Part shown: positions 1-64,000 of the stretch, one piece after another
Layout of the letters: each line of letters opens with the position of its first letter
How positions within the stretch are numbered: the first letter of the stretch is position 1
Assembly (NCBI GenBank): GCA_039190745.1
Contig: JBCCXZ010000009.1
Span: 15,874 to 79,873 of the forward strand
Direction: 5' to 3'
From: Planctomycetota bacterium
GTDB lineage: Bacteria > Planctomycetota > Planctomycetia > Pirellulales > Lacipirellulaceae
DNA length: 64,000 nt
The notes under the pieces: generated by a model
Seen by the model: only the letters and a program-made list of their open reading frames with translations
Told to the model about the DNA's origin: nothing
The model's database searches: none
Made by a program: the position numbers and the translations under genes

Positions 1-3000
1 GCGTCGTAGTTCAGTTGCAGCCCGGTAGTGACCGACGGGGTTCCGCCGGCGACGCCGCCGACGCGTACCGTCGAGCTCGCGGCGGTGGTGACGTTGCCCG
101 CCACCCGGCCGGCCGCGTCGAAGGTCTGGCCGGAAAGGGCCAGCGTGCCGCCGGCTGCGGTGACGTCGACGGTGGTGTTGTCCCGCACGTTGACAACCGC
201 GGAGTTGAGCGACGCCGCGCCCTGCAGGGCCACTGTGCCGCCGCCGTCGATGGTGGTGTTGCCCGAGTGGGAGATGCTGCTGTTGACGACCAGGAGTCGG
301 TCGGTCTCCGCCAGCAGGGTGAGGTCGCCCGTGCCGCCGATGCCGCCGGTGACGATAAGCCCGGGGTTCACTCCGTTGCCGGAGTTGGTGCTCACGGCGC
401 CGCCCGTCCCGCCGAGGGTGATGGCGCCGGCCCAGGTAACGTTCCCTCGGCTGGCAAGTGGTACGAAATCGTCCGAGGGGCTTGTCGCCGCCAGCCGCGA
501 GCCGTTGTTGAGCGTCACTGCCTGGTTGATCGTCTGGTTGGCGAAGTACCCCAGCTCGAGGCCGGAGTTGTTGTTCACCGTGAACGACCCCGTGCCGCCG
601 GCGGAGGCGTTCCGCAGGCGTAGCGTTCCTTTGTTCACGGTCGAACCGCCGGAGTAGGTGCTCACGCCGTTGAGGTCGACGAAGCCGTTGCTGACCTCGA
701 CGCCGCCAGTGCCGGAGATCGACGGGGTCACGAAGCCGTAACCGGTGCGGTTGAACTCAAGCGTGCCGGAGTTGTTCACCGCGGTGCCAGCGGCGATGCT
801 GCCGGTGTTGCTGACCCCGTCGCCGACGGTGAGCCGGGCGGTGCTGGCGATGTTGACCTCGGCGGCTGCGTTCGACTGGGTCACGACAACGCGGGCACCT
901 GCGTTCAGGTCGATCGACCCAGCGCCTTGGATCTCCCCGCCGGTGAGGGTGTAAGTATCGACGGTATTGTTGAAGACCACGCCGCCCGGGGTGACCGGTC
1001 CGGCGATGTTGACGGTGGTCTGGCCCGTGCCGTCGCCGAAGGTGGCCGTGTCGAGGTCGAAGAGGCGGCCGTCGGTCGTGGACCAGTTGGCGGTGGTGCC
1101 GACGTCCCAGGTGTTGTTGACGCCGCCGACCCACGCACCCGTTTGCGCGGGCGAGAAGCTTACCGTGACGGTGTCCGATACGGTATCGACGTTGACGACG
1201 ATGCTGTCGTCCTGCCGGGTGTTGAAGGTGTTGCCGTCGGCGTCCTGCAGGCTGACGTTGAAGTCGCCCGCGTTGGCCGTGCCTGTGAGCGTACCCGCGG
1301 ACATGATGGTGTAGGGGCCTGCGGCAAGGCTGCCCTCGACGGGAACGACGTTCAGTGTGTACGCCCCGGTCCCGCTCGCGTTGAGCGTGAGGGTGTTGGA
1401 GACGTCGATCAGGTCGTTGACGCCGGAGCCGACGGTGTTGGTGTTGCCCAGCTCGTAGTTCAGGGCGCCGTTGGGGTTGGCCTGCGTCTGGTTGATGGAC
1501 AGGTTGCCGGTGACATTGAGCGTCCCGGTCGAGTCGCCCGGGGCGATGACCGCGTCTTCGAAGACCTGGAGCGTGCCGGTTCCCGCGTTGACCGTTCCGC
1601 CGCCGCTAAGGGTCTGGCCGATTTCGTCGCCGTTGAACGGGACCTGGTCTGGGTCTTCGACGACTTGGAGCGAGTAGGCGCTGAAGTCTGAAATGTCAAA
1701 GGTGCCGCCGCTCTGCACGTCGATCGTGCGGCTGGCCAGCTCGCCGTCGTTGCTGCCGTCCTGCAGGACGGCGAGGGTGCCCGACTCGATAGTCGTGTTG
1801 TTGCCCCACTTGCTGCCGGTGGCGTTGGAGGTGTCGAGCGAGTCGACCGCCGTCGCGATCGTGACTTGGTCGGTCGGGTCGTCGAGTGCGACGACGACGT
1901 TGACGTTGTTCCCGCGGATCGAGCCACTGCCGGGTGTCGCGGCGTCGCCGATCTGGAAATCGCCCGTCCCACGGAACTGGAACGTGAAGAAGTCGTTCTC
2001 GACGGTGTAGGTGAGGGGCGTATCGAGAGTGAGAGTGGTTCCCTCGGCGGTGTTCTCGAACCGGGCGTTGCCGAACTCGCCGCCCCCGGCTTCGATCGTG
2101 CCGGTGATGGTGTTGTTTCCGGCGGTGTTGCGGATGTGCGCCTCTTGGACGCCGTTGAAGCGTGACAGAAGCCGGTTGAAGTTTTCGGTGATGGTGAGGG
2201 CTCCACCGGAGCCGTCGATCTCGACCGTGCCGCCGTCCTGTCCGACCTGCGTGTCGCCGGAGCCGGTGCCGAGGCCGCCCGCGCTGTCGACCACGAGGGC
2301 TCCTCCGTTGACAAAGATATCGCCGTTGAACCCGGCGGCGTTGGAGAGCTTCGCGGCCCCGTCGCCAGACTTGACGAAGTTGTTCGAGCCCGTGAGCGAA
2401 CTCGTCACGTCAACCGTGTTGGCGGAGTCGGAGACGTTTAGGGTGGCGCCTGAGTTGAGTGTCAGCGACCGCGAGAGCGTGTTGAACGTAGTGCCGTCAA
2501 TCCGGAGGACGCCGCCGTCGAAGACGACGCCGTTGACGGCGTTGCCGAGGTTGGCGTTGCTGCTCACCGCGAGTGTGCCCGACGAAATGGTGTTCGCGCC
2601 CGTGTAGGTGTTGCTGCCCGAGAGCGCAACCGTGCCCGTGCCCGTCTTGGTCAGGCCGGCAGAGCCGGCGATCGGGGCGGCGATCTCGTGGGCGCCCTGG
2701 CTGACGCGGAGCTCGGCGTTTCCAGAGAGGGTGAGCGTCCCGCCGCCGGCGGCGACGGTGTAGCCGTCGGCGTCAGCGAGCTGCAGACCGCCGAGGTTGG
2801 TGTTCACGTTCAGCGTGACGGTGCGGGGCGCCGAGATGGCGGAGCCGAGGATGGCGTCCTCGCCGGGCGTGCCGACGCCGGGGCTGACGCCGCCGGTCCA
2901 GTTGCCGCCGGTCCCCCACAGGCCGTTGCCGTCGACGTTCCACGAAGCGGCCGGTGCGACCACGGCGTTGTAGTTGGCCAGCACCTGCGTGCCGGTCAGC

Positions 3001-3758
3001 GCCTGGTCGTAGTAACGGTAGAGGTGGAGGGCGCCGTTGAAGTCGTCGCCGGTGTCGTTGCCTGGGACCTGGCCGTCGATCGGGTGGGTCGCACCGCCGA
3101 AGCTGCCGAGGCCGCCCTGGTTGCCGCCGGCCCAGTCGTCGATGTTGGTCAGCGTCCCGGAGGTGTCGCCGATGAAGGCGCCGTTGAGGTAGAGCGAGAT
3201 GAAGTCGTCCGCGGAGTTGTTGTTCGTTACGTTCACCACGCCGACCACCTGGTGCCAATCGGTGTTGGCGAGCGTCGTCGAGATCGAGGTGCTGGCGTTG
3301 CCGTTGGCGAGGAACTCGAGGTTGTTGCCGTCGAGCGAGATGATGGTGCCGCGTCCGGCGCCGCCGGTCTCTTGGATGATCTGGTCGGCGGTCGAGAGGT
3401 CGTTGGGCTTAAACCACACCTCGAACGTCGCGTTGCGGCGGCTGGCCTGCCCGACGCCGCCCAGCGTTTGGTCGTAGGCGTTGGAGAGGCCGTCGGCGCC
3501 GACCGTGTGCGCGAAGAGATTCAGCGTGCCGTCGGAGACCTGCCCGGCGGTGGGGGTTGCCCCGCCCACGAAGGTAAGTGTCTCGAACCCGAAAAGGCCG
3601 GTCTCGGTCCACGTGGCGTCGCCGCCGGCGTCTTGTGAGGCGTCGAACTCGAAGAGCGATCCAATGGTTTCAAAACCGAAAGCCGAAGGCGCCGGCGCCG
3701 CGAGGCACGCAGCCGTCAGCATGGCACAAAAACGAGTGAAGCCGCACTTACCGAACAT
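1..3758 (-). CDS. Large secreted protein, LamG-like N-terminal domain plus autotransporter-associated beta-strand repeats (3' end outside window)
   Basis: Not in the ORF track because it runs off the window. ATG at 3758 after a GGAGGG RBS gives MFGKCGFTRFCAMLTAACLAAPAPSAFG (signal peptide). Contains ATFEVWF..DDWAGGN (LamG-like) and GLTKTGTGTVALSGSNTYTG-type repeats; the same frame reads ...GLQLNYD at position 3. Confidence 0.85.
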   Translation of the reverse strand, partial: MFGKCGFTRFCAMLTAACLAAPAPSAFGFETIGSLFEFDASQDAGGDATWTETGLFGFETLTFVGGATPTAGQVSDGTLNLFAHTVGADGLSNAYDQTLGGVGQASRRNATFEVWFKPNDLSTADQIIQETGGAGRGTIISLDGNNLEFLANGNASTSISTTLANTDWHQVVGVVNVTNNNSADDFISLYLNGAFIGDTSGTLTNIDDWAGGNQGGLGSFGGATHPIDGQVPGNDTGDDFNGALHLYRYYDQALTGTQVLANYNAVVAPAASWNVDGNGLWGTGGNWTGGVSPGVGTPGEDAILGSAISAPRTVTLNVNTNLGGLQLADADGYTVAAGGGTLTLSGNAELRVSQGAHEIAAPIAGSAGLTKTGTGTVALSGSNTYTGANTISSGTLAVSSNANLGNAVNGVVFDGGVLRIDGTTFNTLSRSLTLNSGATLNVSDSANTVDVTSSLTGSNNFVKSGDGAAKLSNAAGFNGDIFVNGGALVVDSAGGLGTGSGDTQVGQDGGTVEIDGSGGALTITENFNRLLSRFNGVQEAHIRNTAGNNTITGTIEAGGGEFGNARFENTAEGTTLTLDTPLTYTVENDFFTFQFRGTGDFQIGDAATPGSGSIRGNNVNVVVALDDPTDQVTIATAVDSLDTSNATGSKWGNNTTIESGTLAVLQDGSNDGELASRTIDVQSGGTFDISDFSAYSLQVVEDPDQVPFNGDEIGQTLSGGGTVNAGTGTLQVFEDAVIAPGDSTGTLNVTGNLSINQTQANPNGALNYELGNTNTVGSGVNDLIDVSNTLTLNASGTGAYTLNVVPVEGSLAAGPYTIMSAGTLTGTANAGDFNVSLQDADGNTFNTRQDDSIVVNVDTVSDTVTVSFSPAQTGAWVGGVNNTWDVGTTANWSTTDGRLFDLDTATFGDGTGQTTVNIAGPVTPGGVVFNNTVDTYTLTGGEIQGAGSIDLNAGARVVVTQSNAAAEVNIASTARLTVGDGVSNTGSIAAGTAVNNSGTLEFNRTGYGFVTPSISGTGGVEVSNGFVDLNGVSTYSGGSTVNKGTLRLRNASAGGTGSFTVNNNSGLELGYFANQTINQAVTLNNGSRLAATSPSDDFVPLASRGNVTWAGAITLGGTGGAVSTNSGNGVNPGLIVTGGIGGTGDLTLLAETDRLLVVNSSISHSGNTTIDGGGTVALQGAASLNSAVVNVRDNTTVDVTAAGGTLALSGQTFDAAGRVAGNVTTAASSTVRVGGVAGGTPSVTTGLQLNYD

Positions 3759-3857
3759 GGATATCCCCCTCCAAGAAGAGCAAAGCATCAAGGTGTGAAA
3801 TGTGTGTTTCATGGATCTCATCAGATGTCGCATCGGGCCGCGCTTGGGCGGCCTCTG

Positions 3858-6800
3858 TTATCGGCCCCGCGGAGGGCCGAGCTGGGTTGGTAGAAACGCC
3901 GGGGTCGATCGGAAGCACGAAAACCAGCGGCAGGTGCACCCCAGCACTATTACCCCGCAGCTCAGGCCAGCGGCGGCCGATGGCTCGGGAACGCCGAGCA
4001 CCGCGTTGACCGTAGTGTTGTCGCTAAACGCGTCGCGCCAGATGGCGAGGTCGCCCCCGTCGACGACGCCGCTGCCGTCGGCGTCGCCGTTGGTGTTGTC
4101 GCTCTGGCCCGTGAGACCGAAACCGCGTTGCAGGATGAGCAGATCGCCGAGGTCGACGTCGCCGTCGTTGTCGAAGTCGGCGCCGAAGATGACGCTCAGC
4201 GTGACGGCGTTTGCGGAGTACTCGACTTGCCAGTGGAGGCCGGGCATGACGGGCAGGTTTACGGCGTCGAACTCGCCCGAGAGGCCGCCGTCGGCGGTGA
4301 GGACGGTAAACACATCCCCGACCGCAGGCGCGAAGCCGGCGACCTCGCCCACCTGCAGTACGCCGTCGACGACGGCGGCGCCGGTGACGTTCACCGCGTC
4401 GAAATCGGTGGTGTCGAGCAGGTCGATCTCGAGCGTGGCCGCATCGTGCTGGGTGTAGTCGCCCTCGATCGCCAAATGGGTAGGGCCGGTCGAGCCGCCG
4501 ACGGGGTCGACCATCGCGGCCAAGAAGTTCTGGTTGACTTCGCTGAGGCCAAAGGCCTCGTTCTGGTAGTAGCGGACGATGCCGATCTCGCCGTGGTAGG
4601 GGATCGGGTTCGCGGCGCCGGCTCCGGGGGAACTCGCCACGTCGCCGATGCCGGAATTGTTCCCGCCGGCCCAGTCGTCGATCAGGAGGTTATTGAGCGT
4701 GCCGACGAGCGTGTTGTCGACAAACAGGCTCATCGAGTCGTTCGCAAGATCATCGCGGTTGCCGACCAGGTCGATCACACCCACGGCCTGATGCCAACCG
4801 ACTCCCAGCTGCTGTGTGATTGAGGACGTCGCGGACGCGTCGCCGTTGACGTCGAAGCTGAGCGTGTCTCCGTCGAGTTGGAACGACACGCCCCGGCCGG
4901 CGCCGCCCGCCTCGAACAGGATCTGATCGTTGCCGGCGTTGGTGTCGGAAACGTGGAACCACACCTCAAAAGTCGCGTCTTGCACGCTGCGCGGGCCGTT
5001 GTTCTCGAAGTAGTTGCCGGCCAGCCCCTCCGCCCCGCCGGTGACGGCGATGTCGTAGGCGGCGGTGATGGCTGGGAACACCGGGTTATTGACTGCGGAA
5101 GCCGGCGCAGGGCCGGCAAACGTCAGCGATTGCCCGCTGGCGGCGTCGACCCAGGCGGCGTCCCCCGGGGTGTCGAGCACCGCGTCGAAGTTGAGCGTCA
5201 GCCCGTCGGTCACGATGGGCGAGGGCGTCGGGGCCCCCGACACCTCGTTGAAGCCCGCGCCGCCGACCACGATGCCTGAGCCGGCGTGGGCGACGAGGTC
5301 TCCGCGGAACTGACCGTTGGTCAGGGCCAGCGAGCCGCTCTGGACGCTGAACGCGCCGGAGATGTCGACGCCCCCGCCGAGCGTCAGGTCGCTGGAGCCG
5401 GCCTTGGTCACACTGCGCCCAGGGCGGAACTCACGCACCTCGCCGTTGATCTCGAAGTTCTGATTGCCGTCGCCCTGGATCGTCAAGTCGTCGTAGACCT
5501 CGATATCGGCGTCGATCTTGAAGGTGAAAGCCTTCGGGGCGGCGTCGGAGGCGTCGAGGTTGATCTGCGGCGCTGCGCCGGCGAGGCTCTTGGTCATCAT
5601 CAGCGGCAGCCCGTTGACCGTGCCTGTGTGGCCGGGGTTCAGAGTGCCGGAGGAGCTGATCAGGTTGATCTTGTTAGCCATGTACGCAAGCCCGCCTACG
5701 GCCGCGAGGTCGTTGGAGACCGCGTAGTCGCCGCCCGCTTTGGCGCGGAAGGTGAGCTCGTTGTTGGCGTAGCCGTCGCGCCAACTGGCCGTGAACGATC
5801 CGGCGTTCGTGTCGCCGTTGGTCCAGGCGTTGGCGGTCGAGAAGAGGGCGTTCGCGGAGGCCTCTTCACGGAAACGGAAGTGGTCGAACTGGTTCGTCTC
5901 GTCAGCCTGGTTGTCGAACCGGGGCTTGTCCATCTGGACGTGGTAGCTGGCCAGGAGTTGGCGTCCCTGCTGCAGGACTGCTTCGTTGGCAGGTGCGTTG
6001 ACGACGTTGTTCGACTCGTCGATGTCATTGTCGAGGTCGTAGAGCTGGTAGCCTGTGCCGTTCTGGTACATGAACTTCCACTTGCCGAAACGCACCGCCG
6101 ACTGTTGGTTGTTGTAGCGTGAGATAAACAGGCTCTCGTGGGCGACGCCCGGCTGCGTGCCGTTGATGTAGGGCAGCAGGTTGACGCCGTCGATCACCGC
6201 GGATCCGCCGAACGACCCGCCGCCGGCCCCGACCAGGGCGGTCGGAACGATGTCGACGGAGTGGACGAGGTCGGCCGAGACGGTCCCGTGTTGGGCGGCG
6301 TTCACGCCGGCGCCGGCGACGATCATCGGCACCCGCATGCCCCCCTCGAACTGGCTCCCCTTGCCGTTGCGGAGGTCGCCGTTGTCGCTGGCGTTGGGCC
6401 CGACGTCGCAGCAGTCTCCCCCGTTGTCGTTGAGGAAGATGACCAGGGTGTCGTCGGCCAGGCTGTCGGCGTCGTTGCCCGGGCCTGTGCCGTCCCCTGC
6501 GGGGTCGGCGATCGCGTCGAGAATCTTGCCGACGTTGCGGTCCATCGCGTACTGCATCGCCGCGTAGGTGCGGCGGTTGCCCGTGAAGGCGGGCTCGTTG
6601 AGCGAATCGATAAAGGCCAAGTCGGCCGCGGTCGCCTGCAGGGGCGTGTGCGGCGCGGTGAACGAAGAGTAGAGGAAGAACGGGTCACTGCCGCCGGCCT
6701 TGCTCCTGATATAGTCCGCCGACTGATCGCCGAAGACGTCCGTGACGTACTGGCCGCTGTAGTTGTTCTCGATCGATATCGTCGAAGAAATGCCGCCCGC

Positions 6801-7409
6801 TCCGTCGGAGAACGTTTCGCGGAGCTCGCCGTCGCCGCTGACCCCACCGACGTTGTAGTCGCGAGAACCGCCCCAGAGGCCCTGGAAGAACTCGACGCCT
6901 TGGTTCTCTGGCCGATTGCCGAGTTGGCCGCCGCCGTTCCCGTGGGAGCCGATGTGCCACTTGCCGACCGCGGCGGTGTCGTAGCCGGCGCCCTGCATGT
7001 GTTCCCAGACGGTAACGCTGCTGGTGGGCAAACCTTGCGGGTGGGCCGCGGTGTTGATGGGGCTGGAGTCGCTGACGATGTTCGAGGAGTACCCGAACCG
7101 CGAGCCGTACTGGCCCGTGGTGATCATGGCCCGCGAGGGCGAGCAGACCGAGCCGGTGTAGGCGTTGGTGAAAGTGACGCCCATCGCGGCGAGAGCGTCG
7201 AGGTTGGGAGTGGGGACGCTGCCGCGGTTGCCGGGGTCAGCCGCGGCGTCGGCGGAACGCATAAAACCGTAGTCGGCCCAACCGGCGTCGTCGCTGACGA
7301 TGACTACTACGTTCGACTGCGCGGCGCCCTCGTGCGGCAATGCGGCGAGCAGCACGCACGCAGCGAGTGCGCCGATCAGCCCGTCGATTCTCTTTGGAAG
7401 TTTCGTCAT
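3858..7409 (-). CDS. Sulfatase fused to LamG-like domain, dockerin-like repeats and PEP-CTERM
   Basis: Signal peptide, SDDAG, CSPSR formylglycine motif, GKWH, DNGG; C-terminal DFDNDGDVDLGDLL and VPEPS followed by a hydrophobic segment. Confidence 0.9.
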   Translation of the reverse strand: MTKLPKRIDGLIGALAACVLLAALPHEGAAQSNVVVIVSDDAGWADYGFMRSADAAADPGNRGSVPTPNLDALAAMGVTFTNAYTGSVCSPSRAMITTGQYGSRFGYSSNIVSDSSPINTAAHPQGLPTSSVTVWEHMQGAGYDTAAVGKWHIGSHGNGGGQLGNRPENQGVEFFQGLWGGSRDYNVGGVSGDGELRETFSDGAGGISSTISIENNYSGQYVTDVFGDQSADYIRSKAGGSDPFFLYSSFTAPHTPLQATAADLAFIDSLNEPAFTGNRRTYAAMQYAMDRNVGKILDAIADPAGDGTGPGNDADSLADDTLVIFLNDNGGDCCDVGPNASDNGDLRNGKGSQFEGGMRVPMIVAGAGVNAAQHGTVSADLVHSVDIVPTALVGAGGGSFGGSAVIDGVNLLPYINGTQPGVAHESLFISRYNNQQSAVRFGKWKFMYQNGTGYQLYDLDNDIDESNNVVNAPANEAVLQQGRQLLASYHVQMDKPRFDNQADETNQFDHFRFREEASANALFSTANAWTNGDTNAGSFTASWRDGYANNELTFRAKAGGDYAVSNDLAAVGGLAYMANKINLISSSGTLNPGHTGTVNGLPLMMTKSLAGAAPQINLDASDAAPKAFTFKIDADIEVYDDLTIQGDGNQNFEINGEVREFRPGRSVTKAGSSDLTLGGGVDISGAFSVQSGSLALTNGQFRGDLVAHAGSGIVVGGAGFNEVSGAPTPSPIVTDGLTLNFDAVLDTPGDAAWVDAASGQSLTFAGPAPASAVNNPVFPAITAAYDIAVTGGAEGLAGNYFENNGPRSVQDATFEVWFHVSDTNAGNDQILFEAGGAGRGVSFQLDGDTLSFDVNGDASATSSITQQLGVGWHQAVGVIDLVGNRDDLANDSMSLFVDNTLVGTLNNLLIDDWAGGNNSGIGDVASSPGAGAANPIPYHGEIGIVRYYQNEAFGLSEVNQNFLAAMVDPVGGSTGPTHLAIEGDYTQHDAATLEIDLLDTTDFDAVNVTGAAVVDGVLQVGEVAGFAPAVGDVFTVLTADGGLSGEFDAVNLPVMPGLHWQVEYSANAVTLSVIFGADFDNDGDVDLGDLLILQRGFGLTGQSDNTNGDADGSGVVDGGDLAIWRDAFSDNTTVNAVLGVPEPSAAAGLSCGVIVLGCTCRWFSCFRSTPAFLPTQLGPPRGR

Positions 7410-7586
7410 ATCGTCTCTGGAGGCGCTCCGGCCCGTGCAAGGCCCTGCGCTTCCGGGGTGCGCATCTCTGGCTGAAGATTCTTGAGTGTGGTTCCGTGTG
7501 TCGCCGAATCGGCCGGCTGCGCTGCCCGACAGCCGGCGCGATTCAGCACCGGGCCCGCGGCTCGCAGGCCGCGTCCCGACTGCCGC

Positions 7587-8285
7587 CTATCGCCGTCGTC
7601 TGCTCGCGACCAACGCCAGCCCCAATGCCGCAACGCTCATCGAAACAGGTTCGGGGATGGAGGCGACCTTGCCTGCCACGGAGACCGCCAAGAACTTGTT
7701 CGGGGTGTTGCCGTTGTTGGTGTTGTATTGCTGCAGTCGGTTGCCGGGGTTGTTGTTCCAGGACTTCAGGCCGAGCTGGCCGCTGTTGCTGAAGTTGATG
7801 CCGATCGACGTGGAGTTGGCGTCCGCAACAAAAGTGACCGGCGTGTCGAAGTTGACGTAGTGGACGTCGGTTGTCGTGTCCGTATAGGTAGCGGTAGCGG
7901 TTCCGATCGAGCTGAGCCCGCCCCCGCCCGTAGGCCCCGTGCCGCCGGCTCCCTGGCGGATGTCGAATGTGAACGTGCCGGCGGCTGTGTTCCCGCGGAC
8001 GTTAAGTGCCACGCCGGTGATCGATACCGTGTCGCCGATATCCCAGAGCCCCGCGCCGGGGAGCAGGACGGTCGCAAACGTTGCAAACCCCGAAGCGAGG
8101 TTGATGTCGTTCTCACCGCCCGTCGCAGCGCCGTCGACGAACAGGGTGTCGCCAGTGCCGCCGTTGGTCGACAGCAGCTGACTGCCCCCGCCTACGGTGT
8201 AGCTCGTCTGGAGCGCGGCGGCCATTGCCGGCCCGGCCGGTAAGGCGAGCGCAAGGGCGACGGTGAAAGCAAGCGTGGTCTTCAT
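7587..8285 (-). CDS. PEP-CTERM sorting domain protein
   Basis: MKTTLAFTVALALAL signal peptide; ends IPEPVSMSVAALGLALVASRRRR. Confidence 0.88.
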   Translation of the reverse strand: MKTTLAFTVALALALPAGPAMAAALQTSYTVGGGSQLLSTNGGTGDTLFVDGAATGGENDINLASGFATFATVLLPGAGLWDIGDTVSITGVALNVRGNTAAGTFTFDIRQGAGGTGPTGGGGLSSIGTATATYTDTTTDVHYVNFDTPVTFVADANSTSIGINFSNSGQLGLKSWNNNPGNRLQQYNTNNGNTPNKFLAVSVAGKVASIPEPVSMSVAALGLALVASRRRR

Positions 8286-8412
8286 CAGCGTTACCTCAAT
8301 CAAAGATGTGGAAGAGACAAGAAAAGGGTGCGAGCAAAGCCGCCACGACTGCTCGCGGCTGACCCCGTCTCGCCTAGCTACAAGTCAAAAAGTATGTGGT
8401 GATCGGCGTCGG

Positions 8413-8892
8413 CTAGGGCCCCGGTTCTGCGGTGAGCACAAAGTCGGCTTCGTCGGTGCCGCCGGACGGGACTTCAAAACTGAGCGTGGTGTTTCGGTTG
8501 TAGTGCCAAGGAACGTGTTCGATGGTAATGACCTCGACCTCGTCGGAGGTCGTGAGGTCTTTGAACCTCGACCGGTAGGTCGAGATGCGCACCGTGTGGG
8601 CTCCGACGACGGCGCCGCGTTGCTTTTTGAATGTTCGGAGCTGGAACTTTCCGTTTTCGTCTGTGGTGCCGATCGAGCCCGGGCCGACGATGCCCTGGCC
8701 GCTGCCGCCCCTGGGTTCGAAGCTGACCGTGGCGTCTCTGAGCGGCTCGCCGTAGAGTGTGACCACGCCGGACACGGGGGCCAGCTCGTACGGATTGTTG
8801 TTGCACCCGCTGTACGCAATCAGCACAGCGGCAAGACAGGCCCCCCACTGGCGGGCCGCTGTTGGCCTTCGATTTCGATCTGGCATGAGCAT
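8413..8892 (-). CDS. Planctomycete carboxypeptidase-regulatory-like domain lipoprotein
   Basis: Lipobox SGC, APVSGVVTLYGEPL..ATVSFEP, GTTDENGKFQL, GAVVGAHTVRI, VPWHYN; typical neighbour of DUF1559 genes. Confidence 0.82.
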   Translation of the reverse strand: MLMPDRNRRPTAARQWGACLAAVLIAYSGCNNNPYELAPVSGVVTLYGEPLRDATVSFEPRGGSGQGIVGPGSIGTTDENGKFQLRTFKKQRGAVVGAHTVRISTYRSRFKDLTTSDEVEVITIEHVPWHYNRNTTLSFEVPSGGTDEADFVLTAEPGP

Positions 8893-8922
8893 GTTGATGA
8901 GACTACAGGTGGAGAAGTGGTC

Positions 8923-9981
8923 CTACCGGGTCGGCGGCGGCGGCGGCGGCGGGCCGGGCGCCGACGCGTTGATGGGGCCGTTGTCGAGGCCGCCCCCAAT
9001 CGTGCCGTAGGCGAGGTAGACTTCTTCGTCGATGTCTTCGCTCAGCGAGGTCACCGAGCCGTCACAGAGCGCGAAGTTGATCAGCCCGTTGTGGAAGCTC
9101 GCGAAGCTGCGGTAGCAGTAGAACTTGGCTTCGGCGCCGTAGATCTGCTCGCCAATGTTGAGGCACTGGTCGAAGTCGGTGATCCGGAACACCGAGCCGC
9201 GGATGAAGTGCCCCTTGCTGTGGTAACGCCACGGCGAGGCCCAGGCGCTCTTGCGTTGGCCCTCAGCCAGCACGGGGTCGTACAGCCCCGAGGTGGACTC
9301 GTACTGCCACTCGCCCATCAGCGCGGTCTGCGAGGTGCCGTCGGTGATCTGCGCGATCTTGGTCGGCTGCAAGACGTAGTTGGGGCCCGTCGCGGGCAGG
9401 GCGCCGCGCAGCAGGGGGAAGTCCTCGAGCTGCGTGCCGTTGTAGCGGCGGTCCCAGTAGCGCGGGTTGCCGCCCGATCGGGTGAGGTCGATCGTCCCTG
9501 CCACGGCTTTGTAGCTGGCCCAGGCCATGTCGCCCTCGCCCTGCGGGACAATCCACTCTTCCGCGAACGGGTCGCTGGGGCACACGTATGAAGCGACGTT
9601 GTTGAGCGCGGCTTCGCGGTTGTTCGCGGTCCGGTAGTGCTGCCGGCCGCTGAAGTCGAATCGGTCGTAGATCGCGGCCTGCTCGAAGTACGGCAGGATC
9701 TCGATGGCCCAGCCCGTGCCGACGTTGTCACGCGTGTCGTCGTCGCCGTACGCCTTGCAACCTGGGGGCAGCGTGCCGTTGGTGGACTCGTAGTTCAGGG
9801 CCGCCAGGGCCATCTGCTTGAGGTTGTTCTGGCACTGGATGCGGCGGGCCGCCTCGCGGGCGGACTGCACCGCGGGCAGCAGTAGCGCCACCAGCACGCC
9901 GATGATGGCGATCACCACCAGGAGTTCAACCAACGTAAAGCCGCGAGAGCGGTCGAGCGGGCGGGTGCTTGAGATTGCCAT
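8923..9981 (-). CDS. DUF1559 prepilin-type N-terminal cleavage/methylation protein
   Basis: GFTLVELLVVIAIIGVLVALLLPAVQSAREAARR..CQNNLKQ; ITDGTSQT; C-terminal H-X9-DG motif (FHNGLINFALCDGSV). Confidence 0.95.
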   Translation of the reverse strand: MAISSTRPLDRSRGFTLVELLVVIAIIGVLVALLLPAVQSAREAARRIQCQNNLKQMALAALNYESTNGTLPPGCKAYGDDDTRDNVGTGWAIEILPYFEQAAIYDRFDFSGRQHYRTANNREAALNNVASYVCPSDPFAEEWIVPQGEGDMAWASYKAVAGTIDLTRSGGNPRYWDRRYNGTQLEDFPLLRGALPATGPNYVLQPTKIAQITDGTSQTALMGEWQYESTSGLYDPVLAEGQRKSAWASPWRYHSKGHFIRGSVFRITDFDQCLNIGEQIYGAEAKFYCYRSFASFHNGLINFALCDGSVTSLSEDIDEEVYLAYGTIGGGLDNGPINASAPGPPPPPPPTR

Positions 9982-10159
9982 ACTCTGGTTTCCTAACATC
10001 GGGTTCCCTAAGAAATGGTTCCCTGACAATGAGGTTTTCCTGGCTATGGATCGAGAAGAATATGAATCGAGAAGAGTGTTGGTCTCGGCGTCGAGTGATT
10101 GCGTCGCCGCCGGAGCGGCAGAAAAGAGCGTCGTCGTAAGGATTAGGTCTTCGTAAGGA

Positions 10160-11722
10160 TTAGAGTTGAACCGGCTGCGGGACCTCCCTCACGATCGCGA
10201 AGTCCCATTCGAATCGGTCGTTGTAAGAGACGCCGCTGGGGCCGACCGCGATGTAGATCCAGTCGTCCTTTTGCAGGTCGCCTAGATCACCGCGGAAGCG
10301 GAGCAGGCCGTTGGCGTTGCAGGTTTCCTCGATCACGTCGGGGCGGTCGTTCACACGGACCCGGAGGTCGACGAACTGATTGGCGAGTTCGTTGCGCGAT
10401 TCGGCCCGGACGAGCCAACCGGACTCAATGCTGTAGACCCCAGATTGCGGGACCTGGAAGGCGGCGACGACGTAATGGTCGGTGTCGTCCTTGGTCTGGT
10501 CTCTGCCCTGGCCGGGGTGCCCGCCGCGGTAGGAGAAATTCGCCGCTCCGAGCCGGCTGCCGGCGATCCGGCCCGCGGTCCCGTTGGGGTCGTAGACCTC
10601 GCGGTCGGGGTCCCAGAGGAGTTCGCGGTAGCCGCTGGAGTCGGAGACGTCGGCGAAAACATTGGCGTAGTAGCGCCAGCGGCCTTCGAGGCGTTGCTTG
10701 TCGGGGGCGCCGGTGACAAAGTCGCGGCGGTACTTCGCGACGACTTCAACTTGGCTGTGGTCGGGCCGCTCGGGCAGGCGTTGCGAGAGCCGCTTCCACC
10801 GCTCGTCGTAAGTGCGGTCGACGATGCCGCGGCCGTTGGCGCTGACCGCGTCGCCCGCGGTGAGCCTGCGGTTCTCGGCGAGCAGCGACGGGGTGTCGTC
10901 GTCGCTACCGCCGAACAGCTCGACCTCGCCCTTGGCGACGCCGACGTTCACCTCTTGGTCGGTGGTGACCTCAACGACAAACTCCGTGCCGCGGTCGACG
11001 ACTTCAAGCTTCGGCGTGTCGATACGAAAACCATCGGCCCAAGGAGGCACGACCGCGGCGAGCTTGCCGTGATCGAGCTCGCCCAACGAGGTCGAAACCG
11101 GGCAGAACTTGGCGGGGCCTTCCAGCACGACAACGGCGCCTTGCCCGAACTCGATCTCAAGAACCCCCGACTGGAACTCGATGCAGTGGTGACTGCGGAG
11201 GAGCTCGCCGACGGCGGCCTGCCGGCTGCCTTCTTTCCAGACAACGTCGTCGGCGCGATTCAGGATCGCGGTGCCGTCGAAAAGGTGCGCCAGAGCAGCC
11301 GGACGCTGCGGAGCCTGGACTAGCTCTTCAGCGGGGCGAGAGAGGTAGAGGCTGCCGACCAGAGTCAACAGGGTGACGGCCGCGGCCATAGCGGCTCCGC
11401 GGAAGCCCCAAGTGGGCTGGCTCGGTCGATCCGCCGCGGCGTTAGACCGCGACGCTGCGCTTTGGGAAGAAGGAGAGGCGTGGGAATCGGCTGAAACCAC
11501 CGAAAGCTCCGTCGGCGGAGCGGCTTCGGGGTCGAAGGGGCCCACGGGCGACGCCTGGGCTACCAACAGCCCGATCAGGTCGGTGTGCAGGGCCGCCCAG
11601 TTCAAGTAATGCTGCGCCGCGGCGGGGTCATCGGCCATGAGCGATTCCAGCTCGGCGACCTCATCATCGGTCGCACGGCCAGAACACACGCGTTCGCAAA
11701 GGGTGGAGAGTTCGGTCGTCAT
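10160..11722 (-). CDS. FecR-domain anti-sigma factor
   Basis: Start MTTELST overlaps the sigma stop codon (ATGA); one TM helix; GAVVVLEGPA, VVDRGTEF, GEVE FecR motifs. Confidence 0.85.
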   Translation of the reverse strand: MTTELSTLCERVCSGRATDDEVAELESLMADDPAAAQHYLNWAALHTDLIGLLVAQASPVGPFDPEAAPPTELSVVSADSHASPSSQSAASRSNAAADRPSQPTWGFRGAAMAAAVTLLTLVGSLYLSRPAEELVQAPQRPAALAHLFDGTAILNRADDVVWKEGSRQAAVGELLRSHHCIEFQSGVLEIEFGQGAVVVLEGPAKFCPVSTSLGELDHGKLAAVVPPWADGFRIDTPKLEVVDRGTEFVVEVTTDQEVNVGVAKGEVELFGGSDDDTPSLLAENRRLTAGDAVSANGRGIVDRTYDERWKRLSQRLPERPDHSQVEVVAKYRRDFVTGAPDKQRLEGRWRYYANVFADVSDSSGYRELLWDPDREVYDPNGTAGRIAGSRLGAANFSYRGGHPGQGRDQTKDDTDHYVVAAFQVPQSGVYSIESGWLVRAESRNELANQFVDLRVRVNDRPDVIEETCNANGLLRFRGDLGDLQKDDWIYIAVGPSGVSYNDRFEWDFAIVREVPQPVQL

Positions 11723-12249
11723 CCCGGGCGACCCTCTCTCGCGATGGTCGACTCGATGCAGTTGAAGAGCGCTTTGCGGATGCGGCTGATCGAGTTGTAG
11801 ACGCCCGCGGCGGGGCGTTGCAGCTCGTCGGCGATCACGCGGATCGTCTTGTCCAGCGAGTAGCACTTGGTGATGAGGTCGCGGTCTTGGTCGCTGAGCT
11901 TCCCCAGGCAGCCGCGGAGCGCGACGCGGCGTGCTTCGCGGATGTCGTCGTCAATCGTGGCCTGCGTCTGGGCGAGCAGTTCCATCATCGAAGAGCTAAA
12001 AATCGTCTTGCGGTGACGCGACTGGAAGTAGTTCAGGGCGCAATTCTTGGCGATCTTGCAGGCCCAGGCGGAGAAGTTCGTGCCGGGGGTGTACTGATCG
12101 AAGTGCTCCCAGAGCTTGATTACCGTCTGCTGCATCAGGTCTTCCGCGTCCTCTCGGTGGCAGACCAGTGCGTAGAGGTAGCCGAATACCTTGTAGTGGT
12201 TCTCGGTGAGCAGTTCCAAGAATCGCTCGTTCGCGGTCTCGTCAGGCAT
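11719..12249 (-). CDS. ECF RNA polymerase sigma-70 factor (Rhodopirellula/Verrucomicrobium type)
   Basis: DAEDLMQQT..LWE, GTNFSAWACKIA, region 4 HTH (VYNSISRIRKALFNCI). Confidence 0.92.
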   Translation of the reverse strand: MPDETANERFLELLTENHYKVFGYLYALVCHREDAEDLMQQTVIKLWEHFDQYTPGTNFSAWACKIAKNCALNYFQSRHRKTIFSSSMMELLAQTQATIDDDIREARRVALRGCLGKLSDQDRDLITKCYSLDKTIRVIADELQRPAAGVYNSISRIRKALFNCIESTIAREGRPG

Positions 12250-13054
12250 ACTGCAGGGGCTCTTGTCGGTCTGGACGATCGCGGCTTTGAGGTTCGAGCT
12301 GCTCGTCTTTCGGCGCTCTCGTCGCCGCGGTGCACCGTGTGTAACGCCCAGGCCTTGGTTGATGGCTTTCTGCATCGGTTGGGCGTTGAATCTGGGTCTG
12401 ACTAAGTCACAGCCGAAAGCTGCTGGGCTGAATAGGGCCGACGCGAAAAGGCATCGTTTTGCGATGCTTACCGGCGGCTGTTGCCTCTCATGACCTATAT
12501 AGTTGGCAAGGGGCCAAAAGCTAACGCGAGAAATCGTCAGAAAAGCGTTCGGCGAGAAAACCCCGATTAAGCCGGAGCGTTTCTCGACCCTTTCTCAAGT
12601 CCTTAGCGTAAGTTGCGCGCAATCACCGACGCGCATGCGGGTCCACGCACATCGTATTGGCCTGCTGACAAGAGAACTGACAGGGGGCTTCTGTCAGAGG
12701 GTTCTCTTGTGTTGGTTGGAAGGCATCGAAGCGCTCGTTTCGAGCCGCCAGTTATCGAGAGGCTCTCTTCGTCTAACTCTCTCTTGCGCGGCAACTCGCC
12801 CGCACCTCACGGCGTTGTCCGATTTCGGTCGTGCGCGAGCGTGTTGGTTTGCAAAAAAGCGACTTCTCTCTTTGGATCTCTTTGAGACAGCCTCTCTCCT
12901 TCGCCCACGCGAATCCAATCAACCTCACTGGTAAGGCCGTGCGGAATGAACGCCGGGCAATTACCATGTCGGAGCAAGCTTCATAGGCTTACCTTCTCTT
13001 CGCTTCGCACGCCCGGACACGGGCACACTGCTATTCAACCGGTGCAACGACGAC

Positions 13055-14605
13055 ATGATTCGCTTCCGCTGCCTCATCGCACTGTTCTGTTTCGCTTTGT
13101 GCACGGCGGTGCGGGCGGAGATCGGCCCGCCAAACATTGTCATCGTCTACGCCGACGACGTTGGCTACGGTGACTTGGGCTGCTACGGCGCCACGGGCAT
13201 CGAGACGCCCGAGCTCGACAAGCTCGCAAGCACGGGCGTCCGCTTCACCTCGGCTTACGCGAGCGCATCGACCTGCACGCCCTCCCGCTACTCGCTGCTC
13301 ACCGGCGAGTACGCCTTCCGGAACCGCGACGCGGTGATCCTGCCGGGCAACGCTCCGCTAATAATCGACCCCGCAAAGCCGACGCTGGCTTCGGTGCTGA
13401 AGTCGGCCGGCTACGCAACGGGTCTGGTCGGCAAGTGGCACCTGGGCCTCGGCCTGCCCACCGAGCAACTCGACTGGAACGGAGACATCGCCCCCGGCCC
13501 CCGGGAGTTGGGATTCGATTACTCATTCCACATGGCCGCCACGGGCGACCGCGTTCCGACGGTGTACATCGAGAACGGCAGAGTGGCCGGGCTCGACCCC
13601 GACGACCCCATCGGGGTGAGCTACACCGACCCCATCGGCAACGAGCCGACCGGGCTGTCGCACCCGCACCTGCTGAAGACTCAGGCGGACGAGCAGCACG
13701 CGAAGACAATCGTCGACGGCACCAGCCGTATCGGGTACATGACCGGCGGGCAATCGGCCCGCTGGACCGACGAAGAGCTTCCCGACAGGTTCCTGCAGAA
13801 GGCGGTGCAGTTTATCGAGCGGCGCCGGGACGAACGCTTCTTCCTGTACTACGCGACGCACGAGAATCACGTCCCGCGTGTGCCTCACCCGCGGTTCCGC
13901 GGCTCCAGCGGGGTTGGGGTCCGGGGCGACGCGGTTGTGCAGATGGATTGGGGGGTCGGCGTCATCCTGCAGAAGCTCCGCGAGTTGGGCCTCCGGAAGC
14001 GGACGCTGGTGATTTTCTCCAGCGACAACGGGCCGGTGCTGTTCGACGGTTACTACGACGGGGCGGCTCAACAGAACGGCGACCACAGGCCGGCCGGCCC
14101 GTTCCGGGGCGGGAAGTACTCCGCTTGGGAAGGTGGCACGCGGCTGCCGCTGCTGGTCTCGTGGCCGGGCACGGTCAAGCCGGGCCTCTCGGACGCGCTC
14201 GTCAGCCAGGTCGACCTCCTGGCGAGCCTCGCTGCACTGGCCTCTGCCGACGTGCCGGCCGGCGGCGCGCCGGACAGCGTCGATCTAGCCGACGCCCTGC
14301 TGGGCAAGTCAGACCTCGGACGCGATGCGTTGGTGCAGCAAGGCGTGAAGCTGAAAGCCCTCCGTCAAGGCCCGTGGAAGTACCTGCCCACGGGGGCTGT
14401 GCGGAACCGCGGCAGGATCGGGGAGTTCTATAAGGAGGAGATCGAAGGGCCGGGGGCGTTGTTCTACCTGCCGGAAGACCCCGGTGAGCAAAACAACCTC
14501 GCGAAGGCCTACCCATGGCGGGCGCGGCAGATGCGGGAGAAGCTCGAAGAGCTCGTTGCCGAGGAGCCGTCGGGCCTCCCCAACAAAGGGGAACTTGGTT
14601 TCTAG
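13055..14605 (+). CDS. Arylsulfatase-family sulfatase
   Basis: Signal peptide, PNIVIVYADDVGYGD, CTPSRY, GKWHLG, SSDNG. Confidence 0.93.
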   Translation: MIRFRCLIALFCFALCTAVRAEIGPPNIVIVYADDVGYGDLGCYGATGIETPELDKLASTGVRFTSAYASASTCTPSRYSLLTGEYAFRNRDAVILPGNAPLIIDPAKPTLASVLKSAGYATGLVGKWHLGLGLPTEQLDWNGDIAPGPRELGFDYSFHMAATGDRVPTVYIENGRVAGLDPDDPIGVSYTDPIGNEPTGLSHPHLLKTQADEQHAKTIVDGTSRIGYMTGGQSARWTDEELPDRFLQKAVQFIERRRDERFFLYYATHENHVPRVPHPRFRGSSGVGVRGDAVVQMDWGVGVILQKLRELGLRKRTLVIFSSDNGPVLFDGYYDGAAQQNGDHRPAGPFRGGKYSAWEGGTRLPLLVSWPGTVKPGLSDALVSQVDLLASLAALASADVPAGGAPDSVDLADALLGKSDLGRDALVQQGVKLKALRQGPWKYLPTGAVRNRGRIGEFYKEEIEGPGALFYLPEDPGEQNNLAKAYPWRARQMREKLEELVAEEPSGLPNKGELGF

Positions 14606-14628
14606 ACTTTTTCTTGAGTACTTATCCT

Positions 14629-16077
14629 ATGCCGTCGCTCTTCTCACGATGCCTGTTGGCTTGCTTCCTCGTTAGTCTCCTGTCCCCGATCGCGGCAGCG
14701 CGACCGAACATCCTGCTGATCCTGGCGGACGACATGGGGTACGGCGACTTGGGCGTGATGGGCAGTGAGACGGTGCGCTCGCCGCACCTGGACGAGCTCG
14801 CGCAGAGCGGCGTCCTCTGCACGCAAGCCTACGTGGCGAGCGCAGTCTGCTCTCCTTCGCGGGCCGGGCTCGTGACTGGCCGCGACCCGCGCCGCTTTGG
14901 GTACGAGGGCAACCTCAACGAAACCGCCAACGGGTACGCCGCCCGGCCGGAGCTGCTCGGCCTGCCGCGGCAAGAGCACACGCTGGCCGACCACCTGAAG
15001 GCCGTCGGCTATCGCACCGCGCTCGTCGGCAAGTGGCACTTAGGAACCGGAGACGGGTTCCACCCCAACCGTCGCGGCTTCGACTACTTCTGCGGCATGC
15101 TGGGCGGCGGGCACAACTACTTCCCCAAGCCGAGCAGGAACCGACTGGAACGCAACGGCGAACCGCTTCAATCGTTTTCGAGCCCGTACCTAACCGACTT
15201 CTTCACCGACGAGGCGGTCGATTGGATTTCACTTGCATCGGTTGACGAAGACGACTCGCCTTGGCTGATGTATCTGTCGTACAACGCCCCGCACACTCCG
15301 ATGCAAGCGACCGAAGAAGACCTGGCGGCCTGCGAACACGTTGCCGACCCGGGTCGCCGGACCTACGCCGCCATGATGCTCGCACTCGACCGGGGCGTCG
15401 GCCGCGTCGTGCGGCGGCTCGACGAACTCGGCGAGCGGGAGAACACGCTGATCGTTTTCCTCTCGGACAACGGGGGGGCGACCAACAACAGCAGTTGGAA
15501 CGGGCCCTTGAGCGGCGCCAAGGGGAGCCTGCGGGAAGGAGGCATCCGCGTGCCGATGATCTGGAACTGGCCGGGGCGGATCGACGCCGGTCGGGTCGAA
15601 GACGCCGTGGTTTCGAGCTTGGACCTCCTCCCTACGTTCCTGGCCGCCGCAGGCGGGAAGCCGCTCCCGCTGAAGGCGCCACCGAGCTACTACGACGCCA
15701 AGAACGAACAGATAGCCCGCCGCAGGCTGGGGCACTACGACGGCGTCGACCTGATGCCGGTCTTGGAGAAAAGCGCGGCCGTTAGCGACCGGACTCTGTT
15801 CTGGCGCCTCCAGGGCCAGGCGGCCATTAGGCGGGGCGACCTTAAGCTCGTCCGGCTCTCGCACCGGCCAGCGGACCTCTTCCAGGTTGAGAGTGATCCC
15901 GCTGAGCAAACAAACCTCGCGGGCTCCGCTCCCTCCGAGAGAGAACGGCTCCTCGCGGAACTCGGCGAGTGGGAGTCGCTGCGCCCGACCGTTCCGATCT
16001 GGGACTCGTCCCCCAGGTGGCACGCGGACAGCGCGCGGATCTACGACAACTGGCAACCGAGGGACGAGCCTCAGTGA
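14629..16077 (+). CDS. Sulfatase
   Basis: Likely start MPSLFSR; PNILLILADDMGYGD, CSPSRAG, GKWHLG, LSDNGG. Confidence 0.93.
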   Translation: MPSLFSRCLLACFLVSLLSPIAAARPNILLILADDMGYGDLGVMGSETVRSPHLDELAQSGVLCTQAYVASAVCSPSRAGLVTGRDPRRFGYEGNLNETANGYAARPELLGLPRQEHTLADHLKAVGYRTALVGKWHLGTGDGFHPNRRGFDYFCGMLGGGHNYFPKPSRNRLERNGEPLQSFSSPYLTDFFTDEAVDWISLASVDEDDSPWLMYLSYNAPHTPMQATEEDLAACEHVADPGRRTYAAMMLALDRGVGRVVRRLDELGERENTLIVFLSDNGGATNNSSWNGPLSGAKGSLREGGIRVPMIWNWPGRIDAGRVEDAVVSSLDLLPTFLAAAGGKPLPLKAPPSYYDAKNEQIARRRLGHYDGVDLMPVLEKSAAVSDRTLFWRLQGQAAIRRGDLKLVRLSHRPADLFQVESDPAEQTNLAGSAPSERERLLAELGEWESLRPTVPIWDSSPRWHADSARIYDNWQPRDEPQ

Positions 16078-16151
16078 AGCACTGCTGAGCAAGGCCGCAC
16101 ACCGGGGAGCGGGGGGTGTGAACGCCGTTTCTTGTGCTCGATTGGCGACGA

Positions 16152-16745
16152 CTACTCCGCGGCGAGCGCGGCCTCGATCGCGGCGACCAGTTTCGCGTCG
16201 TCCGGTTTCGTACGGGGGCTGAACCGCGCGGCGACGCTGCCTTCTCGGTCGACCAGAAACTTCTCGAAGTTCCAGCTGATCTTTCCCGGTCCCTGCGGCT
16301 TGGTTTCAAGTCCGGTCAGGTACTGGTACAGCTCATGGGCGCCCTCGCCGTTGACTTCGATCTTCTCGAACAGGTCGAACGTCACGCCGTAGTTCTTCTT
16401 GCAGAACTCTTGGATCTGATCCGCCGTGCCGGGTTCTTGCCCCATGAACTGGTTGCAGGGGAACCCCAGGACCACGAAGCCGTCGTCGCCGTACTTCTCC
16501 TGCAACGCCTGCAGGCCTTCGTACTGCGGCGTGAGGCCGCAGCGGCTGGCGACGTTCACAATCAACAGCGTCTTGCCGCGGTACTCCTCGGCGAGGTTGA
16601 CCGGCTCGCCCGCGAGAGAATTGATCTCGAAGCCAAACACCGCGGGCTTTGTTTCTGTGGACTCTTTCTTTGCCTCGGCGTTTGCTGAGTGCCCGAGATT
16701 GAGGGCAAGGCAAATCGCGGCGAGGAGGGCGGCTTTGGGCATCAT
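16152..16745 (-). CDS. Cys-type glutathione peroxidase family protein with signal peptide
   Basis: NVASRCGLT, LGFPCNQF, WNFEKFL motifs. Confidence 0.93.
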   Translation of the reverse strand: MMPKAALLAAICLALNLGHSANAEAKKESTETKPAVFGFEINSLAGEPVNLAEEYRGKTLLIVNVASRCGLTPQYEGLQALQEKYGDDGFVVLGFPCNQFMGQEPGTADQIQEFCKKNYGVTFDLFEKIEVNGEGAHELYQYLTGLETKPQGPGKISWNFEKFLVDREGSVAARFSPRTKPDDAKLVAAIEAALAAE

Positions 16746-17227
16746 ATTCTATCCGTACTTAGGGTTTGATGGTTCTCTGGCTTGGAGACCGCTAACCGTG
16801 CCTGCGGTTCACTCCGTTGCTACTGGGCCGGCAGCCGCGGCTGTCGGCAGTTTAAGGCGCCGGAACGGGCGACACGACGGGGAGACTGTCTGCTTGGGGC
16901 TTCCGAAGTCGAGGAACCACTCCCGCGTTGACTCGGCACACGCACCAGCGACTAAGGCCGAACAACAGTCAGTCTGGTGAGCGAGATAAACGCCGCGACC
17001 GAGTGGGTTGACGCTTTGGTCGAGCTGCTCGAGCCGCTGTTGGGGGATGGTTGACCCGGCGGTTTTGGCCCGCCGAGGCCGGTTCCGCGTTGCGGGGACA
17101 TAACGGGTTGTTTTGTCGGAGCTGGTCTGGGATTCCCCAGCGACGCGTAGCGTCGCGGCTATCTGCGGGCGGACAGAACGGACGGTGTTTTGGCGTGGGG
17201 CCGTTTGCAGAAGTCGTTGTCTTCTGA

Positions 17228-17370
17228 CCGCAGCGGCGGGCGTCAGGTGCTGCGTTTACCGGTTGGCTGCGCCGGCGCAACGGTCAAAACGCGGGCGGGT
17301 TCTGCGTGAGGCTCTTGGGCTTTTCTGGACGGAACAGGGGTATCACCCGGAGGCGCAAGGAGGGCGTGTC
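17228..17370 (+). repeat. Imperfect ~140-bp direct repeat, copy 1
   Basis: ccgcagcggcgggcgtcaggtgctgcgtt...ggggtatcaccc..aggagg aligns with 19961-20102. Confidence 0.85.
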
Positions 17371-17654
17371 CGTCGCTAGGCGAAGCACTGACGGCTGGCT
17401 GCTTGTCTGTGAGTTATCAAGGAGCGGTCGCTGTGGATCGGGTACCTGTATACCCGATCAGGTGGCCGTTTTCTACAAGAAACCGCGGCGCCTTCGTTGG
17501 CCCAGAGGCCCAGGGGAGGGTAATGGTGAACACTCCTACTCCGGCGCCCGCTTCGCATGCCGGGGGCAGGTCCGTGTTCGGCTCGTTGGGCGAAGCACTG
17601 CCGTAGGCCGGATCGCCGGTAGCGTGCCGCACCGGAACGGAAAACTGTGGTCCG

Positions 17655-19457
17655 TTAGACGCCTGCGCCCGGAGCGCCAAACACGGGCACGGGCGACCAG
17701 TCGGGCAACGCCTGTAGTGGCTCCGGGGCGTGGGCTTCAAAGTCCCCTTTGGCGTGCACCACTTTGCCGCCCGTAAGCGTAAGATCGGCTTCAATCTCGG
17801 TGATCTCCTCCTCGGGAACGGCAAAGTAGTCGCGATCGAGCACCGCGAAATCGGCGAGCTGCCCGGCCTTGATCTGCCCCTTCTTGCCTTCCTCTCTGCT
17901 GAACCAAGCAGCCGCTGCGGTCCAGTGACGCAGTGCGTCGTGCCGGTCGAGCCGATCGGCAGGCGCCCATATCATGTCGCCGCCACGCCCTCTCCCCGAA
18001 ACCGCCCAGTGGATCGCGAGCCAAGGGTTGTAGGAGGAGACCCTCGTCGCATCGGTGCCCGCGGCGAGTGGCGTACCCGAGGCCATCATCTTCTTGACGG
18101 GCATCACCTTGCGGAGCGCGTCCTCGCCGTAACGGTCGCGGTAGGCAGTCGTCTGGAACGCGATTCGGTTTTGGTAGCTGATGCCGCCTCCCAGCCGCGC
18201 CACCCGCTCCATCGTGGCCTCGGTGATTGTCTCGCCGTGGTCGAAAATCCAATGCAACTCGTCCAGGCCACGATCACGCCCCGCGTCCTCGATGACGCTC
18301 AGAAGCCGATTCGCGCTCTCCTCATACGTGCAGTGGAAACGGATCGGCCAGCGGTTGTCGAAAAGGAAGTCCAACACCGGACGCAGGTCGCCCTCCATCC
18401 GCTTTGGAAGTTCGGGGCGTGGATACGAAAAGTCCTCAAAGTCGTACGCCGACGCGACCAGCATCTCTCCGGCCCCGACGCACCTCAAGAAGTCATCGCC
18501 CTGGTCTGGTTTGACGATGTCGTTCCATCGCTTGAAGTCTTGCAACTCGAACAACGGCCGCTGGGCGAACAGCTGGTAGCCGATGCGCACCGTCTGCTCG
18601 CCTCGGCGGTTGAGTTCGGTAATAACCCCGTAATCGTCCGGGTAGTTTAAGAACCCGCCGGCACAATCGAGTGCCGACGTAAGCCCGAGACCGTTCAGAG
18701 CCCGGAAGTAGTGCTTCGTTGAGGTGATCTGCTGCTCGAAGTCCAGCTTCGGAGCCATGTCTAATAGGGCGTACAATGGCTGGGCGTTCGGGCGAGCCAT
18801 AGCGAGGCCTGTGGGACGCCCTTGGTCGTTACGCTCCAGCCGGCCAGAGACAAAGGGCTCGTAGTAGTGCCGATCAATCCCAAGCGCACGCAACGCTGCG
18901 GCGTTGAGCCACGCGCGGTCGTAGAGGTGGAGGACGTAGACTGGGACATCCGGCGACACCGCGTTGATCTCGTCGAGCGTTGGCAGCCGCTTCTCAGCGA
19001 GTTGATCGACCGACCACCCCCCAACAACGCGAATCCACTGGCCCGGCGGTGTCCGCTGCGCCTGACGCTCCAGCATCCGCAGACCCTCTGCCAGCGACGG
19101 GACGTGGTCCCATCGCAGCTCCATCGCGAAATTGTTGCCTTGCCGGATAATGTGCGTGTGGCTGTCGATCAGCCCCGGGATGACTCGGTTGCCCCGGAGA
19201 TCGATGGTCTTGGTTTGTGGTCCGGCCAGCCTGAGCAGGTCCTTGTCGGAACCGACTGAGACGATCGTCGAGCCCGATACGGCAATGGCCGTCGCGTCGG
19301 GCTGCGCCGGGTCCATTGTCGTGACCTTTCCGTTGATGAGAATCTTGTCGGGTTCTCGGCCAATCGCTAGCGCGGCGCCGGCATCGCTATAACCCATCAA
19401 ACCAACGGCCCCAGTCGCCACGGTAGTCTCGATGAACGTTCGCCTGGACATCGTCAT
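17655..19457 (-). CDS. TAT-exported amidohydrolase-3 family (YtcJ/NfdA-like) metal-dependent hydrolase
   Basis: Start MTMSRRTFI (twin-arginine motif); PGLIDSHTH, DHGE, AGTDA, GQLADFAVLD. Confidence 0.88.
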   Translation of the reverse strand: MTMSRRTFIETTVATGAVGLMGYSDAGAALAIGREPDKILINGKVTTMDPAQPDATAIAVSGSTIVSVGSDKDLLRLAGPQTKTIDLRGNRVIPGLIDSHTHIIRQGNNFAMELRWDHVPSLAEGLRMLERQAQRTPPGQWIRVVGGWSVDQLAEKRLPTLDEINAVSPDVPVYVLHLYDRAWLNAAALRALGIDRHYYEPFVSGRLERNDQGRPTGLAMARPNAQPLYALLDMAPKLDFEQQITSTKHYFRALNGLGLTSALDCAGGFLNYPDDYGVITELNRRGEQTVRIGYQLFAQRPLFELQDFKRWNDIVKPDQGDDFLRCVGAGEMLVASAYDFEDFSYPRPELPKRMEGDLRPVLDFLFDNRWPIRFHCTYEESANRLLSVIEDAGRDRGLDELHWIFDHGETITEATMERVARLGGGISYQNRIAFQTTAYRDRYGEDALRKVMPVKKMMASGTPLAAGTDATRVSSYNPWLAIHWAVSGRGRGGDMIWAPADRLDRHDALRHWTAAAAWFSREEGKKGQIKAGQLADFAVLDRDYFAVPEEEITEIEADLTLTGGKVVHAKGDFEAHAPEPLQALPDWSPVPVFGAPGAGV

Positions 19458-19805
19458 AGGTTTAGACCTTATTGAAAACCAGCTTGCAGGAATGGGTTTG
19501 CACGACGCGAGGCCCGACACAATATGAAGGTACCGATAGTGGCGAAGGATGCAACACAAGCGGAACAGAAGATTAAGCAACGGCGTGACCACCCAACCGG
19601 GCGTCAGCACAACTTACGCCGACAGAAGGCCCGAGGACACGAGCGGAGGCAACACTGCGGCAACTACAGCTAAACAGAGAACGACGTTTGTGTGTATCTC
19701 AGAACCTGCATTCGCTAGCTAAACGAAAGAGGGGGTTTCTCCTTAGGCGTCTCTGAATGGAGGCCTTTTTTCACAGCGGATCGATCCCGCTCCGGGGCGG
19801 GGTCC

Positions 19806-19975
19806 ATGATGGAACCCGCAATCGAAGACCTGCAAGCCGAGCTCGGCGACGGGCTGTGGCTGCTGATCGCCGACCTGTTCGCCAACCCCGCGCCAGGCCC
19901 GCGGTGCGGCCGCCCGGTGGCCGACCCACGCGGCTGCTTCGAGGGCCTGGTGTGGATCCTCCGCAGCGGCGGGCG
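19806..19975 (+). pseudogene. Truncated IS5-family (DUF4096-type) transposase N-terminal fragment
   Basis: ELGDGLWLLIADLF..GRP..DPRGCFEGLVWILRSG resembles the IS5 N-terminus; similarity stops at the repeat and no DDE domain follows. Confidence 0.65.
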
Positions 19976-20102
19976 TCAGGTGCTGCGTTCACCGGTTGGC
20001 GGCGCGGGCGCGCAGTCAAAACGCAGGCGGGTTCTGCGAGAAGCTCTTGGGCTTCCCAGGGCGGAGCAGGGGTATCACCCAGAGGCACAAGGAGGGTGCG
20101 TC
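19961..20102 (+). repeat. Imperfect ~140-bp direct repeat, copy 2
   Basis: Aligns with 17228-17370. Confidence 0.85.
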
Positions 20103-20568
20103 ACGAGCTGCATGTTGCGGGGGTTGCCCGCAACCTGGACCTGATCGGCGATCCAGTGCGTCTGGTGCAAGAACAACGGCGTGTTCGCTAGGCGGTTGTC
20201 GTGAATCTGAGTGTCCGGCAGGGGCACGATTGGGCAGGCGTCGGAGGCCCGTGCTGTTTGCATCGAGGTGTGGAGCACGAGCAAGGCGCAGCCGATCCGG
20301 ACCAGAGACCTCTGAGGCGGTATGGTACAACCGTCCGTTGTATGATTGAGCAGAACGCAACCCGCGGGGCCCGTATCCAACCGAGATGGGGAGCCGGCCC
20401 AAAGCGCCGTGCCCCGCCGACTTGAATCGGACAGGGCCAAGAGAGTCGTGCCGATACGGCTTGCCTGACGGCCCTGCCACGCGCTGGGAAGTTCTCCACG
20501 GTCGACCGCCACGTTCCATCACTATCCGCTATCACAAGTCCTTCCGTCGGGGCCGTCACGCGAACCGA

Positions 20569-22491
20569 ATGACCCGTAACACGACTAGCCGAGAACGGTT
20601 CGAGGACTACCGGGCCGACCTCCGCCAACGGGGCTACCAACCGACCAGCCGCCACGGTGCGGACCAGGCGGGGCACCGCCGTGAGCGTTCTTCGTGGGAC
20701 TTGGTGCGGCGCTTTTTCGGGCTGCTCGACGAGCACCGCGCGAGCGTGGTCCTCTCGCTGGCGACGCTGACCGCGGCGACCATGATTGCGCTCGTGCCGC
20801 CTGCTGCAACGAAGTTCGTGGTCGACAACGTGCTGGGCGGCGAGCCGCTACCGGAGTGGTTCCCGGCGTGGGTGCCCCGCGATCCCTGGCAGCTGATGCT
20901 GGTCATCGTGGCGGCCGTCATCGCAATGTCTCTGGCGAAGATCGCACTGCATATTTGGGGGCGTTGGCACGCGACGCGGGTCACCAAGTTGGTGCAGATG
21001 TCGGTCCGCCGTAAGGTCATCAACCAAGCCCTCCGGCTGCCGCTGCACCGCGTACAGGAACTGAAGTCGGGGGGCACGGCGAGCATCCTCCGGCAAGACG
21101 CCGGCAGCGTGGGCGACCTGGTTTTCGGCCTGCTCTACAACCCTTGGCAGGCGATCATCCAGCTCTTGGGCAGCATGCTGGTGCTCGCGTGGGTCGATTG
21201 GCGGCTGCTGCTGGGAGCCCTGGTGCTCGTGCCGCTGGTGTTCATCACGCACCGAACTTGGATCGGCCGGATCCGGCCGCAGTTCAAGGCGGTCCGCACG
21301 CAACGCGAGGAAGTTGATGCGTTGGCGACCGAGTCGTTCGGAGGCACACGCGTCGTGCGGGCTTTCAGCCGCCAACGTGCCGAATCGAACCGCATCATGC
21401 GGGGCAACCACCTCATGGGCCGGCAAGAGCTGCACGCCTGGTGGTGGATGCGGACCGTCGAAATCGTCTGGGAGGCGTTGATCCCGATGGCCTCGGCGGC
21501 GCTCTTACTCTACGGCGGGTGGCAGGTGTTAGAGGGCGACCTCACGCTCGGAGACTTGGTGATGTTCCTGGTGTATTTGCTGATGCTGCTCAGCCCGCTG
21601 GCGGTGCTCGCGCAGAGCGCCGCGGCGTTCCAGAACAGCCTCTCTGGCTTCGACCGGGTGCTCGACCTGCTGGACGAACCGCGGGAGATGGAAAACTCCG
21701 GTTCGGCCCACTTCGTCACGGGCGATGCATTCGACGGGCGGTTCACTTTCGAGGGCGTCAGCTTCGCGTACCCCAACTCCGAAGCCTTGGCCCTGGACGG
21801 CGTCTCGCTCGAAGTGGCCGCGGGAGAAACGGTCGCCTTGGTCGGCCCCAGCGGCGCCGGGAAGACGACGCTCTGCAACCTCATCGCGCGGTTCTACGAC
21901 CCCACGAGCGGCCGTGTGCTGGCCGACGGCCGCGACCTCCGCGACCTGAACGTGGAAAGTTACCGGCGGATGATCGGGATTGTCGAGCAGGACGTCTTCC
22001 TGTTCGACGGCACCGTGGCGGCTAACATCGGCTACGCCGACCGCGACGCGACAGAGGAAGACGTCCGCCGAGCGGCCGACATCGCGAACGCGACCGAGTT
22101 TATCGATGCGTTGCCCGAAGGCTTCGGCACCGTCATCGGCGAACGAGGCCTGAAGCTCAGCGGTGGGCAGAGGCAGCGTTTGGCGATCGCCCGGGCGGTG
22201 CTCGCCGACCCCCGCGTGCTGATCATGGACGAGGCGACCAGCAACCTCGACACTGAGAGCGAGCGGATGATCCAGGCGAGCCTGCAGCTGCTCACCCGCG
22301 ACCGCACGTGCTTCATCATCGCCCATCGCCTGAGCACCATCGCGCACGCCGACCGCATCGTGGTCCTCCGCGAAGGCCGGGTTGTGGAGACCGGCACGCA
22401 CGAGTCGCTCATGGAATCCGGCGGGTCGTACCGCGAGATGGTCGAACTGCAGACGCGTCCCCCAGAGCCGGCAGAAGACGCGACGGCCTAG
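20569..22491 (+). CDS. ABC transporter, fused permease/ATP-binding (MsbA-like exporter)
   Basis: N-terminal TM domain; Walker A GPSGAGKT, LSGGQRQR, MDEATS, AHRLST. Confidence 0.93.
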   Translation: MTRNTTSRERFEDYRADLRQRGYQPTSRHGADQAGHRRERSSWDLVRRFFGLLDEHRASVVLSLATLTAATMIALVPPAATKFVVDNVLGGEPLPEWFPAWVPRDPWQLMLVIVAAVIAMSLAKIALHIWGRWHATRVTKLVQMSVRRKVINQALRLPLHRVQELKSGGTASILRQDAGSVGDLVFGLLYNPWQAIIQLLGSMLVLAWVDWRLLLGALVLVPLVFITHRTWIGRIRPQFKAVRTQREEVDALATESFGGTRVVRAFSRQRAESNRIMRGNHLMGRQELHAWWWMRTVEIVWEALIPMASAALLLYGGWQVLEGDLTLGDLVMFLVYLLMLLSPLAVLAQSAAAFQNSLSGFDRVLDLLDEPREMENSGSAHFVTGDAFDGRFTFEGVSFAYPNSEALALDGVSLEVAAGETVALVGPSGAGKTTLCNLIARFYDPTSGRVLADGRDLRDLNVESYRRMIGIVEQDVFLFDGTVAANIGYADRDATEEDVRRAADIANATEFIDALPEGFGTVIGERGLKLSGGQRQRLAIARAVLADPRVLIMDEATSNLDTESERMIQASLQLLTRDRTCFIIAHRLSTIAHADRIVVLREGRVVETGTHESLMESGGSYREMVELQTRPPEPAEDATA

Positions 22492-22736
22492 CTGTCGGTG
22501 CTGAGCGGGTCGGCCCAGTCGAGCCCGGTCGCCTGCGTCACGCGCTGCTGGAAGTCGCCCAACAAACCGCCGAAGACGCTCCAACCGTCCTTCTGCCGGG
22601 CCTCGAGATCGCCCTGCTGGTTGACCCGCACGATGGTCTCGTCGCCGATGCCGCTGGCCTTAAGCCCCTCGGCGTCCATCTCCCCGGGCTCGGCGAAGGA
22701 GAGCAGTTGTTTGCCGGTCATCTCGATGAACTGCAT
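22488..22736 (-). CDS. Small hypothetical protein
   Basis: MQFIEMTGK...GLDWA; RBS-like AGGA upstream, coding-like composition. Confidence 0.65.
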   Translation of the reverse strand: MQFIEMTGKQLLSFAEPGEMDAEGLKASGIGDETIVRVNQQGDLEARQKDGWSVFGGLLGDFQQRVTQATGLDWADPLSTDS

Positions 22737-22952
22737 CGACTGAGGTTTCCTATTGGGCAAGATCGGTTTCGGGGCCGGCTGTTAATTCTCTCAGCAAGAC
22801 TTACTACTCTCAGTAAAAGCGGAACTACTGCTTGCCGCAAGTGGATCGGCGTTGATCGCTCAAGGTCTCGACTGGACTTCACTCAGTCGAGAGCACAAAA
22901 TCGAAGCTAAAGGGCCGCTGCGCCCGAGTCTCTTGCCATCTGAGCGTACGCC

Positions 22953-23474
22953 ATGCCTTATAATTGGGACCGCGGCCGGATCGCCTTCCTCGCCGGCGAG
23001 GGGGGCGTGATCGTCATCAACCTCCGCGACCGCGAGAGCGAGGGCCGCTGTTTTCTCGAATGGTGTGCGGACGACGTGACCCGCGAGCGGCTGATTGCCT
23101 GTTACGCAGAGTGCTTCACCTTCCGCAAGGAGCAGCTCGGCATTGAGGCGTTGGCCAACCTGAAGGACCACGACGAGCCGGTCAAGCTGCTGGTGAACTT
23201 CCGACCGTGGCGGGAGCGCGAGGTGCAGGTCGAAGCATTCCGCGACTTCCGCGGCCTGCTGAGCGAGCGTGAGGAAGAGCTGCTCACCTGGATCGGCAAC
23301 GACATCAGCGACGATACGATCGCCGAGGCGATGGGCATCACCATCCGCACCGTGCAGGGCATGCGGAGCGACATCAAGAAAAAGCTCGGCGTCACGCAGA
23401 CCGCCGGGCTGATCCTCGCCGCCGACCGACTGGGCTGGGGCTTCCGCCGCGAGCAGCTCGAAGGCTGCGACTAG
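22953..23474 (+). CDS. LuxR-type HTH domain protein
   Basis: C-terminal LSEREEELL..IAEAMGITIRTV..IKKKLGV. Confidence 0.82.
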   Translation: MPYNWDRGRIAFLAGEGGVIVINLRDRESEGRCFLEWCADDVTRERLIACYAECFTFRKEQLGIEALANLKDHDEPVKLLVNFRPWREREVQVEAFRDFRGLLSEREEELLTWIGNDISDDTIAEAMGITIRTVQGMRSDIKKKLGVTQTAGLILAADRLGWGFRREQLEGCD

Positions 23475-23504
23475 CAGCCGGCACTCTTTCCTCCGGCGTG
23501 CGTG

Positions 23505-24152
23505 CTAGTAACCAAAGTGCGCAGCCGCGTGCAGCTTGGCCAAGTCGGACTGGGCCAGGCCCTCGATCTTCTCGGCGTCGAACCGGTGGTCGTTGGTCAG
23601 GTGCTCGAAGAACGACATGCCGGCCACGTCGGCCGGGGGAGCGTCGATCGTCTTGAGCCAGATGGCAAGCTCGGCGGCCCGCAGGCTGCGGAGCCACTTG
23701 CTCGGGGGCAACCCGTGCCGGGCCCGGCGTTCGGGGTCGGGCGTGCGGAACTCGGCGTTCGCTAGCCCGGAGCCCGGCGCGTCGAACCGCTTGCCCCGGT
23801 AGCCGGTGCGGACGGATTCGGGCGCCGCCGATTCGTCGAGGTAGCCCTCCACCGACTCAAGCGGCTCGCCGGTTTCGGTGTTCAGCGGCACCGTCACGCC
23901 GGTGAGTACCCACTCGCCGTCGATGAGCGACTCGCGTTCGTACCAACGCCAGCCGGGGTTGTGGCGAGAGCTCCAGTGTTCGGCTGTCTTCCGCTGGGGC
24001 TTGGCGGTCTCTGCCCTGGCGGGGGGCGTCGCGGGCGTGTCGGTGCGGTCCATCAATCCGGCGGCCAGCGCGTCGAGCGTTTCGGAGCGCACGGCCTCCG
24101 CCAGGCTGAACAGCCCCATGCCGAGCCAGAATGCGAACTGTCTGCGGAACAC
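23505..24152 (-). CDS. Hypothetical protein
   Basis: Probable GTG start (FRRQFAFWLGMGLFSL); this is the coding 3' part of the 654-aa ORF. Confidence 0.6.
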   Translation of the reverse strand: MFRRQFAFWLGMGLFSLAEAVRSETLDALAAGLMDRTDTPATPPARAETAKPQRKTAEHWSSRHNPGWRWYERESLIDGEWVLTGVTVPLNTETGEPLESVEGYLDESAAPESVRTGYRGKRFDAPGSGLANAEFRTPDPERRARHGLPPSKWLRSLRAAELAIWLKTIDAPPADVAGMSFFEHLTNDHRFDAEKIEGLAQSDLAKLHAAAHFGY

Positions 24153-24446
24153 AACCACAGCCCTTGTTACCCCGGGGGGTGGGGACACACCGAACAGCGT
24201 CCCCCTGGGTCCTTTATACGTCGGACCGAGCGCCGGGTGTTCACGCCAACCCTTCCGCCCGCGAAGTCTGGGGCAACGACCGGCCCCCCAACCGCGACAG
24301 CCCGCGGCAGGCCGCCCGGGCCAGAAAGGCTCAAGTTCCGCGGCCTCGGGGCCGGTCGGTGGCACGCCGAAATCTGCTGGTGTATGTTCGCGTGCGCTGC
24401 CGGCTTCCCATCCGCCCGAACTACCCCCGAATGCGGCCCCGACGCA

Positions 24447-25781
24447 ATGAATCCACTCCGCTTGCTCCTGTTTCTGCTGCTCGTCTTCCCGGCGGTCTCC
24501 CCTCATGCCGCGAAGGGGCACGAACCCCCGAAACGCTTCACCGAGAAGGCACAGCACAAGCCGACGCCGCTTCCCGACCGGGTGATCCTCACCCTGACCG
24601 AGTCGCCCGCCACGTCGGTCGACGTCACTTGGCGGACGAGCACCGAGGTGGAAAAGAGCGTGGTGGAGGTCGCCCCGGCAGACGGCGTCGCGGGGAACCT
24701 CATGGCGGGCATCGTGCCCTGGGCTGAAGAAGTCGCCGGCGCGCACGAGCCGTTCAAGTCCGACCTGGGGACGTGCCACATGCACACCGCCCGGCTGGAG
24801 GGCTTGAAGCCGGCGACTATGTACGTCTACCGCGTCGGAGACGGCGACAAACGCTGGAGCGAGTGGCACCAGGTGGTAACGGCCAGCGACGCGGCGGAGC
24901 CGTTTACGTTCATCTACTTCGGCGACGCCCAGAACGCGGTTCGGTCGATGTGGTCGCGTGTCGTTCGCGAGGCGAACCTGACCGCGCCCAAGGCGGCGTT
25001 TATGCTGCACGCCGGCGACCTCATCAACCGAGCCAACCGCGACGCGGAGTGGGGCGAGTGGTTCTACGCCGGCGGCTGGCTGAATGGGCGGATCCCCTCC
25101 ATCGCCACGCCGGGCAACCACGAGTACGACAGGCTCCCCGGGGAAGACGACAAGAGCCTGTCGCTGCATTGGCGGCCCTCCTTCTCGTTCCCAACGAACG
25201 GACCGGAAGGGCTGGAGGAAACCGTCTACTGGCTCGACTATCAGGGCGTGCGTTTCGTCGCGCTCAACAGCAACGAGCAGGTCGACCGACAGACCGAGTG
25301 GCTGCGCAGCGTACTCGCGGACGCGTCGCGGCCGAAATGGACTGTGGTCACTTTTCACCACCCGATCTACTCCGCGGCCCGCAACCGCGACAACCCCGGC
25401 CTGCGTAAGCAGTGGCGGCCGCTGCTGGAGGAGCAGGGCGTCGACCTGGTGCTGCAGGGGCACGACCACGCCTACGCCCGCTCCGGGCTAGGCGGTCCCG
25501 AAAACGTGACCGAAGGAGTGCGGACGAAGCAGAGCAACACGGTCTACGTCGTTAGCGTCAGCGGCCCGAAAATGTACCCGGTGCAACAAACCTGGGACAT
25601 GAGCCGCGCCGCCTCGGGGGTGCAGCTCTTCCAGGTGATCTACGTCTCGCAGGATGACATCAAATATGAAGCCCGGCTCGCTACGGGCGAGCTCTACGAC
25701 GCGTTCACGCTTACGAAGAACGCCGACGGCGTGAGCACGCTCACCGAACAAGTGCCGGAGACAGAGGCAATCCGAAAGTAA
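24447..25781 (+). CDS. Purple acid phosphatase-family metallophosphoesterase
   Basis: Signal peptide MNPLRLLL; FN3-like N-terminal domain; GDAQ, HAGDL, GNHE, HHP, GHDH. Confidence 0.9.
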   Translation: MNPLRLLLFLLLVFPAVSPHAAKGHEPPKRFTEKAQHKPTPLPDRVILTLTESPATSVDVTWRTSTEVEKSVVEVAPADGVAGNLMAGIVPWAEEVAGAHEPFKSDLGTCHMHTARLEGLKPATMYVYRVGDGDKRWSEWHQVVTASDAAEPFTFIYFGDAQNAVRSMWSRVVREANLTAPKAAFMLHAGDLINRANRDAEWGEWFYAGGWLNGRIPSIATPGNHEYDRLPGEDDKSLSLHWRPSFSFPTNGPEGLEETVYWLDYQGVRFVALNSNEQVDRQTEWLRSVLADASRPKWTVVTFHHPIYSAARNRDNPGLRKQWRPLLEEQGVDLVLQGHDHAYARSGLGGPENVTEGVRTKQSNTVYVVSVSGPKMYPVQQTWDMSRAASGVQLFQVIYVSQDDIKYEARLATGELYDAFTLTKNADGVSTLTEQVPETEAIRK

Positions 25782-25789
25782 TAGCCAGT

Positions 25790-26326
25790 GGGGAATGAAC
25801 CGCAGAGGACGCGGAGGGCGCAGAGAGAAAAAGAGAGAAAAGAAGTAGCAGGAAGGGGTTTGGATGGAGGTGAACAAGGTTAGCGGGGCCATTGTCGATG
25901 CGGCAATGAAAGTGCACTCGGCACTGGGGCCAGGGTTATTGGAGTCGGCCTACGAAGGCTGTCTTACTTTTGAGTTGAATCGCCGGGGATTGTCGGTTGC
26001 TCGGCAAAACGAACTGCCCGTCGTCTACGAGAAAGTCCGGATAGATGTTGGCTATCGTTTGGACTTGCTGGTTGAAGAATCCGTGATAGTAGAGCTGAAG
26101 GCGGTCGAGAAGCTAAAGGAAATCCATAAGGCCCAGCTACTCAGTTACCTCAAACTGAGCAACAAGCCAGTCGGTCTCCTCATCAACTTTCACGTACAGA
26201 GATTGAAAGACGGAATCGTCCGCCTAGCAAACAACGCCTAGCAGCCACGTACTTTCCTCTTCTTGCCTCTTTCCCTCTTCCTCTCCTTTTCCTCTGCGAC
26301 CTCCGCGACCTCTGCGGTAAATCCCC
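25790..26326. mobile_element. Cassette bounded by inverted 9-nt tandem-unit arms (family 1) carrying a GxxExxY gene
   Basis: Left accgcagag-gacgcggag-ggcgcagag (25799-25825); right ctctgcgac-ctccgcgac-ctctgcggt (26292-26318); 25/27 complementary. Mobility is inferred, not shown. Confidence 0.65.
25864..26241 (+). CDS. GxxExxY protein (PD-(D/E)XK nuclease-like)
   Basis: GPGLLESAY motif, RLDLLVE..IVELKA, QLLSYL, GLLINF; lower GC than neighbours. Confidence 0.93.
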   Translation: MEVNKVSGAIVDAAMKVHSALGPGLLESAYEGCLTFELNRRGLSVARQNELPVVYEKVRIDVGYRLDLLVEESVIVELKAVEKLKEIHKAQLLSYLKLSNKPVGLLINFHVQRLKDGIVRLANNA

Positions 26327-26332
26327 TCGCGT

Positions 26333-27394
26333 TCACCGCGTTTGCAGCTCGTCCAGAGTCACCGCGTACTCCATCAGCCGCTGGCCCTCGCTGCCGATGC
26401 CGACCATTGTCACCAAGACCGGCTGGGCGCCCCAGTCGATCCGCAGCACGCCGAAATTGGTCTGCCGCAGCACCGGCGAGACGCGGAAGCGGTTCGGCTC
26501 GTCCGCTTCGCCGGGGTCCTGCGTCAGGCCCGACGAGGTAAAGTCGACCATCGGGTACGGCGCCGCCTCTTCCTCGTCGCGCGAGATCTCCATGAGGTGG
26601 CGGTCGCCGGAGACCATCACCACGCCGCCGGCGCCCGTCTCGCCGATCAGGTCGTACAGCCGCCGCCGCTCGTGCGGGAAGTTGCCCCAGCACTCCCACT
26701 GGTGCTCGTAGGGCACGACCTGGATGCTCGACCCGATCACGCGCAGGTCGGCCGGCTTCTTGAGTTGCTCGCCGAGCCACGACCACTGCTCCTCGCCTAG
26801 GAGTTGGGGCGATCCGTCTTCGTGCGGGAGGTACGGCCCAATGTTCCCGCGTTGCCAGTTCTCTGCACGCCGCAAGGCGTCGCGGTGGTAGCGGGTGTCG
26901 AGCAGGATCACCTGCACCCGCCGGCCCGGCGGGCCGAACACCCACGCGCCGTACACGCCTTCACGCTGCCAGCGGAGCGAGTCGGCCGGCTCATTGAAGA
27001 ACATCAGCATCAGCTGCTGCGACTCACGCTTCATGGGGAACTCTTTGCCCGCGTCGTTCAGGCCGTAGTCGTGGTCGTCCCAGGTGGCGAGCACCGGGCA
27101 GGTCCGCAGGAGCCGCTGGTACCCAGGCTGCTGCCCGAGCACTCGGTAGGCCTCGGCGATGTCGCCCGGCGAGCGCGGCTTCTCCGGCGAGTCGGCGTAC
27201 ATGTTGTCGCCGATGAACAGGAACAAGTCCGGCTGCTGGGCGATCACCTGATCCCAGATCGGCTGCGGGCGGTCTTCCTTGGCGCAGGAGCCGAAGGCGA
27301 TCGTGTCGATCACCCCGTCGGCGGCGGAAACTGCCTGCATCGAAAGAACAGTGCAAGCGGCGAGCAGGATCAGAGCAGCGGCGGAGCGTGACAT
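26333..27394 (-). CDS. PhoD-like alkaline phosphatase
   Basis: IAFGSC, GDNMYAD, WDDHD, LLDTRY, SGDRH. Confidence 0.9.
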   Translation of the reverse strand: MSRSAAALILLAACTVLSMQAVSAADGVIDTIAFGSCAKEDRPQPIWDQVIAQQPDLFLFIGDNMYADSPEKPRSPGDIAEAYRVLGQQPGYQRLLRTCPVLATWDDHDYGLNDAGKEFPMKRESQQLMLMFFNEPADSLRWQREGVYGAWVFGPPGRRVQVILLDTRYHRDALRRAENWQRGNIGPYLPHEDGSPQLLGEEQWSWLGEQLKKPADLRVIGSSIQVVPYEHQWECWGNFPHERRRLYDLIGETGAGGVVMVSGDRHLMEISRDEEEAAPYPMVDFTSSGLTQDPGEADEPNRFRVSPVLRQTNFGVLRIDWGAQPVLVTMVGIGSEGQRLMEYAVTLDELQTR

Positions 27395-27529
27395 AGCGGC
27401 TTGGCGGGTAGAAGGGCAGGGCGGGGCACACGGGAGTGTGACCGTTGCCGACCGAGCCCGTCAACCAGCCGCCGCGAATCTTCACGGGCATAACGGACAC
27501 CGCACTGGCGCGAGGGCCGTCTTGCTCTT

Positions 27530-27601
27530 TGTGGGAGGCCTCTCCGAGGCCGATGATGTTCTCAAAGCAGACCGAAATCGGGCTCAGAGAGCCCCCCCAC
27601 A
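27530..27601. repeat. REP-like inverted doublet (REPIN-like), copy A
   Basis: tgtgggaggcctctccgaggccgat...atcgggctcagagagcccccccaca; same unit as 48139-48213. Confidence 0.7.
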
Positions 27602-27643
27602 CTAGGACGAGAGCAGGAGAAGCCGGGCCCCTTCCCACTTTCC

Positions 27644-27672
27644 CTCCGCGTACTCTGCGCCCTCTGCGGTTC
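27644..27672 (-). repeat. Orphan family-1 arm directly after the preA stop codon
   Basis: ctccgcgta-ctctgcgcc-ctctgcggt-tc; same unit as 26292 and 32474. Confidence 0.8.
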
Positions 27673-27676
27673 CACT

Positions 27677-28807
27677 CTACCCGCGGGCGAGCGCGTCGCT
27701 CTGCTCGACGAAGTCGTCGCCGTCCCACTCCTCGTCGGCGGTGATCATCCGCTGCCGCTCTTTCTCGGCCTTCTTCGCCGCCCGGGCCTCGGCCTGGCGT
27801 TTGACCAGGTCGGCGTGCGTGGTGAAGAACTGCAACGAGTGCCCGCGGAAGTCGTCGAGCGTCTCGAACCCGTGCTGCTCCATGAAGGCGAGCAGCTCCT
27901 CCTGCATGGTTTGCACGCAGCGGTAGCCCATCTTCATCACGCCGGTGCAGACCTGTACCGTGTGGCTGCCGAGCAGAATAAACTCCGCGGCGTCTTTGCC
28001 GGTCTCGACGCCGCCGATGCCGCTGAGCGTGCACTCTGGGAACTCGTCCCTCAGCACTGTGGCCACTTCCATACACATGCGCAGGGCGATCGGCTTAACC
28101 GCCTGACAAGAGTACCCGCCCGGCGTGGTGTAGCCCTCGACGTTCGGCTCGGGGCGGAGCGAGTCGAGGTCGACCCCAATAACGCTGCGGATGGTGTTGA
28201 TCGCGGCGATGCCGTGGCAGCCCGCTTCGAGGCTGGCCCGCGTGGGGTCTTCAATGTGCGTGACGTTGGGCGTCATCTTGGCCCACACTGGCTTCTTGGC
28301 CACCTCCATCACCCAGCCGCACACCTCGCGGAGGATGTCGGGGTTCTCGCCCATCGCGGCGCCCATGCGGCGCTCCGGCAGCCCGTGCGGGCACGACATG
28401 TTCAGCTCGAACGAGTCGACCCCGGCCTCCTCGCAACGCCCGACGATCTCGTGCCACGCATCGCGGTTGTACTCTTCCATGATCGAGGCGATCAGGATGC
28501 CCTCAGGGTGCGAGTCCTTGAGCGCCTTGAACTCGTCGAGCCAGGTCTCGAAGCTGCGGTCGCTGATCAGCTCGATGTTCTCCCAGCCGTAGATCTCGTT
28601 CGACTCGCGGCTGCGGAGCCGGCCGTAGCGGGGCTGGACGTTGATCACCTTCGAGGCGTCGAGGCTGACCGTCTTGCAAATCACGGCGCCCCAACCGTCG
28701 TCGAACGCTCGGCCGATCACCTTGCCATTGGTGCCGGGGGGGCCGGAGCCGATGACAAACGGGTTGGGGAGCTTCAGGCCGTTGACGGTCGTGGCGAGTG
28801 TGGGCAT
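27677..28807 (-). CDS. preA: Dihydropyrimidine dehydrogenase catalytic subunit (PreA/plant PYD1-like, no C-terminal 4Fe-4S domain)
   Basis: NPFVIGSGPP, NIELISDR, ELNMSCPHG, KMTPN, GIGGVETG; no CxxCxxC ferredoxin motifs at the C-terminus. Confidence 0.9.
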   Translation of the reverse strand: MPTLATTVNGLKLPNPFVIGSGPPGTNGKVIGRAFDDGWGAVICKTVSLDASKVINVQPRYGRLRSRESNEIYGWENIELISDRSFETWLDEFKALKDSHPEGILIASIMEEYNRDAWHEIVGRCEEAGVDSFELNMSCPHGLPERRMGAAMGENPDILREVCGWVMEVAKKPVWAKMTPNVTHIEDPTRASLEAGCHGIAAINTIRSVIGVDLDSLRPEPNVEGYTTPGGYSCQAVKPIALRMCMEVATVLRDEFPECTLSGIGGVETGKDAAEFILLGSHTVQVCTGVMKMGYRCVQTMQEELLAFMEQHGFETLDDFRGHSLQFFTTHADLVKRQAEARAAKKAEKERQRMITADEEWDGDDFVEQSDALARG

Positions 28808-28836
28808 GGCTCTGGCTTTCGATTCAAGAACAGTGA

Positions 28837-28978
28837 CTCTCGCAAAGGCGCGAAGGCGCAAAGGAGAGAGCCAAAGAGCTTCCTAAATGATGTCTTTCTG
28901 TTTTACCAAACTCGGCTATATACCTCTCGAAGAGCTAATGAAGACTCTTGATGTCTTCCCTTAGCGCCTTCGCGAGAG
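28837..28978. repeat. Inverted 8-nt tandem-unit arms (family 2) around a ~95-bp AT-rich spacer
   Basis: ctct-cgcaaagg-cgcgaagg-cgcaaagg ... ccttagcg-ccttcgcg-agag. Confidence 0.85.
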
Positions 28979-28987
28979 CCTCTCCAC

Positions 28988-30343
28988 TCAGACTGTCAAT
29001 TCCGAAAGCACCTCATCCAACGACGCGACCAAGTAATCGGCGTCGTCCTTCGTGATGCACATCGGCGGTTTGATCCGCAGCGTGTTGCCGTACAGTCCGC
29101 CCTTGCCGACCAGCACGCTGCGTTCCTTCATCTTCTCCAGCACGTCGGCGGTCTCCGCGGCCGCGGGCTCTTTGGTCTTTCGGTGCTTCACGAGCTCGAC
29201 GCCCAGCATGAGGCCCATGCCGCGCACCTCGCCGATGAGAGCGTGCTTCTCTTGCAGCTCGAACAGCCGGTCTTTGAGGTGGCCGCCCACTTCCAGAGCG
29301 TTCTCCTGGATGCCGTCTTCTTCGATGACTTCGAGCGTAGCCAGCCCCTGGGTCATGCTCACGGGGTTGCCGCCGTAGGTGTTGAAGTGCACGCGATTCT
29401 TCATCATCTGGGAGATCGGATCGGTCGTGGTGAACGCCCCCAGCGGGGCGCCGTTGCCGATGCCCTTGGCCATCGTGATGCCGTCGGGCACCACGCCCCA
29501 GTTCTGGTGGGCCCAAAAGTGCTTGCCTGTGCGGCCGAAACCGCCCTGCACTTCGTCGGCGTAGCACAGCCCGCCGTGCTCGCGGACGATGTCGTACACG
29601 ATCTGGAAGAACTCCGGCGGCGGGGTCACGGCGCCGCCGACGCCCTGGATCGGCTCGCCGATGAAGCACGCCACCTCGCCGGGGGTTTGGTACTCGATGA
29701 CGTTCTTCACGTCGTGGGCGCACTTCAAGCCGCAGCTGGGGTACTCGAGGTTGAAGGGGCAGCGGTAGCAGTACCCCGCGTGCGTGTGCAGGATGCCCGG
29801 GGCCTGGTTCGACTTGAACCGCCACGTGCCGTGGGCGGTGAGGCCCATCGTGGTGGCGGTGCCGCCGTGGTAGGCGTTCCGCAGGCCAATGACGTCGGTG
29901 TTGCCGGTGTGCTCGCGGGCCGAGAGGATCGCGACCTCGTTCGCCTCGCTCCCGGAGTTCGTGAAGTACGTCCGGTCGAGCCCCTCGGGCATGTGCGAGG
30001 CGAGCTTCTCGGCGAACTTGGCGATGTTTGGGTGCAGGTAGATCGTCGTCAGGTGCTGCAGCTTGCCGTTCTGCTCGTCGATCTTCTCGATCACCTTCGG
30101 GTGGCAGTGCCCGACGCTGACGGTGACGATCCCCGCGAAGGCGTCGAGGTACCGCTTGCCGGTCTCGTCCCAGACGTACTGCATCTTCCCCTCGACCACC
30201 ATCAGGGGGTCGCGGTAGTAGGTGATCACGCCGGGCGAGACGTACTGGCTCCGCAGCGCGATGACCTCCTCACGCGAGGGGCCGTCGTAGGCCGCGGGCT
30301 CGTGGTCGATGATTGGCAACTGCAATTGGGCGTCGGTGGACAT
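28988..30343 (-). CDS. Class III PLP aminotransferase (AGXT2/PYD4-like, probable beta-alanine aminotransferase)
   Basis: YLDAFAGI..VGHCHP, NSGSEANE, EPIQGVGG, DEVQGGFGRTG, MAKGIGNG; pyrimidine catabolic context. Confidence 0.88.
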   Translation of the reverse strand: MSTDAQLQLPIIDHEPAAYDGPSREEVIALRSQYVSPGVITYYRDPLMVVEGKMQYVWDETGKRYLDAFAGIVTVSVGHCHPKVIEKIDEQNGKLQHLTTIYLHPNIAKFAEKLASHMPEGLDRTYFTNSGSEANEVAILSAREHTGNTDVIGLRNAYHGGTATTMGLTAHGTWRFKSNQAPGILHTHAGYCYRCPFNLEYPSCGLKCAHDVKNVIEYQTPGEVACFIGEPIQGVGGAVTPPPEFFQIVYDIVREHGGLCYADEVQGGFGRTGKHFWAHQNWGVVPDGITMAKGIGNGAPLGAFTTTDPISQMMKNRVHFNTYGGNPVSMTQGLATLEVIEEDGIQENALEVGGHLKDRLFELQEKHALIGEVRGMGLMLGVELVKHRKTKEPAAAETADVLEKMKERSVLVGKGGLYGNTLRIKPPMCITKDDADYLVASLDEVLSELTV

Positions 30344-30361
30344 AGGTTGTTATTCGAGGGG

Positions 30362-30399
30362 AATGGACAGGATAACAGGATCAGCAGGATGGACAGGAT
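30362..30399. repeat. Family-3 arm (xCAGGAT units) upstream of the aminotransferase start
   Basis: aat-ggacaggat-aacaggat-cagcaggat-ggacaggat; 20 bp are identical, inverted, to 58567-58586. Confidence 0.85.
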
Positions 30400-30405
30400 T
30401 TCGTC

Positions 30406-30499
30406 TCTCGCACAGGCGCAAAGGCGCAAAGGCGCAAAGAAGAGATTGAGTAGCAGATTCACTCTGGAGCGTTCTTTGCGCCTTAGCGCCTTTGCGAGA
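30406..30499. repeat. Inverted family-2 arms around a 32-bp spacer
   Basis: tct-cgcacagg-cgcaaagg-cgcaaagg-cgcaaaga ... tctttgcg-ccttagcg-cctttgcg-aga. Confidence 0.88.
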
Positions 30500-30514
30500 T
30501 TTCTTCTTTCCAAG

Positions 30515-31966
30515 TTACTCGGCGCCAACATCCACATCCCCCACCTGGGGCGTCAGCACGCCTGGCGGTTCGCCGAGGCCGCGTTCTGCTTGCGTGCCGG
30601 GGATGAGGTTGTCCAATGCGATGCCCAGGATCGCCGCCACGGCCATGCCCGTCTTGCCGATGGCGCCGAGCAGCTGGCCAGAATCTCCCATTCTATCAAG
30701 CAACGCGGCGCCGGCCTCGCTATTGAAGTAGGCCGGCACGCTCAGGCCCATGAACAACGCGAAGCCGCTGATCAGCAGGTTGCGGTCGCTGTTCAGGTCG
30801 GCCTTCGAGAGCTGCCGGACGCCCACGGCGCTGATCAAACCGAACATCACGCAGTAGAGCCCGCCGACCACCGGCTGAGGGATCGCGGTGGCGATCGCGC
30901 CGAACTTGCCGAACAGGCCCAGGACGATGAGCACAACCGCGGCGATCTGCACCACGTATCGGCTGCCCACCTTGGTGAGGCCCACCAGGCCGATGTTCTC
31001 TGAGTAGCTGGTGCTGCTGAAGCCGCCGAACACGCCGGTGAGCGCACAGCCGACGCCCTCGAAGCCGATTCCGCGGGAGAGCTCCTCCGCGGTGGGGTCG
31101 CCGCCGCCGGCCATGTGCTTGCAGGCGTGGTAGTCGCCGAACGACTCGATCATCGACGCCAGGTACCCCGCGAGCACCGCGACGATAAACGCCGCGCTGA
31201 ACTGGGGCATTCCCCAGGGGAAAACGACCGTCGACGTGCGGAACCACTCGGCGTCCTTCACCGCGTCAAGGCTCACCCGCGCCGGGTGCCCCTCGCCGTA
31301 AACGCCCGCGGCGGTCAGCACCGAGCACAGGCCGACCACCGTAAGGATGGCGATCAGCATCGGGAACAAGCGGAACAGCCAATTGGTCTTCGAGAGCACC
31401 AGCGAGATGACGATGATGAGCACCATGGTGAGGATGCTCGTCGGCCAGTGCGACGCCGCGACCGGCGCCCCCGCCTGGTAGAGCGCCAGGCCGATCAGCA
31501 TGATCACCGGCCCCACCACCACCGGCGACAGGTGCCGCCGCACAAAGCCCATCAGGCCGGTGAAGCCGATAGCCATCTCGCACACGGCGCCGACGATCAC
31601 CGCCCCCGCGATGTACCGCATGCACATCGCCCCGTCGCCGCCGAGGCCGCCTTCCTCCACCGGCGCCACCACCGTGGGGATGATCACGCCGCTGAACGCC
31701 GCGAGGAACGAGAAGCTCACGCCCTGGATGATTGGCAGCCGCGAGCCGAAGGTCGACTGGAGCAGCGTCGCCACCCCGCTGCAGAGCATCACCGACGAGA
31801 TCAAGAGCGCGATCTGCGCGGGCGACATCCCCATCGCCGGCCCCAACAACAGCGGCACAGCCACCGTCGAGCCAAACATCGTCAGCACGTGCTGCAGCGA
31901 GAGCACCACCGCCCGCCCGAAAGGCGGCTTGTCGTCGAGGCCGTAGATGATTTGCGGGGAAGACAT
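30515..31966 (-). CDS. NCS2/NAT nucleobase (uracil-xanthine) permease
   Basis: QHVLTMFG in TM1, ESFGD, NAT signature SYSENIGLVGLTKVGSR; many TM helices. Confidence 0.92.
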   Translation of the reverse strand: MSSPQIIYGLDDKPPFGRAVVLSLQHVLTMFGSTVAVPLLLGPAMGMSPAQIALLISSVMLCSGVATLLQSTFGSRLPIIQGVSFSFLAAFSGVIIPTVVAPVEEGGLGGDGAMCMRYIAGAVIVGAVCEMAIGFTGLMGFVRRHLSPVVVGPVIMLIGLALYQAGAPVAASHWPTSILTMVLIIVISLVLSKTNWLFRLFPMLIAILTVVGLCSVLTAAGVYGEGHPARVSLDAVKDAEWFRTSTVVFPWGMPQFSAAFIVAVLAGYLASMIESFGDYHACKHMAGGGDPTAEELSRGIGFEGVGCALTGVFGGFSSTSYSENIGLVGLTKVGSRYVVQIAAVVLIVLGLFGKFGAIATAIPQPVVGGLYCVMFGLISAVGVRQLSKADLNSDRNLLISGFALFMGLSVPAYFNSEAGAALLDRMGDSGQLLGAIGKTGMAVAAILGIALDNLIPGTQAERGLGEPPGVLTPQVGDVDVGAE

Positions 31967-32459
31967 AGATAGGATAACAGGATCGGCGGGATCTACAGGA
32001 TCAGTCGGATGCGGATTTCAATGTGCGATAGGCTTCTCGGACTTCCGCCCAAAGAGAATCCTTTATGTCTACAGGCTTCTTGTCTGCGATGCGCTCTATC
32101 GCCTCGGCGGGGTCGATCGAAAGAACGTGAGCGAGGCCAAATGCAGCAACCGTTGGTGATCGAGACAAACCAGCAGAACAAGCGACAGCGGTAGGAGTTC
32201 CAGAATCAAGCAATCCGAAGACCGAACGAAGTAGCAGCTTCAGCATGGATCGGTTGTTTCCTGCGCCGTCATTCAATGGATACCGAAGGTAAACGAATTC
32301 CCTTGGCAAACCGCATGGCTGCTCCTCGAGAGCCACATCAACGACTGCGGAAACACCCTGATCATGAAGCATCCGAAGATCGTTGAGGCCTGCTCGGGAA
32401 CTCACCCAAAGCATGCCGGCATGAATCTCCGTCATCCCGTCGATCCTGCAAATCCTGTC
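31967..32459. mobile_element. Cassette bounded by inverted family-3 arms carrying a phosphatase-like gene
   Basis: Left agataggat-aacaggat-cggcgggat-ctacaggat (31967-32001); right atcccgtcg-atcctgcaa-atcctgtc (32434-32459); lower-GC interior. Mobility is inferred. Confidence 0.6.
32001..32435 (-). CDS. Dual-specificity/protein tyrosine phosphatase-like protein
   Basis: CX5R loop ACSAGLSRS, YPLNDG acid loop; probable start MTEIHAG lies inside the right repeat arm. Confidence 0.8.
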   Translation of the reverse strand: MTEIHAGMLWVSSRAGLNDLRMLHDQGVSAVVDVALEEQPCGLPREFVYLRYPLNDGAGNNRSMLKLLLRSVFGLLDSGTPTAVACSAGLSRSPTVAAFGLAHVLSIDPAEAIERIADKKPVDIKDSLWAEVREAYRTLKSASD

Positions 32460-32473
32460 AGTCCTCCGCCTTC

Positions 32474-32508
32474 CTCTGCGCACTCCGCGATCTCTGCGGT
32501 TCATCCCC
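32474..32508 (-). repeat. Orphan family-1 arm directly after the nitrilase stop codon
   Basis: Reverse complement ggggatgaaccgcagagatcgcggagtgcgcagag versus ggggaatgaaccgcagaggacgcggagggcgcagag at 25790. Confidence 0.85.
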
Positions 32509-32512
32509 CGAC

Positions 32513-33385
32513 CTACAGCTCAACAATCGAGCCGTAAGTCTCCGGCCGGCGGTCGCGGAAGAACTGCCACGTGTTCCGCACTTCACGGATCATGTCGAAG
32601 TCCATGTCCGCGATCACGATGTCGTCCTCGTCGCGTTTCTCGCTCGCGGCGACGAACTGGCCCCGCGGGTCGCAGAAGTAGCTCTGGCCGTAGAACTCAC
32701 CGATCCGCCAGGGCTCTTCCCAGCCGGGCCGGTTGATGGCGCCGACGAAGTACTGATTCGCCACAGCGTGGGCGGGCTGCTCCAGCTTCCAGAGGTACTC
32801 ACTCAGCCCCGCGACCGTTGCCGACGGGTTGAACACAATCTCGGCGCCGGCCAATCCCAGGCAGCGGGCGCCGTCGGGGAAGTGGCGGTCGTAACAGATG
32901 TAGACGCCCACCTTGCCGACCGCCGTGTCGAAGATCGGGTACCCCAGGTTCCCCGGGCGGAAGTAGAACTTCTCCCAGAAGCCCGGCGCGCAGTGCGGGA
33001 TGTGGATCTTGCGGAACTTGCCCAGGTACTCGCCCGTGGCGTCGATCACCGAGGCCGTGTTGTAGTACACGCCCGGCAGGTCCTCTTCGTACATGGGCAC
33101 AACCAGCACCATCTGGTGCTTCTTGGCCAGCTCCATCATCAGCTTGGTCGTCGGCCCGTCGGGCACGGGTTCGGTCAGCTCGTACCACTTCGCGTCTTGC
33201 TCAGCGCAGAAGTAAGGTCCATAGAACAGCTCCTGCAGGCAGCAGACCTGGGCCCCCTGCTCGGCGGCCTGGGCGATCATCTCGACGTGCTTGTCGATCA
33301 TCGCCTGCTTGATCTTCTCCACCGGGGAGGTGGTCGGTTCGCAGGTGGTGGCTTGAATCAATGCGCCGCGGACGATCCTGGGCAT
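32513..33385 (-). CDS. Nitrilase-family beta-ureidopropionase (N-carbamoyl-beta-alanine amidohydrolase)
   Basis: E-K-C triad (QELF, RKIHIP, ICYDRHFP), EKFYFRPGN, FRDRRP; operon context. Confidence 0.88.
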   Translation of the reverse strand: MPRIVRGALIQATTCEPTTSPVEKIKQAMIDKHVEMIAQAAEQGAQVCCLQELFYGPYFCAEQDAKWYELTEPVPDGPTTKLMMELAKKHQMVLVVPMYEEDLPGVYYNTASVIDATGEYLGKFRKIHIPHCAPGFWEKFYFRPGNLGYPIFDTAVGKVGVYICYDRHFPDGARCLGLAGAEIVFNPSATVAGLSEYLWKLEQPAHAVANQYFVGAINRPGWEEPWRIGEFYGQSYFCDPRGQFVAASEKRDEDDIVIADMDFDMIREVRNTWQFFRDRRPETYGSIVEL

Positions 33386-33535
33386 GCGGCTTTTCCTCTC
33401 TGGTGAGCTCGTTGTGTGGAAGATGACGGGCGAAAATGCAATCGCCTAACCCTTGGTGCCGCCACTGGTTCTGCGGTATCGTAACGGATTCTTCACACAA
33501 ATCCTAGCAATGCCTTTCGAGCCAACGAGGCCGCG

Positions 33536-35050
33536 ATGAGCACCCCAACCGCCGCCGTTCAAGAAGTTCCGATCCTCTCCGGGGGGGGTTGGTCGACCGT
33601 CGCCGCCAATCAGTACGAGGAGGTCTACAACCCCTCGACTGGTGAAGTGATCGCGCGCACCCCGCTGTGCGACGCCGCAGCCACCGACGCGGTCGTGCAG
33701 TCGGCCGCCAAGGCGCTGCCCGCCTGGAGCGCGACGCCCGTGGTCGAACGGGCGCGGGTGATGTTCCGCTTCCGCGAACTGCTCGACAAGCACTTCGACG
33801 AGATCGCCGCGCTGGTCACCCGCGAGCACGGCAAGACCCTCGCCGAGTCGCGGGCCGAGGTGAACCGCGGCGTCGAGATGGTCGAGTTCGCCTGCGGCAT
33901 CCCTAGCCTGATCACGGGCCAGGTCCTGCCGAACATCGCCGGCGACGTCGACGCCGAGACCGTCCGCCACCCCGTAGGGGTGTGCGCCGGGATCACGCCG
34001 TACAACTTCCCGCACATGGTGCCGCTGTGGATGATGCCGGTGGCGCTCACCTGCGGCAACACGTTCGTGCTGAAGCCTTCAGAGAAGGTGCCGCTCTCGG
34101 CGGTGCGGCTGGGCGAGCTGCTGCAAGAAGCCGGCCTGCCCGAGGGCGTGTTCAACATCGTCCACGGCGGCAAGGAGGTGGTCGACGCGTTGCTCGAACA
34201 CCCGCTGGTGACCGCGGTGTCGTTCGTCGGCTCCACGCCGATTGCTGAGTACGTCTACCAAGTCGGTACCGCGAATGGCAAGCGCGTGCAGTCGGCCGGC
34301 GGGGCGAAGAACCACCTCATCGTGATGCCCGACGCCGAGATGGATCAAACCGTCAAAGCGCTCGCCGCGAGCGCCTACGGCTGCGGCGGCCAGCGGTGCA
34401 TGGCGGGCAGCTTTGCCGTGGCGGTCGGCGACGCGGGCGACGCCGTGGTCGACGGCTTGGTCGAGCACGCCGGCGGGTTTAACGTTGGCCCCTCCGACGG
34501 CGACGAGTCGGTCGATATGGGCCCGCTGATCCGCGGCGCGCACGTCGACCGTGTGGCCAGTTATCTCGACGTGGCCGGGGGCGAGGGCGCCAACGTCGCG
34601 CTCGACGGCCGGCGGGAGTTCGACTCCAGCGGCTTCCTGATCGGCCCCAGCGTGGTCGACCGGGTGAAGCCCGGTTCGCAGATGGCGTGCGACGAGATCT
34701 TCGGCCCCGTGCTGAGCGTAGCCCGGGCCTCGACGCTCGAAGAAGCCCTCGCGATGGGCGACGCGTGCGAGTTCGGCAACGGCGCCGCGATCTTCACGCA
34801 GAGCGGCCACGCCGCCCGGGAGTTCAAGCACCGCTTCAACGCGGGCATGATCGGCGTGAACGTCGGCGTGCCGGCGCCGATGGCGTGGTTCCCCTTCACG
34901 GGCTGGAACCGCTCGTTCTTCGGCGATCTGCACATGCAGGGGCTCGAGGGCGTGCAGTTCTACACGCGGCAGAAGGTGACCCTCACCCGCTGGCCCAAAA
35001 TGGCCGATTCGCACGCCGACCCGGTCTGGAAGTCTTCCGCCCGCGGTTAG
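33536..35050 (+). CDS. mmsA: CoA-acylating (methyl)malonate-semialdehyde dehydrogenase
   Basis: ITPYNFP, KPSE, SFVGST, GGAKNH, GQRCMA, EIFGP, GVNVGVPAP. Confidence 0.92.
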   Translation: MSTPTAAVQEVPILSGGGWSTVAANQYEEVYNPSTGEVIARTPLCDAAATDAVVQSAAKALPAWSATPVVERARVMFRFRELLDKHFDEIAALVTREHGKTLAESRAEVNRGVEMVEFACGIPSLITGQVLPNIAGDVDAETVRHPVGVCAGITPYNFPHMVPLWMMPVALTCGNTFVLKPSEKVPLSAVRLGELLQEAGLPEGVFNIVHGGKEVVDALLEHPLVTAVSFVGSTPIAEYVYQVGTANGKRVQSAGGAKNHLIVMPDAEMDQTVKALAASAYGCGGQRCMAGSFAVAVGDAGDAVVDGLVEHAGGFNVGPSDGDESVDMGPLIRGAHVDRVASYLDVAGGEGANVALDGRREFDSSGFLIGPSVVDRVKPGSQMACDEIFGPVLSVARASTLEEALAMGDACEFGNGAAIFTQSGHAAREFKHRFNAGMIGVNVGVPAPMAWFPFTGWNRSFFGDLHMQGLEGVQFYTRQKVTLTRWPKMADSHADPVWKSSARG

Positions 35051-35105
35051 TGCCGTTCAAGCTGATGGGACTACTCAGCTCACCAATGCAATGCTGCGTG
35101 GGGTT

Positions 35106-35309
35106 AAGGAGATGTGGGGATGGGTGGAGATAAGGGGGATGGCCGCCGGGCAGCCAACGTACTCCCTCTCAAGCACCTGAAGCTGATGGCGTTTCTTGTT
35201 GGACGACATCACTGGGGCCGAGCAACTCGCAAAGGACTTTAGTTTGTATAAGGTAGGAATCCCCTCCAAATGCCATCTCCTTCATCCCCAGCTATCTCCA
35301 CATCTCCTT
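35106..35309. repeat. Inverted tandem-unit arms (family 4, GGRGAT units) around a 130-bp spacer
   Basis: aaggagatgtggggatgggtggagataagggggatgg (35106-35142) versus ccatctccttcatccccagctatctccacatctcctt (35273-35309); 30/37 complementary. Confidence 0.85.
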
Positions 35310-35460
35310 TTTCTTACCTGCGTTCCCGCTAGCTCGAATCAAGGCGTAATCCTGATATCCTCGGTGACCCACGTGCCGTCGATTCAGTGATCGATTACCA
35401 TGATCCGTGCCGCCGGCGGGGCGTAGCTCGCCGGCTAGGAATCCACGAATAGAGATAACG

Positions 35461-36564
35461 ATGTTAGAAGTCCCCGAACGCATTCTGCACGGCCCCGGCC
35501 CTTCGCCGGTGGCGCCCAGCGTCCTCCAGGCCCTCGCCAAACCGTGCATCGGGCACATGGACCCCGAGTTCATGCGCGTGATGAACGAAGTGCGCGAGAT
35601 GCTGCAACAGGCCTTCCAGACCAAGAACGAGATGACGCTCGCGTGCAGCGGCACGGGCTCGGCGGGCGCCGAGATGCTGATGGACAACCTCGTCGAGCCC
35701 GGCGACACGTGCCTGATCGGCATCAACGGCGTCTTCGGCGGCCGGCTGACCGACAAGGCCAAACGCGCCGGCGGCGAGGTGCACAACCTCCACGCCGACT
35801 GGGGACAGGTGTTCGACCAAGACCAAGTGCTCGAAGAAATCGAGCGGCTCAAGCCGAACCTCGTTGCGCTGGTCCACGCCGAGACCTCCACCGGCGCCCA
35901 CCAACCGGTCGACCGGCTCGCCGACGCGGTACACAAGCACGGCGGCCTGCTGGTGATCGACTGCGTCACGTCGTTTACCGGACTGCCGGTGAAGATCGAC
36001 GAGTGGGGCGTCGACGCCGCCTACACCGGCACGCAGAAGTGCCTCTCCTGCCCGCCGGGGCTGGGGCCGGTGACCCTCTCCGAACGGGCGATGCACAAAG
36101 CCAACGCGCGGAAGACGCCGGCAAACTCCTGGTACCTCGACCTCAGCCTAGTCGGCAACTACTGGGGCGGCAGCCGGGCCTACCATCACACGGCGCCGGT
36201 AAACATGAACTACGCCCTGCACGAGTCGCTGCGGCTGGTGCTCGAAGAGGGGCTCGACGCCCGCTTCGAGCGTCACCTCCGCACGCACAAGCTGCTCAAG
36301 GCAGGCCTCGAAGAACGCGGCTTCGAGTACGCCTCCGACCCCGAGCACTCGCTACCGATGCTCAACCTGGTGAAGATCCCCGCAGGCGTCGCCGACGAGG
36401 CCGCCGCACGGAAGCGGCTCTTGGAAGAGTGCAACCTGGAGATCGGCGGCGGCCTGGGCGCGCTGGCCGGCAAGTGTTGGCGGATCGGCCTGATGGGCCA
36501 CGGCGCCCGTGAGGAAAGCGTCGATTACATCCTCAAGTCACTCGACCGGGTGCTCGCCGCCTGA
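35461..36564 (+). CDS. Class V alanine-glyoxylate/ureidoglycine aminotransferase (PucG-like)
   Basis: GPGPS, SGTGS, HAETSTG, DCVTS, TQKCLS, YHHTAP, WRIGLMG. Confidence 0.88.
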
Positions 36565-37814
36565 TGCCCGACGGCTCGACCATCGTCGCCGGTCAACTCC
36601 TGCTGCCGGCCGAGGGCGGCTCGGCCCGCATCGCGCCGGGCTACCTCCGCATCGAAGGCGAGGCCATCGCCGAGGTCGTCGAAGGCGGCGCCCCTGCATC
36701 GGCTGTGGCTCCTTCAGCAGACAGCGGCGGGCCCTCGGCGCTCGTCTGCCCCGGGTTCATCGACTGCCACGCGCACCTGCCGCAGTTCGAGATGATCGGC
36801 GCCTACGGGCTGCATCTGCTGCACTGGCTGGAGCAAGTGACCTTCCCCACCGAGCGGCAGTGGGAAGACCCCGCCTACGCGGCGGCGGCGACCGAGGCGG
36901 CCATCACGCAGTTTTTTTCCCACGGCACGACCGCCGCCTGCTGCTACGGAACCGTTCATCAAGCGGGAACCGAGGCTGCGCTTTCCGTCGCATCCGACCG
37001 CGGTCTGCGGGGCGTCATCGGGCAGACGCTCATCGACCGCAACGCACCGGACTACCTCACGCTGCCGCGTGAGCAGCAGATCGACGAGACCGCAAAGCTG
37101 CTGGACCGGTTCCCGCCCGGCTCGCGGATGGCCGCCGCGGTCACGCCGAGGTTCGCCGTATCATGCACCCCGGAGCTGCTCGCCGACGGGGGCCGCTTGG
37201 CCGACGAGCGCGAGGCGGCGGTGCAGTCGCACCTCGCCGAAACTGTCCCCGAGTGCGAGCTAATCTCCGACCTATTCGACGGCGTCCCCTACACGCAGGT
37301 CTACCGCGACGCGCGTTTGCTGAACGATCGCTCGATCTACGGGCACGGGATCTACCTGGGACTCGAGGAGTTGCGAATTCTGCGCGACGCCCGAGCGGTG
37401 ATCGCCCACTGCCCGACGGCCAATTCATTCCTCCGCTCCGGCACGATGAATCGGCAAGAGTTGCTCGCCGCCAGCGTGCGGGTGGCGCTCGGCAGCGACG
37501 TGGGCGCCGGCTACGAGCGGTCGATGGTGCGCGTCGGCAGGGCGATGATCGAGGCGGCTGCCACATTGACCGAAACGCCCCCGAACGCCGCGCAGGCGTG
37601 GCATCAGATAACCGCCGGGAACGCCGCCGCGCTGGGCTGGCAAGACGGCGGCGTGCTCCGCGCAGGCGACCCGGCCGACGTGGTGCTCATCGAGCCGAAC
37701 ATCGACTGGCTCGGCGGCCGCACCGATCCGCTCTCGCGGCTGATGTTCGCCTGGGACGACCGCTGGGTCCGCAAGACCTGGGCCCGCGGCGAAGTCGTGC
37801 ACGGAGCGGCTTGA
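36564..37814 (+). CDS. guaD: Guanine deaminase
   Basis: PGFIDCHAHLPQF, GTTAA, VTPRFA, QSHLAE, HCPTAN, LGSDVGAG. Confidence 0.85.
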   Translation: MPDGSTIVAGQLLLPAEGGSARIAPGYLRIEGEAIAEVVEGGAPASAVAPSADSGGPSALVCPGFIDCHAHLPQFEMIGAYGLHLLHWLEQVTFPTERQWEDPAYAAAATEAAITQFFSHGTTAACCYGTVHQAGTEAALSVASDRGLRGVIGQTLIDRNAPDYLTLPREQQIDETAKLLDRFPPGSRMAAAVTPRFAVSCTPELLADGGRLADEREAAVQSHLAETVPECELISDLFDGVPYTQVYRDARLLNDRSIYGHGIYLGLEELRILRDARAVIAHCPTANSFLRSGTMNRQELLAASVRVALGSDVGAGYERSMVRVGRAMIEAAATLTETPPNAAQAWHQITAGNAAALGWQDGGVLRAGDPADVVLIEPNIDWLGGRTDPLSRLMFAWDDRWVRKTWARGEVVHGAA

Positions 37815-37826
37815 TAGGACGCGTTT

Positions 37827-38867
37827 CTAGGCAGCTTCGCGTCTGGTATCCTCGGTCAGCCGGTGCTTCACCGCACCGAAGACACGTTCAACGGACAAGT
37901 CTTCCATGCACTTGTGGTGGCCCAAAGGGCAGCTCGAAGCCCAACAGGGCTGGCAATCCAAGCTGAGCGAGAGGGTCGTCTCGTCGGCGTAGTGCGTGTC
38001 GGAGTGCCGCGGGCTGGTGGGGCCGAAGAGCGTCACGACCGGTTTGCGGAAGGCGATGCCGAAGAACCGCGGGCCGCTGTCGGTGCTCACGAGCAACCGC
38101 GACCGCTCGATGACCGCCTTCGCCAAGCCTACTGGCAGATCACGCCCGGCGAGGCTCACCACAGACGGGCGTCGGGCGAGCTTCACGACGTTTCGGGCCA
38201 ACTCCTGCTCGGCGGGGCCGCAGTTCACGAGCACGGCGAACCCTAGCTTGTCGTGCAGCCGCCGCGCGAGCGTGGCGAAGTGCTCGTCCGGCCACCGCTT
38301 CGAGGCCCCGAATGCCCCGCCCGAGTTGAGCACGACGACCCGCTCGCCCGAAGGCAGCCCCAGGTCGTTCCAGGCGTCGTCGGCCGCGGCACGGTCTGCT
38401 TCGGTGGTGGCCAGCTCAAGCTCCGGCGGCACGTAGTCGCCGCCGGCCGCGTAAGCCAGTTGCTGATAGTGGTCGAGCGTCGGCAGTTGCAGCCGCCGGC
38501 CGCGGCGCGTCGCTTGGCGGAAAACGGTGGTCAGCAGCGGCGTCCGCAGCGGACGGGCCGAGCCAACCCGCTCGGGCACGCCGGCCCGGAAGGCGATCCA
38601 GGCCGACCGGAGCGAGTTCGGCATGATCACGATCTGATCGAGCGACTGCTCACGGATCAGACGCGCAGCCTCGCGGGGCTCTTTCTTCGGCTGGCAGTCG
38701 ACCACCGCGTCGACCCACCCCAGCCCGCGGAGGGCGTCGCAGATGTGCGGCTTGCCAAACACGGCCAACCGGCCCGAGGGCCCAGCGAGACCGCGGAGCG
38801 AACGCAAAGCCGGGGTCGCCATCACGGCGTCGCCGATCCAGTTCGGCAGCATCACCCCAATGTTCAC
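37827..38867 (-). CDS. waaF: GT9 LPS heptosyltransferase II-like
   Basis: PNWIGDAVMATP, KRWP, STDSGP, LFGPT, CQPC..CPLGHHKCM. Confidence 0.85.
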   Translation of the reverse strand: MNIGVMLPNWIGDAVMATPALRSLRGLAGPSGRLAVFGKPHICDALRGLGWVDAVVDCQPKKEPREAARLIREQSLDQIVIMPNSLRSAWIAFRAGVPERVGSARPLRTPLLTTVFRQATRRGRRLQLPTLDHYQQLAYAAGGDYVPPELELATTEADRAAADDAWNDLGLPSGERVVVLNSGGAFGASKRWPDEHFATLARRLHDKLGFAVLVNCGPAEQELARNVVKLARRPSVVSLAGRDLPVGLAKAVIERSRLLVSTDSGPRFFGIAFRKPVVTLFGPTSPRHSDTHYADETTLSLSLDCQPCWASSCPLGHHKCMEDLSVERVFGAVKHRLTEDTRREAA

Positions 38868-38902
38868 GGCAGAGCGTCTTTCGTACTAGCGGGGCAGGGT
38901 GG

Positions 38903-40042
38903 TCAAGCGGCTCGCCGGGAAGGTTGTGTCGCATCCGCGGCGGGCGCCGAAGCCGCAGACCCGGTCATCTCGCGGTAGATTTTCAGGTACTGCGCGGCCG
39001 AGTTCTGCCAGCGGAACATCGCGGCCCGTTCCCGGAGGCGGTCGCCGTAGCCGGGCGCGGACACGGCGGAAAGCCCTTCACGGACCACAGCCGCCATTGC
39101 GGCCGGCTCGAACCGGTTCCAGTAGAAAGCGACATCGCCTCCGATTTCGGGCAGCGACGTGCGGTCGGAGAGAAACACCGGCCGGCCGGCGCTCATCGCC
39201 TCGACAACAGGCAGGCCGAAACCCTCGGTCAGCGAGGGGAACGCAAGCGCCGTGCAGTTCTGGAGGCACCACAGCCGCTCGGCGTCGCTGATCGGCCCGA
39301 GAACGGTCACACGGTCACGCACGCCGAGCCGGTCGATCTCTTCGGCGACAAATTCGCCGTAGGCGGAGCGGTTGTGCCCGGCGAGCACAAGGCGGTATTC
39401 CGGCAGCTCGGTCATCATGCCGACCACGCTGTGGAAGTTCTTCTTCTCCAGAAAGCACCCGAGCGAGAACAGGAACGGCCCTTCGGGCAGCTTGGCCGGT
39501 CGCTCGCCTTGGCCGATGCTGCAATCGGCAGCGCCGTTGTAGATGACGTCCAGCGGCTTGCCGCGGAGGTCGAGGTGCTCGCGGACCTCGCCGGCGACAA
39601 ACTCAGAGATCGTCGTCAACCGGTCGGCCTGATCGATTTTCCACTGCACTTCTCGGAGCAGCCGGCGAGTGACGTGGCGGTTCTTCTCACGCAGGAAGTT
39701 CAGGTCGTGGATCGTCAGCAGGATCGGAACGCGGCGGTTCCAGGGCAGGTACTTCGAGCACTGGTTGGTCATGTGCCACAGGTCGTACCGAGGGCCGGGG
39801 ACAACCCGGTTCGCGAAGGCCTTGATCTTGCTCGTGTAGCGGCCCTTCTGCCAGCGGCGCACCGGCTTGGTCGTCACGCGGTCGCCGGCGTAGCGGCCGA
39901 CCTGCTTCGGGGGCACGAAGTAGATTAGCTCCTCGCCCTCTCGCCGTTGGCGGATGAGCTCAGCGCCCAATTCCAGGCAGTACTGCCCGAGGCCGCTTTC
40001 AAGCAGCCGCAGTTTTTCGAGATCGACAACGATCCGCGGCAT
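38903..40042 (-). CDS. Glycosyltransferase family 4
   Basis: TIHD, KKN, FPSLTEGFGLPVVEAM, SLPEIGG. Confidence 0.9.
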   Translation of the reverse strand: MPRIVVDLEKLRLLESGLGQYCLELGAELIRQRREGEELIYFVPPKQVGRYAGDRVTTKPVRRWQKGRYTSKIKAFANRVVPGPRYDLWHMTNQCSKYLPWNRRVPILLTIHDLNFLREKNRHVTRRLLREVQWKIDQADRLTTISEFVAGEVREHLDLRGKPLDVIYNGAADCSIGQGERPAKLPEGPFLFSLGCFLEKKNFHSVVGMMTELPEYRLVLAGHNRSAYGEFVAEEIDRLGVRDRVTVLGPISDAERLWCLQNCTALAFPSLTEGFGLPVVEAMSAGRPVFLSDRTSLPEIGGDVAFYWNRFEPAAMAAVVREGLSAVSAPGYGDRLRERAAMFRWQNSAAQYLKIYREMTGSAASAPAADATQPSRRAA

Positions 40043-40336
40043 GGACGCCTCGGCGTGGCTCTACAGAGAAACGAGCGGGAAGGGGCGCGGGCCGTGCCAG
40101 CTGCCGCCCCAACTCCCATAGGTGGCTTCGAGATGCGGCTTGATACTTGCGGCGGCCTCCCAAGACAAGGCCGATCCACCTGCCGACTGACAGCGAAGCC
40201 CGCCCACTGAAATCCGGCCTGGGCGTCACCTGGCCATTCTGGTATTCCACCAACCCCGCCCGGGTGTGGTGCGCTCCTGCGCTTCCGCCCACAGGTCATG
40301 CATGCCCCGCCTAGCCCGCCGACCACTGGACCCGCC

Positions 40337-41107
40337 ATGGGCCTCATCAAGAACTTCAAACGACATCTCAAACGCCGCTACGGGTCGGAAGCACTGCTGA
40401 CCCGTGTCGCCAAGCAACAGACCGGCACCACGATCTCCGGCGGTCCGTTTCAAGGGCTCCGCTACGTCGGGAAGTCCTACAACGCGGCGTACCTGCCCAA
40501 ACTCGCCGGCTGCTACGAGCGCGAGCTCAACCCCGTGATCGAGCAGGCCGTCTCTGGAGCGTACGACCGGATCATCGACGTCGGTTCAGCCGAGGGCTAC
40601 TTCGCGGTCGGCATGGCAACGCGGTGCGATACCCCAGTCTACGCGTTCGAACTCGACTGCAGGGCCCGCGACCTTTCACGCGAGCTCGCCCGCCGCAACG
40701 GTGTCGAACAGCAAATCGAATTCCTGCCCGGCTGCGAACCGCCGGGACTGGAATCGGCCCTCGCCGGTAGCGACAGGCCTTTTGTGCTCATGGACGTGGA
40801 AGGCTACGAGGCCGTCTTGCTCAACGCGGACGCCGTCCCCTCGCTGACTCGCGCCGCGGTGCTCGTCGAGCTGCACGAGTTTGCCCGCCCCGGCATCACG
40901 GCCGACCTCTTCCGGAAGTTTGGCGCCACGCACGAGATCGAGGTCATCTGGCAGACGCCCCGCACGGCCGACGACTACCCGTTCGCCAGCCCGCTGACCC
41001 GACTGGTCTCACGCCGGCAAATCTGGAAGGCCGTCGATGAAAACCGCGGCTTCTCCCAATCCTGGCTCTGGATGCTCCCGAAAGACCAAGCCGCTCAAGC
41101 AGCTTAA
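40337..41107 (+). CDS. Putative SAM-dependent methyltransferase (FkbM-like)
   Basis: IIDVGSAEGYFAVG, AFE, MDVEGYE. Confidence 0.7.
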   Translation: MGLIKNFKRHLKRRYGSEALLTRVAKQQTGTTISGGPFQGLRYVGKSYNAAYLPKLAGCYERELNPVIEQAVSGAYDRIIDVGSAEGYFAVGMATRCDTPVYAFELDCRARDLSRELARRNGVEQQIEFLPGCEPPGLESALAGSDRPFVLMDVEGYEAVLLNADAVPSLTRAAVLVELHEFARPGITADLFRKFGATHEIEVIWQTPRTADDYPFASPLTRLVSRRQIWKAVDENRGFSQSWLWMLPKDQAAQAA

Positions 41108-41148
41108 GGCAAAGAAACACAAGCCGCTCGCCAACAATAGGTGCCCGT

Positions 41149-42126
41149 ATGACGCCCCGCCAAGCGCTCCGCCACTACTGGAAGGTCTTCCGCCTGGCAG
41201 TCACCGGCAAGATGCCCAAGATCGACCGCCGGGCCCTCACCCCGTCCCCGGGAGACCCGCTCTACGTCGGGCAAGACCATTCCGGCGGGTGCTCCTATGC
41301 CTACCCTGAAGGCCCCGACGGGGACGACCGGCTGGTCAGCTGCCTGTGCACTGAAGACCAGCTCCGCAGCCCGACCTTCCGGTACTGGATCGGCCAAACC
41401 AAGGCCGCCTTCGCCATGCACCGTAAGCAATGGGAGTTCGGGTACGTGATGCAGGCCCTCCACGAACGGGGCTGCCTCGACACAGGCAAGCGGGGGCTCG
41501 GCTTCGCTGTAGGCAAAGAGCCGATGCCCAAGGTGTTCGCCTCCCGCGGATGCGAGATCGTCGCCACCGACCTCCACGAAGAAGACGAGCGTTCTCAAGT
41601 TTGGCGGAAAACCGGCCAACACATGAGCAAAATCGCCTCCGCGGGCCAAAAAGTGAACGAGTCGGACGGCTCGATCACCTACCGCCACGTCGACATGAAC
41701 CGCATCCCCGACGATCTGACGGGATTCGACTTTACATGGAGCACCTGCTCGTTCGAGCACTGCGGCTCGATCCGATTGGGCCAGGAGTTTATCTGGAACC
41801 AGATGCGGTGCCTCAAGCCCGGCGGCACCGCCGTGCACACGACCGAGTTCAACCTCTCAAGCAACACAAGCACCCTGAAAGAGGGCGCGACGGTGATCTT
41901 CCGTCGGACCGATATCGAGGAAATCGTCCGCGGGCTGGTGGCCGAGGGGCACCACGTCGAGCCCCTTTCGCTTGACCCCGGCACGGGGGAGTTCGACGAG
42001 CACATCGACTGGCCGCCTTACTCCAGCGACAAGCACCTCCGGCTCATGCTCAAGCGGTACGCTGCGACCTCGATCGGGCTGATCATCCGCAAGGCCGAAA
42101 GCGCGGCACTCGCTAAGAGCGCTTAA
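41149..42126 (+). CDS. Class I SAM-dependent methyltransferase
   Basis: GLGFAVG, ATD, VDMN, FDFTWS..FEH, LKPGG. Confidence 0.78.
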   Translation: MTPRQALRHYWKVFRLAVTGKMPKIDRRALTPSPGDPLYVGQDHSGGCSYAYPEGPDGDDRLVSCLCTEDQLRSPTFRYWIGQTKAAFAMHRKQWEFGYVMQALHERGCLDTGKRGLGFAVGKEPMPKVFASRGCEIVATDLHEEDERSQVWRKTGQHMSKIASAGQKVNESDGSITYRHVDMNRIPDDLTGFDFTWSTCSFEHCGSIRLGQEFIWNQMRCLKPGGTAVHTTEFNLSSNTSTLKEGATVIFRRTDIEEIVRGLVAEGHHVEPLSLDPGTGEFDEHIDWPPYSSDKHLRLMLKRYAATSIGLIIRKAESAALAKSA

Positions 42127-42142
42127 CCGGCGGGCCGGCTCC

Positions 42143-42178
42143 CCTCACCCCAACGCAGGGCGTCAGCCTGCGGTGAGG
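42143..42178. terminator. GC-rich hairpin between convergent genes
   Basis: cctcacc..cgcagg/cctgcg..ggtgagg stem; no clear U tract. Confidence 0.35.
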
Positions 42179-42179
42179 C

Positions 42180-42617
42180 TCAGTCTCGGAGCACCAGCAC
42201 CGGGCAGTGCGCTAGCCGCACGACCCGCTCGGCCACCGAACCGATCATCAGCCGCGCCAGCCCGCTCCGCCCGTGCGAGGGCAGGACGATAAGGTCGGCG
42301 TCGAGCTTCGAAGCCAGCTCGGTGATCTCCTCCGCCGGCGCCCCGAACGCGACCTCGAAATTCACTCCTTGGTATTGGGGGTCGCTGAACTGCCGAGCCA
42401 GCATCTCTTTCAGATCGTTGCTGCGGGCTTGGTCGCTTATCACCTGCCAGGCCAGCGCGGGGTCGCCGGCGCCAAAGCTCTCCGCCGGCGGCGCGACGTG
42501 GACGATCGTGAGGTCTTCGGCACGCTGCAGCATGCTGCGAGCCATGTCTACTCCGCGGTGCGCCTGGTCGGAGAAGTCCGTCGGGGCGATTACGCGGTTT
42601 GCCATAAACTTCATCAT
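42180..42617 (-). CDS. Universal stress protein
   Basis: VIAPTDFS, IVHV, DLIVLPSHGRSG..IGSVAERVV..CPVLV. Confidence 0.93.
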   Translation of the reverse strand: MMKFMANRVIAPTDFSDQAHRGVDMARSMLQRAEDLTIVHVAPPAESFGAGDPALAWQVISDQARSNDLKEMLARQFSDPQYQGVNFEVAFGAPAEEITELASKLDADLIVLPSHGRSGLARLMIGSVAERVVRLAHCPVLVLRD

Positions 42618-43132
42618 CGTGGGACCCCCTTTCGCTGCCGGCCCTCTTCCTTGGGCTGAAGCGCTTCAACGATGGCACGAACCAAGTCGAGACTGGTCAC
42701 CACCCCGACCGGGCGGCTCGCGTCGTCGACCACAATCAGCCGGTGCATCCGCGAGAGAGACATCCGCCTAGCAGCGGAAAGCAAGTCCGCGTCCGAGGCG
42801 ATCGACTGCACCGCCGACGACATGTGCGTCTTCACGAGGTCGTGGCCAAGGCGGCCGACCGAGAACACGCCGGAATCGTCCGCCGAGAGCACGTAGTCGC
42901 CCACGCGGGTGCTGCCGTCGATCTCCTCCGCCTTGGCGTGCACGAAGTCGGACGACGTCAGCACGCCGATGCACTTGCCCAACTCATCCACCACGGGGCA
43001 CCCCGTCACGCGGTTCTCCGTGAGCACGTCGGCCGCTTCCGCCATGGTTTGGCTCAGACCAACGCACACCGCCTCACGCGACATCAGCTCCGAGACGTTC
43101 CGCCCCGCTAGGGCTAACAGCTTGCCTTCCAT
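42614..43132 (-). CDS. CBS domain pair protein
   Basis: VSELMS..CPVVD..IGVLTSSD; HMS..RLIVVD..VGVVTSLD. Confidence 0.9.
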   Translation of the reverse strand: MEGKLLALAGRNVSELMSREAVCVGLSQTMAEAADVLTENRVTGCPVVDELGKCIGVLTSSDFVHAKAEEIDGSTRVGDYVLSADDSGVFSVGRLGHDLVKTHMSSAVQSIASDADLLSAARRMSLSRMHRLIVVDDASRPVGVVTSLDLVRAIVEALQPKEEGRQRKGVPR

Positions 43133-43135
43133 CGC

Positions 43136-43486
43136 TTATCCCTCCACCTCGGGTGCGCTCGTCACGGGGGGGCTGCTAAGCCCGCTCGCCGAGACCACTA
43201 GCACCCGGTTCTCGATGCCCTCGATGCCTGGCAACTCCCGTAGGCACGTCTGCAGCACCTGCTTGAGGTAGAACGAGGGCAGCCTGCCCAACACTTCGAG
43301 CTTGCCCCCCCGGCAACGGATCGAGAGTTCCGACATCCGCGAGCGGAAGTAGTCGTGCTGTGCGACCCGCTTCGTCGCGGCCGCTTCTAGGAAGAGGTCC
43401 TGCGCCGGAGCGCTAGGGCCATCGTGCGCGTTCGCGCCGGGGTCGACCCGGAACCTCAACCCGAATTCTTTGCTTCCCGATCCCAT
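43136..43486 (-). CDS. BON-like domain protein
   Basis: ATG after GAGGAG; GRLPSFYLKQVLQ..LPGIEGIENRVLV, typical of Planctomycete BON proteins. Confidence 0.7.
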   Translation of the reverse strand: MGSGSKEFGLRFRVDPGANAHDGPSAPAQDLFLEAAATKRVAQHDYFRSRMSELSIRCRGGKLEVLGRLPSFYLKQVLQTCLRELPGIEGIENRVLVVSASGLSSPPVTSAPEVEG

Positions 43487-43541
43487 CTCGCCCTCCTCAC
43501 GACAAGCGGCCGCTTCGAGAGTCCCACTCCAGCGGAAGCAC

Positions 43542-43558
43542 ATGCAAAAAACAGACCG
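43542..43558 (-). promoter_or_regulatory. Candidate sigma54 (-24/-12) promoter for the BON-CBS-USP operon
   Basis: Minus strand CGGTCTGTTTTTTGCAT = GG-N10-GC with TTGCA, ~56 bp before the ATG, adjacent to a sigma54 activator gene. Confidence 0.5.
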
Positions 43559-43723
43559 AACACGCAGGGCCCACGCCGCTCGGCTAGTGCCCGAGAACGC
43601 CGGAAGCCAGTGGCCCCGAGCGCGCCACTCCGCACACCGGCGCGCTTTTCCGCACAGCGACGCATTCCGTTCCGGCCCAGGGCCGGGCATCATAGAGAGA
43701 CAAGGCGTCTGGCGAGGGAAGGT

Positions 43724-45229
43724 ATGGGCAGCGAGAACTACGAGAAATTCGCCGAGCTGCAGCGGTACGTCGATTGGTCGGACGACGACGCGGCCAACAT
43801 CCGCGGCGTTCGAGCAGTCTTGCTGCCGCACGTCGGCGCTATGGTCGATGACTTCTACGCTCGCATCGACCGCCACCCCCGCGCCGCCGCGGTCCTCACC
43901 GAGGGCGGGCCCCAGGTCGCACGGCTCAAGAAGACCCTGCACGCCTGGATCGAGCGGCTCCTGAGCGGGCCCTACGACGCGGCCTACGCCGAAGCCCGTT
44001 ATCAAGCCGGCCGGCGGCACGTGCTGGTTGGCCTTGATCAGGTCTACACCAACGCCGCGATGGCGCGGCTGCGGAGCGGGTTTGTCGGTTACCTGGGCGA
44101 CGCCCTCGGCGATAACCCAGAGGCCTTCACCCGAGCCGTCGTCTCGCTCAACAAACTGCTCGACCTCGACCTGGCGTTGATCGAAGACGCCTACCAGACC
44201 GAGTTCCTCGCCCGCCAGCAGAGCCTCGGCCGTGAGAACCAGCACCTCCGCGGCGCGCTCGCCGCTCGCGGCGACCACGGCGGCATGGTCGGATCGTGCC
44301 CCAAGATGCAGGAGCTCTACCGCCTCATCGAGCGGGTCGCGCCGACCGACGAACCGATCCTGCTCGAAGGCGAGAGCGGCACCGGCAAAGAGCTCGTCGC
44401 CGCGGAGCTCCACCGCAGGAGCCGGCTGGCCAACAAACCGATGGTTGTGGTCAATTGCGCCGCGCTGCCCGAGTCGCTGCTCGAGTCCGAGCTGTTCGGC
44501 CACGAGAAGGGCTCGTTCACCAGCGCCGACGCCGCGAAACGCGGCCTCTTCGAGGCCGCCGACGGCGGGACGCTCTTCATCGACGAGATCGGCGAACTCG
44601 CCCCCGAGCTCCAAACCAAACTCCTCCGCGTGCTGGAGAACGGCGCCTTCCGACGGGTCGGCGGGCTCAAGGAGCAGCGTGTGCAGGTGCGGCTCATTGT
44701 CGCCACCAATCGCGACCTCGCCGCCGACGTCGCCTCCGGACGCTTCCGCGAAGACCTCTACTACCGCATCAACGTCCTCACGCTCAAGCTGCCGCCCCTC
44801 CGCGAGCGGCTCGACGACCTCCGCCTCCTCGTCGAGCACTTCGCCGGCGACGAGTGGCTCTGGGGGGACGGTTTCCTCCACACGGTCCAGAACTACGGCT
44901 GGCCCGGCAACGTCCGGCAGCTCCGCAACGCCATCGAACGCGCAAAGATCCTGGCCGAGGAAGACGAGCTCCTCGTCGAGAACCTCCCGCCCGAGATCGT
45001 GCGGCAAAGCCAACGCCCCCGCCGGGGCTCTCTCGACGGCTCGGAGATGGACGAGGTCAACCGCCGGCATGTGATCGAAACCTACAAGCGCCACAACGGC
45101 AACAAGGCCAAGACCGCCCGCGAGCTGGGCATCAACCGCCGCTCGCTCTACCGCATGCTCGAGCGCTACGGCATCGGGCAAAGCGGGGGCGTCGGGCAAA
45201 GCGGCGGCGTCGACCAAGACGGGAACTGA
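43724..45229 (+). CDS. Protoglobin-coupled sigma54-dependent transcriptional activator
   Basis: N-terminal globin-sensor pattern (MVDDFYARI, RLKKTLHAW, GRRHVLVGL); GESGTGKE, LESELFGH, GSFTSA loop, FIDEIGE, FREDLYYR, WPGNVRQL; Fis-type HTH. Confidence 0.88.
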   Translation: MGSENYEKFAELQRYVDWSDDDAANIRGVRAVLLPHVGAMVDDFYARIDRHPRAAAVLTEGGPQVARLKKTLHAWIERLLSGPYDAAYAEARYQAGRRHVLVGLDQVYTNAAMARLRSGFVGYLGDALGDNPEAFTRAVVSLNKLLDLDLALIEDAYQTEFLARQQSLGRENQHLRGALAARGDHGGMVGSCPKMQELYRLIERVAPTDEPILLEGESGTGKELVAAELHRRSRLANKPMVVVNCAALPESLLESELFGHEKGSFTSADAAKRGLFEAADGGTLFIDEIGELAPELQTKLLRVLENGAFRRVGGLKEQRVQVRLIVATNRDLAADVASGRFREDLYYRINVLTLKLPPLRERLDDLRLLVEHFAGDEWLWGDGFLHTVQNYGWPGNVRQLRNAIERAKILAEEDELLVENLPPEIVRQSQRPRRGSLDGSEMDEVNRRHVIETYKRHNGNKAKTARELGINRRSLYRMLERYGIGQSGGVGQSGGVDQDGN

Positions 45230-45230
45230 T

Positions 45231-47174
45231 TCAGCCCGCGTCGCCGGCGGCCGTTTCTACCACCGGCACTTCTGGCATTTCTTCCGCCCAGCCGCCCACG
45301 ACGCACTCGACCCGCACCTTCAAATCGGGGCTGGCCATCGTGTCTCGGATGAGCCGCTTGATCTCTTCCGCCGAGGAGCGGGGCAGGGGGTGCGGGGAGG
45401 TCAGGATCACCGCCACGTCTACCGGGTCCACCTGACGGGCGGTGCCGGAACGCCCCATGAACAGCACGTCGACCCCCGGCTGCGTGGCGACGTGGTCCAG
45501 CAGCGCCTGGCGGAGATCGTCGGTCACCGCGAACGCGATCGGAGCCGTCTTGCCCTCGCGCACCTGCTGCATGAACGAGGTCACCAGGGGGATGGATACC
45601 CCCACGACGCACAGCCCAAGTCCGATCACAACGTTCCGGACCCAGAAGCGTCGGGGCGTGCCCTGCGTAAAAAGCCACAGTCCCATGCCGCTGAAAGTGG
45701 CCGCCGCCGCGAGGATGATCGCCAGCACATTGGCAACCAGCAAGAACAGGGCGCCCAGGCTCGCGTGCCACCGGGCGTAGGACAGGCAGATGCCCACCGA
45801 GCAGAGCGGCGGGACCAACGCCGTGGCGATCGCCACGCCCGCGATCGTGCCCGCCACGCTCGGCCGCGCCAGCGCGTACGCCGCCGCAACGCCGGAGAAC
45901 AACGCCACCAGCAGGTCGAGGATGTTCGGCTCGGTCCGCGCAAAGACCTCCGGAGTGAGATCCGTGCCGGGGGTGATCCAGCCGATCGCTGCGCTGATCG
46001 CCAACGCGGTGAAGAAGCCCCGGCCGATCGCCCGGAAGCAGCTGTACGCTAGTTTGCGGTTGCCCTGGTTGAGCGCCAGCCCCATGCCGATCATCGGCGT
46101 CATCAACGGCGCCAAAAGCATCGAGCCGATCACCACCGCCGGCGAGTTCTGCAGCAGCCCCAGCGTGGCGATCGCCGAAGCCAGCCCGAGCATCATGATA
46201 AAGTCGCTGTTCCACCGCGAGCCAATCTGGAGCTGCTCGAACAGGTTGGCGTAGTCGGTCGGGTTGAGCCGCGGCAGCAGCCCCCGCATCCGCAAGCCCG
46301 CGCGGCCGACCTCCAAGCGTGCCCCGCGTCGGAACACTCCAATCGTTGCTTTGGGAGCCGCCTCGCACATCCGCTCGACGCCCGCCTCCAGGTCGGCGCC
46401 CACCAGCAGCAGGTCGCAGCCTTCGGACTCGCCGCAGATGGCCGCCACGCGGTCGTCGCCCAGCACCGTCTTGATCGCCAGGTGACTGGATTCTTCCAGG
46501 CTCAGTTCCCGCAGCATGCCGCGCAGGGCCCGATCACCGACCTCGATGGCCCGCTCGCCGATGTCCGCCTCGACGCCCACGGCGGTCACCGAGCCCCCGG
46601 TGCTGCGCGCCGTCGCCGCGGCGACCTCCAACGCTTCGGTGTCGTGCGAGCCCTCCGACGTGCCCACCACCAACGAACCGACCTTCAGCGTCCGCGGCCC
46701 GTCGCCGTACAACACCACCGAACTGCACGAGCACTTCGCCGCGAGCTGCTTCGGAACCGGCGCACGCTTGCCGTTCTTGCCCTCGGGCGACGGGCAGCCG
46801 GGACCAACCACCAACAGCTCGGGCGATTCGACGCGCAGCCGCGACAGCGTCGCCGAGAGCGCGTCCGGCTCAGGCACCCGCCGGACGCTCACGTCGTGCC
46901 GGGCGATGCGCCCCCGCCGGGCGTGCTTGGTCCGCACCACCGACTCAACCGCCGCGTCGATCGCACGCCGCGTGCCGTCGGCGATGTCCTCCGGGCTGCC
47001 GTCGACCGCGATGATCATCGACTCGGAGGTCACCGACTCCGGCACGTAGTAAACGATCAGGTCGGTCCCCTGCGCCGCGGCAAATCGGCCCGCCCACACC
47101 ACCACGCGGCGGGCTTCTTCGGCGGCCGAGACAAAGGCGGCGACAGACACGTGCGGGCCTGCGGGAAGGAGCAT
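45231..47174 (-). CDS. DUF389/TIGR00341-like membrane protein with N-terminal USP-like regions
   Basis: IATLGLLQNSPAVVIGSMLLAPLMTP, GVAIATALVPPL. Confidence 0.82.
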   Translation of the reverse strand: MLLPAGPHVSVAAFVSAAEEARRVVVWAGRFAAAQGTDLIVYYVPESVTSESMIIAVDGSPEDIADGTRRAIDAAVESVVRTKHARRGRIARHDVSVRRVPEPDALSATLSRLRVESPELLVVGPGCPSPEGKNGKRAPVPKQLAAKCSCSSVVLYGDGPRTLKVGSLVVGTSEGSHDTEALEVAAATARSTGGSVTAVGVEADIGERAIEVGDRALRGMLRELSLEESSHLAIKTVLGDDRVAAICGESEGCDLLLVGADLEAGVERMCEAAPKATIGVFRRGARLEVGRAGLRMRGLLPRLNPTDYANLFEQLQIGSRWNSDFIMMLGLASAIATLGLLQNSPAVVIGSMLLAPLMTPMIGMGLALNQGNRKLAYSCFRAIGRGFFTALAISAAIGWITPGTDLTPEVFARTEPNILDLLVALFSGVAAAYALARPSVAGTIAGVAIATALVPPLCSVGICLSYARWHASLGALFLLVANVLAIILAAAATFSGMGLWLFTQGTPRRFWVRNVVIGLGLCVVGVSIPLVTSFMQQVREGKTAPIAFAVTDDLRQALLDHVATQPGVDVLFMGRSGTARQVDPVDVAVILTSPHPLPRSSAEEIKRLIRDTMASPDLKVRVECVVGGWAEEMPEVPVVETAAGDAG

Positions 47175-47333
47175 GATGGAAAGAGACTTTGACGAGACTC
47201 ATCTATCCTAGTCGTTGCCCGCGGGGGTCGAAACAAAATCCGCTTGGTAATCGCGGCCAGCAACGACCGTGCGGCTATTGGGGGGCAATCCCTAACGGTT
47301 ACAACGAAGTCGGCGCGGCCGAAACCCGCCGAG

Positions 47334-48113
47334 CTAAGCGCCCGAAGCCAGCCGGTCGCGTGCCTCGATGAGCTGGGCCGCGATGCTCACCGCAATCTCG
47401 CCGGGGTGGTTCGACCCCAACGGCAGCCCGACCGGGCAGTGGAACGTGAGCCGCTCCGGGGCAACCCCCGCTTCGACCAATTCCTTGCATAGCACCGCCG
47501 CCTTCGCTTTGCTGCCGATCACGCCCACGAAAGGGAACGCCGCATCGGCCCGGTAGATTTGCTCCAGCACCGGCAGGTCGGAGCGGTGCCCGCGGGTCAT
47601 GCACAGCACGAACGCATCGTCCGGCAGAGACGCGACCGCCGCGGGCGGGTCGTCGGTCTGCACCGCCCGCACGCCGGGCGGCAACCGGCCGAGCCACTCC
47701 CCCCGAGGATCGACGCACGTCACCCGGCAGGGAAGCGTCACCAGCAACCGAGCCAGCGCCTGCGTCACATGCCCCGCGCCGAACACAACAACGTTCCACT
47801 CCGCAACGCCGACGCTCTCGAAGAACAGTTTCACCCGCCCGCCGCACGTCATGCCGACGTCGGCCTTCAGGTTCCAGTCGCGGAACCGCTGGGCGACACC
47901 CTCGGCGAGCATCCGCCGGGCTTCGTCGATCGCCTTCGCCTCGACGCGCCCGCCGCCGACCGTGCCCTCATCCAGGCCGTCGGCCGTGACGAGCATCTTC
48001 GCCCCCGCGTCCTGCGGCGTGGAGCCTTCCGCCTCCGCCAGCGTCACCAGCACAAACGGCGTCCCTGCATCAGTAAGTTCCGAGCAGCGGTGGAAGAAGT
48101 CGGAATGGTTCAT
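47334..48113 (-). CDS. xdhC: Xanthine dehydrogenase accessory protein
   Basis: GSTPQDAGAKM, GTVGGG, MTCGG, FGAGHV, IGSKAK, CPVGL. Confidence 0.92.
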   Translation of the reverse strand: MNHSDFFHRCSELTDAGTPFVLVTLAEAEGSTPQDAGAKMLVTADGLDEGTVGGGRVEAKAIDEARRMLAEGVAQRFRDWNLKADVGMTCGGRVKLFFESVGVAEWNVVVFGAGHVTQALARLLVTLPCRVTCVDPRGEWLGRLPPGVRAVQTDDPPAAVASLPDDAFVLCMTRGHRSDLPVLEQIYRADAAFPFVGVIGSKAKAAVLCKELVEAGVAPERLTFHCPVGLPLGSNHPGEIAVSIAAQLIEARDRLASGA

Positions 48114-48138
48114 GCGGGGCTGCCAAACATATGCTCTT

Positions 48139-48213
48139 CTGTAGGAGGTCTCTCCGAGGCCGATCAGAGACTGCTACAGATAGCCTAATCTGGCTCGGAG
48201 AGCCCTCCTACAG
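48139..48213. repeat. GTAG-type REP-like inverted doublet (REPIN-like), copy B
   Basis: ctgtaggaggtctctccgaggccgat ... atctggctcggagagccctcctacag. Confidence 0.8.
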
Positions 48214-50586
48214 CTCTTCAGCAGTGGCCGCCACTTCCGAGCCAGAATCGGCGGCCAGCTCGGTCATCCGCATCAGCAGCTCCTCGCCCGTGGCGGGAAT
48301 CGCCAGCTCGATCGGCCGACCCTCCGCCAGGAACGACAACGCGTGCCGCGCCGCCATCCACACCGAGACGCCCAACATCAGCGGCGGTTCGCCGACCGCT
48401 TTGCTCAGCCGCACGTTCTTCTGGTGCTTGGGGTTCTCGACAAAGTCCACGTTCAGCGTCCGCGGCAGGTCGGTCACGTTGGGGATCTTGTACGTCGTCG
48501 GCCCGGTCGAGGTCAGCGCGCCCCGCTCGTCGTACCGCAGCTCCTCGTTGGTGACCCAACCGACGCCCTGCACGAACCCGCCGATCACCTGCCCGCGGTC
48601 GATGCCCGGGTTGAGCATCCGGCCGATGTCCATCAGCACGTCGGCCCGGTCGAACACCAGCTCGCCGGTGAAGCGGTCGATCGTCACCTCCGCAACCGCC
48701 GCCCCGGTGGTGAAGTAGTAGAACGGGTTCCCCCGGCCGGTCTCGCGGTTGTAGTCCACGCCGGGCGTCGCGAAGAACCCCCGTGCGCCGAGGTCGACCC
48801 GCTCCAGCCGCGCCCGGCGGCAGAACCCGCCGAACTCGATCCGGTGCGACGGGTCGGGGTCGCGGTCGTCGAAGACCTGCCCGTCCGCGAAGCACACGTG
48901 CTCCGGCGACTTGGTGAGCCCTCGATCGAAGTCCGCGAACAACCCGGCAGCGAACTCCGCCATCCGCGACTTGATCTTGCGGCACGCTTCGAGCGCCGCC
49001 GCGCCGTTGAGGTCGGTCCCGGCGCTCGCCGCGGTCGGCGAGGTGTTGTGGTTCTTCTCGGTCGACGTCGCCATCAGCCGCACCCGGTCAGGCGGCAGAC
49101 CGAACTCGTCGGCCACCAGCTGCCGGATCTTCGTGTTCAGCCCCTGGCCCATCTCCGTGCCGCCGGTCGACACCTGCACCGTGCCGTCGAGGTACACGTT
49201 GACCAGGGCGTTCGCCTGGTTCAGGAACTTTGTCGTGAACGAGATGCCGAACTTGATCGCCGAGACCGCCAGCCCCTTCACATGCGTTGCGCTCGCCGCG
49301 TTGAACCGCTCGACCTCCGCCATCCGCGCTCGGTAGTGGCTCGACTCTTCCAACTGCTCGAACGTCTCGGGCAGCACATGATCCCGCACAATCTGGCCGT
49401 AGTGCGTCAAGCTCCGCTCGGGGTCGCCGTCGTGGTAGAGGTTCAGACGGCGGACCTCCAACGCATCGCTGCCCACAGCGCGGGCGATCTCCTGCATGCA
49501 GCTCTCGATCACCGCCACGCCCTGCGGACCGCCAAAGCCCCGAAACGCCGTGTTCGGCGGGAGGTTCGTCCGGCAAACCAGACCAGTGCAGCGGAGCATC
49601 GGCACGTGGTAGGCGTTCTCCGCGTGGAGCATCGTCCGCTCCATCACCGAGGTCGAGAGGTCGGCGAATGCCCCGCCGTTGGAGTAGTAGGCGAACTCCG
49701 CCGCGATCAGCCGCCCCGACGCATCGAACGACACGCGGTAGTCCGATTGGTACTGGTGCCGCTTGCCGGTGATCCGCATGTCGTCCGACCGGCGGAACAC
49801 CACCCGCGCCGGCCGGCCGGTCTTCTGCGCGGCCAGCGCCGCCATCACCGCCGGCAGCGCCGACTGTGTTTCCTTGCCGCCGAACGCGCCGCCCATGCGG
49901 GGGCACTCGCACACCACCTCGTGCATCCGCAGACCCAACGCCTCGGCGACCACGGCCTGCGTCTCGGTGGGGTTCTGCGTCGACGAAACAACCTTGACCG
50001 TTCCCTCCTCGCCGGGCGAGGCGATCGCCGCTTGGGTCTCGAAGTAGAACTGCTCTTGCCCCGCCGAGTGGAACCGCCCGCTGAGCGTGTGGGGAGCCTC
50101 CCGGAAGGCCGCCTCGAACGCCCCGTCGTCTTCCGCCAAGGGGCTCGCCATCCGCCGCAGCGGGCCGATCGACGACTCCGCAGCGATCGCGTCGTCGATC
50201 GACAAGATCGGCGTCGCTTCATCGCATTCGATCCGCACCAGCTTGCGCGCCTGGGCGGCCGCTTCGGCCGTCTCCGCAGCGATGACCACGACGGGCTGCC
50301 CCAGGTAGGCCAGCTCGCGTTCCGCGAGGAACGGCTCGTCGGGGATGATCGGCCCAAAGTGATTCGGCCCGCCGAGGTCGGCGTGCGTCAGCACACACAC
50401 GACGCCGGGCGCCTTGCTCGCCGCTTCGGTGTCGATCGACCGCAGCGTCCCCGCCGCCACCGGCGAGCCGACAAAGTCGACCCACAGCTCGCCCTCCTGC
50501 CGCGGCAGGTCGTCGATGTACCGCGCCCCGCCGGTCACGTGGCCGGTCGCGGAGTCGTGCGGCAACGGTTTACCGACTGAAGGCAT
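48208..50586 (-). CDS. xdhB: Xanthine dehydrogenase molybdopterin-binding subunit
   Basis: HDSATGHVTG, RMGGAFGGKETQ, AFRGFGGPQG, GGTEMGQG, TAASAG, KAVGEPP. Confidence 0.95.
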   Translation of the reverse strand: MPSVGKPLPHDSATGHVTGGARYIDDLPRQEGELWVDFVGSPVAAGTLRSIDTEAASKAPGVVCVLTHADLGGPNHFGPIIPDEPFLAERELAYLGQPVVVIAAETAEAAAQARKLVRIECDEATPILSIDDAIAAESSIGPLRRMASPLAEDDGAFEAAFREAPHTLSGRFHSAGQEQFYFETQAAIASPGEEGTVKVVSSTQNPTETQAVVAEALGLRMHEVVCECPRMGGAFGGKETQSALPAVMAALAAQKTGRPARVVFRRSDDMRITGKRHQYQSDYRVSFDASGRLIAAEFAYYSNGGAFADLSTSVMERTMLHAENAYHVPMLRCTGLVCRTNLPPNTAFRGFGGPQGVAVIESCMQEIARAVGSDALEVRRLNLYHDGDPERSLTHYGQIVRDHVLPETFEQLEESSHYRARMAEVERFNAASATHVKGLAVSAIKFGISFTTKFLNQANALVNVYLDGTVQVSTGGTEMGQGLNTKIRQLVADEFGLPPDRVRLMATSTEKNHNTSPTAASAGTDLNGAAALEACRKIKSRMAEFAAGLFADFDRGLTKSPEHVCFADGQVFDDRDPDPSHRIEFGGFCRRARLERVDLGARGFFATPGVDYNRETGRGNPFYYFTTGAAVAEVTIDRFTGELVFDRADVLMDIGRMLNPGIDRGQVIGGFVQGVGWVTNEELRYDERGALTSTGPTTYKIPNVTDLPRTLNVDFVENPKHQKNVRLSKAVGEPPLMLGVSVWMAARHALSFLAEGRPIELAIPATGEELLMRMTELAADSGSEVAATAEEL

Positions 50587-50588
50587 CG

Positions 50589-52097
50589 CTAAACGGTCGC
50601 TGGGGTGGTAGTGGACAAATCGTAGAAGCACTTCACGAACAGGTTCTCGACCAACTGCCACCGGTAGTCGGCACTGCCGCGCACGTCGGAGATCGGCGTT
50701 ACCTCCCCCCGGGCCACGCATCCAGCTGCACGCATGGTTTCTTCGGTGAACGGCCGGCCGGCCAACTCCGCTTCCGCTTTGGGAAGCCGCAGAACCGTCG
50801 GCCCGACACCGCCAACGGCAACACGGGCCGACGTCAGCAAATCGCCGTCCAGCCGCAGCAACAAGGCGGCCGTCACCGTGCTGATATCCATGTCCCGCCG
50901 CTTCGAGACCTTGTAGAGCTTCAGCCGCTCGCCTTCGGCCGGCAGCGGAGTGCGGACCGAGACGATAATCTCTTCCGGCTTCATCTCAAGCTGCTTGTAA
51001 CCCAGGTAGAAATCCTGGATCGCTACAGACCGGCGCCCGTCAACGCTGGCCAACTCAATCGTCGACTCGGCGGCGTAATGGAACGGGATCGAATCCGCGA
51101 TCGGCGAGGCGTTCGCTAGGTTCCCCGCGAGCGTGCCCGCGTGCCGCACCTGGGGGCTCCCAAACCGTTCCAGGATCGCGCAGTATTCCGGCACACGGTC
51201 GGCAACGAACCGTTCGATGCGCGACCAGTTGACCGCGGCGCCGATCACCAACGCCCCGTCCACAATCTCCAACCGATGAAGCTCTTCCACGCCCGCGGTG
51301 GTAAGGATGTCGGTAGGCCGGATCTTACCGTGGTTGTGCTGCACGCCCACATCTGTCGCGCCCGCGACGACCTTCGCTTCGGGCCGCTCCGCCTTGCGGG
51401 CAAGCAGCGCGTCCAGCGTGCTCGGCAAGAACAGCTCCGGCACGGCGTGCCCCGCGTGCCCGTTCATAGCGAAGCCGTTCTCGACGCTCGTCGACCGCGC
51501 GTTGACGTGCACGCTCGGCTCGAGCGCCGTGAGGTCGGCCAGCATCGCCGCGGCGTCCATCTCCGCGTCGACACGCGGCGCTCCTTCGATGCTCAGCCCG
51601 GCGCCGGCCTCCAAGATTTGAGAGTACCCCGTGCAGCGGCAGAGGTTGCCGCTTAAACCAAGCCGCATCTCGTCGTCGCCCAGCGGCCCCTCACAATCAG
51701 TCGCTTCCGCACGCTCCTCGACCATGCCGTGCATCGCCATCACGAATCCCGGCGTGCAGAATCCGCACTGGCTGCCGTGGCAGTCGATCATCTGCTGCTG
51801 CACGTCGGAAGGCCCGCCGCCCGCGGCCATCGCTTCCACGGTCACGACGTGCTTGCGGTCCATCTGGTAGACGAATGCGATGCAGGCGTCGATCGACTCG
51901 TAGCGAAAGTCGGCCGCCGCCTCGTTCGGTGTCCCGACCAGTACCGTGCAGGCGCCGCAGTCGCCCTCGTTGCACACGATCTTCGTGCCGGTCAGCCTCA
52001 GGCGGTTCCGCAAGAAATCGGAGAGGGTCGCCGCCGCGTCTTCGCCCCGCACCGCTTGCCGGACGCCGTTGACATAAAAGACGAGGTGGTCACGCAT
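50589..52097 (-). CDS. xdhA: Xanthine dehydrogenase small subunit (2Fe-2S and FAD)
   Basis: GTKIVCNEGDCGAC, QCGFCTPG, GNLCRCTGY, AGATD, GNLANASP, KRRDMDIS. Confidence 0.95.
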   Translation of the reverse strand: MRDHLVFYVNGVRQAVRGEDAAATLSDFLRNRLRLTGTKIVCNEGDCGACTVLVGTPNEAAADFRYESIDACIAFVYQMDRKHVVTVEAMAAGGGPSDVQQQMIDCHGSQCGFCTPGFVMAMHGMVEERAEATDCEGPLGDDEMRLGLSGNLCRCTGYSQILEAGAGLSIEGAPRVDAEMDAAAMLADLTALEPSVHVNARSTSVENGFAMNGHAGHAVPELFLPSTLDALLARKAERPEAKVVAGATDVGVQHNHGKIRPTDILTTAGVEELHRLEIVDGALVIGAAVNWSRIERFVADRVPEYCAILERFGSPQVRHAGTLAGNLANASPIADSIPFHYAAESTIELASVDGRRSVAIQDFYLGYKQLEMKPEEIIVSVRTPLPAEGERLKLYKVSKRRDMDISTVTAALLLRLDGDLLTSARVAVGGVGPTVLRLPKAEAELAGRPFTEETMRAAGCVARGEVTPISDVRGSADYRWQLVENLFVKCFYDLSTTTPATV

Positions 52098-52253
52098 GGC
52101 GGCCTTTGGAACTGGCGCCCCCCGCCTACGGCCCGATGCGCACTGGAAGCAGGGTGCGCGAAGCCGAATTGCCCGTTGCCGGGGGGGTGGATATGCTGGT
52201 GGATTGCCGTCTCCCGCCTGAAACGAACCTAATTCTACCACAATCGAGCGTCA

Positions 52254-53570
52254 ATGCCTCACGCACGGACTGCGACGAAGCCCGCCAACTCAGCTTGCGG
52301 AACGGTTCCTCAACGAGTGATCGCCGAAGCCGCGGTGCGGGTGATGGCAAGGTGCGAAGAGATCTCGCTCTGCACCGAAGAGCCGGGCCGCGTAACCAGA
52401 CGCTTCTTAGCCGAGCCGATGCATCGAGTTCACGGCCTGCTGGGCGGCTGGATGGAAGAGGCCGGACTTTCCACGCGCGTCGACGACGCGGGCAACCTCG
52501 TCGGACGCTTGACCGCTTCTCCTGAAGCCCGCAGCCTCCTGGTCGGCTCGCACCTCGACAGCGTCCCCAACGGCGGACGCTACGACGGCGTGCTCGGCGT
52601 GCTCATCGCCCTCGCCGCGGCCGAGCAGTGCGGGGCCGAGACGCTGCCGTTCCACCTCGACATCATCGGTTTCAGTGAAGAAGAAGGCGTCCGCTACAGC
52701 ATGCCCTACCTCGGCAGCAATGCGGTCGCCGGGCGATTCGACGTCAATTGGTTCGACCGCGTCGACGCCCAGGGCGTCACGCTCCACCAAGCGATCACTT
52801 CCTTCGGATTAAACCCCAGTGGTATCGCGTCGGCCGCGTACGACCCGGAGCGGGTAATCGGGTACCTCGAGCCGCACCTCGAACAAGGCCCCGTGCTCGA
52901 CCGCGCCGGCCTACCGGTCGGCGTCGTCGACGGCATCGCCGGGCAGAGCCGCATCCGGATCGAGTTCCGCGGCGAATCCGGCCACGCGGGCACCACCCCC
53001 ATGGAGGGCCGGCGCGACGCGCTCGTCTCCGCCGCCCGCTTCGTCGAGGTCGTCCGCCAAGCCGGCCGCAACTTCGACGACCTCCGCGCCACCGTCGGCC
53101 GCATCGAGTGCGCCCCCAACGCCCCCAACGTCATCCCCGGGGCTGTCCGGCTCTCGCTCGACCTCAGGCACAAGCGAGACGAACCGCGCGAAGCGGCCCT
53201 TGAACAAATCCTCGAAGCGGCGAGCGGAATCGCCGAAGAGGAAAGCACCCCGCTCGCGATCCTCGAGGAGCTCCACCAGCCGGCCGTTGCTGTGGGCGAC
53301 GAGTTGACCGAGCTGCTCGCCGACGCCGTCGAGGAATGCGGCCTGCAGCGCCTGAGCGTCTCCAGCGGGGCCGGCCACGACGCAGTCGCGATGTCCGCCG
53401 CCTTCCCCGTGGCCATGCTCTTCGTCCGCCACCCCGGCGCCGTTAGCCACCACCCCGACGAACGCGTTGACGAAGCAGACGTCGCCGTGGCGATCGACGT
53501 GATGACCCGCTTTTTCCGCCGCCTCGCCGAGGCCGAACGCCGCAGCGTCCAAGACCCCAGCAGTCTATGA
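52254..53570 (+). CDS. allC: Allantoate amidohydrolase (M20 Zn hydrolase)
   Basis: GSHLD, YDG, EEEG, HLEQGP, GHAGTTPM, SGAGHDA; adjacent to allE; start codon uncertain. Confidence 0.8.
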   Translation: MPHARTATKPANSACGTVPQRVIAEAAVRVMARCEEISLCTEEPGRVTRRFLAEPMHRVHGLLGGWMEEAGLSTRVDDAGNLVGRLTASPEARSLLVGSHLDSVPNGGRYDGVLGVLIALAAAEQCGAETLPFHLDIIGFSEEEGVRYSMPYLGSNAVAGRFDVNWFDRVDAQGVTLHQAITSFGLNPSGIASAAYDPERVIGYLEPHLEQGPVLDRAGLPVGVVDGIAGQSRIRIEFRGESGHAGTTPMEGRRDALVSAARFVEVVRQAGRNFDDLRATVGRIECAPNAPNVIPGAVRLSLDLRHKRDEPREAALEQILEAASGIAEEESTPLAILEELHQPAVAVGDELTELLADAVEECGLQRLSVSSGAGHDAVAMSAAFPVAMLFVRHPGAVSHHPDERVDEADVAVAIDVMTRFFRRLAEAERRSVQDPSSL

Positions 53571-54325
53571 GTAGCCTCTTCGGCGAAACCCGCACCCGCG
53601 TCGCGTGGAACCACGCGCTCGTCGCCCCCGACGGGCACGTCCCCTCGCCGCTGGTCGGTTGGGAGAACGCCGAGGGCGTCGTGCTCATCAGCCCCGCCAT
53701 GGGTGGCGGCGAAGGCGGCCCGCGGTTCACGCAGTACCTCGTGACCGGCAGCGAAGCCTGCCGGAGCATCGGCACGCCCGAGGGCGTTGAGCGGTTGGTC
53801 TACGTGCTCGCCGGGCCGGCAACGCTCGATGGAAAGCAGCTCGCGGCGGACGACTTCGTCTGGCAGCCGCCGGGCGACGGCTCGACGCTCACCGCCGGCG
53901 ACGGCGCCAGCCTGCTAGTTTTCGAGCGCGTCTACGAACCACTGGCCGGCGTGCCCACCCCGCAGCGCGTCTCCGGTTCGCTCGCCGACGCGCCCGCCGA
54001 GCCGTTCCTCGGCGACCCCGATGCCGTGCTCGCCACGTTGCTGCCGGTCGAACCCGGCTTCGACATGGCCGTGAATGTCTTCACCTACCAGCCCGGCGCC
54101 GCGTTGCCGTTTGTGGAAACGCACATCATGGAGCACGGCTTGCAGATGACCGCGGGGCAGGGCGTGTACCGCTTGGGCGATTCCTGGTACCCCGTGCAGA
54201 CGGGCGACGCCATCTGGATGGCGTCCTACTGCCCGCAGTGGTTTGTCGCGATGGGCAAGTCGCCCGCCCGCTACGTCTACTACAAAGACATCCACCGCCA
54301 CCCGCTCCCCGGCGGCCCGGCATGA
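53567..54325 (+). CDS. allE: (S)-ureidoglycine aminohydrolase (bicupin)
   Basis: PFVETHIMEHG, GQGVYRL, WMASYCPQW, YYKD. Confidence 0.9.
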   Translation: MSSLFGETRTRVAWNHALVAPDGHVPSPLVGWENAEGVVLISPAMGGGEGGPRFTQYLVTGSEACRSIGTPEGVERLVYVLAGPATLDGKQLAADDFVWQPPGDGSTLTAGDGASLLVFERVYEPLAGVPTPQRVSGSLADAPAEPFLGDPDAVLATLLPVEPGFDMAVNVFTYQPGAALPFVETHIMEHGLQMTAGQGVYRLGDSWYPVQTGDAIWMASYCPQWFVAMGKSPARYVYYKDIHRHPLPGGPA

Positions 54326-55554
54326 CCGTCGACGCCGACGCACTGCTGGCCGAACTACACGCGCTCGCCGCGATCAGCGACTGCCCCGAGCCTCCGCCGG
54401 CCGTCACCCGGGTGGTGTTCACCGAGACCGACCTCCGCGCCCGCGCGTACTTCACCTCGCTCTGCGAACTGGCAGGCCTCACGGTCCGCGTCGACCCCAT
54501 CGGCAACACCTTCGCCCGCTGGGAAGGCTCCGAGCCCGACCTGCCCGCGGTCGCCACCGGTTCGCACATCGACGCCATCCCCCACGCCGGGATGTACGAC
54601 GGCACCGTCGGTGTTCTCGGAGGCCTCGAAGCGATCCGGGCGTTGCAGCGCAAGAGCATCAAGCCGCGGCGGTCGATTGAGCTGATCCTGTTCACCTCCG
54701 AAGAGCCGACCCGCTTCGGCGTCGGCTGCACCGGCAGCCGAATGATGAGCGGCGCGCTCTCGCCCAAACAGCTCAGCGAGCTCACCGACGAATCGGGCGA
54801 CAATTACGATACGGTCCGCCAGGCGGCGGGCTTCACCGGCGAGCTGGCCGACGTCGCTCTGCCGCAGGGGCACTACCACGCCTTCGTCGAGCTGCACATC
54901 GAGCAAGGCCCCGAGTTGGAAGCGGCCGGCCTGGACATCGGCGTCGTGACCGCCATCGCAGCGCCCGCCACGGTCGAGTTCACGCTCACCGGCGAGGGCG
55001 GCCACGCCGGAGCCGTGCTGATGCCCAAACGAAAGGACGCGCTCAACGCCGCCGCCGAGATCGTCTCCGCGATCGAATCGCTAGCCAACAGCAGCCCCAG
55101 CTCCGACCTCGTCGCCACCGTCGGCCGGCTGGAAGTCCACCCGGGGGCGGTCAACTCGATCCCCAGCCGCGTCTGGTTCACGCTCGACCTCCGCGACATC
55201 GACGGCGAGAACCGCAACGCGTTGCTGGAGAAGATCACCGCCGCGGCCCAAGAAGTCGCCAACCGCCGCGGCGTCGCCCTCGAGTGGAGCGTCCTCAACG
55301 CCGACCCGCCCGCAACCTGCGCCGACGCGGTGATCGCCGCGGCCGAGCAAGCGTCCGCCGGCCTCCAGCACCGCCGCATGATCAGCCGCGCCTACCACGA
55401 CTCGCTGTTCATGGCCCGCATCGCCCCCACCGGCATGGTGTTCATCCCCTGCCGCGGCGGCGTCTCGCACCGCCCCGACGAGTTCTCAACGCCCGAGCAA
55501 ATCGCCGGCGGCGTGAAGGTATTGACCGAGACGCTCGCAACTCTCGCGCAGTAG
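54322..55554 (+). CDS. M20 Zn-dependent hydrolase, ureidoglycolate amidohydrolase (plant UAH)-like
   Basis: ATGA overlap with allE; GSHIDAIP, SEEPTRFG, HAGAVLM, SRAYHDSLFMAR. Confidence 0.78.
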   Translation: MTVDADALLAELHALAAISDCPEPPPAVTRVVFTETDLRARAYFTSLCELAGLTVRVDPIGNTFARWEGSEPDLPAVATGSHIDAIPHAGMYDGTVGVLGGLEAIRALQRKSIKPRRSIELILFTSEEPTRFGVGCTGSRMMSGALSPKQLSELTDESGDNYDTVRQAAGFTGELADVALPQGHYHAFVELHIEQGPELEAAGLDIGVVTAIAAPATVEFTLTGEGGHAGAVLMPKRKDALNAAAEIVSAIESLANSSPSSDLVATVGRLEVHPGAVNSIPSRVWFTLDLRDIDGENRNALLEKITAAAQEVANRRGVALEWSVLNADPPATCADAVIAAAEQASAGLQHRRMISRAYHDSLFMARIAPTGMVFIPCRGGVSHRPDEFSTPEQIAGGVKVLTETLATLAQ

Positions 55555-55620
55555 GCCAGGGTATACCCGGGTGGCACCGACTGTCGGCCGTATAAGGCGC
55601 TGCTCTTGGTCCAGCGGGGC

Positions 55621-55716
55621 CGGCCGATTGTCGGTGTCGCTTGCGACAAGAGGTCATCGGCTCTCAGTAAGGCGATCGGGTTTGCCTCCTGTGCTGCGCA
55701 CACGGACAATCGGCCG
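55621..55716. repeat. 96-bp element with 17-bp terminal inverted repeats
   Basis: cggccgattgtcggtgt ... acacggacaatcggccg (16/17 complementary). Confidence 0.6.
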
Positions 55717-55791
55717 ATTCCGTGTCTCGCTTAATCACTAAGCTCCATGCGGCCGACAGTCCGTGCCACCCATTTACCAGCACGACCCGAG

Positions 55792-56646
55792 TCACTCACG
55801 ACCCACCGTCGCCGAGATAAACCCAAACGGCTCGTCCGTCGCAACGAAAACCTCGTTTTCGTTCTCCCGGCCGAACGGCGAGAGGTCCACGAGCAGGTGG
55901 TGCTTGTTCGGCAGCGTGAGGGTGATCTCCGCCGCGTCGCCGCAGGAGTCCAGCGCCGCCTGCCCCATGAAGTACAGCGACTCCTGAACGCTGCGGCTGT
56001 AGTGGTCGAGGAACCGCGCGAGCAACGCCTCGACAATCGCCGCCCGGCCGGCCGCGAAGTCGGCTTCTGCGGTAGCGTACCGCCAGCCAGCCGTGACCGA
56101 GGTCGCAAAGATCCGGTCGTCCGTGTCCGCCAGCGTGCGGTACTCGTCGCGGTGGAAGTCCTCGAACCCGCTCTCGGTCGTCTTCGCGATCAGCAGGTTC
56201 TCTAGCCCCGACCGCACCGTCGCTTCGCCGCTGCTGCTGACGTGCACCTCCGCCGTCGGCGTCGACGCGTCCCGAGCCACAAACCCGTGTGGCGAGTCGC
56301 CCAACCGGTCCCACACGCGCTCCTTCAGCATCACCCGGCAAGAATCCACATGGTCATACTGCCCGCAGAAGTGCCGGCCAATCGCCAGGCCGAACGACTC
56401 GATCGTGTCGACCGGGTGGTCCTTCGCCAGGCAGTAGATCGTGTTCTTGCAAGTGTCCGTGGCGATCACCGACCGGTTGTCGCCCTCGGTGTAGGCCGCG
56501 TCAAAATCGCCGTGCAGCTCGACGTCGACCGAAACCTCCACAAACTCGTGCCGCTCAGTGTTCGCCGCCGCTTGCCGCGGGCGGCGGACCTTGCTCACGC
56601 GGACTTGGTGCTTGCCGTAGGTGTGGGCTTTCAATTGGCCGGCCAT
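55792..56646 (-). CDS. pucL: Factor-independent urate hydroxylase (uricase)
   Basis: YGK, IATDTCKNT, KTTESGF, SRSVQ, PNKH, PFGFI. Confidence 0.92.
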   Translation of the reverse strand: MAGQLKAHTYGKHQVRVSKVRRPRQAAANTERHEFVEVSVDVELHGDFDAAYTEGDNRSVIATDTCKNTIYCLAKDHPVDTIESFGLAIGRHFCGQYDHVDSCRVMLKERVWDRLGDSPHGFVARDASTPTAEVHVSSSGEATVRSGLENLLIAKTTESGFEDFHRDEYRTLADTDDRIFATSVTAGWRYATAEADFAAGRAAIVEALLARFLDHYSRSVQESLYFMGQAALDSCGDAAEITLTLPNKHHLLVDLSPFGRENENEVFVATDEPFGFISATVGRE

Positions 56647-56711
56647 GCGGTCCTCTGCGGATTCGTGTAAGTTCGTCGTCTGGTCGACCAACATAACGTC
56701 TCCCGTTTCTT

Positions 56712-58010
56712 ATGTCAGAGCCCCGCGACAGAGAGTTTGCCATCGGCAGCCGCCGCGTCGTCACGCCCGACGACACGCGGCCGGCCACCGTTGTGGTCCG
56801 CGACGGGCTCATCGCCGAGCTGCTCCCCTACGAGCCGGGCCGCGGGGAAGACCTGGGCGACGTCGCAGTCCTCCCCGGCGGCGTCGACCCGCACGTCCAC
56901 CTCAACGAGCCCGGCCGCACCGAGTGGGAGGGCTTCCAAACCGGCACGGCCGCCGCGGCCGCCGGCGGCGTCACCACGCTGGTCGACATGCCGCTCAACA
57001 GCACGCCGGTCACCACAACAGGCGAGGCCCTCGTCAAGAAGCGGGCCGCCGCCACTGGAAAACTCTCCGTCGACGTCGGCTTCCACGCCGGGTTGGTCCC
57101 CGGCAACGCGGCCGAGCTGCCCGCGCTGCTCGACGCGGCCGTGCTTGGCGTCAAAGCCTTCCTCTGCCACAGCGGCATCGACGACTTCCCCGCCGCAGGC
57201 GAGCGTGAGCTCCGCGGAGCCATGCTGCTGCTCGCCGAGCGCGGCGTGCCGCTGCTGGCGCACGCGGAGATCGTTTCGGAAACGCCGCCGATGGCCGACC
57301 CCCGTCGGTACGCCGACTACGCCGCTTCGCGTCCGCCAAGCTTCGAACGCGACGCGATTGCGCTCTTGATCGACCTCTGCCGCGCCACCGGCTGCCGCAC
57401 GCACGTCGTGCACCTCGCCGACGCGGGGAGCCTTCCCGCGCTCCGCGACGCCCGGGCGGAAGGCCTGCCGCTCACCGTCGAAACGTGCCAACACTACCTC
57501 ACGTTCGCGGCCGAAGACATCCCCGACGGCGCGACCCAGTACAAGTGCGCCCCGCCCCTCCGCGACGCCGCCAACCGCGAAGGGCTCTGGCAAGGGCTCG
57601 CCGACGGCGTGATCGACTTCGTCGCTACCGACCATTCGCCGTGCCCGCCCGCAATGAAGCACGCCGACACCGGCCGCTTCGACCTCGCCTGGGGCGGCAT
57701 CAGTTCATTGCAGCTAGCGCTGCCCGCGCTCTGGACCGAAGCCGTCCGACGCGGCTACACGCTCGTCGACCTCGCCCGTTGGACCTCCGCCGCACCCGCC
57801 AAGCTGGTCGGCCTCTCCACCGGCATCGCCGTCGGCAACGAAGCCCACCTCGTCGCCTTCGACCCCGACGCCGAGTTCACCGTCCGGGGCGAAACGCTCC
57901 ACCACCGCCACAAGATCACGCCCTACGAGGGCCGAACCCTCAGAGGCGTCGTCCGCCAGACCTACCTCCGCGGGGCGCCGGCCGGGCAGGGCAGGGGGAA
58001 GGCGCTATGA
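56712..58010 (+). CDS. allB: Allantoinase
   Basis: DPHVHLNEPGRTEWEGF, AGGVTT, DMPLNS, HAE, KCAPP, TDHSPC, RHKITPY. Confidence 0.92.
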   Translation: MSEPRDREFAIGSRRVVTPDDTRPATVVVRDGLIAELLPYEPGRGEDLGDVAVLPGGVDPHVHLNEPGRTEWEGFQTGTAAAAAGGVTTLVDMPLNSTPVTTTGEALVKKRAAATGKLSVDVGFHAGLVPGNAAELPALLDAAVLGVKAFLCHSGIDDFPAAGERELRGAMLLLAERGVPLLAHAEIVSETPPMADPRRYADYAASRPPSFERDAIALLIDLCRATGCRTHVVHLADAGSLPALRDARAEGLPLTVETCQHYLTFAAEDIPDGATQYKCAPPLRDAANREGLWQGLADGVIDFVATDHSPCPPAMKHADTGRFDLAWGGISSLQLALPALWTEAVRRGYTLVDLARWTSAAPAKLVGLSTGIAVGNEAHLVAFDPDAEFTVRGETLHHRHKITPYEGRTLRGVVRQTYLRGAPAGQGRGKAL

Positions 58011-58528
58011 ACGCCGCCGTCATCCAGCAGATCAACGCGGCAACCGCCGATGAAGCCGCCGCCGTCTTCCGCAAGTGCTGCGGCTCCGCCTGGTGGTGCG
58101 AACAAATGACCGAAGCCCGCCCCTTCGCCGACGCCGACGCCGTCACCACAGCCGCCGACGCCGCCTTCGACCAGATGCCCCGCGAGGCATGGCTTGAAGC
58201 GTTCGCCGCCCACCCACAGATCGGCGACCTGCAGTCGCTCCGTATGAAATACGCCGGCAACCGTGAGTGGTCCGCCGGCGAGCAGTCCGGCGCCGCCGGG
58301 GCCGACGAAGAAACCCTCAAGCGCTTAGCCGCGGGCAACGCCGCGTACCTCCAGCGCTTCGGCTACATCTTCATCGTCTGCGCCACCGGCAAGACCGCCG
58401 CCGAGATGCTCGCCCTACTCGAAGCCCGGCTCGACAACGCCCCCGAAGCCGAACTCCCCATCGCCGCCGCGGAACAAAGAAAAATCACGCACCTTCGCCT
58501 AGCCAAGTTGTCTGATAGTTCCAACTAA
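58007..58528 (+). CDS. uraD: OHCU decarboxylase
   Basis: ATGA overlap with allB; AHPQIG, EQSG, RFGYIFIVCA, EQRKI..RL. Confidence 0.9.
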   Translation: MNAAVIQQINAATADEAAAVFRKCCGSAWWCEQMTEARPFADADAVTTAADAAFDQMPREAWLEAFAAHPQIGDLQSLRMKYAGNREWSAGEQSGAAGADEETLKRLAAGNAAYLQRFGYIFIVCATGKTAAEMLALLEARLDNAPEAELPIAAAEQRKITHLRLAKLSDSSN

Positions 58529-58545
58529 CACCCTTTGCGTTTCTT

Positions 58546-58586
58546 CATCCCGTCGATCCCTCCTTCATCCTGTTATCCTGTCCATT
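58546..58586 (+). repeat. Orphan family-3 arm before the uraH start
   Basis: catcccgtcgatcc is identical to 32433-32446; atcctgttatcctgtccatt is the exact reverse complement of 30362-30381. Confidence 0.85.
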
Positions 58587-58607
58587 CTTATCTTCTGAAT
58601 CAAAACC

Positions 58608-58946
58608 ATGAGCCCCATCACCACCCACGTCCTCGACACCTCCCTCGGCGCCCCCGCCGAAGGCGTCCCCGTCGTGCTGCTGCGCGTTGAAGACGGCGCC
58701 GCCACAGAACTCGCCCGCGGCGAGACCAACACCGACGGCCGCGTGACCGACCTGCTCCCCCCCGGCGAAGCCGCCCCCGGCGTGTACCGGCTCGTGTTCG
58801 ACACCGCCGCCTACTTTGCCGCCGGCGGACGCGAGGCCTTCTACCCCGCCGTCGAGGTGCTCTTCACGGTCGAAAAAAACGGCGGCCACTACCACGTCCC
58901 GCTGCTGCTGTCGCCCTACGGCTACAGCACCTACCGCGGCAGCTAG
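58608..58946 (+). CDS. uraH: 5-hydroxyisourate hydrolase
   Basis: ITTHVLD, DGR, HYHVPLLLSP, C-terminal YRGS. Confidence 0.95.
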   Translation: MSPITTHVLDTSLGAPAEGVPVVLLRVEDGAATELARGETNTDGRVTDLLPPGEAAPGVYRLVFDTAAYFAAGGREAFYPAVEVLFTVEKNGGHYHVPLLLSPYGYSTYRGS

Positions 58947-58954
58947 CCAGGAAC

Positions 58955-61900
58955 TCAGACTAGCCCGCCGAGCCCGTCCCAGCCGCCGAACAAGCGGTCC
59001 ACCGTTTCGGTCGGCTCCTGCTCGTCGTCCCCGACCTCGGAGTCTTCTGCAACCAGAGTCGCCCTTGGCGCCAGCGTCGAGAAGACCGCGTCCACCGGCT
59101 GCTCCACCGCAACGGCGGCCTCTACGAGATCCGCTGCAACGGTTTCCTCGGCGCCTGCCAACAGCACGTTCTCCAACCCGTCGGAAACGAGCGTCGATAC
59201 GGCGACTACGGGAGCCACTGCCCCCTGACCGAAAGACACTGCCCACGCCGCCTGGTCGCTGGCGTCGACGTCGCCGTCGTCGTCGCTGTTGCCGTCGGCA
59301 AGCACGGCTCCGCTCGTGGCGCCGAAGCCGCGTTGCTGCCGCAGCAGGTCGAACAGGTCCACGTCGCCGTCCGAATCGAAATCGGCGCTCGGCGCGACCT
59401 GAGCCTCGTAAGCCCCGATGTCGATGCCGTTGCTCCCCGCGGCGTTCGGCACACCGGCCAGATCGACTGGCGCGGTCAGGCCCCGCTGGTCGACGTCCCG
59501 GGTCGCGACCAGCTGGAGGTCGTCGACGATCAACCCGGAGGAGCTCGGGACACCCAGAGTGTTTTGCACCACGAAGTCAAGCGTGTTCACCCCGGCCACA
59601 AACCCGGTGCTGACCGTAAACGGGCTGAAGGCCGTGAAGTCTAGGTTCGTCTGCCCCGTGCTAACGCCGTTGATCTGGATATCGGACCCGGTGTTGTCCG
59701 ACGCCCAGCGGCCCGTTATCTCAAACCCCAAGTTCGCGAAGTCGAGGCCGGAGAGATCGAACGTGGTGCGGTAGACGTACTCGCCCGCAGGCCCCACGGC
59801 ATCGACGGCCGAGGGCCCAATCCAGCGTGAGTCCGGTTCATTCGGCAGCCACGGCGGGATGGGGAAACCGTCAGCGGGCACGGTCGCGTCGGTCAGGCTG
59901 CCGCCCGCCGGCTGCGATTGGATCGTGTAGTGAGGATCGTCGACCGAATCCCCCAGCAAGCTGCCTTGGGTGTCGACGCCCGTGTTGAACAGCAGCCCGT
60001 TGATCACGGTGGGTACGGCTGCGCCCGCGTCGAGGGCCGGGCTGCCGGGCAGCAGCGCGTGCGTGAGGGTCGGCCCGCCGTTGTCTGCCAGCGGCCCCAG
60101 CTTGGGGTCTTGCCCGGTGATGTTCCCCCCCAGGTCGTTGAAGGACCACCCCGCCGTGTCCTGGATGAGGCTGTGGAAGGCGACCCCCCGGCCGTAAATG
60201 TCGCTGCCGTTATCAGCGGCCGAGTTGCCCGTTACGATGCTGTTCTCCAGCGCGACCGTCCCGAAGATCCCTCCGCCGTACGCCAACGAGCCGGACTCAG
60301 CCAACGATGAGTTGCCCACGATCGTGCTGTTGCGGACAACCAGGGTGCCGGCCAGCGCGCTGATCCCGCCGCCATAGCTTGGGGAGGAAGAATTGGAAGG
60401 GGTCAACGTGTTGCCCGAGATCGTCGAGCCGCTGATCAGCAGCGAACTGCCGGGGGCGAAGCCGTAAAGCAAGATCCCGCCTCCGCCGCCGATGATCCCC
60501 GAATCGGAGGTATTGCCCGAGACCGTGCTGTTGATAATCTCCGCCTTGCCGCTGTAAACCTGGATCCCGCCGCCCCCTCCCTCAGCATTGGTCGCCCGGT
60601 TGCCCGAGACGGTGCTCTCAATCAGCACCAGCGTGCTGGTATCCCCCATCTTGTGGATGCCCCCGCCCCCGGAGCCTTGATCCGAGCGGTTGTCGGCGAT
60701 CGTCGAGCCGGTGATCGTCAGGTTCTCCCGCGTGAAGACCGCCCCGCCCGCGCCGCTGAAGAACCCGTTGCTCGACGATCCACCGCTGGCGAAACCCCGC
60801 CGCATCGTGAGCCCACTGATCGCCACGTCCGAGTTTGACGCCTGCCCGTCGTTGATGTTGAACACCCGAGACGCGTTGTTCGCGTCGATCGTCAGCTGCC
60901 CCTGACCCGGGCCCGTGATCGTCACCGAGTCGGTGATCAAGAGCTCCGTACCGCCAAGGGTGATGGTCTGCGGCGTCGAGAACACCCCCGCGGTGTCGAA
61001 CGCGATCGTGTCGTTGCCGGGCTGCGTGTTGGCCAGCAGCACCGCTTCGCGGAGAGACGTTAACCCGTCGAGGTTATTGACGACGTCGAGGGCTGTCGTG
61101 ACCGTCAGGCTCGGCGTCTCTGGTGCGAAACTGGTCTCGACCGAGCCCATGTCGATCCGCCCGCCCTGCACGCGGCCGAACCCGCTCCCGCGTTGGTCGA
61201 GCAACGGCGTGTTGCCCACGCCCGCAACCGCCGCCGGGTCCCCCGCGTTGATGGCCGGGCCAAGGGCGGGCAGGTGCGTGAGGGTCGGGCCGCCGTTGTT
61301 TGCCAGCGGCCCGAGCTTGGGGTCTTGCCCGGTGATGTTCCCCCCCAGGTCGTTGGTGAAGAACCACCCCGCAGCGTCCTGAATGAGGCTGTGGGAGGCG
61401 ATGACGCCGCCACTAATATCGTTGCTGCCGCTAGCGGCAGTGTTGCCCGCTACGATGCTGTTCTCAAGCGCGGCCGGCCCGAAGATCCCCCCGCCGAACG
61501 CCTGGGAGCCGAACTCATTCAACGCCGAGTTGCCCACGATCGTGCTGTTGCGGACGACAACCGTGTTGATGGAGTAGATTCCGCCGCCATCGCCGGTGGA
61601 GAACGCACTGGAAGCGATCGACGTGTTGCCCGAGATCGTCGAGCCGCTGATCAGCAGCGAGCCGTTTAGGCCGTAATGCGTGATCCCGCCGCCGCCGCCG
61701 ATGGTCCCCGTCTCGGCGGTGTTCCCCAAGACCGTGCTGTCGATGATCTCCACCGGGCCATCGTAGGCGTAGAGTGCGCCCCCGCCCACTCTGGCATTGG
61801 TCGCCCGGTTGCCCGAGACGGTGCTCTCGATCAGAGTCAGCTTGGCAGTCAGCCCCACCTTGAAGATGCCCCCGCCGCCGGCTCCGTCCGCACGGCTGTC

Positions 61901-62392
61901 GGCGATCATCGAACCGGTGATCGTCAGGTTCTCCTGCGTGTAGATCGCCCCGCCCACCCCCGTAAATGCCCCGCCGCCGTAGAAACCCCGCCGCATCGTC
62001 AGCCCGCTGATCGCCACGTCCGAGTCCGACGCCTGCCCGTCGTCGATCTTGAACACCCGAGACGCGTTGTTCGCGTCGATCGTCAGCTGCCCCTGGCCCG
62101 GGCCCGTGATCGTCACCGACTCCGTGATCGGCAGCTGCGTGCCGCCAAGCGTGATCGTGCCGATCGTGGAGAAGTCGATCGTGTCTGCGCCGGCGGTATT
62201 GTTCGCCGCCGTGACCGCCTCGCGGAGCGAGATGCCGTCGCCGCCGTTGCTGGCGATCAGGTTGGCGATCGACGATGTATCGCCGTTTACCACATCCAGC
62301 GTGTTCCCCACCGTGACCGCCGCCAGCACCCGGCGGTCTTCCAGGCGTTCCAGGCGCAGAACCCTCTCCTCAAGACGGCGTCGCACGACCAT
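58955..62392 (-). CDS. Planctomycete extracellular protein with duplicated CSLREA/choice-of-anchor Q beta-helix modules and dockerin-like repeats
   Basis: LRLERLEDRRVLA N-terminus, SLREA twice, GGGI repeats, DPKLGPLADNGGPTLTH, DQRG..DIGAYE, DFDSDGDVD. Confidence 0.88.
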   Translation of the reverse strand: MVVRRRLEERVLRLERLEDRRVLAAVTVGNTLDVVNGDTSSIANLIASNGGDGISLREAVTAANNTAGADTIDFSTIGTITLGGTQLPITESVTITGPGQGQLTIDANNASRVFKIDDGQASDSDVAISGLTMRRGFYGGGAFTGVGGAIYTQENLTITGSMIADSRADGAGGGGIFKVGLTAKLTLIESTVSGNRATNARVGGGALYAYDGPVEIIDSTVLGNTAETGTIGGGGGITHYGLNGSLLISGSTISGNTSIASSAFSTGDGGGIYSINTVVVRNSTIVGNSALNEFGSQAFGGGIFGPAALENSIVAGNTAASGSNDISGGVIASHSLIQDAAGWFFTNDLGGNITGQDPKLGPLANNGGPTLTHLPALGPAINAGDPAAVAGVGNTPLLDQRGSGFGRVQGGRIDMGSVETSFAPETPSLTVTTALDVVNNLDGLTSLREAVLLANTQPGNDTIAFDTAGVFSTPQTITLGGTELLITDSVTITGPGQGQLTIDANNASRVFNINDGQASNSDVAISGLTMRRGFASGGSSSNGFFSGAGGAVFTRENLTITGSTIADNRSDQGSGGGGIHKMGDTSTLVLIESTVSGNRATNAEGGGGGIQVYSGKAEIINSTVSGNTSDSGIIGGGGGILLYGFAPGSSLLISGSTISGNTLTPSNSSSPSYGGGISALAGTLVVRNSTIVGNSSLAESGSLAYGGGIFGTVALENSIVTGNSAADNGSDIYGRGVAFHSLIQDTAGWSFNDLGGNITGQDPKLGPLADNGGPTLTHALLPGSPALDAGAAVPTVINGLLFNTGVDTQGSLLGDSVDDPHYTIQSQPAGGSLTDATVPADGFPIPPWLPNEPDSRWIGPSAVDAVGPAGEYVYRTTFDLSGLDFANLGFEITGRWASDNTGSDIQINGVSTGQTNLDFTAFSPFTVSTGFVAGVNTLDFVVQNTLGVPSSSGLIVDDLQLVATRDVDQRGLTAPVDLAGVPNAAGSNGIDIGAYEAQVAPSADFDSDGDVDLFDLLRQQRGFGATSGAVLADGNSDDDGDVDASDQAAWAVSFGQGAVAPVVAVSTLVSDGLENVLLAGAEETVAADLVEAAVAVEQPVDAVFSTLAPRATLVAEDSEVGDDEQEPTETVDRLFGGWDGLGGLV

Positions 62393-63016
62393 GCTCAAAA
62401 ACCTCTATAGATCGGGGAAATCAGGCACGAACTCGGGGAAGCATCCAACGGCCTCGGCGACTCCGTACCCTGGTGGGGCGTGTGCCGAGCTGAGCCGGAA
62501 GCGGGTCAGCGCCAGTGGGATTGCCAGTGGCACGGCCCGTACCGCTCGGGCGCGATTTTAGTCGGGAGGGCCGCTCCGGAGTTGCACATGCGTCTCACAA
62601 GATCAAACTCGACGAAGATTGTTCGCCAGCAAATGCTGCGGCAATCCGCATGCAAGGACCCTGGAATTGCCGTTGGAGCAGAGTCCCCCCCAGCGGGGCC
62701 GGCAGAAGCGGTGAATCACCCGCGAAGCTGGGTCGAGCACCCCGCCGGTACTAGCGGCAGCGCCAACGGCGTTAGGCAAACGCCGTCTCACGCTCAACAG
62801 GCCGTTTTCTTGCTGAAAGTGGCCACCTGTTCGGGTATACAGGTAGTGCGACTTCCCAGAGCCCCGAGCGTCAGCGAGGGGAACTACCCCAGAAGAGTCA
62901 CAGAAAACTCAACCCGCTTTGGCCGAAACGGCCCTTGAACCTTTGCAATCCAACAATGACTTCACCCTACAAACACCGACCTCTCACCCCTAACTTCTCA
63001 CCACTGCCAACAGACT

Positions 63017-64000
63017 TTAGGCATATCGCCGCGTGTACCCGATTCCGCGCCTAAAGACAAAACCCAGCAGCCCAGCGAGCGATGACCCCAACGCCGCCGG
63101 CTCCGGCACGACGCCGACTTGCGAGCCGCCACTCTGCGGGTCCACCGTCCCGAAGTTCGACTCCCAGTCCACGCCGTCCGCCACTGTGCCCGTCCGCTGA
63201 ATCTCCAGGATGTCCGACACGTCCACGTCGCCGTCGAAGTCCAGGTCGCCACTCGTGAACGGGTCGGGCGACAGCACGTTGTAGAACGCTACGCCGAAGT
63301 TCTTCCCCAGCTCCAAGTAGTAGTCCTGCAACCGCGGCAGCCCCAAGTGAGTCTCGAACGTGATGTCCACGTCCGCCCCCAAGAGGAGGTCGCCGAAGTT
63401 CGCGCTGATCCAGCCCGTGGAAGTCGAGTCGATCTCGCCGACGTTCGGCTGCAGCCGCCGGAATTCGAGCCAGAACGGCGACAGGTTGTCGCCCTGGTCG
63501 ACCTCGATAAACCCAAAGTCGTCGCCCGGCGGCGTCGGCCACGTCGAGTGAAAGTCGATGAACGCCAACACCGGGTCGTCGTCCTCCAGCACGTCGGCCA
63601 GCATCGCCTCGCCGTTCACTTTGATGTCCGCGTGCGGCTGCCACAGGCCCGGGTTCCACAGCCCGTTGGGGTCCTGGTTCGGGTTCTGCACCGTCGCCCG
63701 GCTGTTGCCCGCGAATACCCCGTCGGGGTTCATCGTGGGATAAGAGTAGAACTCCGTCAGCCCACGCAGCTCCGCCGCCCGCGGGTCGTCGGAGACCAAC
63801 CAATCCACCAACCCCTGATAAGCCCAACGCCCCGCCGTCTCGGCCGCGTGCATGCCCGTGGTGATCACGATCTTGGTCTTCCCGTCGCTGCTCACCGCGG
63901 GGTCGGTAATCCGGTAGCCGTAGATGTCTTTAGGAGTCACCACCCGGCCCAGGTCATCCACCCCGCCGGGGGATTGCCCGACCACGCCGTTGGCGTTGCC
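63017..64000 (-). CDS. M14 zinc carboxypeptidase-domain protein with PEP-CTERM (5' end outside window)
   Basis: HAAE, NPDG, DFHS, DLDFDGDVD, VPEPA; frame is open to the window end. Confidence 0.82.
   Translation of the reverse strand, partial: GNANGVVGQSPGGVDDLGRVVTPKDIYGYRITDPAVSSDGKTKIVITTGMHAAETAGRWAYQGLVDWLVSDDPRAAELRGLTEFYSYPTMNPDGVFAGNSRATVQNPNQDPNGLWNPGLWQPHADIKVNGEAMLADVLEDDDPVLAFIDFHSTWPTPPGDDFGFIEVDQGDNLSPFWLEFRRLQPNVGEIDSTSTGWISANFGDLLLGADVDITFETHLGLPRLQDYYLELGKNFGVAFYNVLSPDPFTSGDLDFDGDVDVSDILEIQRTGTVADGVDWESNFGTVDPQSGGSQVGVVPEPAALGSSLAGLLGFVFRRGIGYTRRYA

Follow-up and report, generated by a model that had tools for sequence, protein, structure and literature searches.

Hairpin-armed GxxExxY nuclease cassettes in a planctomycete look like an undescribed cousin of bacterial REP-type selfish repeats

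Small GxxExxY nuclease genes in a planctomycete genome are enclosed by inverted arms of short tandem units. These cassettes look like an undescribed cousin of bacterial REP-type selfish repeats, and no published account of such hairpin-armed nuclease cassettes was found in the literature. They have a common anatomy, are confined to intergenic DNA with few exceptions, keep a fixed polarity, follow the nuclease phylogeny in their arm sequences, turn over at orthologous junctions and have arm variants that are amplified genome by genome. They probably represent a family of DNA-level hairpin elements of REPIN/RAYT-like organization, in which a PD-(D/E)XK nuclease replaces the HUH transposase. In the full form, two inverted arms would enclose a gene for a ~125-aa PD-(D/E)XK nuclease (GxxExxY, PF13366); each arm would have an outer end, often (G)AACC(A/G)C, and then 3–4 tandem 7–10-nt units with a sequence specific to each nuclease lineage. 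Gene-less hairpins with matching arms would be the non-autonomous intergenic population. The nuclease may recognise its cognate arms as site arrays or as an extruded hairpin/cruciform and cut there, after which copying or repair would spread or maintain the arms; hairpin centres could also receive other DNA, including REPs, further hairpins nested inside, and small genes of foreign origin, among them that for the phosphatase. Arm binding and cleavage are predicted activities of the GxxExxY nuclease, and a host enzyme acting in trans may be the actor on the arms, because the same arms also surround other cargo.

The window is the whole 64,000-nt stretch of DNA analysed, and it contains the following features.

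25791..25863: left (5') arm of the F1 cassette, with outer end GGGGAATGAACC and three CGCRGAG 9-nt units at 25801-25825
25864..26241, + strand: GxxExxY/PDDEXK_3 nuclease gene, 125 aa (PF13366 E 4e-42; TIGR04256 E 7e-44)
26250..26326: right (3') arm of the F1 cassette, with a polypyrimidine extension, three CTCYGCG units at 26292-26316 and outer end GGTAAATCCCC
27528..27601: ordinary GTAG-type REP-like palindrome (TGTGGGGG..CTCTCTGAGCCC.. family), not a tandem-unit arm
27642..27677: orphan F1 arm, CTCYGCG form on the + strand (units 27644-27668), directly 3' of the stop of a PreA-like gene on the minus strand
28841..28974: F2 (CGCAAAGG) hairpin, units 28841-28863 and 28960-28974, between PreA-like and aminotransferase genes
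30362..30399: orphan F3 (CAGGAT) arm of four units (30368-30399), directly upstream of the aminotransferase start in minus-strand reading
30406..30499: F2 hairpin, units 30417-30439 and 30474-30496
31967..32002: F3 arm, R form on the + strand (units 31978-32001), at the 3' end of the phosphatase cargo and directly upstream of the permease start in minus-strand reading
32001..32435, - strand: DSP-type (CX5R) phosphatase-like cargo gene, 144 aa from an in-frame ATG (PF22785 E 1.4e-8)
32434..32460: F3 arm, Y form on the + strand (units 32434-32457), partner of 31967-32002
32474..32510: orphan F1 arm (units 32474-32498), directly 3' of the CN-hydrolase stop in minus-strand reading
35106..35309: F4 (GGRGAT) hairpin element, units 35108-35140 and 35275-35307, between MMSDH and class-V aminotransferase genes
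58546..58586: orphan F3-type arm, ATCCTG form on the + strand (units 58567-58580), directly upstream of the hydroxyisourate hydrolase start

All 14 arms named by the first-pass annotation of this DNA were recovered, every one of them intergenic. In the F1 cassette, the left arm continues after its units as a polypurine extension up to the GxxExxY start codon, and the repeat finder pairs 25791-25830 with 26287-26326 (40 nt, 83% complementary). The F2 hairpin at 28841..28974 has a 66-96-nt loop (DNA fold z -3.1 and -3.9; pair 28849-28878/28945-28974, 30 nt, 77% complementary), and that at 30406..30499 has 25-26-nt arms that are 92-96% complementary around a 30-42-nt loop (fold z -6.9 and -7.3; repeat-finder pair 30417-30441/30472-30496, 25 nt, 96%). 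The F4 hairpin is 204 nt long, with paired arms at 35106-35143 and 35272-35309 (38 nt, 82% complementary) and a 128-nt loop that occurs once in the genome. The F3 arms around the phosphatase gene form an inverted pair with each other (C9:47851-48330 in contig numbering); the layout at 32474..32510 is nested because the orphan F1 arm sits outside the F3 pair.

The cassette protein is a clear PDDEXK_3 member. Catalytic positions E27, D67, E77-x-K79 and Q91 are conserved in the family alignment, with at least 90% conservation of the E, D and ExK positions among 61 sequences, and the predicted structure (pLDDT 96) matches PD-(D/E)XK nucleases (best Z 8.0). Purifying selection maintains the gene: dN/dS is 0.06-0.14 in the four unsaturated pairs out of nine tested. 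PDDEXK_3 is placed in the PD-(D/E)XK superfamily with function 'Unknown', in prokaryotes and viruses and with multiple transfers, and the survey passages cited give it no genomic context or partner DNA (PMC3424549); the arms provide such a context and a candidate partner DNA. The second cargo gene, named as a CX5R phosphatase gene in the first-pass annotation, encodes a phosphatase-like protein, and its CX5R motif was read by eye in the translation; its PF00782 match is under the cut-off, its G+C content is ~54% and the native-codon gene caller does not call it. Cargo stretches have lower G+C contents (50-55%) than the genome (65%), as had been noted. The same kinds of arms enclose further cargo, namely 105-, 95- and 162-aa ORFs of no family and an IVS protein.

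The host is a marine planctomycete with a 3.89-Mb genome, designated G000. Its whole genome contains 120 arms with at least three units from nine unit families, compared with 0 to 0.2 arms per family in a chance control of ten scrambles per core. Families F1–F4, the four originally recognised, are therefore part of a larger set that includes CRCTAATC, TGCGGA, GATGA, CACRGAG and CACGAAR. Arms lie outside confident genes in 112 of 120 cases, although such genes make up 79.6% of the genome; of the eight scored in genes, five lie no more than 26 nt from the end of a called gene and three are TGCGGA heptamer arrays truly within genes. Polarity is asymmetric, with 44 hairpins of R..Y polarity and none of Y..R. 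The purine arm does come first, as had been proposed, but its doing so on either strand is automatic because an R..Y hairpin also reads R..Y on the opposite strand. Nested arms are common. Placed hairpins (51) are distributed among co-directional, convergent and divergent gaps as 39, 6 and 6, compared with 1336, 270 and 375 such gaps in the genome; this near proportionality makes the proposed targeting to operon junctions weak. Of the 27 loops measuring 80-200 nt, 13 have no second copy in the genome, and a resemblance to GxxExxY is seen in none of the 27. Whole elements are therefore not simply copied, and the gene-less forms cannot be recognised as deletion derivatives. Gene-less arms are present at dozens of sites in the form of genome-specific master variants. 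Amplification accounts for this better than decay does, and the suggestion that empty arms are scars is unsupported.

Arms and nuclease genes are associated within and among genomes. In G000, five of six GxxExxY (PF13366) genes have tandem-unit arms, each of a different unit family; four have both arms, and at C117 the contig stops after the gene, so that one arm only is visible, while the sixth locus (C17) has an in-frame TAA and mismatched flanks. When the best flanking inverted repeat was compared with the 95th percentile of 150 random small genes, 62 of 66 loci exceeded this threshold, as did 86 of 97 in an enlarged set (six own loci plus 91 from 30 relatives) and 63 of 78 close homologues in other phyla; the expectation that GxxExxY genes elsewhere carry such flanks was thus borne out. 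The CRCRGAG unit of the window itself occurs in 56 of these 78 homologues, and gene and arms have been transferred jointly across phyla. Arm-family labels change 29 times on the nuclease tree (shuffled mean 47.5; 0/200 shuffles as low) and 14-15 times with one locus per genomic site (26.9 shuffled; 0/500 as low). Protein identity and arm similarity are correlated over 3602 different-site pairs (Spearman 0.35), a value reached in 0/500 permutations. That arm family follows nuclease phylogeny across sites makes the proposed role of GxxExxY as mobiliser credible. The co-phylogeny shows a gene and arms that travel together; action of the protein on the arms would be a separate claim.

Arm numbers also relate to gene content. 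Each gene-bearing arm family in G000 has exactly one GxxExxY gene. The six genomes with the cognate gene have 85, 49, 44, 18, 17 and 6 CGCCAAG arms, 17 of the 25 genomes without it have none, and the dominant variant differs from genome to genome. Arms do occur without a cognate gene, as for CAGGAT, CACRGAG and TGCGGA in G000 and for 46 CGCCA[AC]G arms in G005 (87% complete).

Orthologous junctions have exchangeable contents, as the first-pass annotation had supposed. The rpoB-rpoC junction in 29 genomes contains four GxxExxY cassettes, four gene-less hairpins of other families, two IVS-protein cassettes (one identified by eye only), one REP, one plain palindrome, one DUF433-DUF5615 pair plus one remnant, and 15 short gaps; gltB-gltD contents in 28 genomes are mixed to much the same degree. 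G000 and its genus-mate G001 differ at gltB-gltD, although dS in their common rpoBC cassette is only 0.19. In organism A, a close relative with ~7% letter differences in the operon's genes, the F4 element is absent, and 93 letters stand for window positions 35050-35443 on a contig that spans the site with 255 letters on each side. The F2 counterpart of 28841..28974 in organism A has one 8-nt unit more, and that of 30406..30499 has identical arms and different loop letters; an F1 R-form arm stands at the place matching 27642..27677, where the evidence is weak because that side has 27 letters only. Many cassettes have long been resident at one site (gltB-gltD in seven genomes, rpoB-rpoC in four), so that mobility of the GxxExxY gene itself is rare. 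MITEs and insertion sequences likewise have terminal inverted repeats, short gene-less derivatives and presence/absence polymorphism among close relatives. The present elements differ from them in having no target-site duplication that could be found, no DDE transposase, and gene-less copies that have arms in common but not interiors.

The closest known systems are populations of REPs or REPINs with a single-copy RAYT transposase (REPtrons) and tyrosine transposases with flanking TIR families (TIRtrons) (PMC3116915; 10.1101/2022.05.22.493013; PMC3733652). As REPIN/RAYT systems are portrayed in the cited passages, likenesses include intergenic palindromic repeats in tens of copies, a single cognate gene per repeat family with its own repeats on its flanks, mainly vertical inheritance with purifying selection on the gene, genome-specific master variants and absence of target-site duplication. 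Differences on the same basis are that the cassette gene encodes a PD-(D/E)XK nuclease (PF13366) rather than an HUH Y1 transposase, that arms consist of 3–4 tandem 7–10-nt units with ACC(A/G)C-type ends rather than GTAG/CGTC-tagged single palindromes, and that the gene lies within the hairpin loop, where other genes would be captured too. A PF01797 search of this genome gave no match.

An RNA-level device like the intervening sequences (IVSs) of 23S rRNA genes is possible but unlikely as an explanation. The arms would then form a long double-stranded stem within the polycistronic transcript, and RNase III would cut it, releasing or silencing the cargo and uncoupling the flanking cistrons; the function of the arms would be to regulate the operon or to keep the insertion from doing harm. 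IVSs carry an S23p/23S_rRNA_IVP ORF (Coxiella, Leptospira), and the cited passages describe a small lower-G+C ORF between terminal inverted repeats, a ~28-bp stem that RNase III cleaves, residence in a highly transcribed unit that is not destroyed, and horizontal acquisition followed by vertical inheritance (PMC4990558), in all of which, cleavage aside, they resemble the cassettes. RNA folding of 25785-26332 yields a ~75-nt stem (~25790 to ~25866; z -4.4) that includes the cargo start region, 39 of the 51 hairpins lie between co-directional genes, and relatives G007 (TIGR02436 E 9e-15), G016 and G018 have a 23S_rRNA_IVP/four-helix-bundle protein at the same junctions and in the same tandem-unit architecture. 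However, sense-strand arm mismatches have no wobble bias (G·T/T·G 71 versus A·C/C·A 79, p 0.57; 49 versus 58 with one locus per site) and do not favour RNA-level selection; with no target-site duplication either, the earlier proposal of arm pairing in mRNA is unsupported. In addition, arm sequence is conserved with nuclease lineage across phyla beyond mere pairing, and convergent or divergent gaps hold 12 of the 51 hairpins. Cassettes also occupy protein-gene junctions rather than rRNA helices 25 or 45, the IVS sites in the cited passages (PMC4990558), and the window cargo is a nuclease or a phosphatase, with no IVS-protein gene found in G000. RNA-level and DNA-level readings are compatible and can both be true.

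A further, improbable reading makes the hairpins REP-like structural elements of the host (terminators, mRNA stabilisers or protein-binding sites), with no relation to GxxExxY and the other small genes, which would be passengers that insert into the loops or persist nowhere else. Unrelated cargo in the same arm kinds, nesting, which would reflect loops that accept insertions, and four ordinary GTAG-type REP families in the same genome are consistent with this explanation. Co-variation of arm family with nuclease phylogeny across sites and phyla weakens it, because chance insertion into host hairpins that already existed would give no such co-variation; one gene per family in G000 and high arm counts where the cognate gene is present also argue against it. 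A homing-endonuclease-like cassette is very doubtful. In that reading, the nuclease would cut those hairpins of its family that lack the gene, and repair from the filled copy, with the arms as homology, would copy the gene into new sites. The 27-75-nt arms on both sides could act as homology, empty same-family hairpins are present and repair-mediated copying would leave no target-site duplication, but inheritance of the cassettes is mostly vertical, at fixed junctions, and a single gene copy in each of four families with 10-33 arms (at least three units) indicates that efficient homing into empty sites is not happening. The ordinary REP-like palindrome at 27528..27601 has ~40 matching places in G001 (73-86%).

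Tandem-unit arms, that is, arrays of 7–10-nt units in a purine-rich (R) or pyrimidine-rich (Y) form, were recovered everywhere the first-pass annotation had placed them in the window, and a family scan of the stretch concerned (25790–58586) returned 14 arms, all intergenic. The units belong to families F1 (CGC(A/G)GAG), F3 (CAGGAT) and F4 (GGRGAT) and to a further family, F2. Four arm pairs are complementary at 77–96% over 25–40 nt, and both F2 hairpins fold as single strands much more stably than shuffled sequences (z −3.1 to −7.3). The cargo, described earlier as a GxxExxY gene and a phosphatase gene, was likewise confirmed. The genome under study is G000 (3.89 Mb, 65% G+C, 125 contigs), in which the window is C9:15874-79873; the best match for the window's DNA is a marine metagenome run, and no RNA run was among the matches listed. 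The relevant window features are as follows.

Genes and ordinary repeats of the window
25864–26241, plus strand: GxxExxY (PDDEXK_3) gene, by PF13366 and TIGR04256 profile matches
26333–33385, minus strand: pyrimidine-degradation-type gene set, by family matches (PhoD-like phosphatase, PreA-like dihydropyrimidine dehydrogenase subunit, class-III aminotransferase, NCS2 permease, CN-hydrolase)
32001–32435, minus strand: DSP-type phosphatase-like gene, by profile match, with a CX5R motif read by eye
next after the 26333–33385 set, plus strand: MMSDH and class-V aminotransferase genes
27528–27601, 48139–48213 and 55569–55771: ordinary REP-like palindromes

The protein encoded by the window cassette (a gene between two inverted arms, here of CGCRGAG units) matches PF13366 at E 4.2e-42 (143.6 bits, cut-off 22) and TIGR04256 at E 7.3e-44 (148.9 bits, cut-off 35). 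The PDDEXK_3 family is listed as of unknown function in PMC3424549. An alignment of 61 family sequences has D67 invariant and E27, E77, K79 and Q91 conserved at 90% or more. The AlphaFold model (pLDDT 96) has structural matches exclusively to PD-(D/E)XK nucleases, the best being the BpuSI nuclease domain (Z 8.0), Cas4-like SSO0001 (7.9) and BglII (7.2); with Z values this middling, assignment to a subfamily is not possible. Sequence searches for solved relatives gave none at E 0.01 or below, and a Foldseek search of the model against the PDB gave none at E 0.001 or below. The modelled fold thus indicates a nuclease and does not name its substrate. GxxExxY genes occur in 26 of 31 genomes searched, their close homologues are spread over many phyla, and of nine pairs tested the four that are unsaturated have dN/dS values of 0.06, 0.09, 0.12 and 0.14.

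Six GxxExxY genes occur in G000. Four have arms on both sides, each pair from a different family: CGCRGAG (window), CGCAAAG (gltB-gltD), GATGA (contig C3) and GGRGAT (rpoB-rpoC). For the gene on contig C117, a CACGAAAG arm lies upstream; downstream of the gene the contig ends. The gene on contig C17 carries an in-frame TAA, with a TGCGGA arm in its upstream flank and a CRCTAATC hairpin in its downstream flank; its protein pairs in the tree with that of a gene in CGCTAAT arms (99% support). The expectation that GxxExxY genes elsewhere would also be flanked by inverted repeats was borne out. Among 97 genes (all 91 complete matches from 30 relatives, one of them from an rpoB-rpoC locus, plus the six of G000), 86 have a best flanking inverted repeat that scores above the 95th percentile of a control of 150 small genes drawn at random from G000 (threshold 12.0, median 9.5, maximum 29). 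In most of the first 66 loci the arms lie 0–70 nt before the start and 0–30 nt after the stop. The closest GTDB homologues (80 loci, 62–74% identical) come from Planctomycetota, Acidobacteriota, Chloroflexota, Gemmatimonadota, Armatimonadota, Nitrospinota, a Heliobacteriaceae MAG and others; 63 of the 78 with enough flank lie above the same threshold, and 56 of the 78 have at least two units of the window's own CRCRGAG family.

Arm sequence follows protein phylogeny. On a tree of 66 genes, arm-unit classes require 29 changes against 47.5 when shuffled, and none of 200 shuffles was as low; much of this signal could be vertical descent, since by flank homology the 66 loci fall into 45 sites, with the gltB-gltD site common to seven genomes. 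The result holds with one locus per site: 14–15 changes are required, whereas shuffled labels average 26.9 and never drop below 22 in 500 shuffles. A label-free test of 86 loci and 3602 different-site pairs gives a Spearman correlation of 0.35 between protein identity and arm similarity, a value reached by none of 500 permutations, and mean arm similarity climbs from 0.22 to 0.59 over the identity bins. It follows that gene and arms travel together, between phyla too. Within the gltB-gltD lineage, the CGCAAAG versus CGCAGAG difference extends to every unit of the arms on both sides. The dominant arm variant is genome-specific at many loci. A three-unit CGCCAAG pattern with up to one mismatch (reversed-pattern control 0–1) was counted 85, 49, 44, 18, 17 and 6 times in genomes G018, G007, G009, G004, G003 and G008, in which a CGCCAAG-armed GxxExxY gene is present; among 25 genomes without the cognate gene it was found 0 times in 17, 1–10 times in seven and 46 times in G005 (87% complete), counts that are not independent because the genomes are kin.

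Arms of at least three units number 120 in G000 and come from nine unit families. They were found with core-word chains and family scans, an initial periodicity detector having penalised variable unit positions too heavily and returned only 31 arrays. Scrambled cores yield 0–0.2 arms per family, and this control together with the shuffles rules out a chance or low-complexity origin. Confident genes make up 79.6% of the genome, and 112 of the 120 arms lie outside them. Of the eight scored as coding, five are no more than 26 nt from the end of a called gene and three are TGCGGA heptamer arrays inside genes. TGCGGA is the sole arm family found inside ORFs; its arrays (G000:C20:47804-47831, C36:22809-22829 and C47:6289-6309) are 73–454 nt from the nearer gene end. 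An inverted-repeat scan indicates that tandem-unit arms are often nested, with CAGGAT, CACRGAG, GGRGAT or CGCRGAG outside and a CRCTAATC hairpin or a REP inside. At the outer ends of such arms, (G)AACC(A/G)C and TCTC(A)CGC predominate. Loops fall into classes of 3–44 nt (17 hairpins), 82–180 nt (27) and 417–1028 nt (8).

The mid-size loops bear on how gene-less hairpins arise. Thirteen of the 27 are unique within the genome. As copied interiors they were rejected, 34 of 351 loop pairs matching and nearly all of these through nested REPs; as decayed nuclease genes they were rejected too, none of 27 matching a GxxExxY profile, by a method shown to work in that random control segments which happened to fall on the real genes did match. 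Unique loops and the lack of any nuclease-like loop speak against simple copying of whole elements.

The first-pass annotation had also proposed that the purine-rich arm comes first on either strand and that elements are targeted to operon junctions. The "either strand" part is trivial, because a hairpin reads R..Y identically on both strands, and it is equally automatic for "orphan" arms whose partner is merely degenerate. Fixed polarity is not automatic, and here the asymmetry is real: within 300 nt, R..Y order occurs 44 times and Y..R never. Hairpins number 39 in co-directional gaps and 6 each in convergent and divergent ones, of which the genome has 1336, 270 and 375, so there is no strong targeting to operon junctions over and above gap number; divergent gaps hold fewer hairpins than their length predicts. 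Purine arms as Shine-Dalgarno mimics were dropped, the CRCTAATC, CGCAAAGG, CGCCAAG and CACGAAT families having no such motif by reading.

Turnover of junction contents was examined at universal junctions, because the window's pyrimidine operon has only paralogous matches in the genus-mate G001 (31–42% amino acid identity) and the 65–69% DNA matches there are therefore not orthologue identities. Contents vary among relatives at both rpoB-rpoC (29 genomes) and gltB-gltD (28 genomes). G000 and G001 differ at gltB-gltD although dS is only 0.19 in their common rpoB-rpoC cassette.

Contents of the rpoB-rpoC junction
G000, G001, G009, G005: GxxExxY gene in GGRGAT arms
G003, G007, G012, G008: gene-less hairpins of CGCAAAG, CGCAGAG or CACRGAG families
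G018: 23S_rRNA_IVP fragment in TTGCAAAT-type arms (E 7e-16)
G014: resembles G018, by eye only
G002: REP
G023: plain long palindrome
G020: DUF433 and DUF5615/PIN-like pair (locus L041, 2433–3079), which looks like a toxin-antitoxin module
G029: decayed DUF433 remnant, by eye
15 genomes: short gaps of 59–150 nt

Contents of the gltB-gltD junction
six genomes, and G009 via flank homology: GxxExxY cassettes
G001: nested gene-less hairpins of other families
G007: intact four-helix-bundle/IVS-protein gene in CCAATGA arms (TIGR02436, E 9e-15)
G016: partial IVS-protein gene
G004: decayed element, by eye
G015: IS200-like Y1 transposase beside TGTCTGA heptamer repeats (locus L111, 777–1313; PF01797 E 5e-28; NF033573 73.7 bits), scoring under the cut-off of the RAYT model
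G025: ORF of 125 aa, matching no family, in CGCAGAG arms
16 gaps of 16–215 nt: no element

A closer comparison comes from organism A, a close relative represented by contigs (not reads) of one sample (runs X2–X4), with about 7% letter differences across the window's operon. One contig of 5.7 kb runs from MMSDH into the following gene and has 93 letters replacing window 35050–35443, with 255 letters on either side; organism A therefore lacks the 204-nt F4 hairpin. That contig also connects 32001 with 32452, a weak joint with 31 letters on one side that would drop the phosphatase cargo; joints with short sides may stem from other repeat copies. Organism A carries one additional 8-nt F2 unit (28963/28971), and the F2 hairpin at 30406–30499 keeps its arms and has different loop letters. 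Where the window has 330 nt between its PhoD-like and PreA-like genes (27314–27644), organism A has 2640 nt, a gene-scale insertion or deletion that adjoins an orphan arm and a REP. At 33385–33444 it has 248 different letters for 58 nt of the divergent CN-hydrolase/MMSDH promoter gap.

Arms had been suggested to pair in mRNA. Selection on the stems in the sense transcript should leave more G·U-compatible than A·C mismatches. Across 62 cassettes (2180 paired positions, 1899 Watson-Crick) there are 71 G·T/T·G and 79 A·C/C·A mismatches (p 0.57), and 49 and 58 with one locus per site, so this test does not point to selection at the RNA level. The predicted RNA fold of the whole window cassette has a stem of about 75 nt that covers the start codon.

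Among known systems the closest is REPIN-RAYT (REPtron), which shares intergenic palindromic repeats and a single-copy cognate gene with those repeats on its flanks; G000 has six genes for six arm families in this type of pairing. Unlike REPIN-RAYT, the flanked gene is PF13366 and not an HUH Y1 (IS200-like) transposase, for which a PF01797 search of G000 (95.5% complete) gave no match; the gene sits inside the loop of tandem-unit arms, and these arms have no GTAG or CGTC end tag, GTAG being confined to the genome's ordinary REP families. Because HUH transposase and GTAG tag are both missing, the system is not a REPIN/RAYT member. Four abundant families of ordinary REP-like palindromes, classed as GTAG-type, occur in G000, for example TGTAGGAGGCCTCTCCGAGGCCGATT (about 40 copies) and CGTAGGATGGGTGCTCGCACCCATC; the tag itself is present in two of the four. 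Intervening sequences (IVS) of 23S rRNA likewise have terminal inverted repeats that form a stem around an optional small ORF (PMC4990558). They are also cut out of the transcript by RNase III; the wobble counts give no support to RNA-level selection on the present arms. Unlike those elements, which lie in helix 25 or 45, the window elements are all between protein-coding genes, and the S23p/23S_rRNA_IVP family (TIGR02436) has no match in G000. In relatives, IVS-protein genes do occur in tandem-unit arms at gltB-gltD (G007, G016) and rpoB-rpoC (G018). The GxxExxY system thus has its architecture, and in relatives its junctions, in common with ORF-bearing 23S rRNA IVS, yet is not one. It differs from a MITE or TIR transposon in that no target-site duplication flanks the inverted repeats: in the 10-nt outer flanks of 62 cassettes the mean longest common word is 2.63 versus 2.62 permuted, with arm ends taken from local alignments, so that very short duplications could escape. 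An integron gene cassette has one attC at its 3′ end and lies next to an intI integrase and attI; here there are two inverted arms per cargo, and cassettes are scattered singly among housekeeping operons. In the accessible literature on GxxExxY/PDDEXK_3, the IVS-protein family and planctomycete REPs, neither tandem-unit arms nor a nuclease-repeat pairing is described.

The evidence best supports a DNA-level system functioning along REPIN/RAYT lines, with a single-copy, vertically persistent, selected gene in its own repeats and a gene-less repeat population. Mechanistically, the nuclease would bind or cleave the arms, a copying step would multiply them, and DNA might be captured at the hairpin centre. 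A wider reading, which we hold tentatively and think somewhat more likely to need revision than to stand, is that a widespread and as yet undescribed class of persistent hairpin elements in DNA has GxxExxY proteins as its enzymes. Each lineage would read its own arm word, repeated three to four times in inverted arrays, and maintain gene-less hairpins, and the hairpin centre would serve as a landing pad that slots and exchanges small foreign genes between essential operon genes such as rpoB-rpoC; ORF-bearing 23S rRNA IVS would be the one special case known before. Should the nuclease drive the hairpin populations, the REPIN/RAYT lifestyle would have been reached a second time by a different mechanism; the origin of small foreign genes inside core operons (rpoB-rpoC, gltB-gltD) would be explained, and the long-puzzling ORF-bearing 23S rRNA intervening sequences would gain a wider family. 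PF13366/GxxExxY is a large orphan family, and a lineage-specific DNA partner makes its function accessible to ordinary binding and cleavage assays. In GC-rich genomes, a practical consequence is that the arms break assemblies and mislead both gene calling and operon prediction.

Three further ORFs lie in CAGGAT or CAGATG arm pairs, encoding 105, 95 and 162 aa, and a Pfam search of them returned no family at E 0.1 or below:
G000:C72:15167-15484, plus strand: ORF in an arm pair
G000:C2:126786-127073, minus strand: ORF in an arm pair
G000:C81:4716-5204, plus strand: ORF in an arm pair

The C72 and C2 stretches are about 50% G+C, and the C81 loop is 62%. In the window, purine-catabolism genes (OHCU decarboxylase and hydroxyisourate hydrolase, 56712–58946) lie near the pyrimidine-degradation genes, and the 79-nt junction between the two purine-catabolism genes holds an orphan CAGGAT-type arm.
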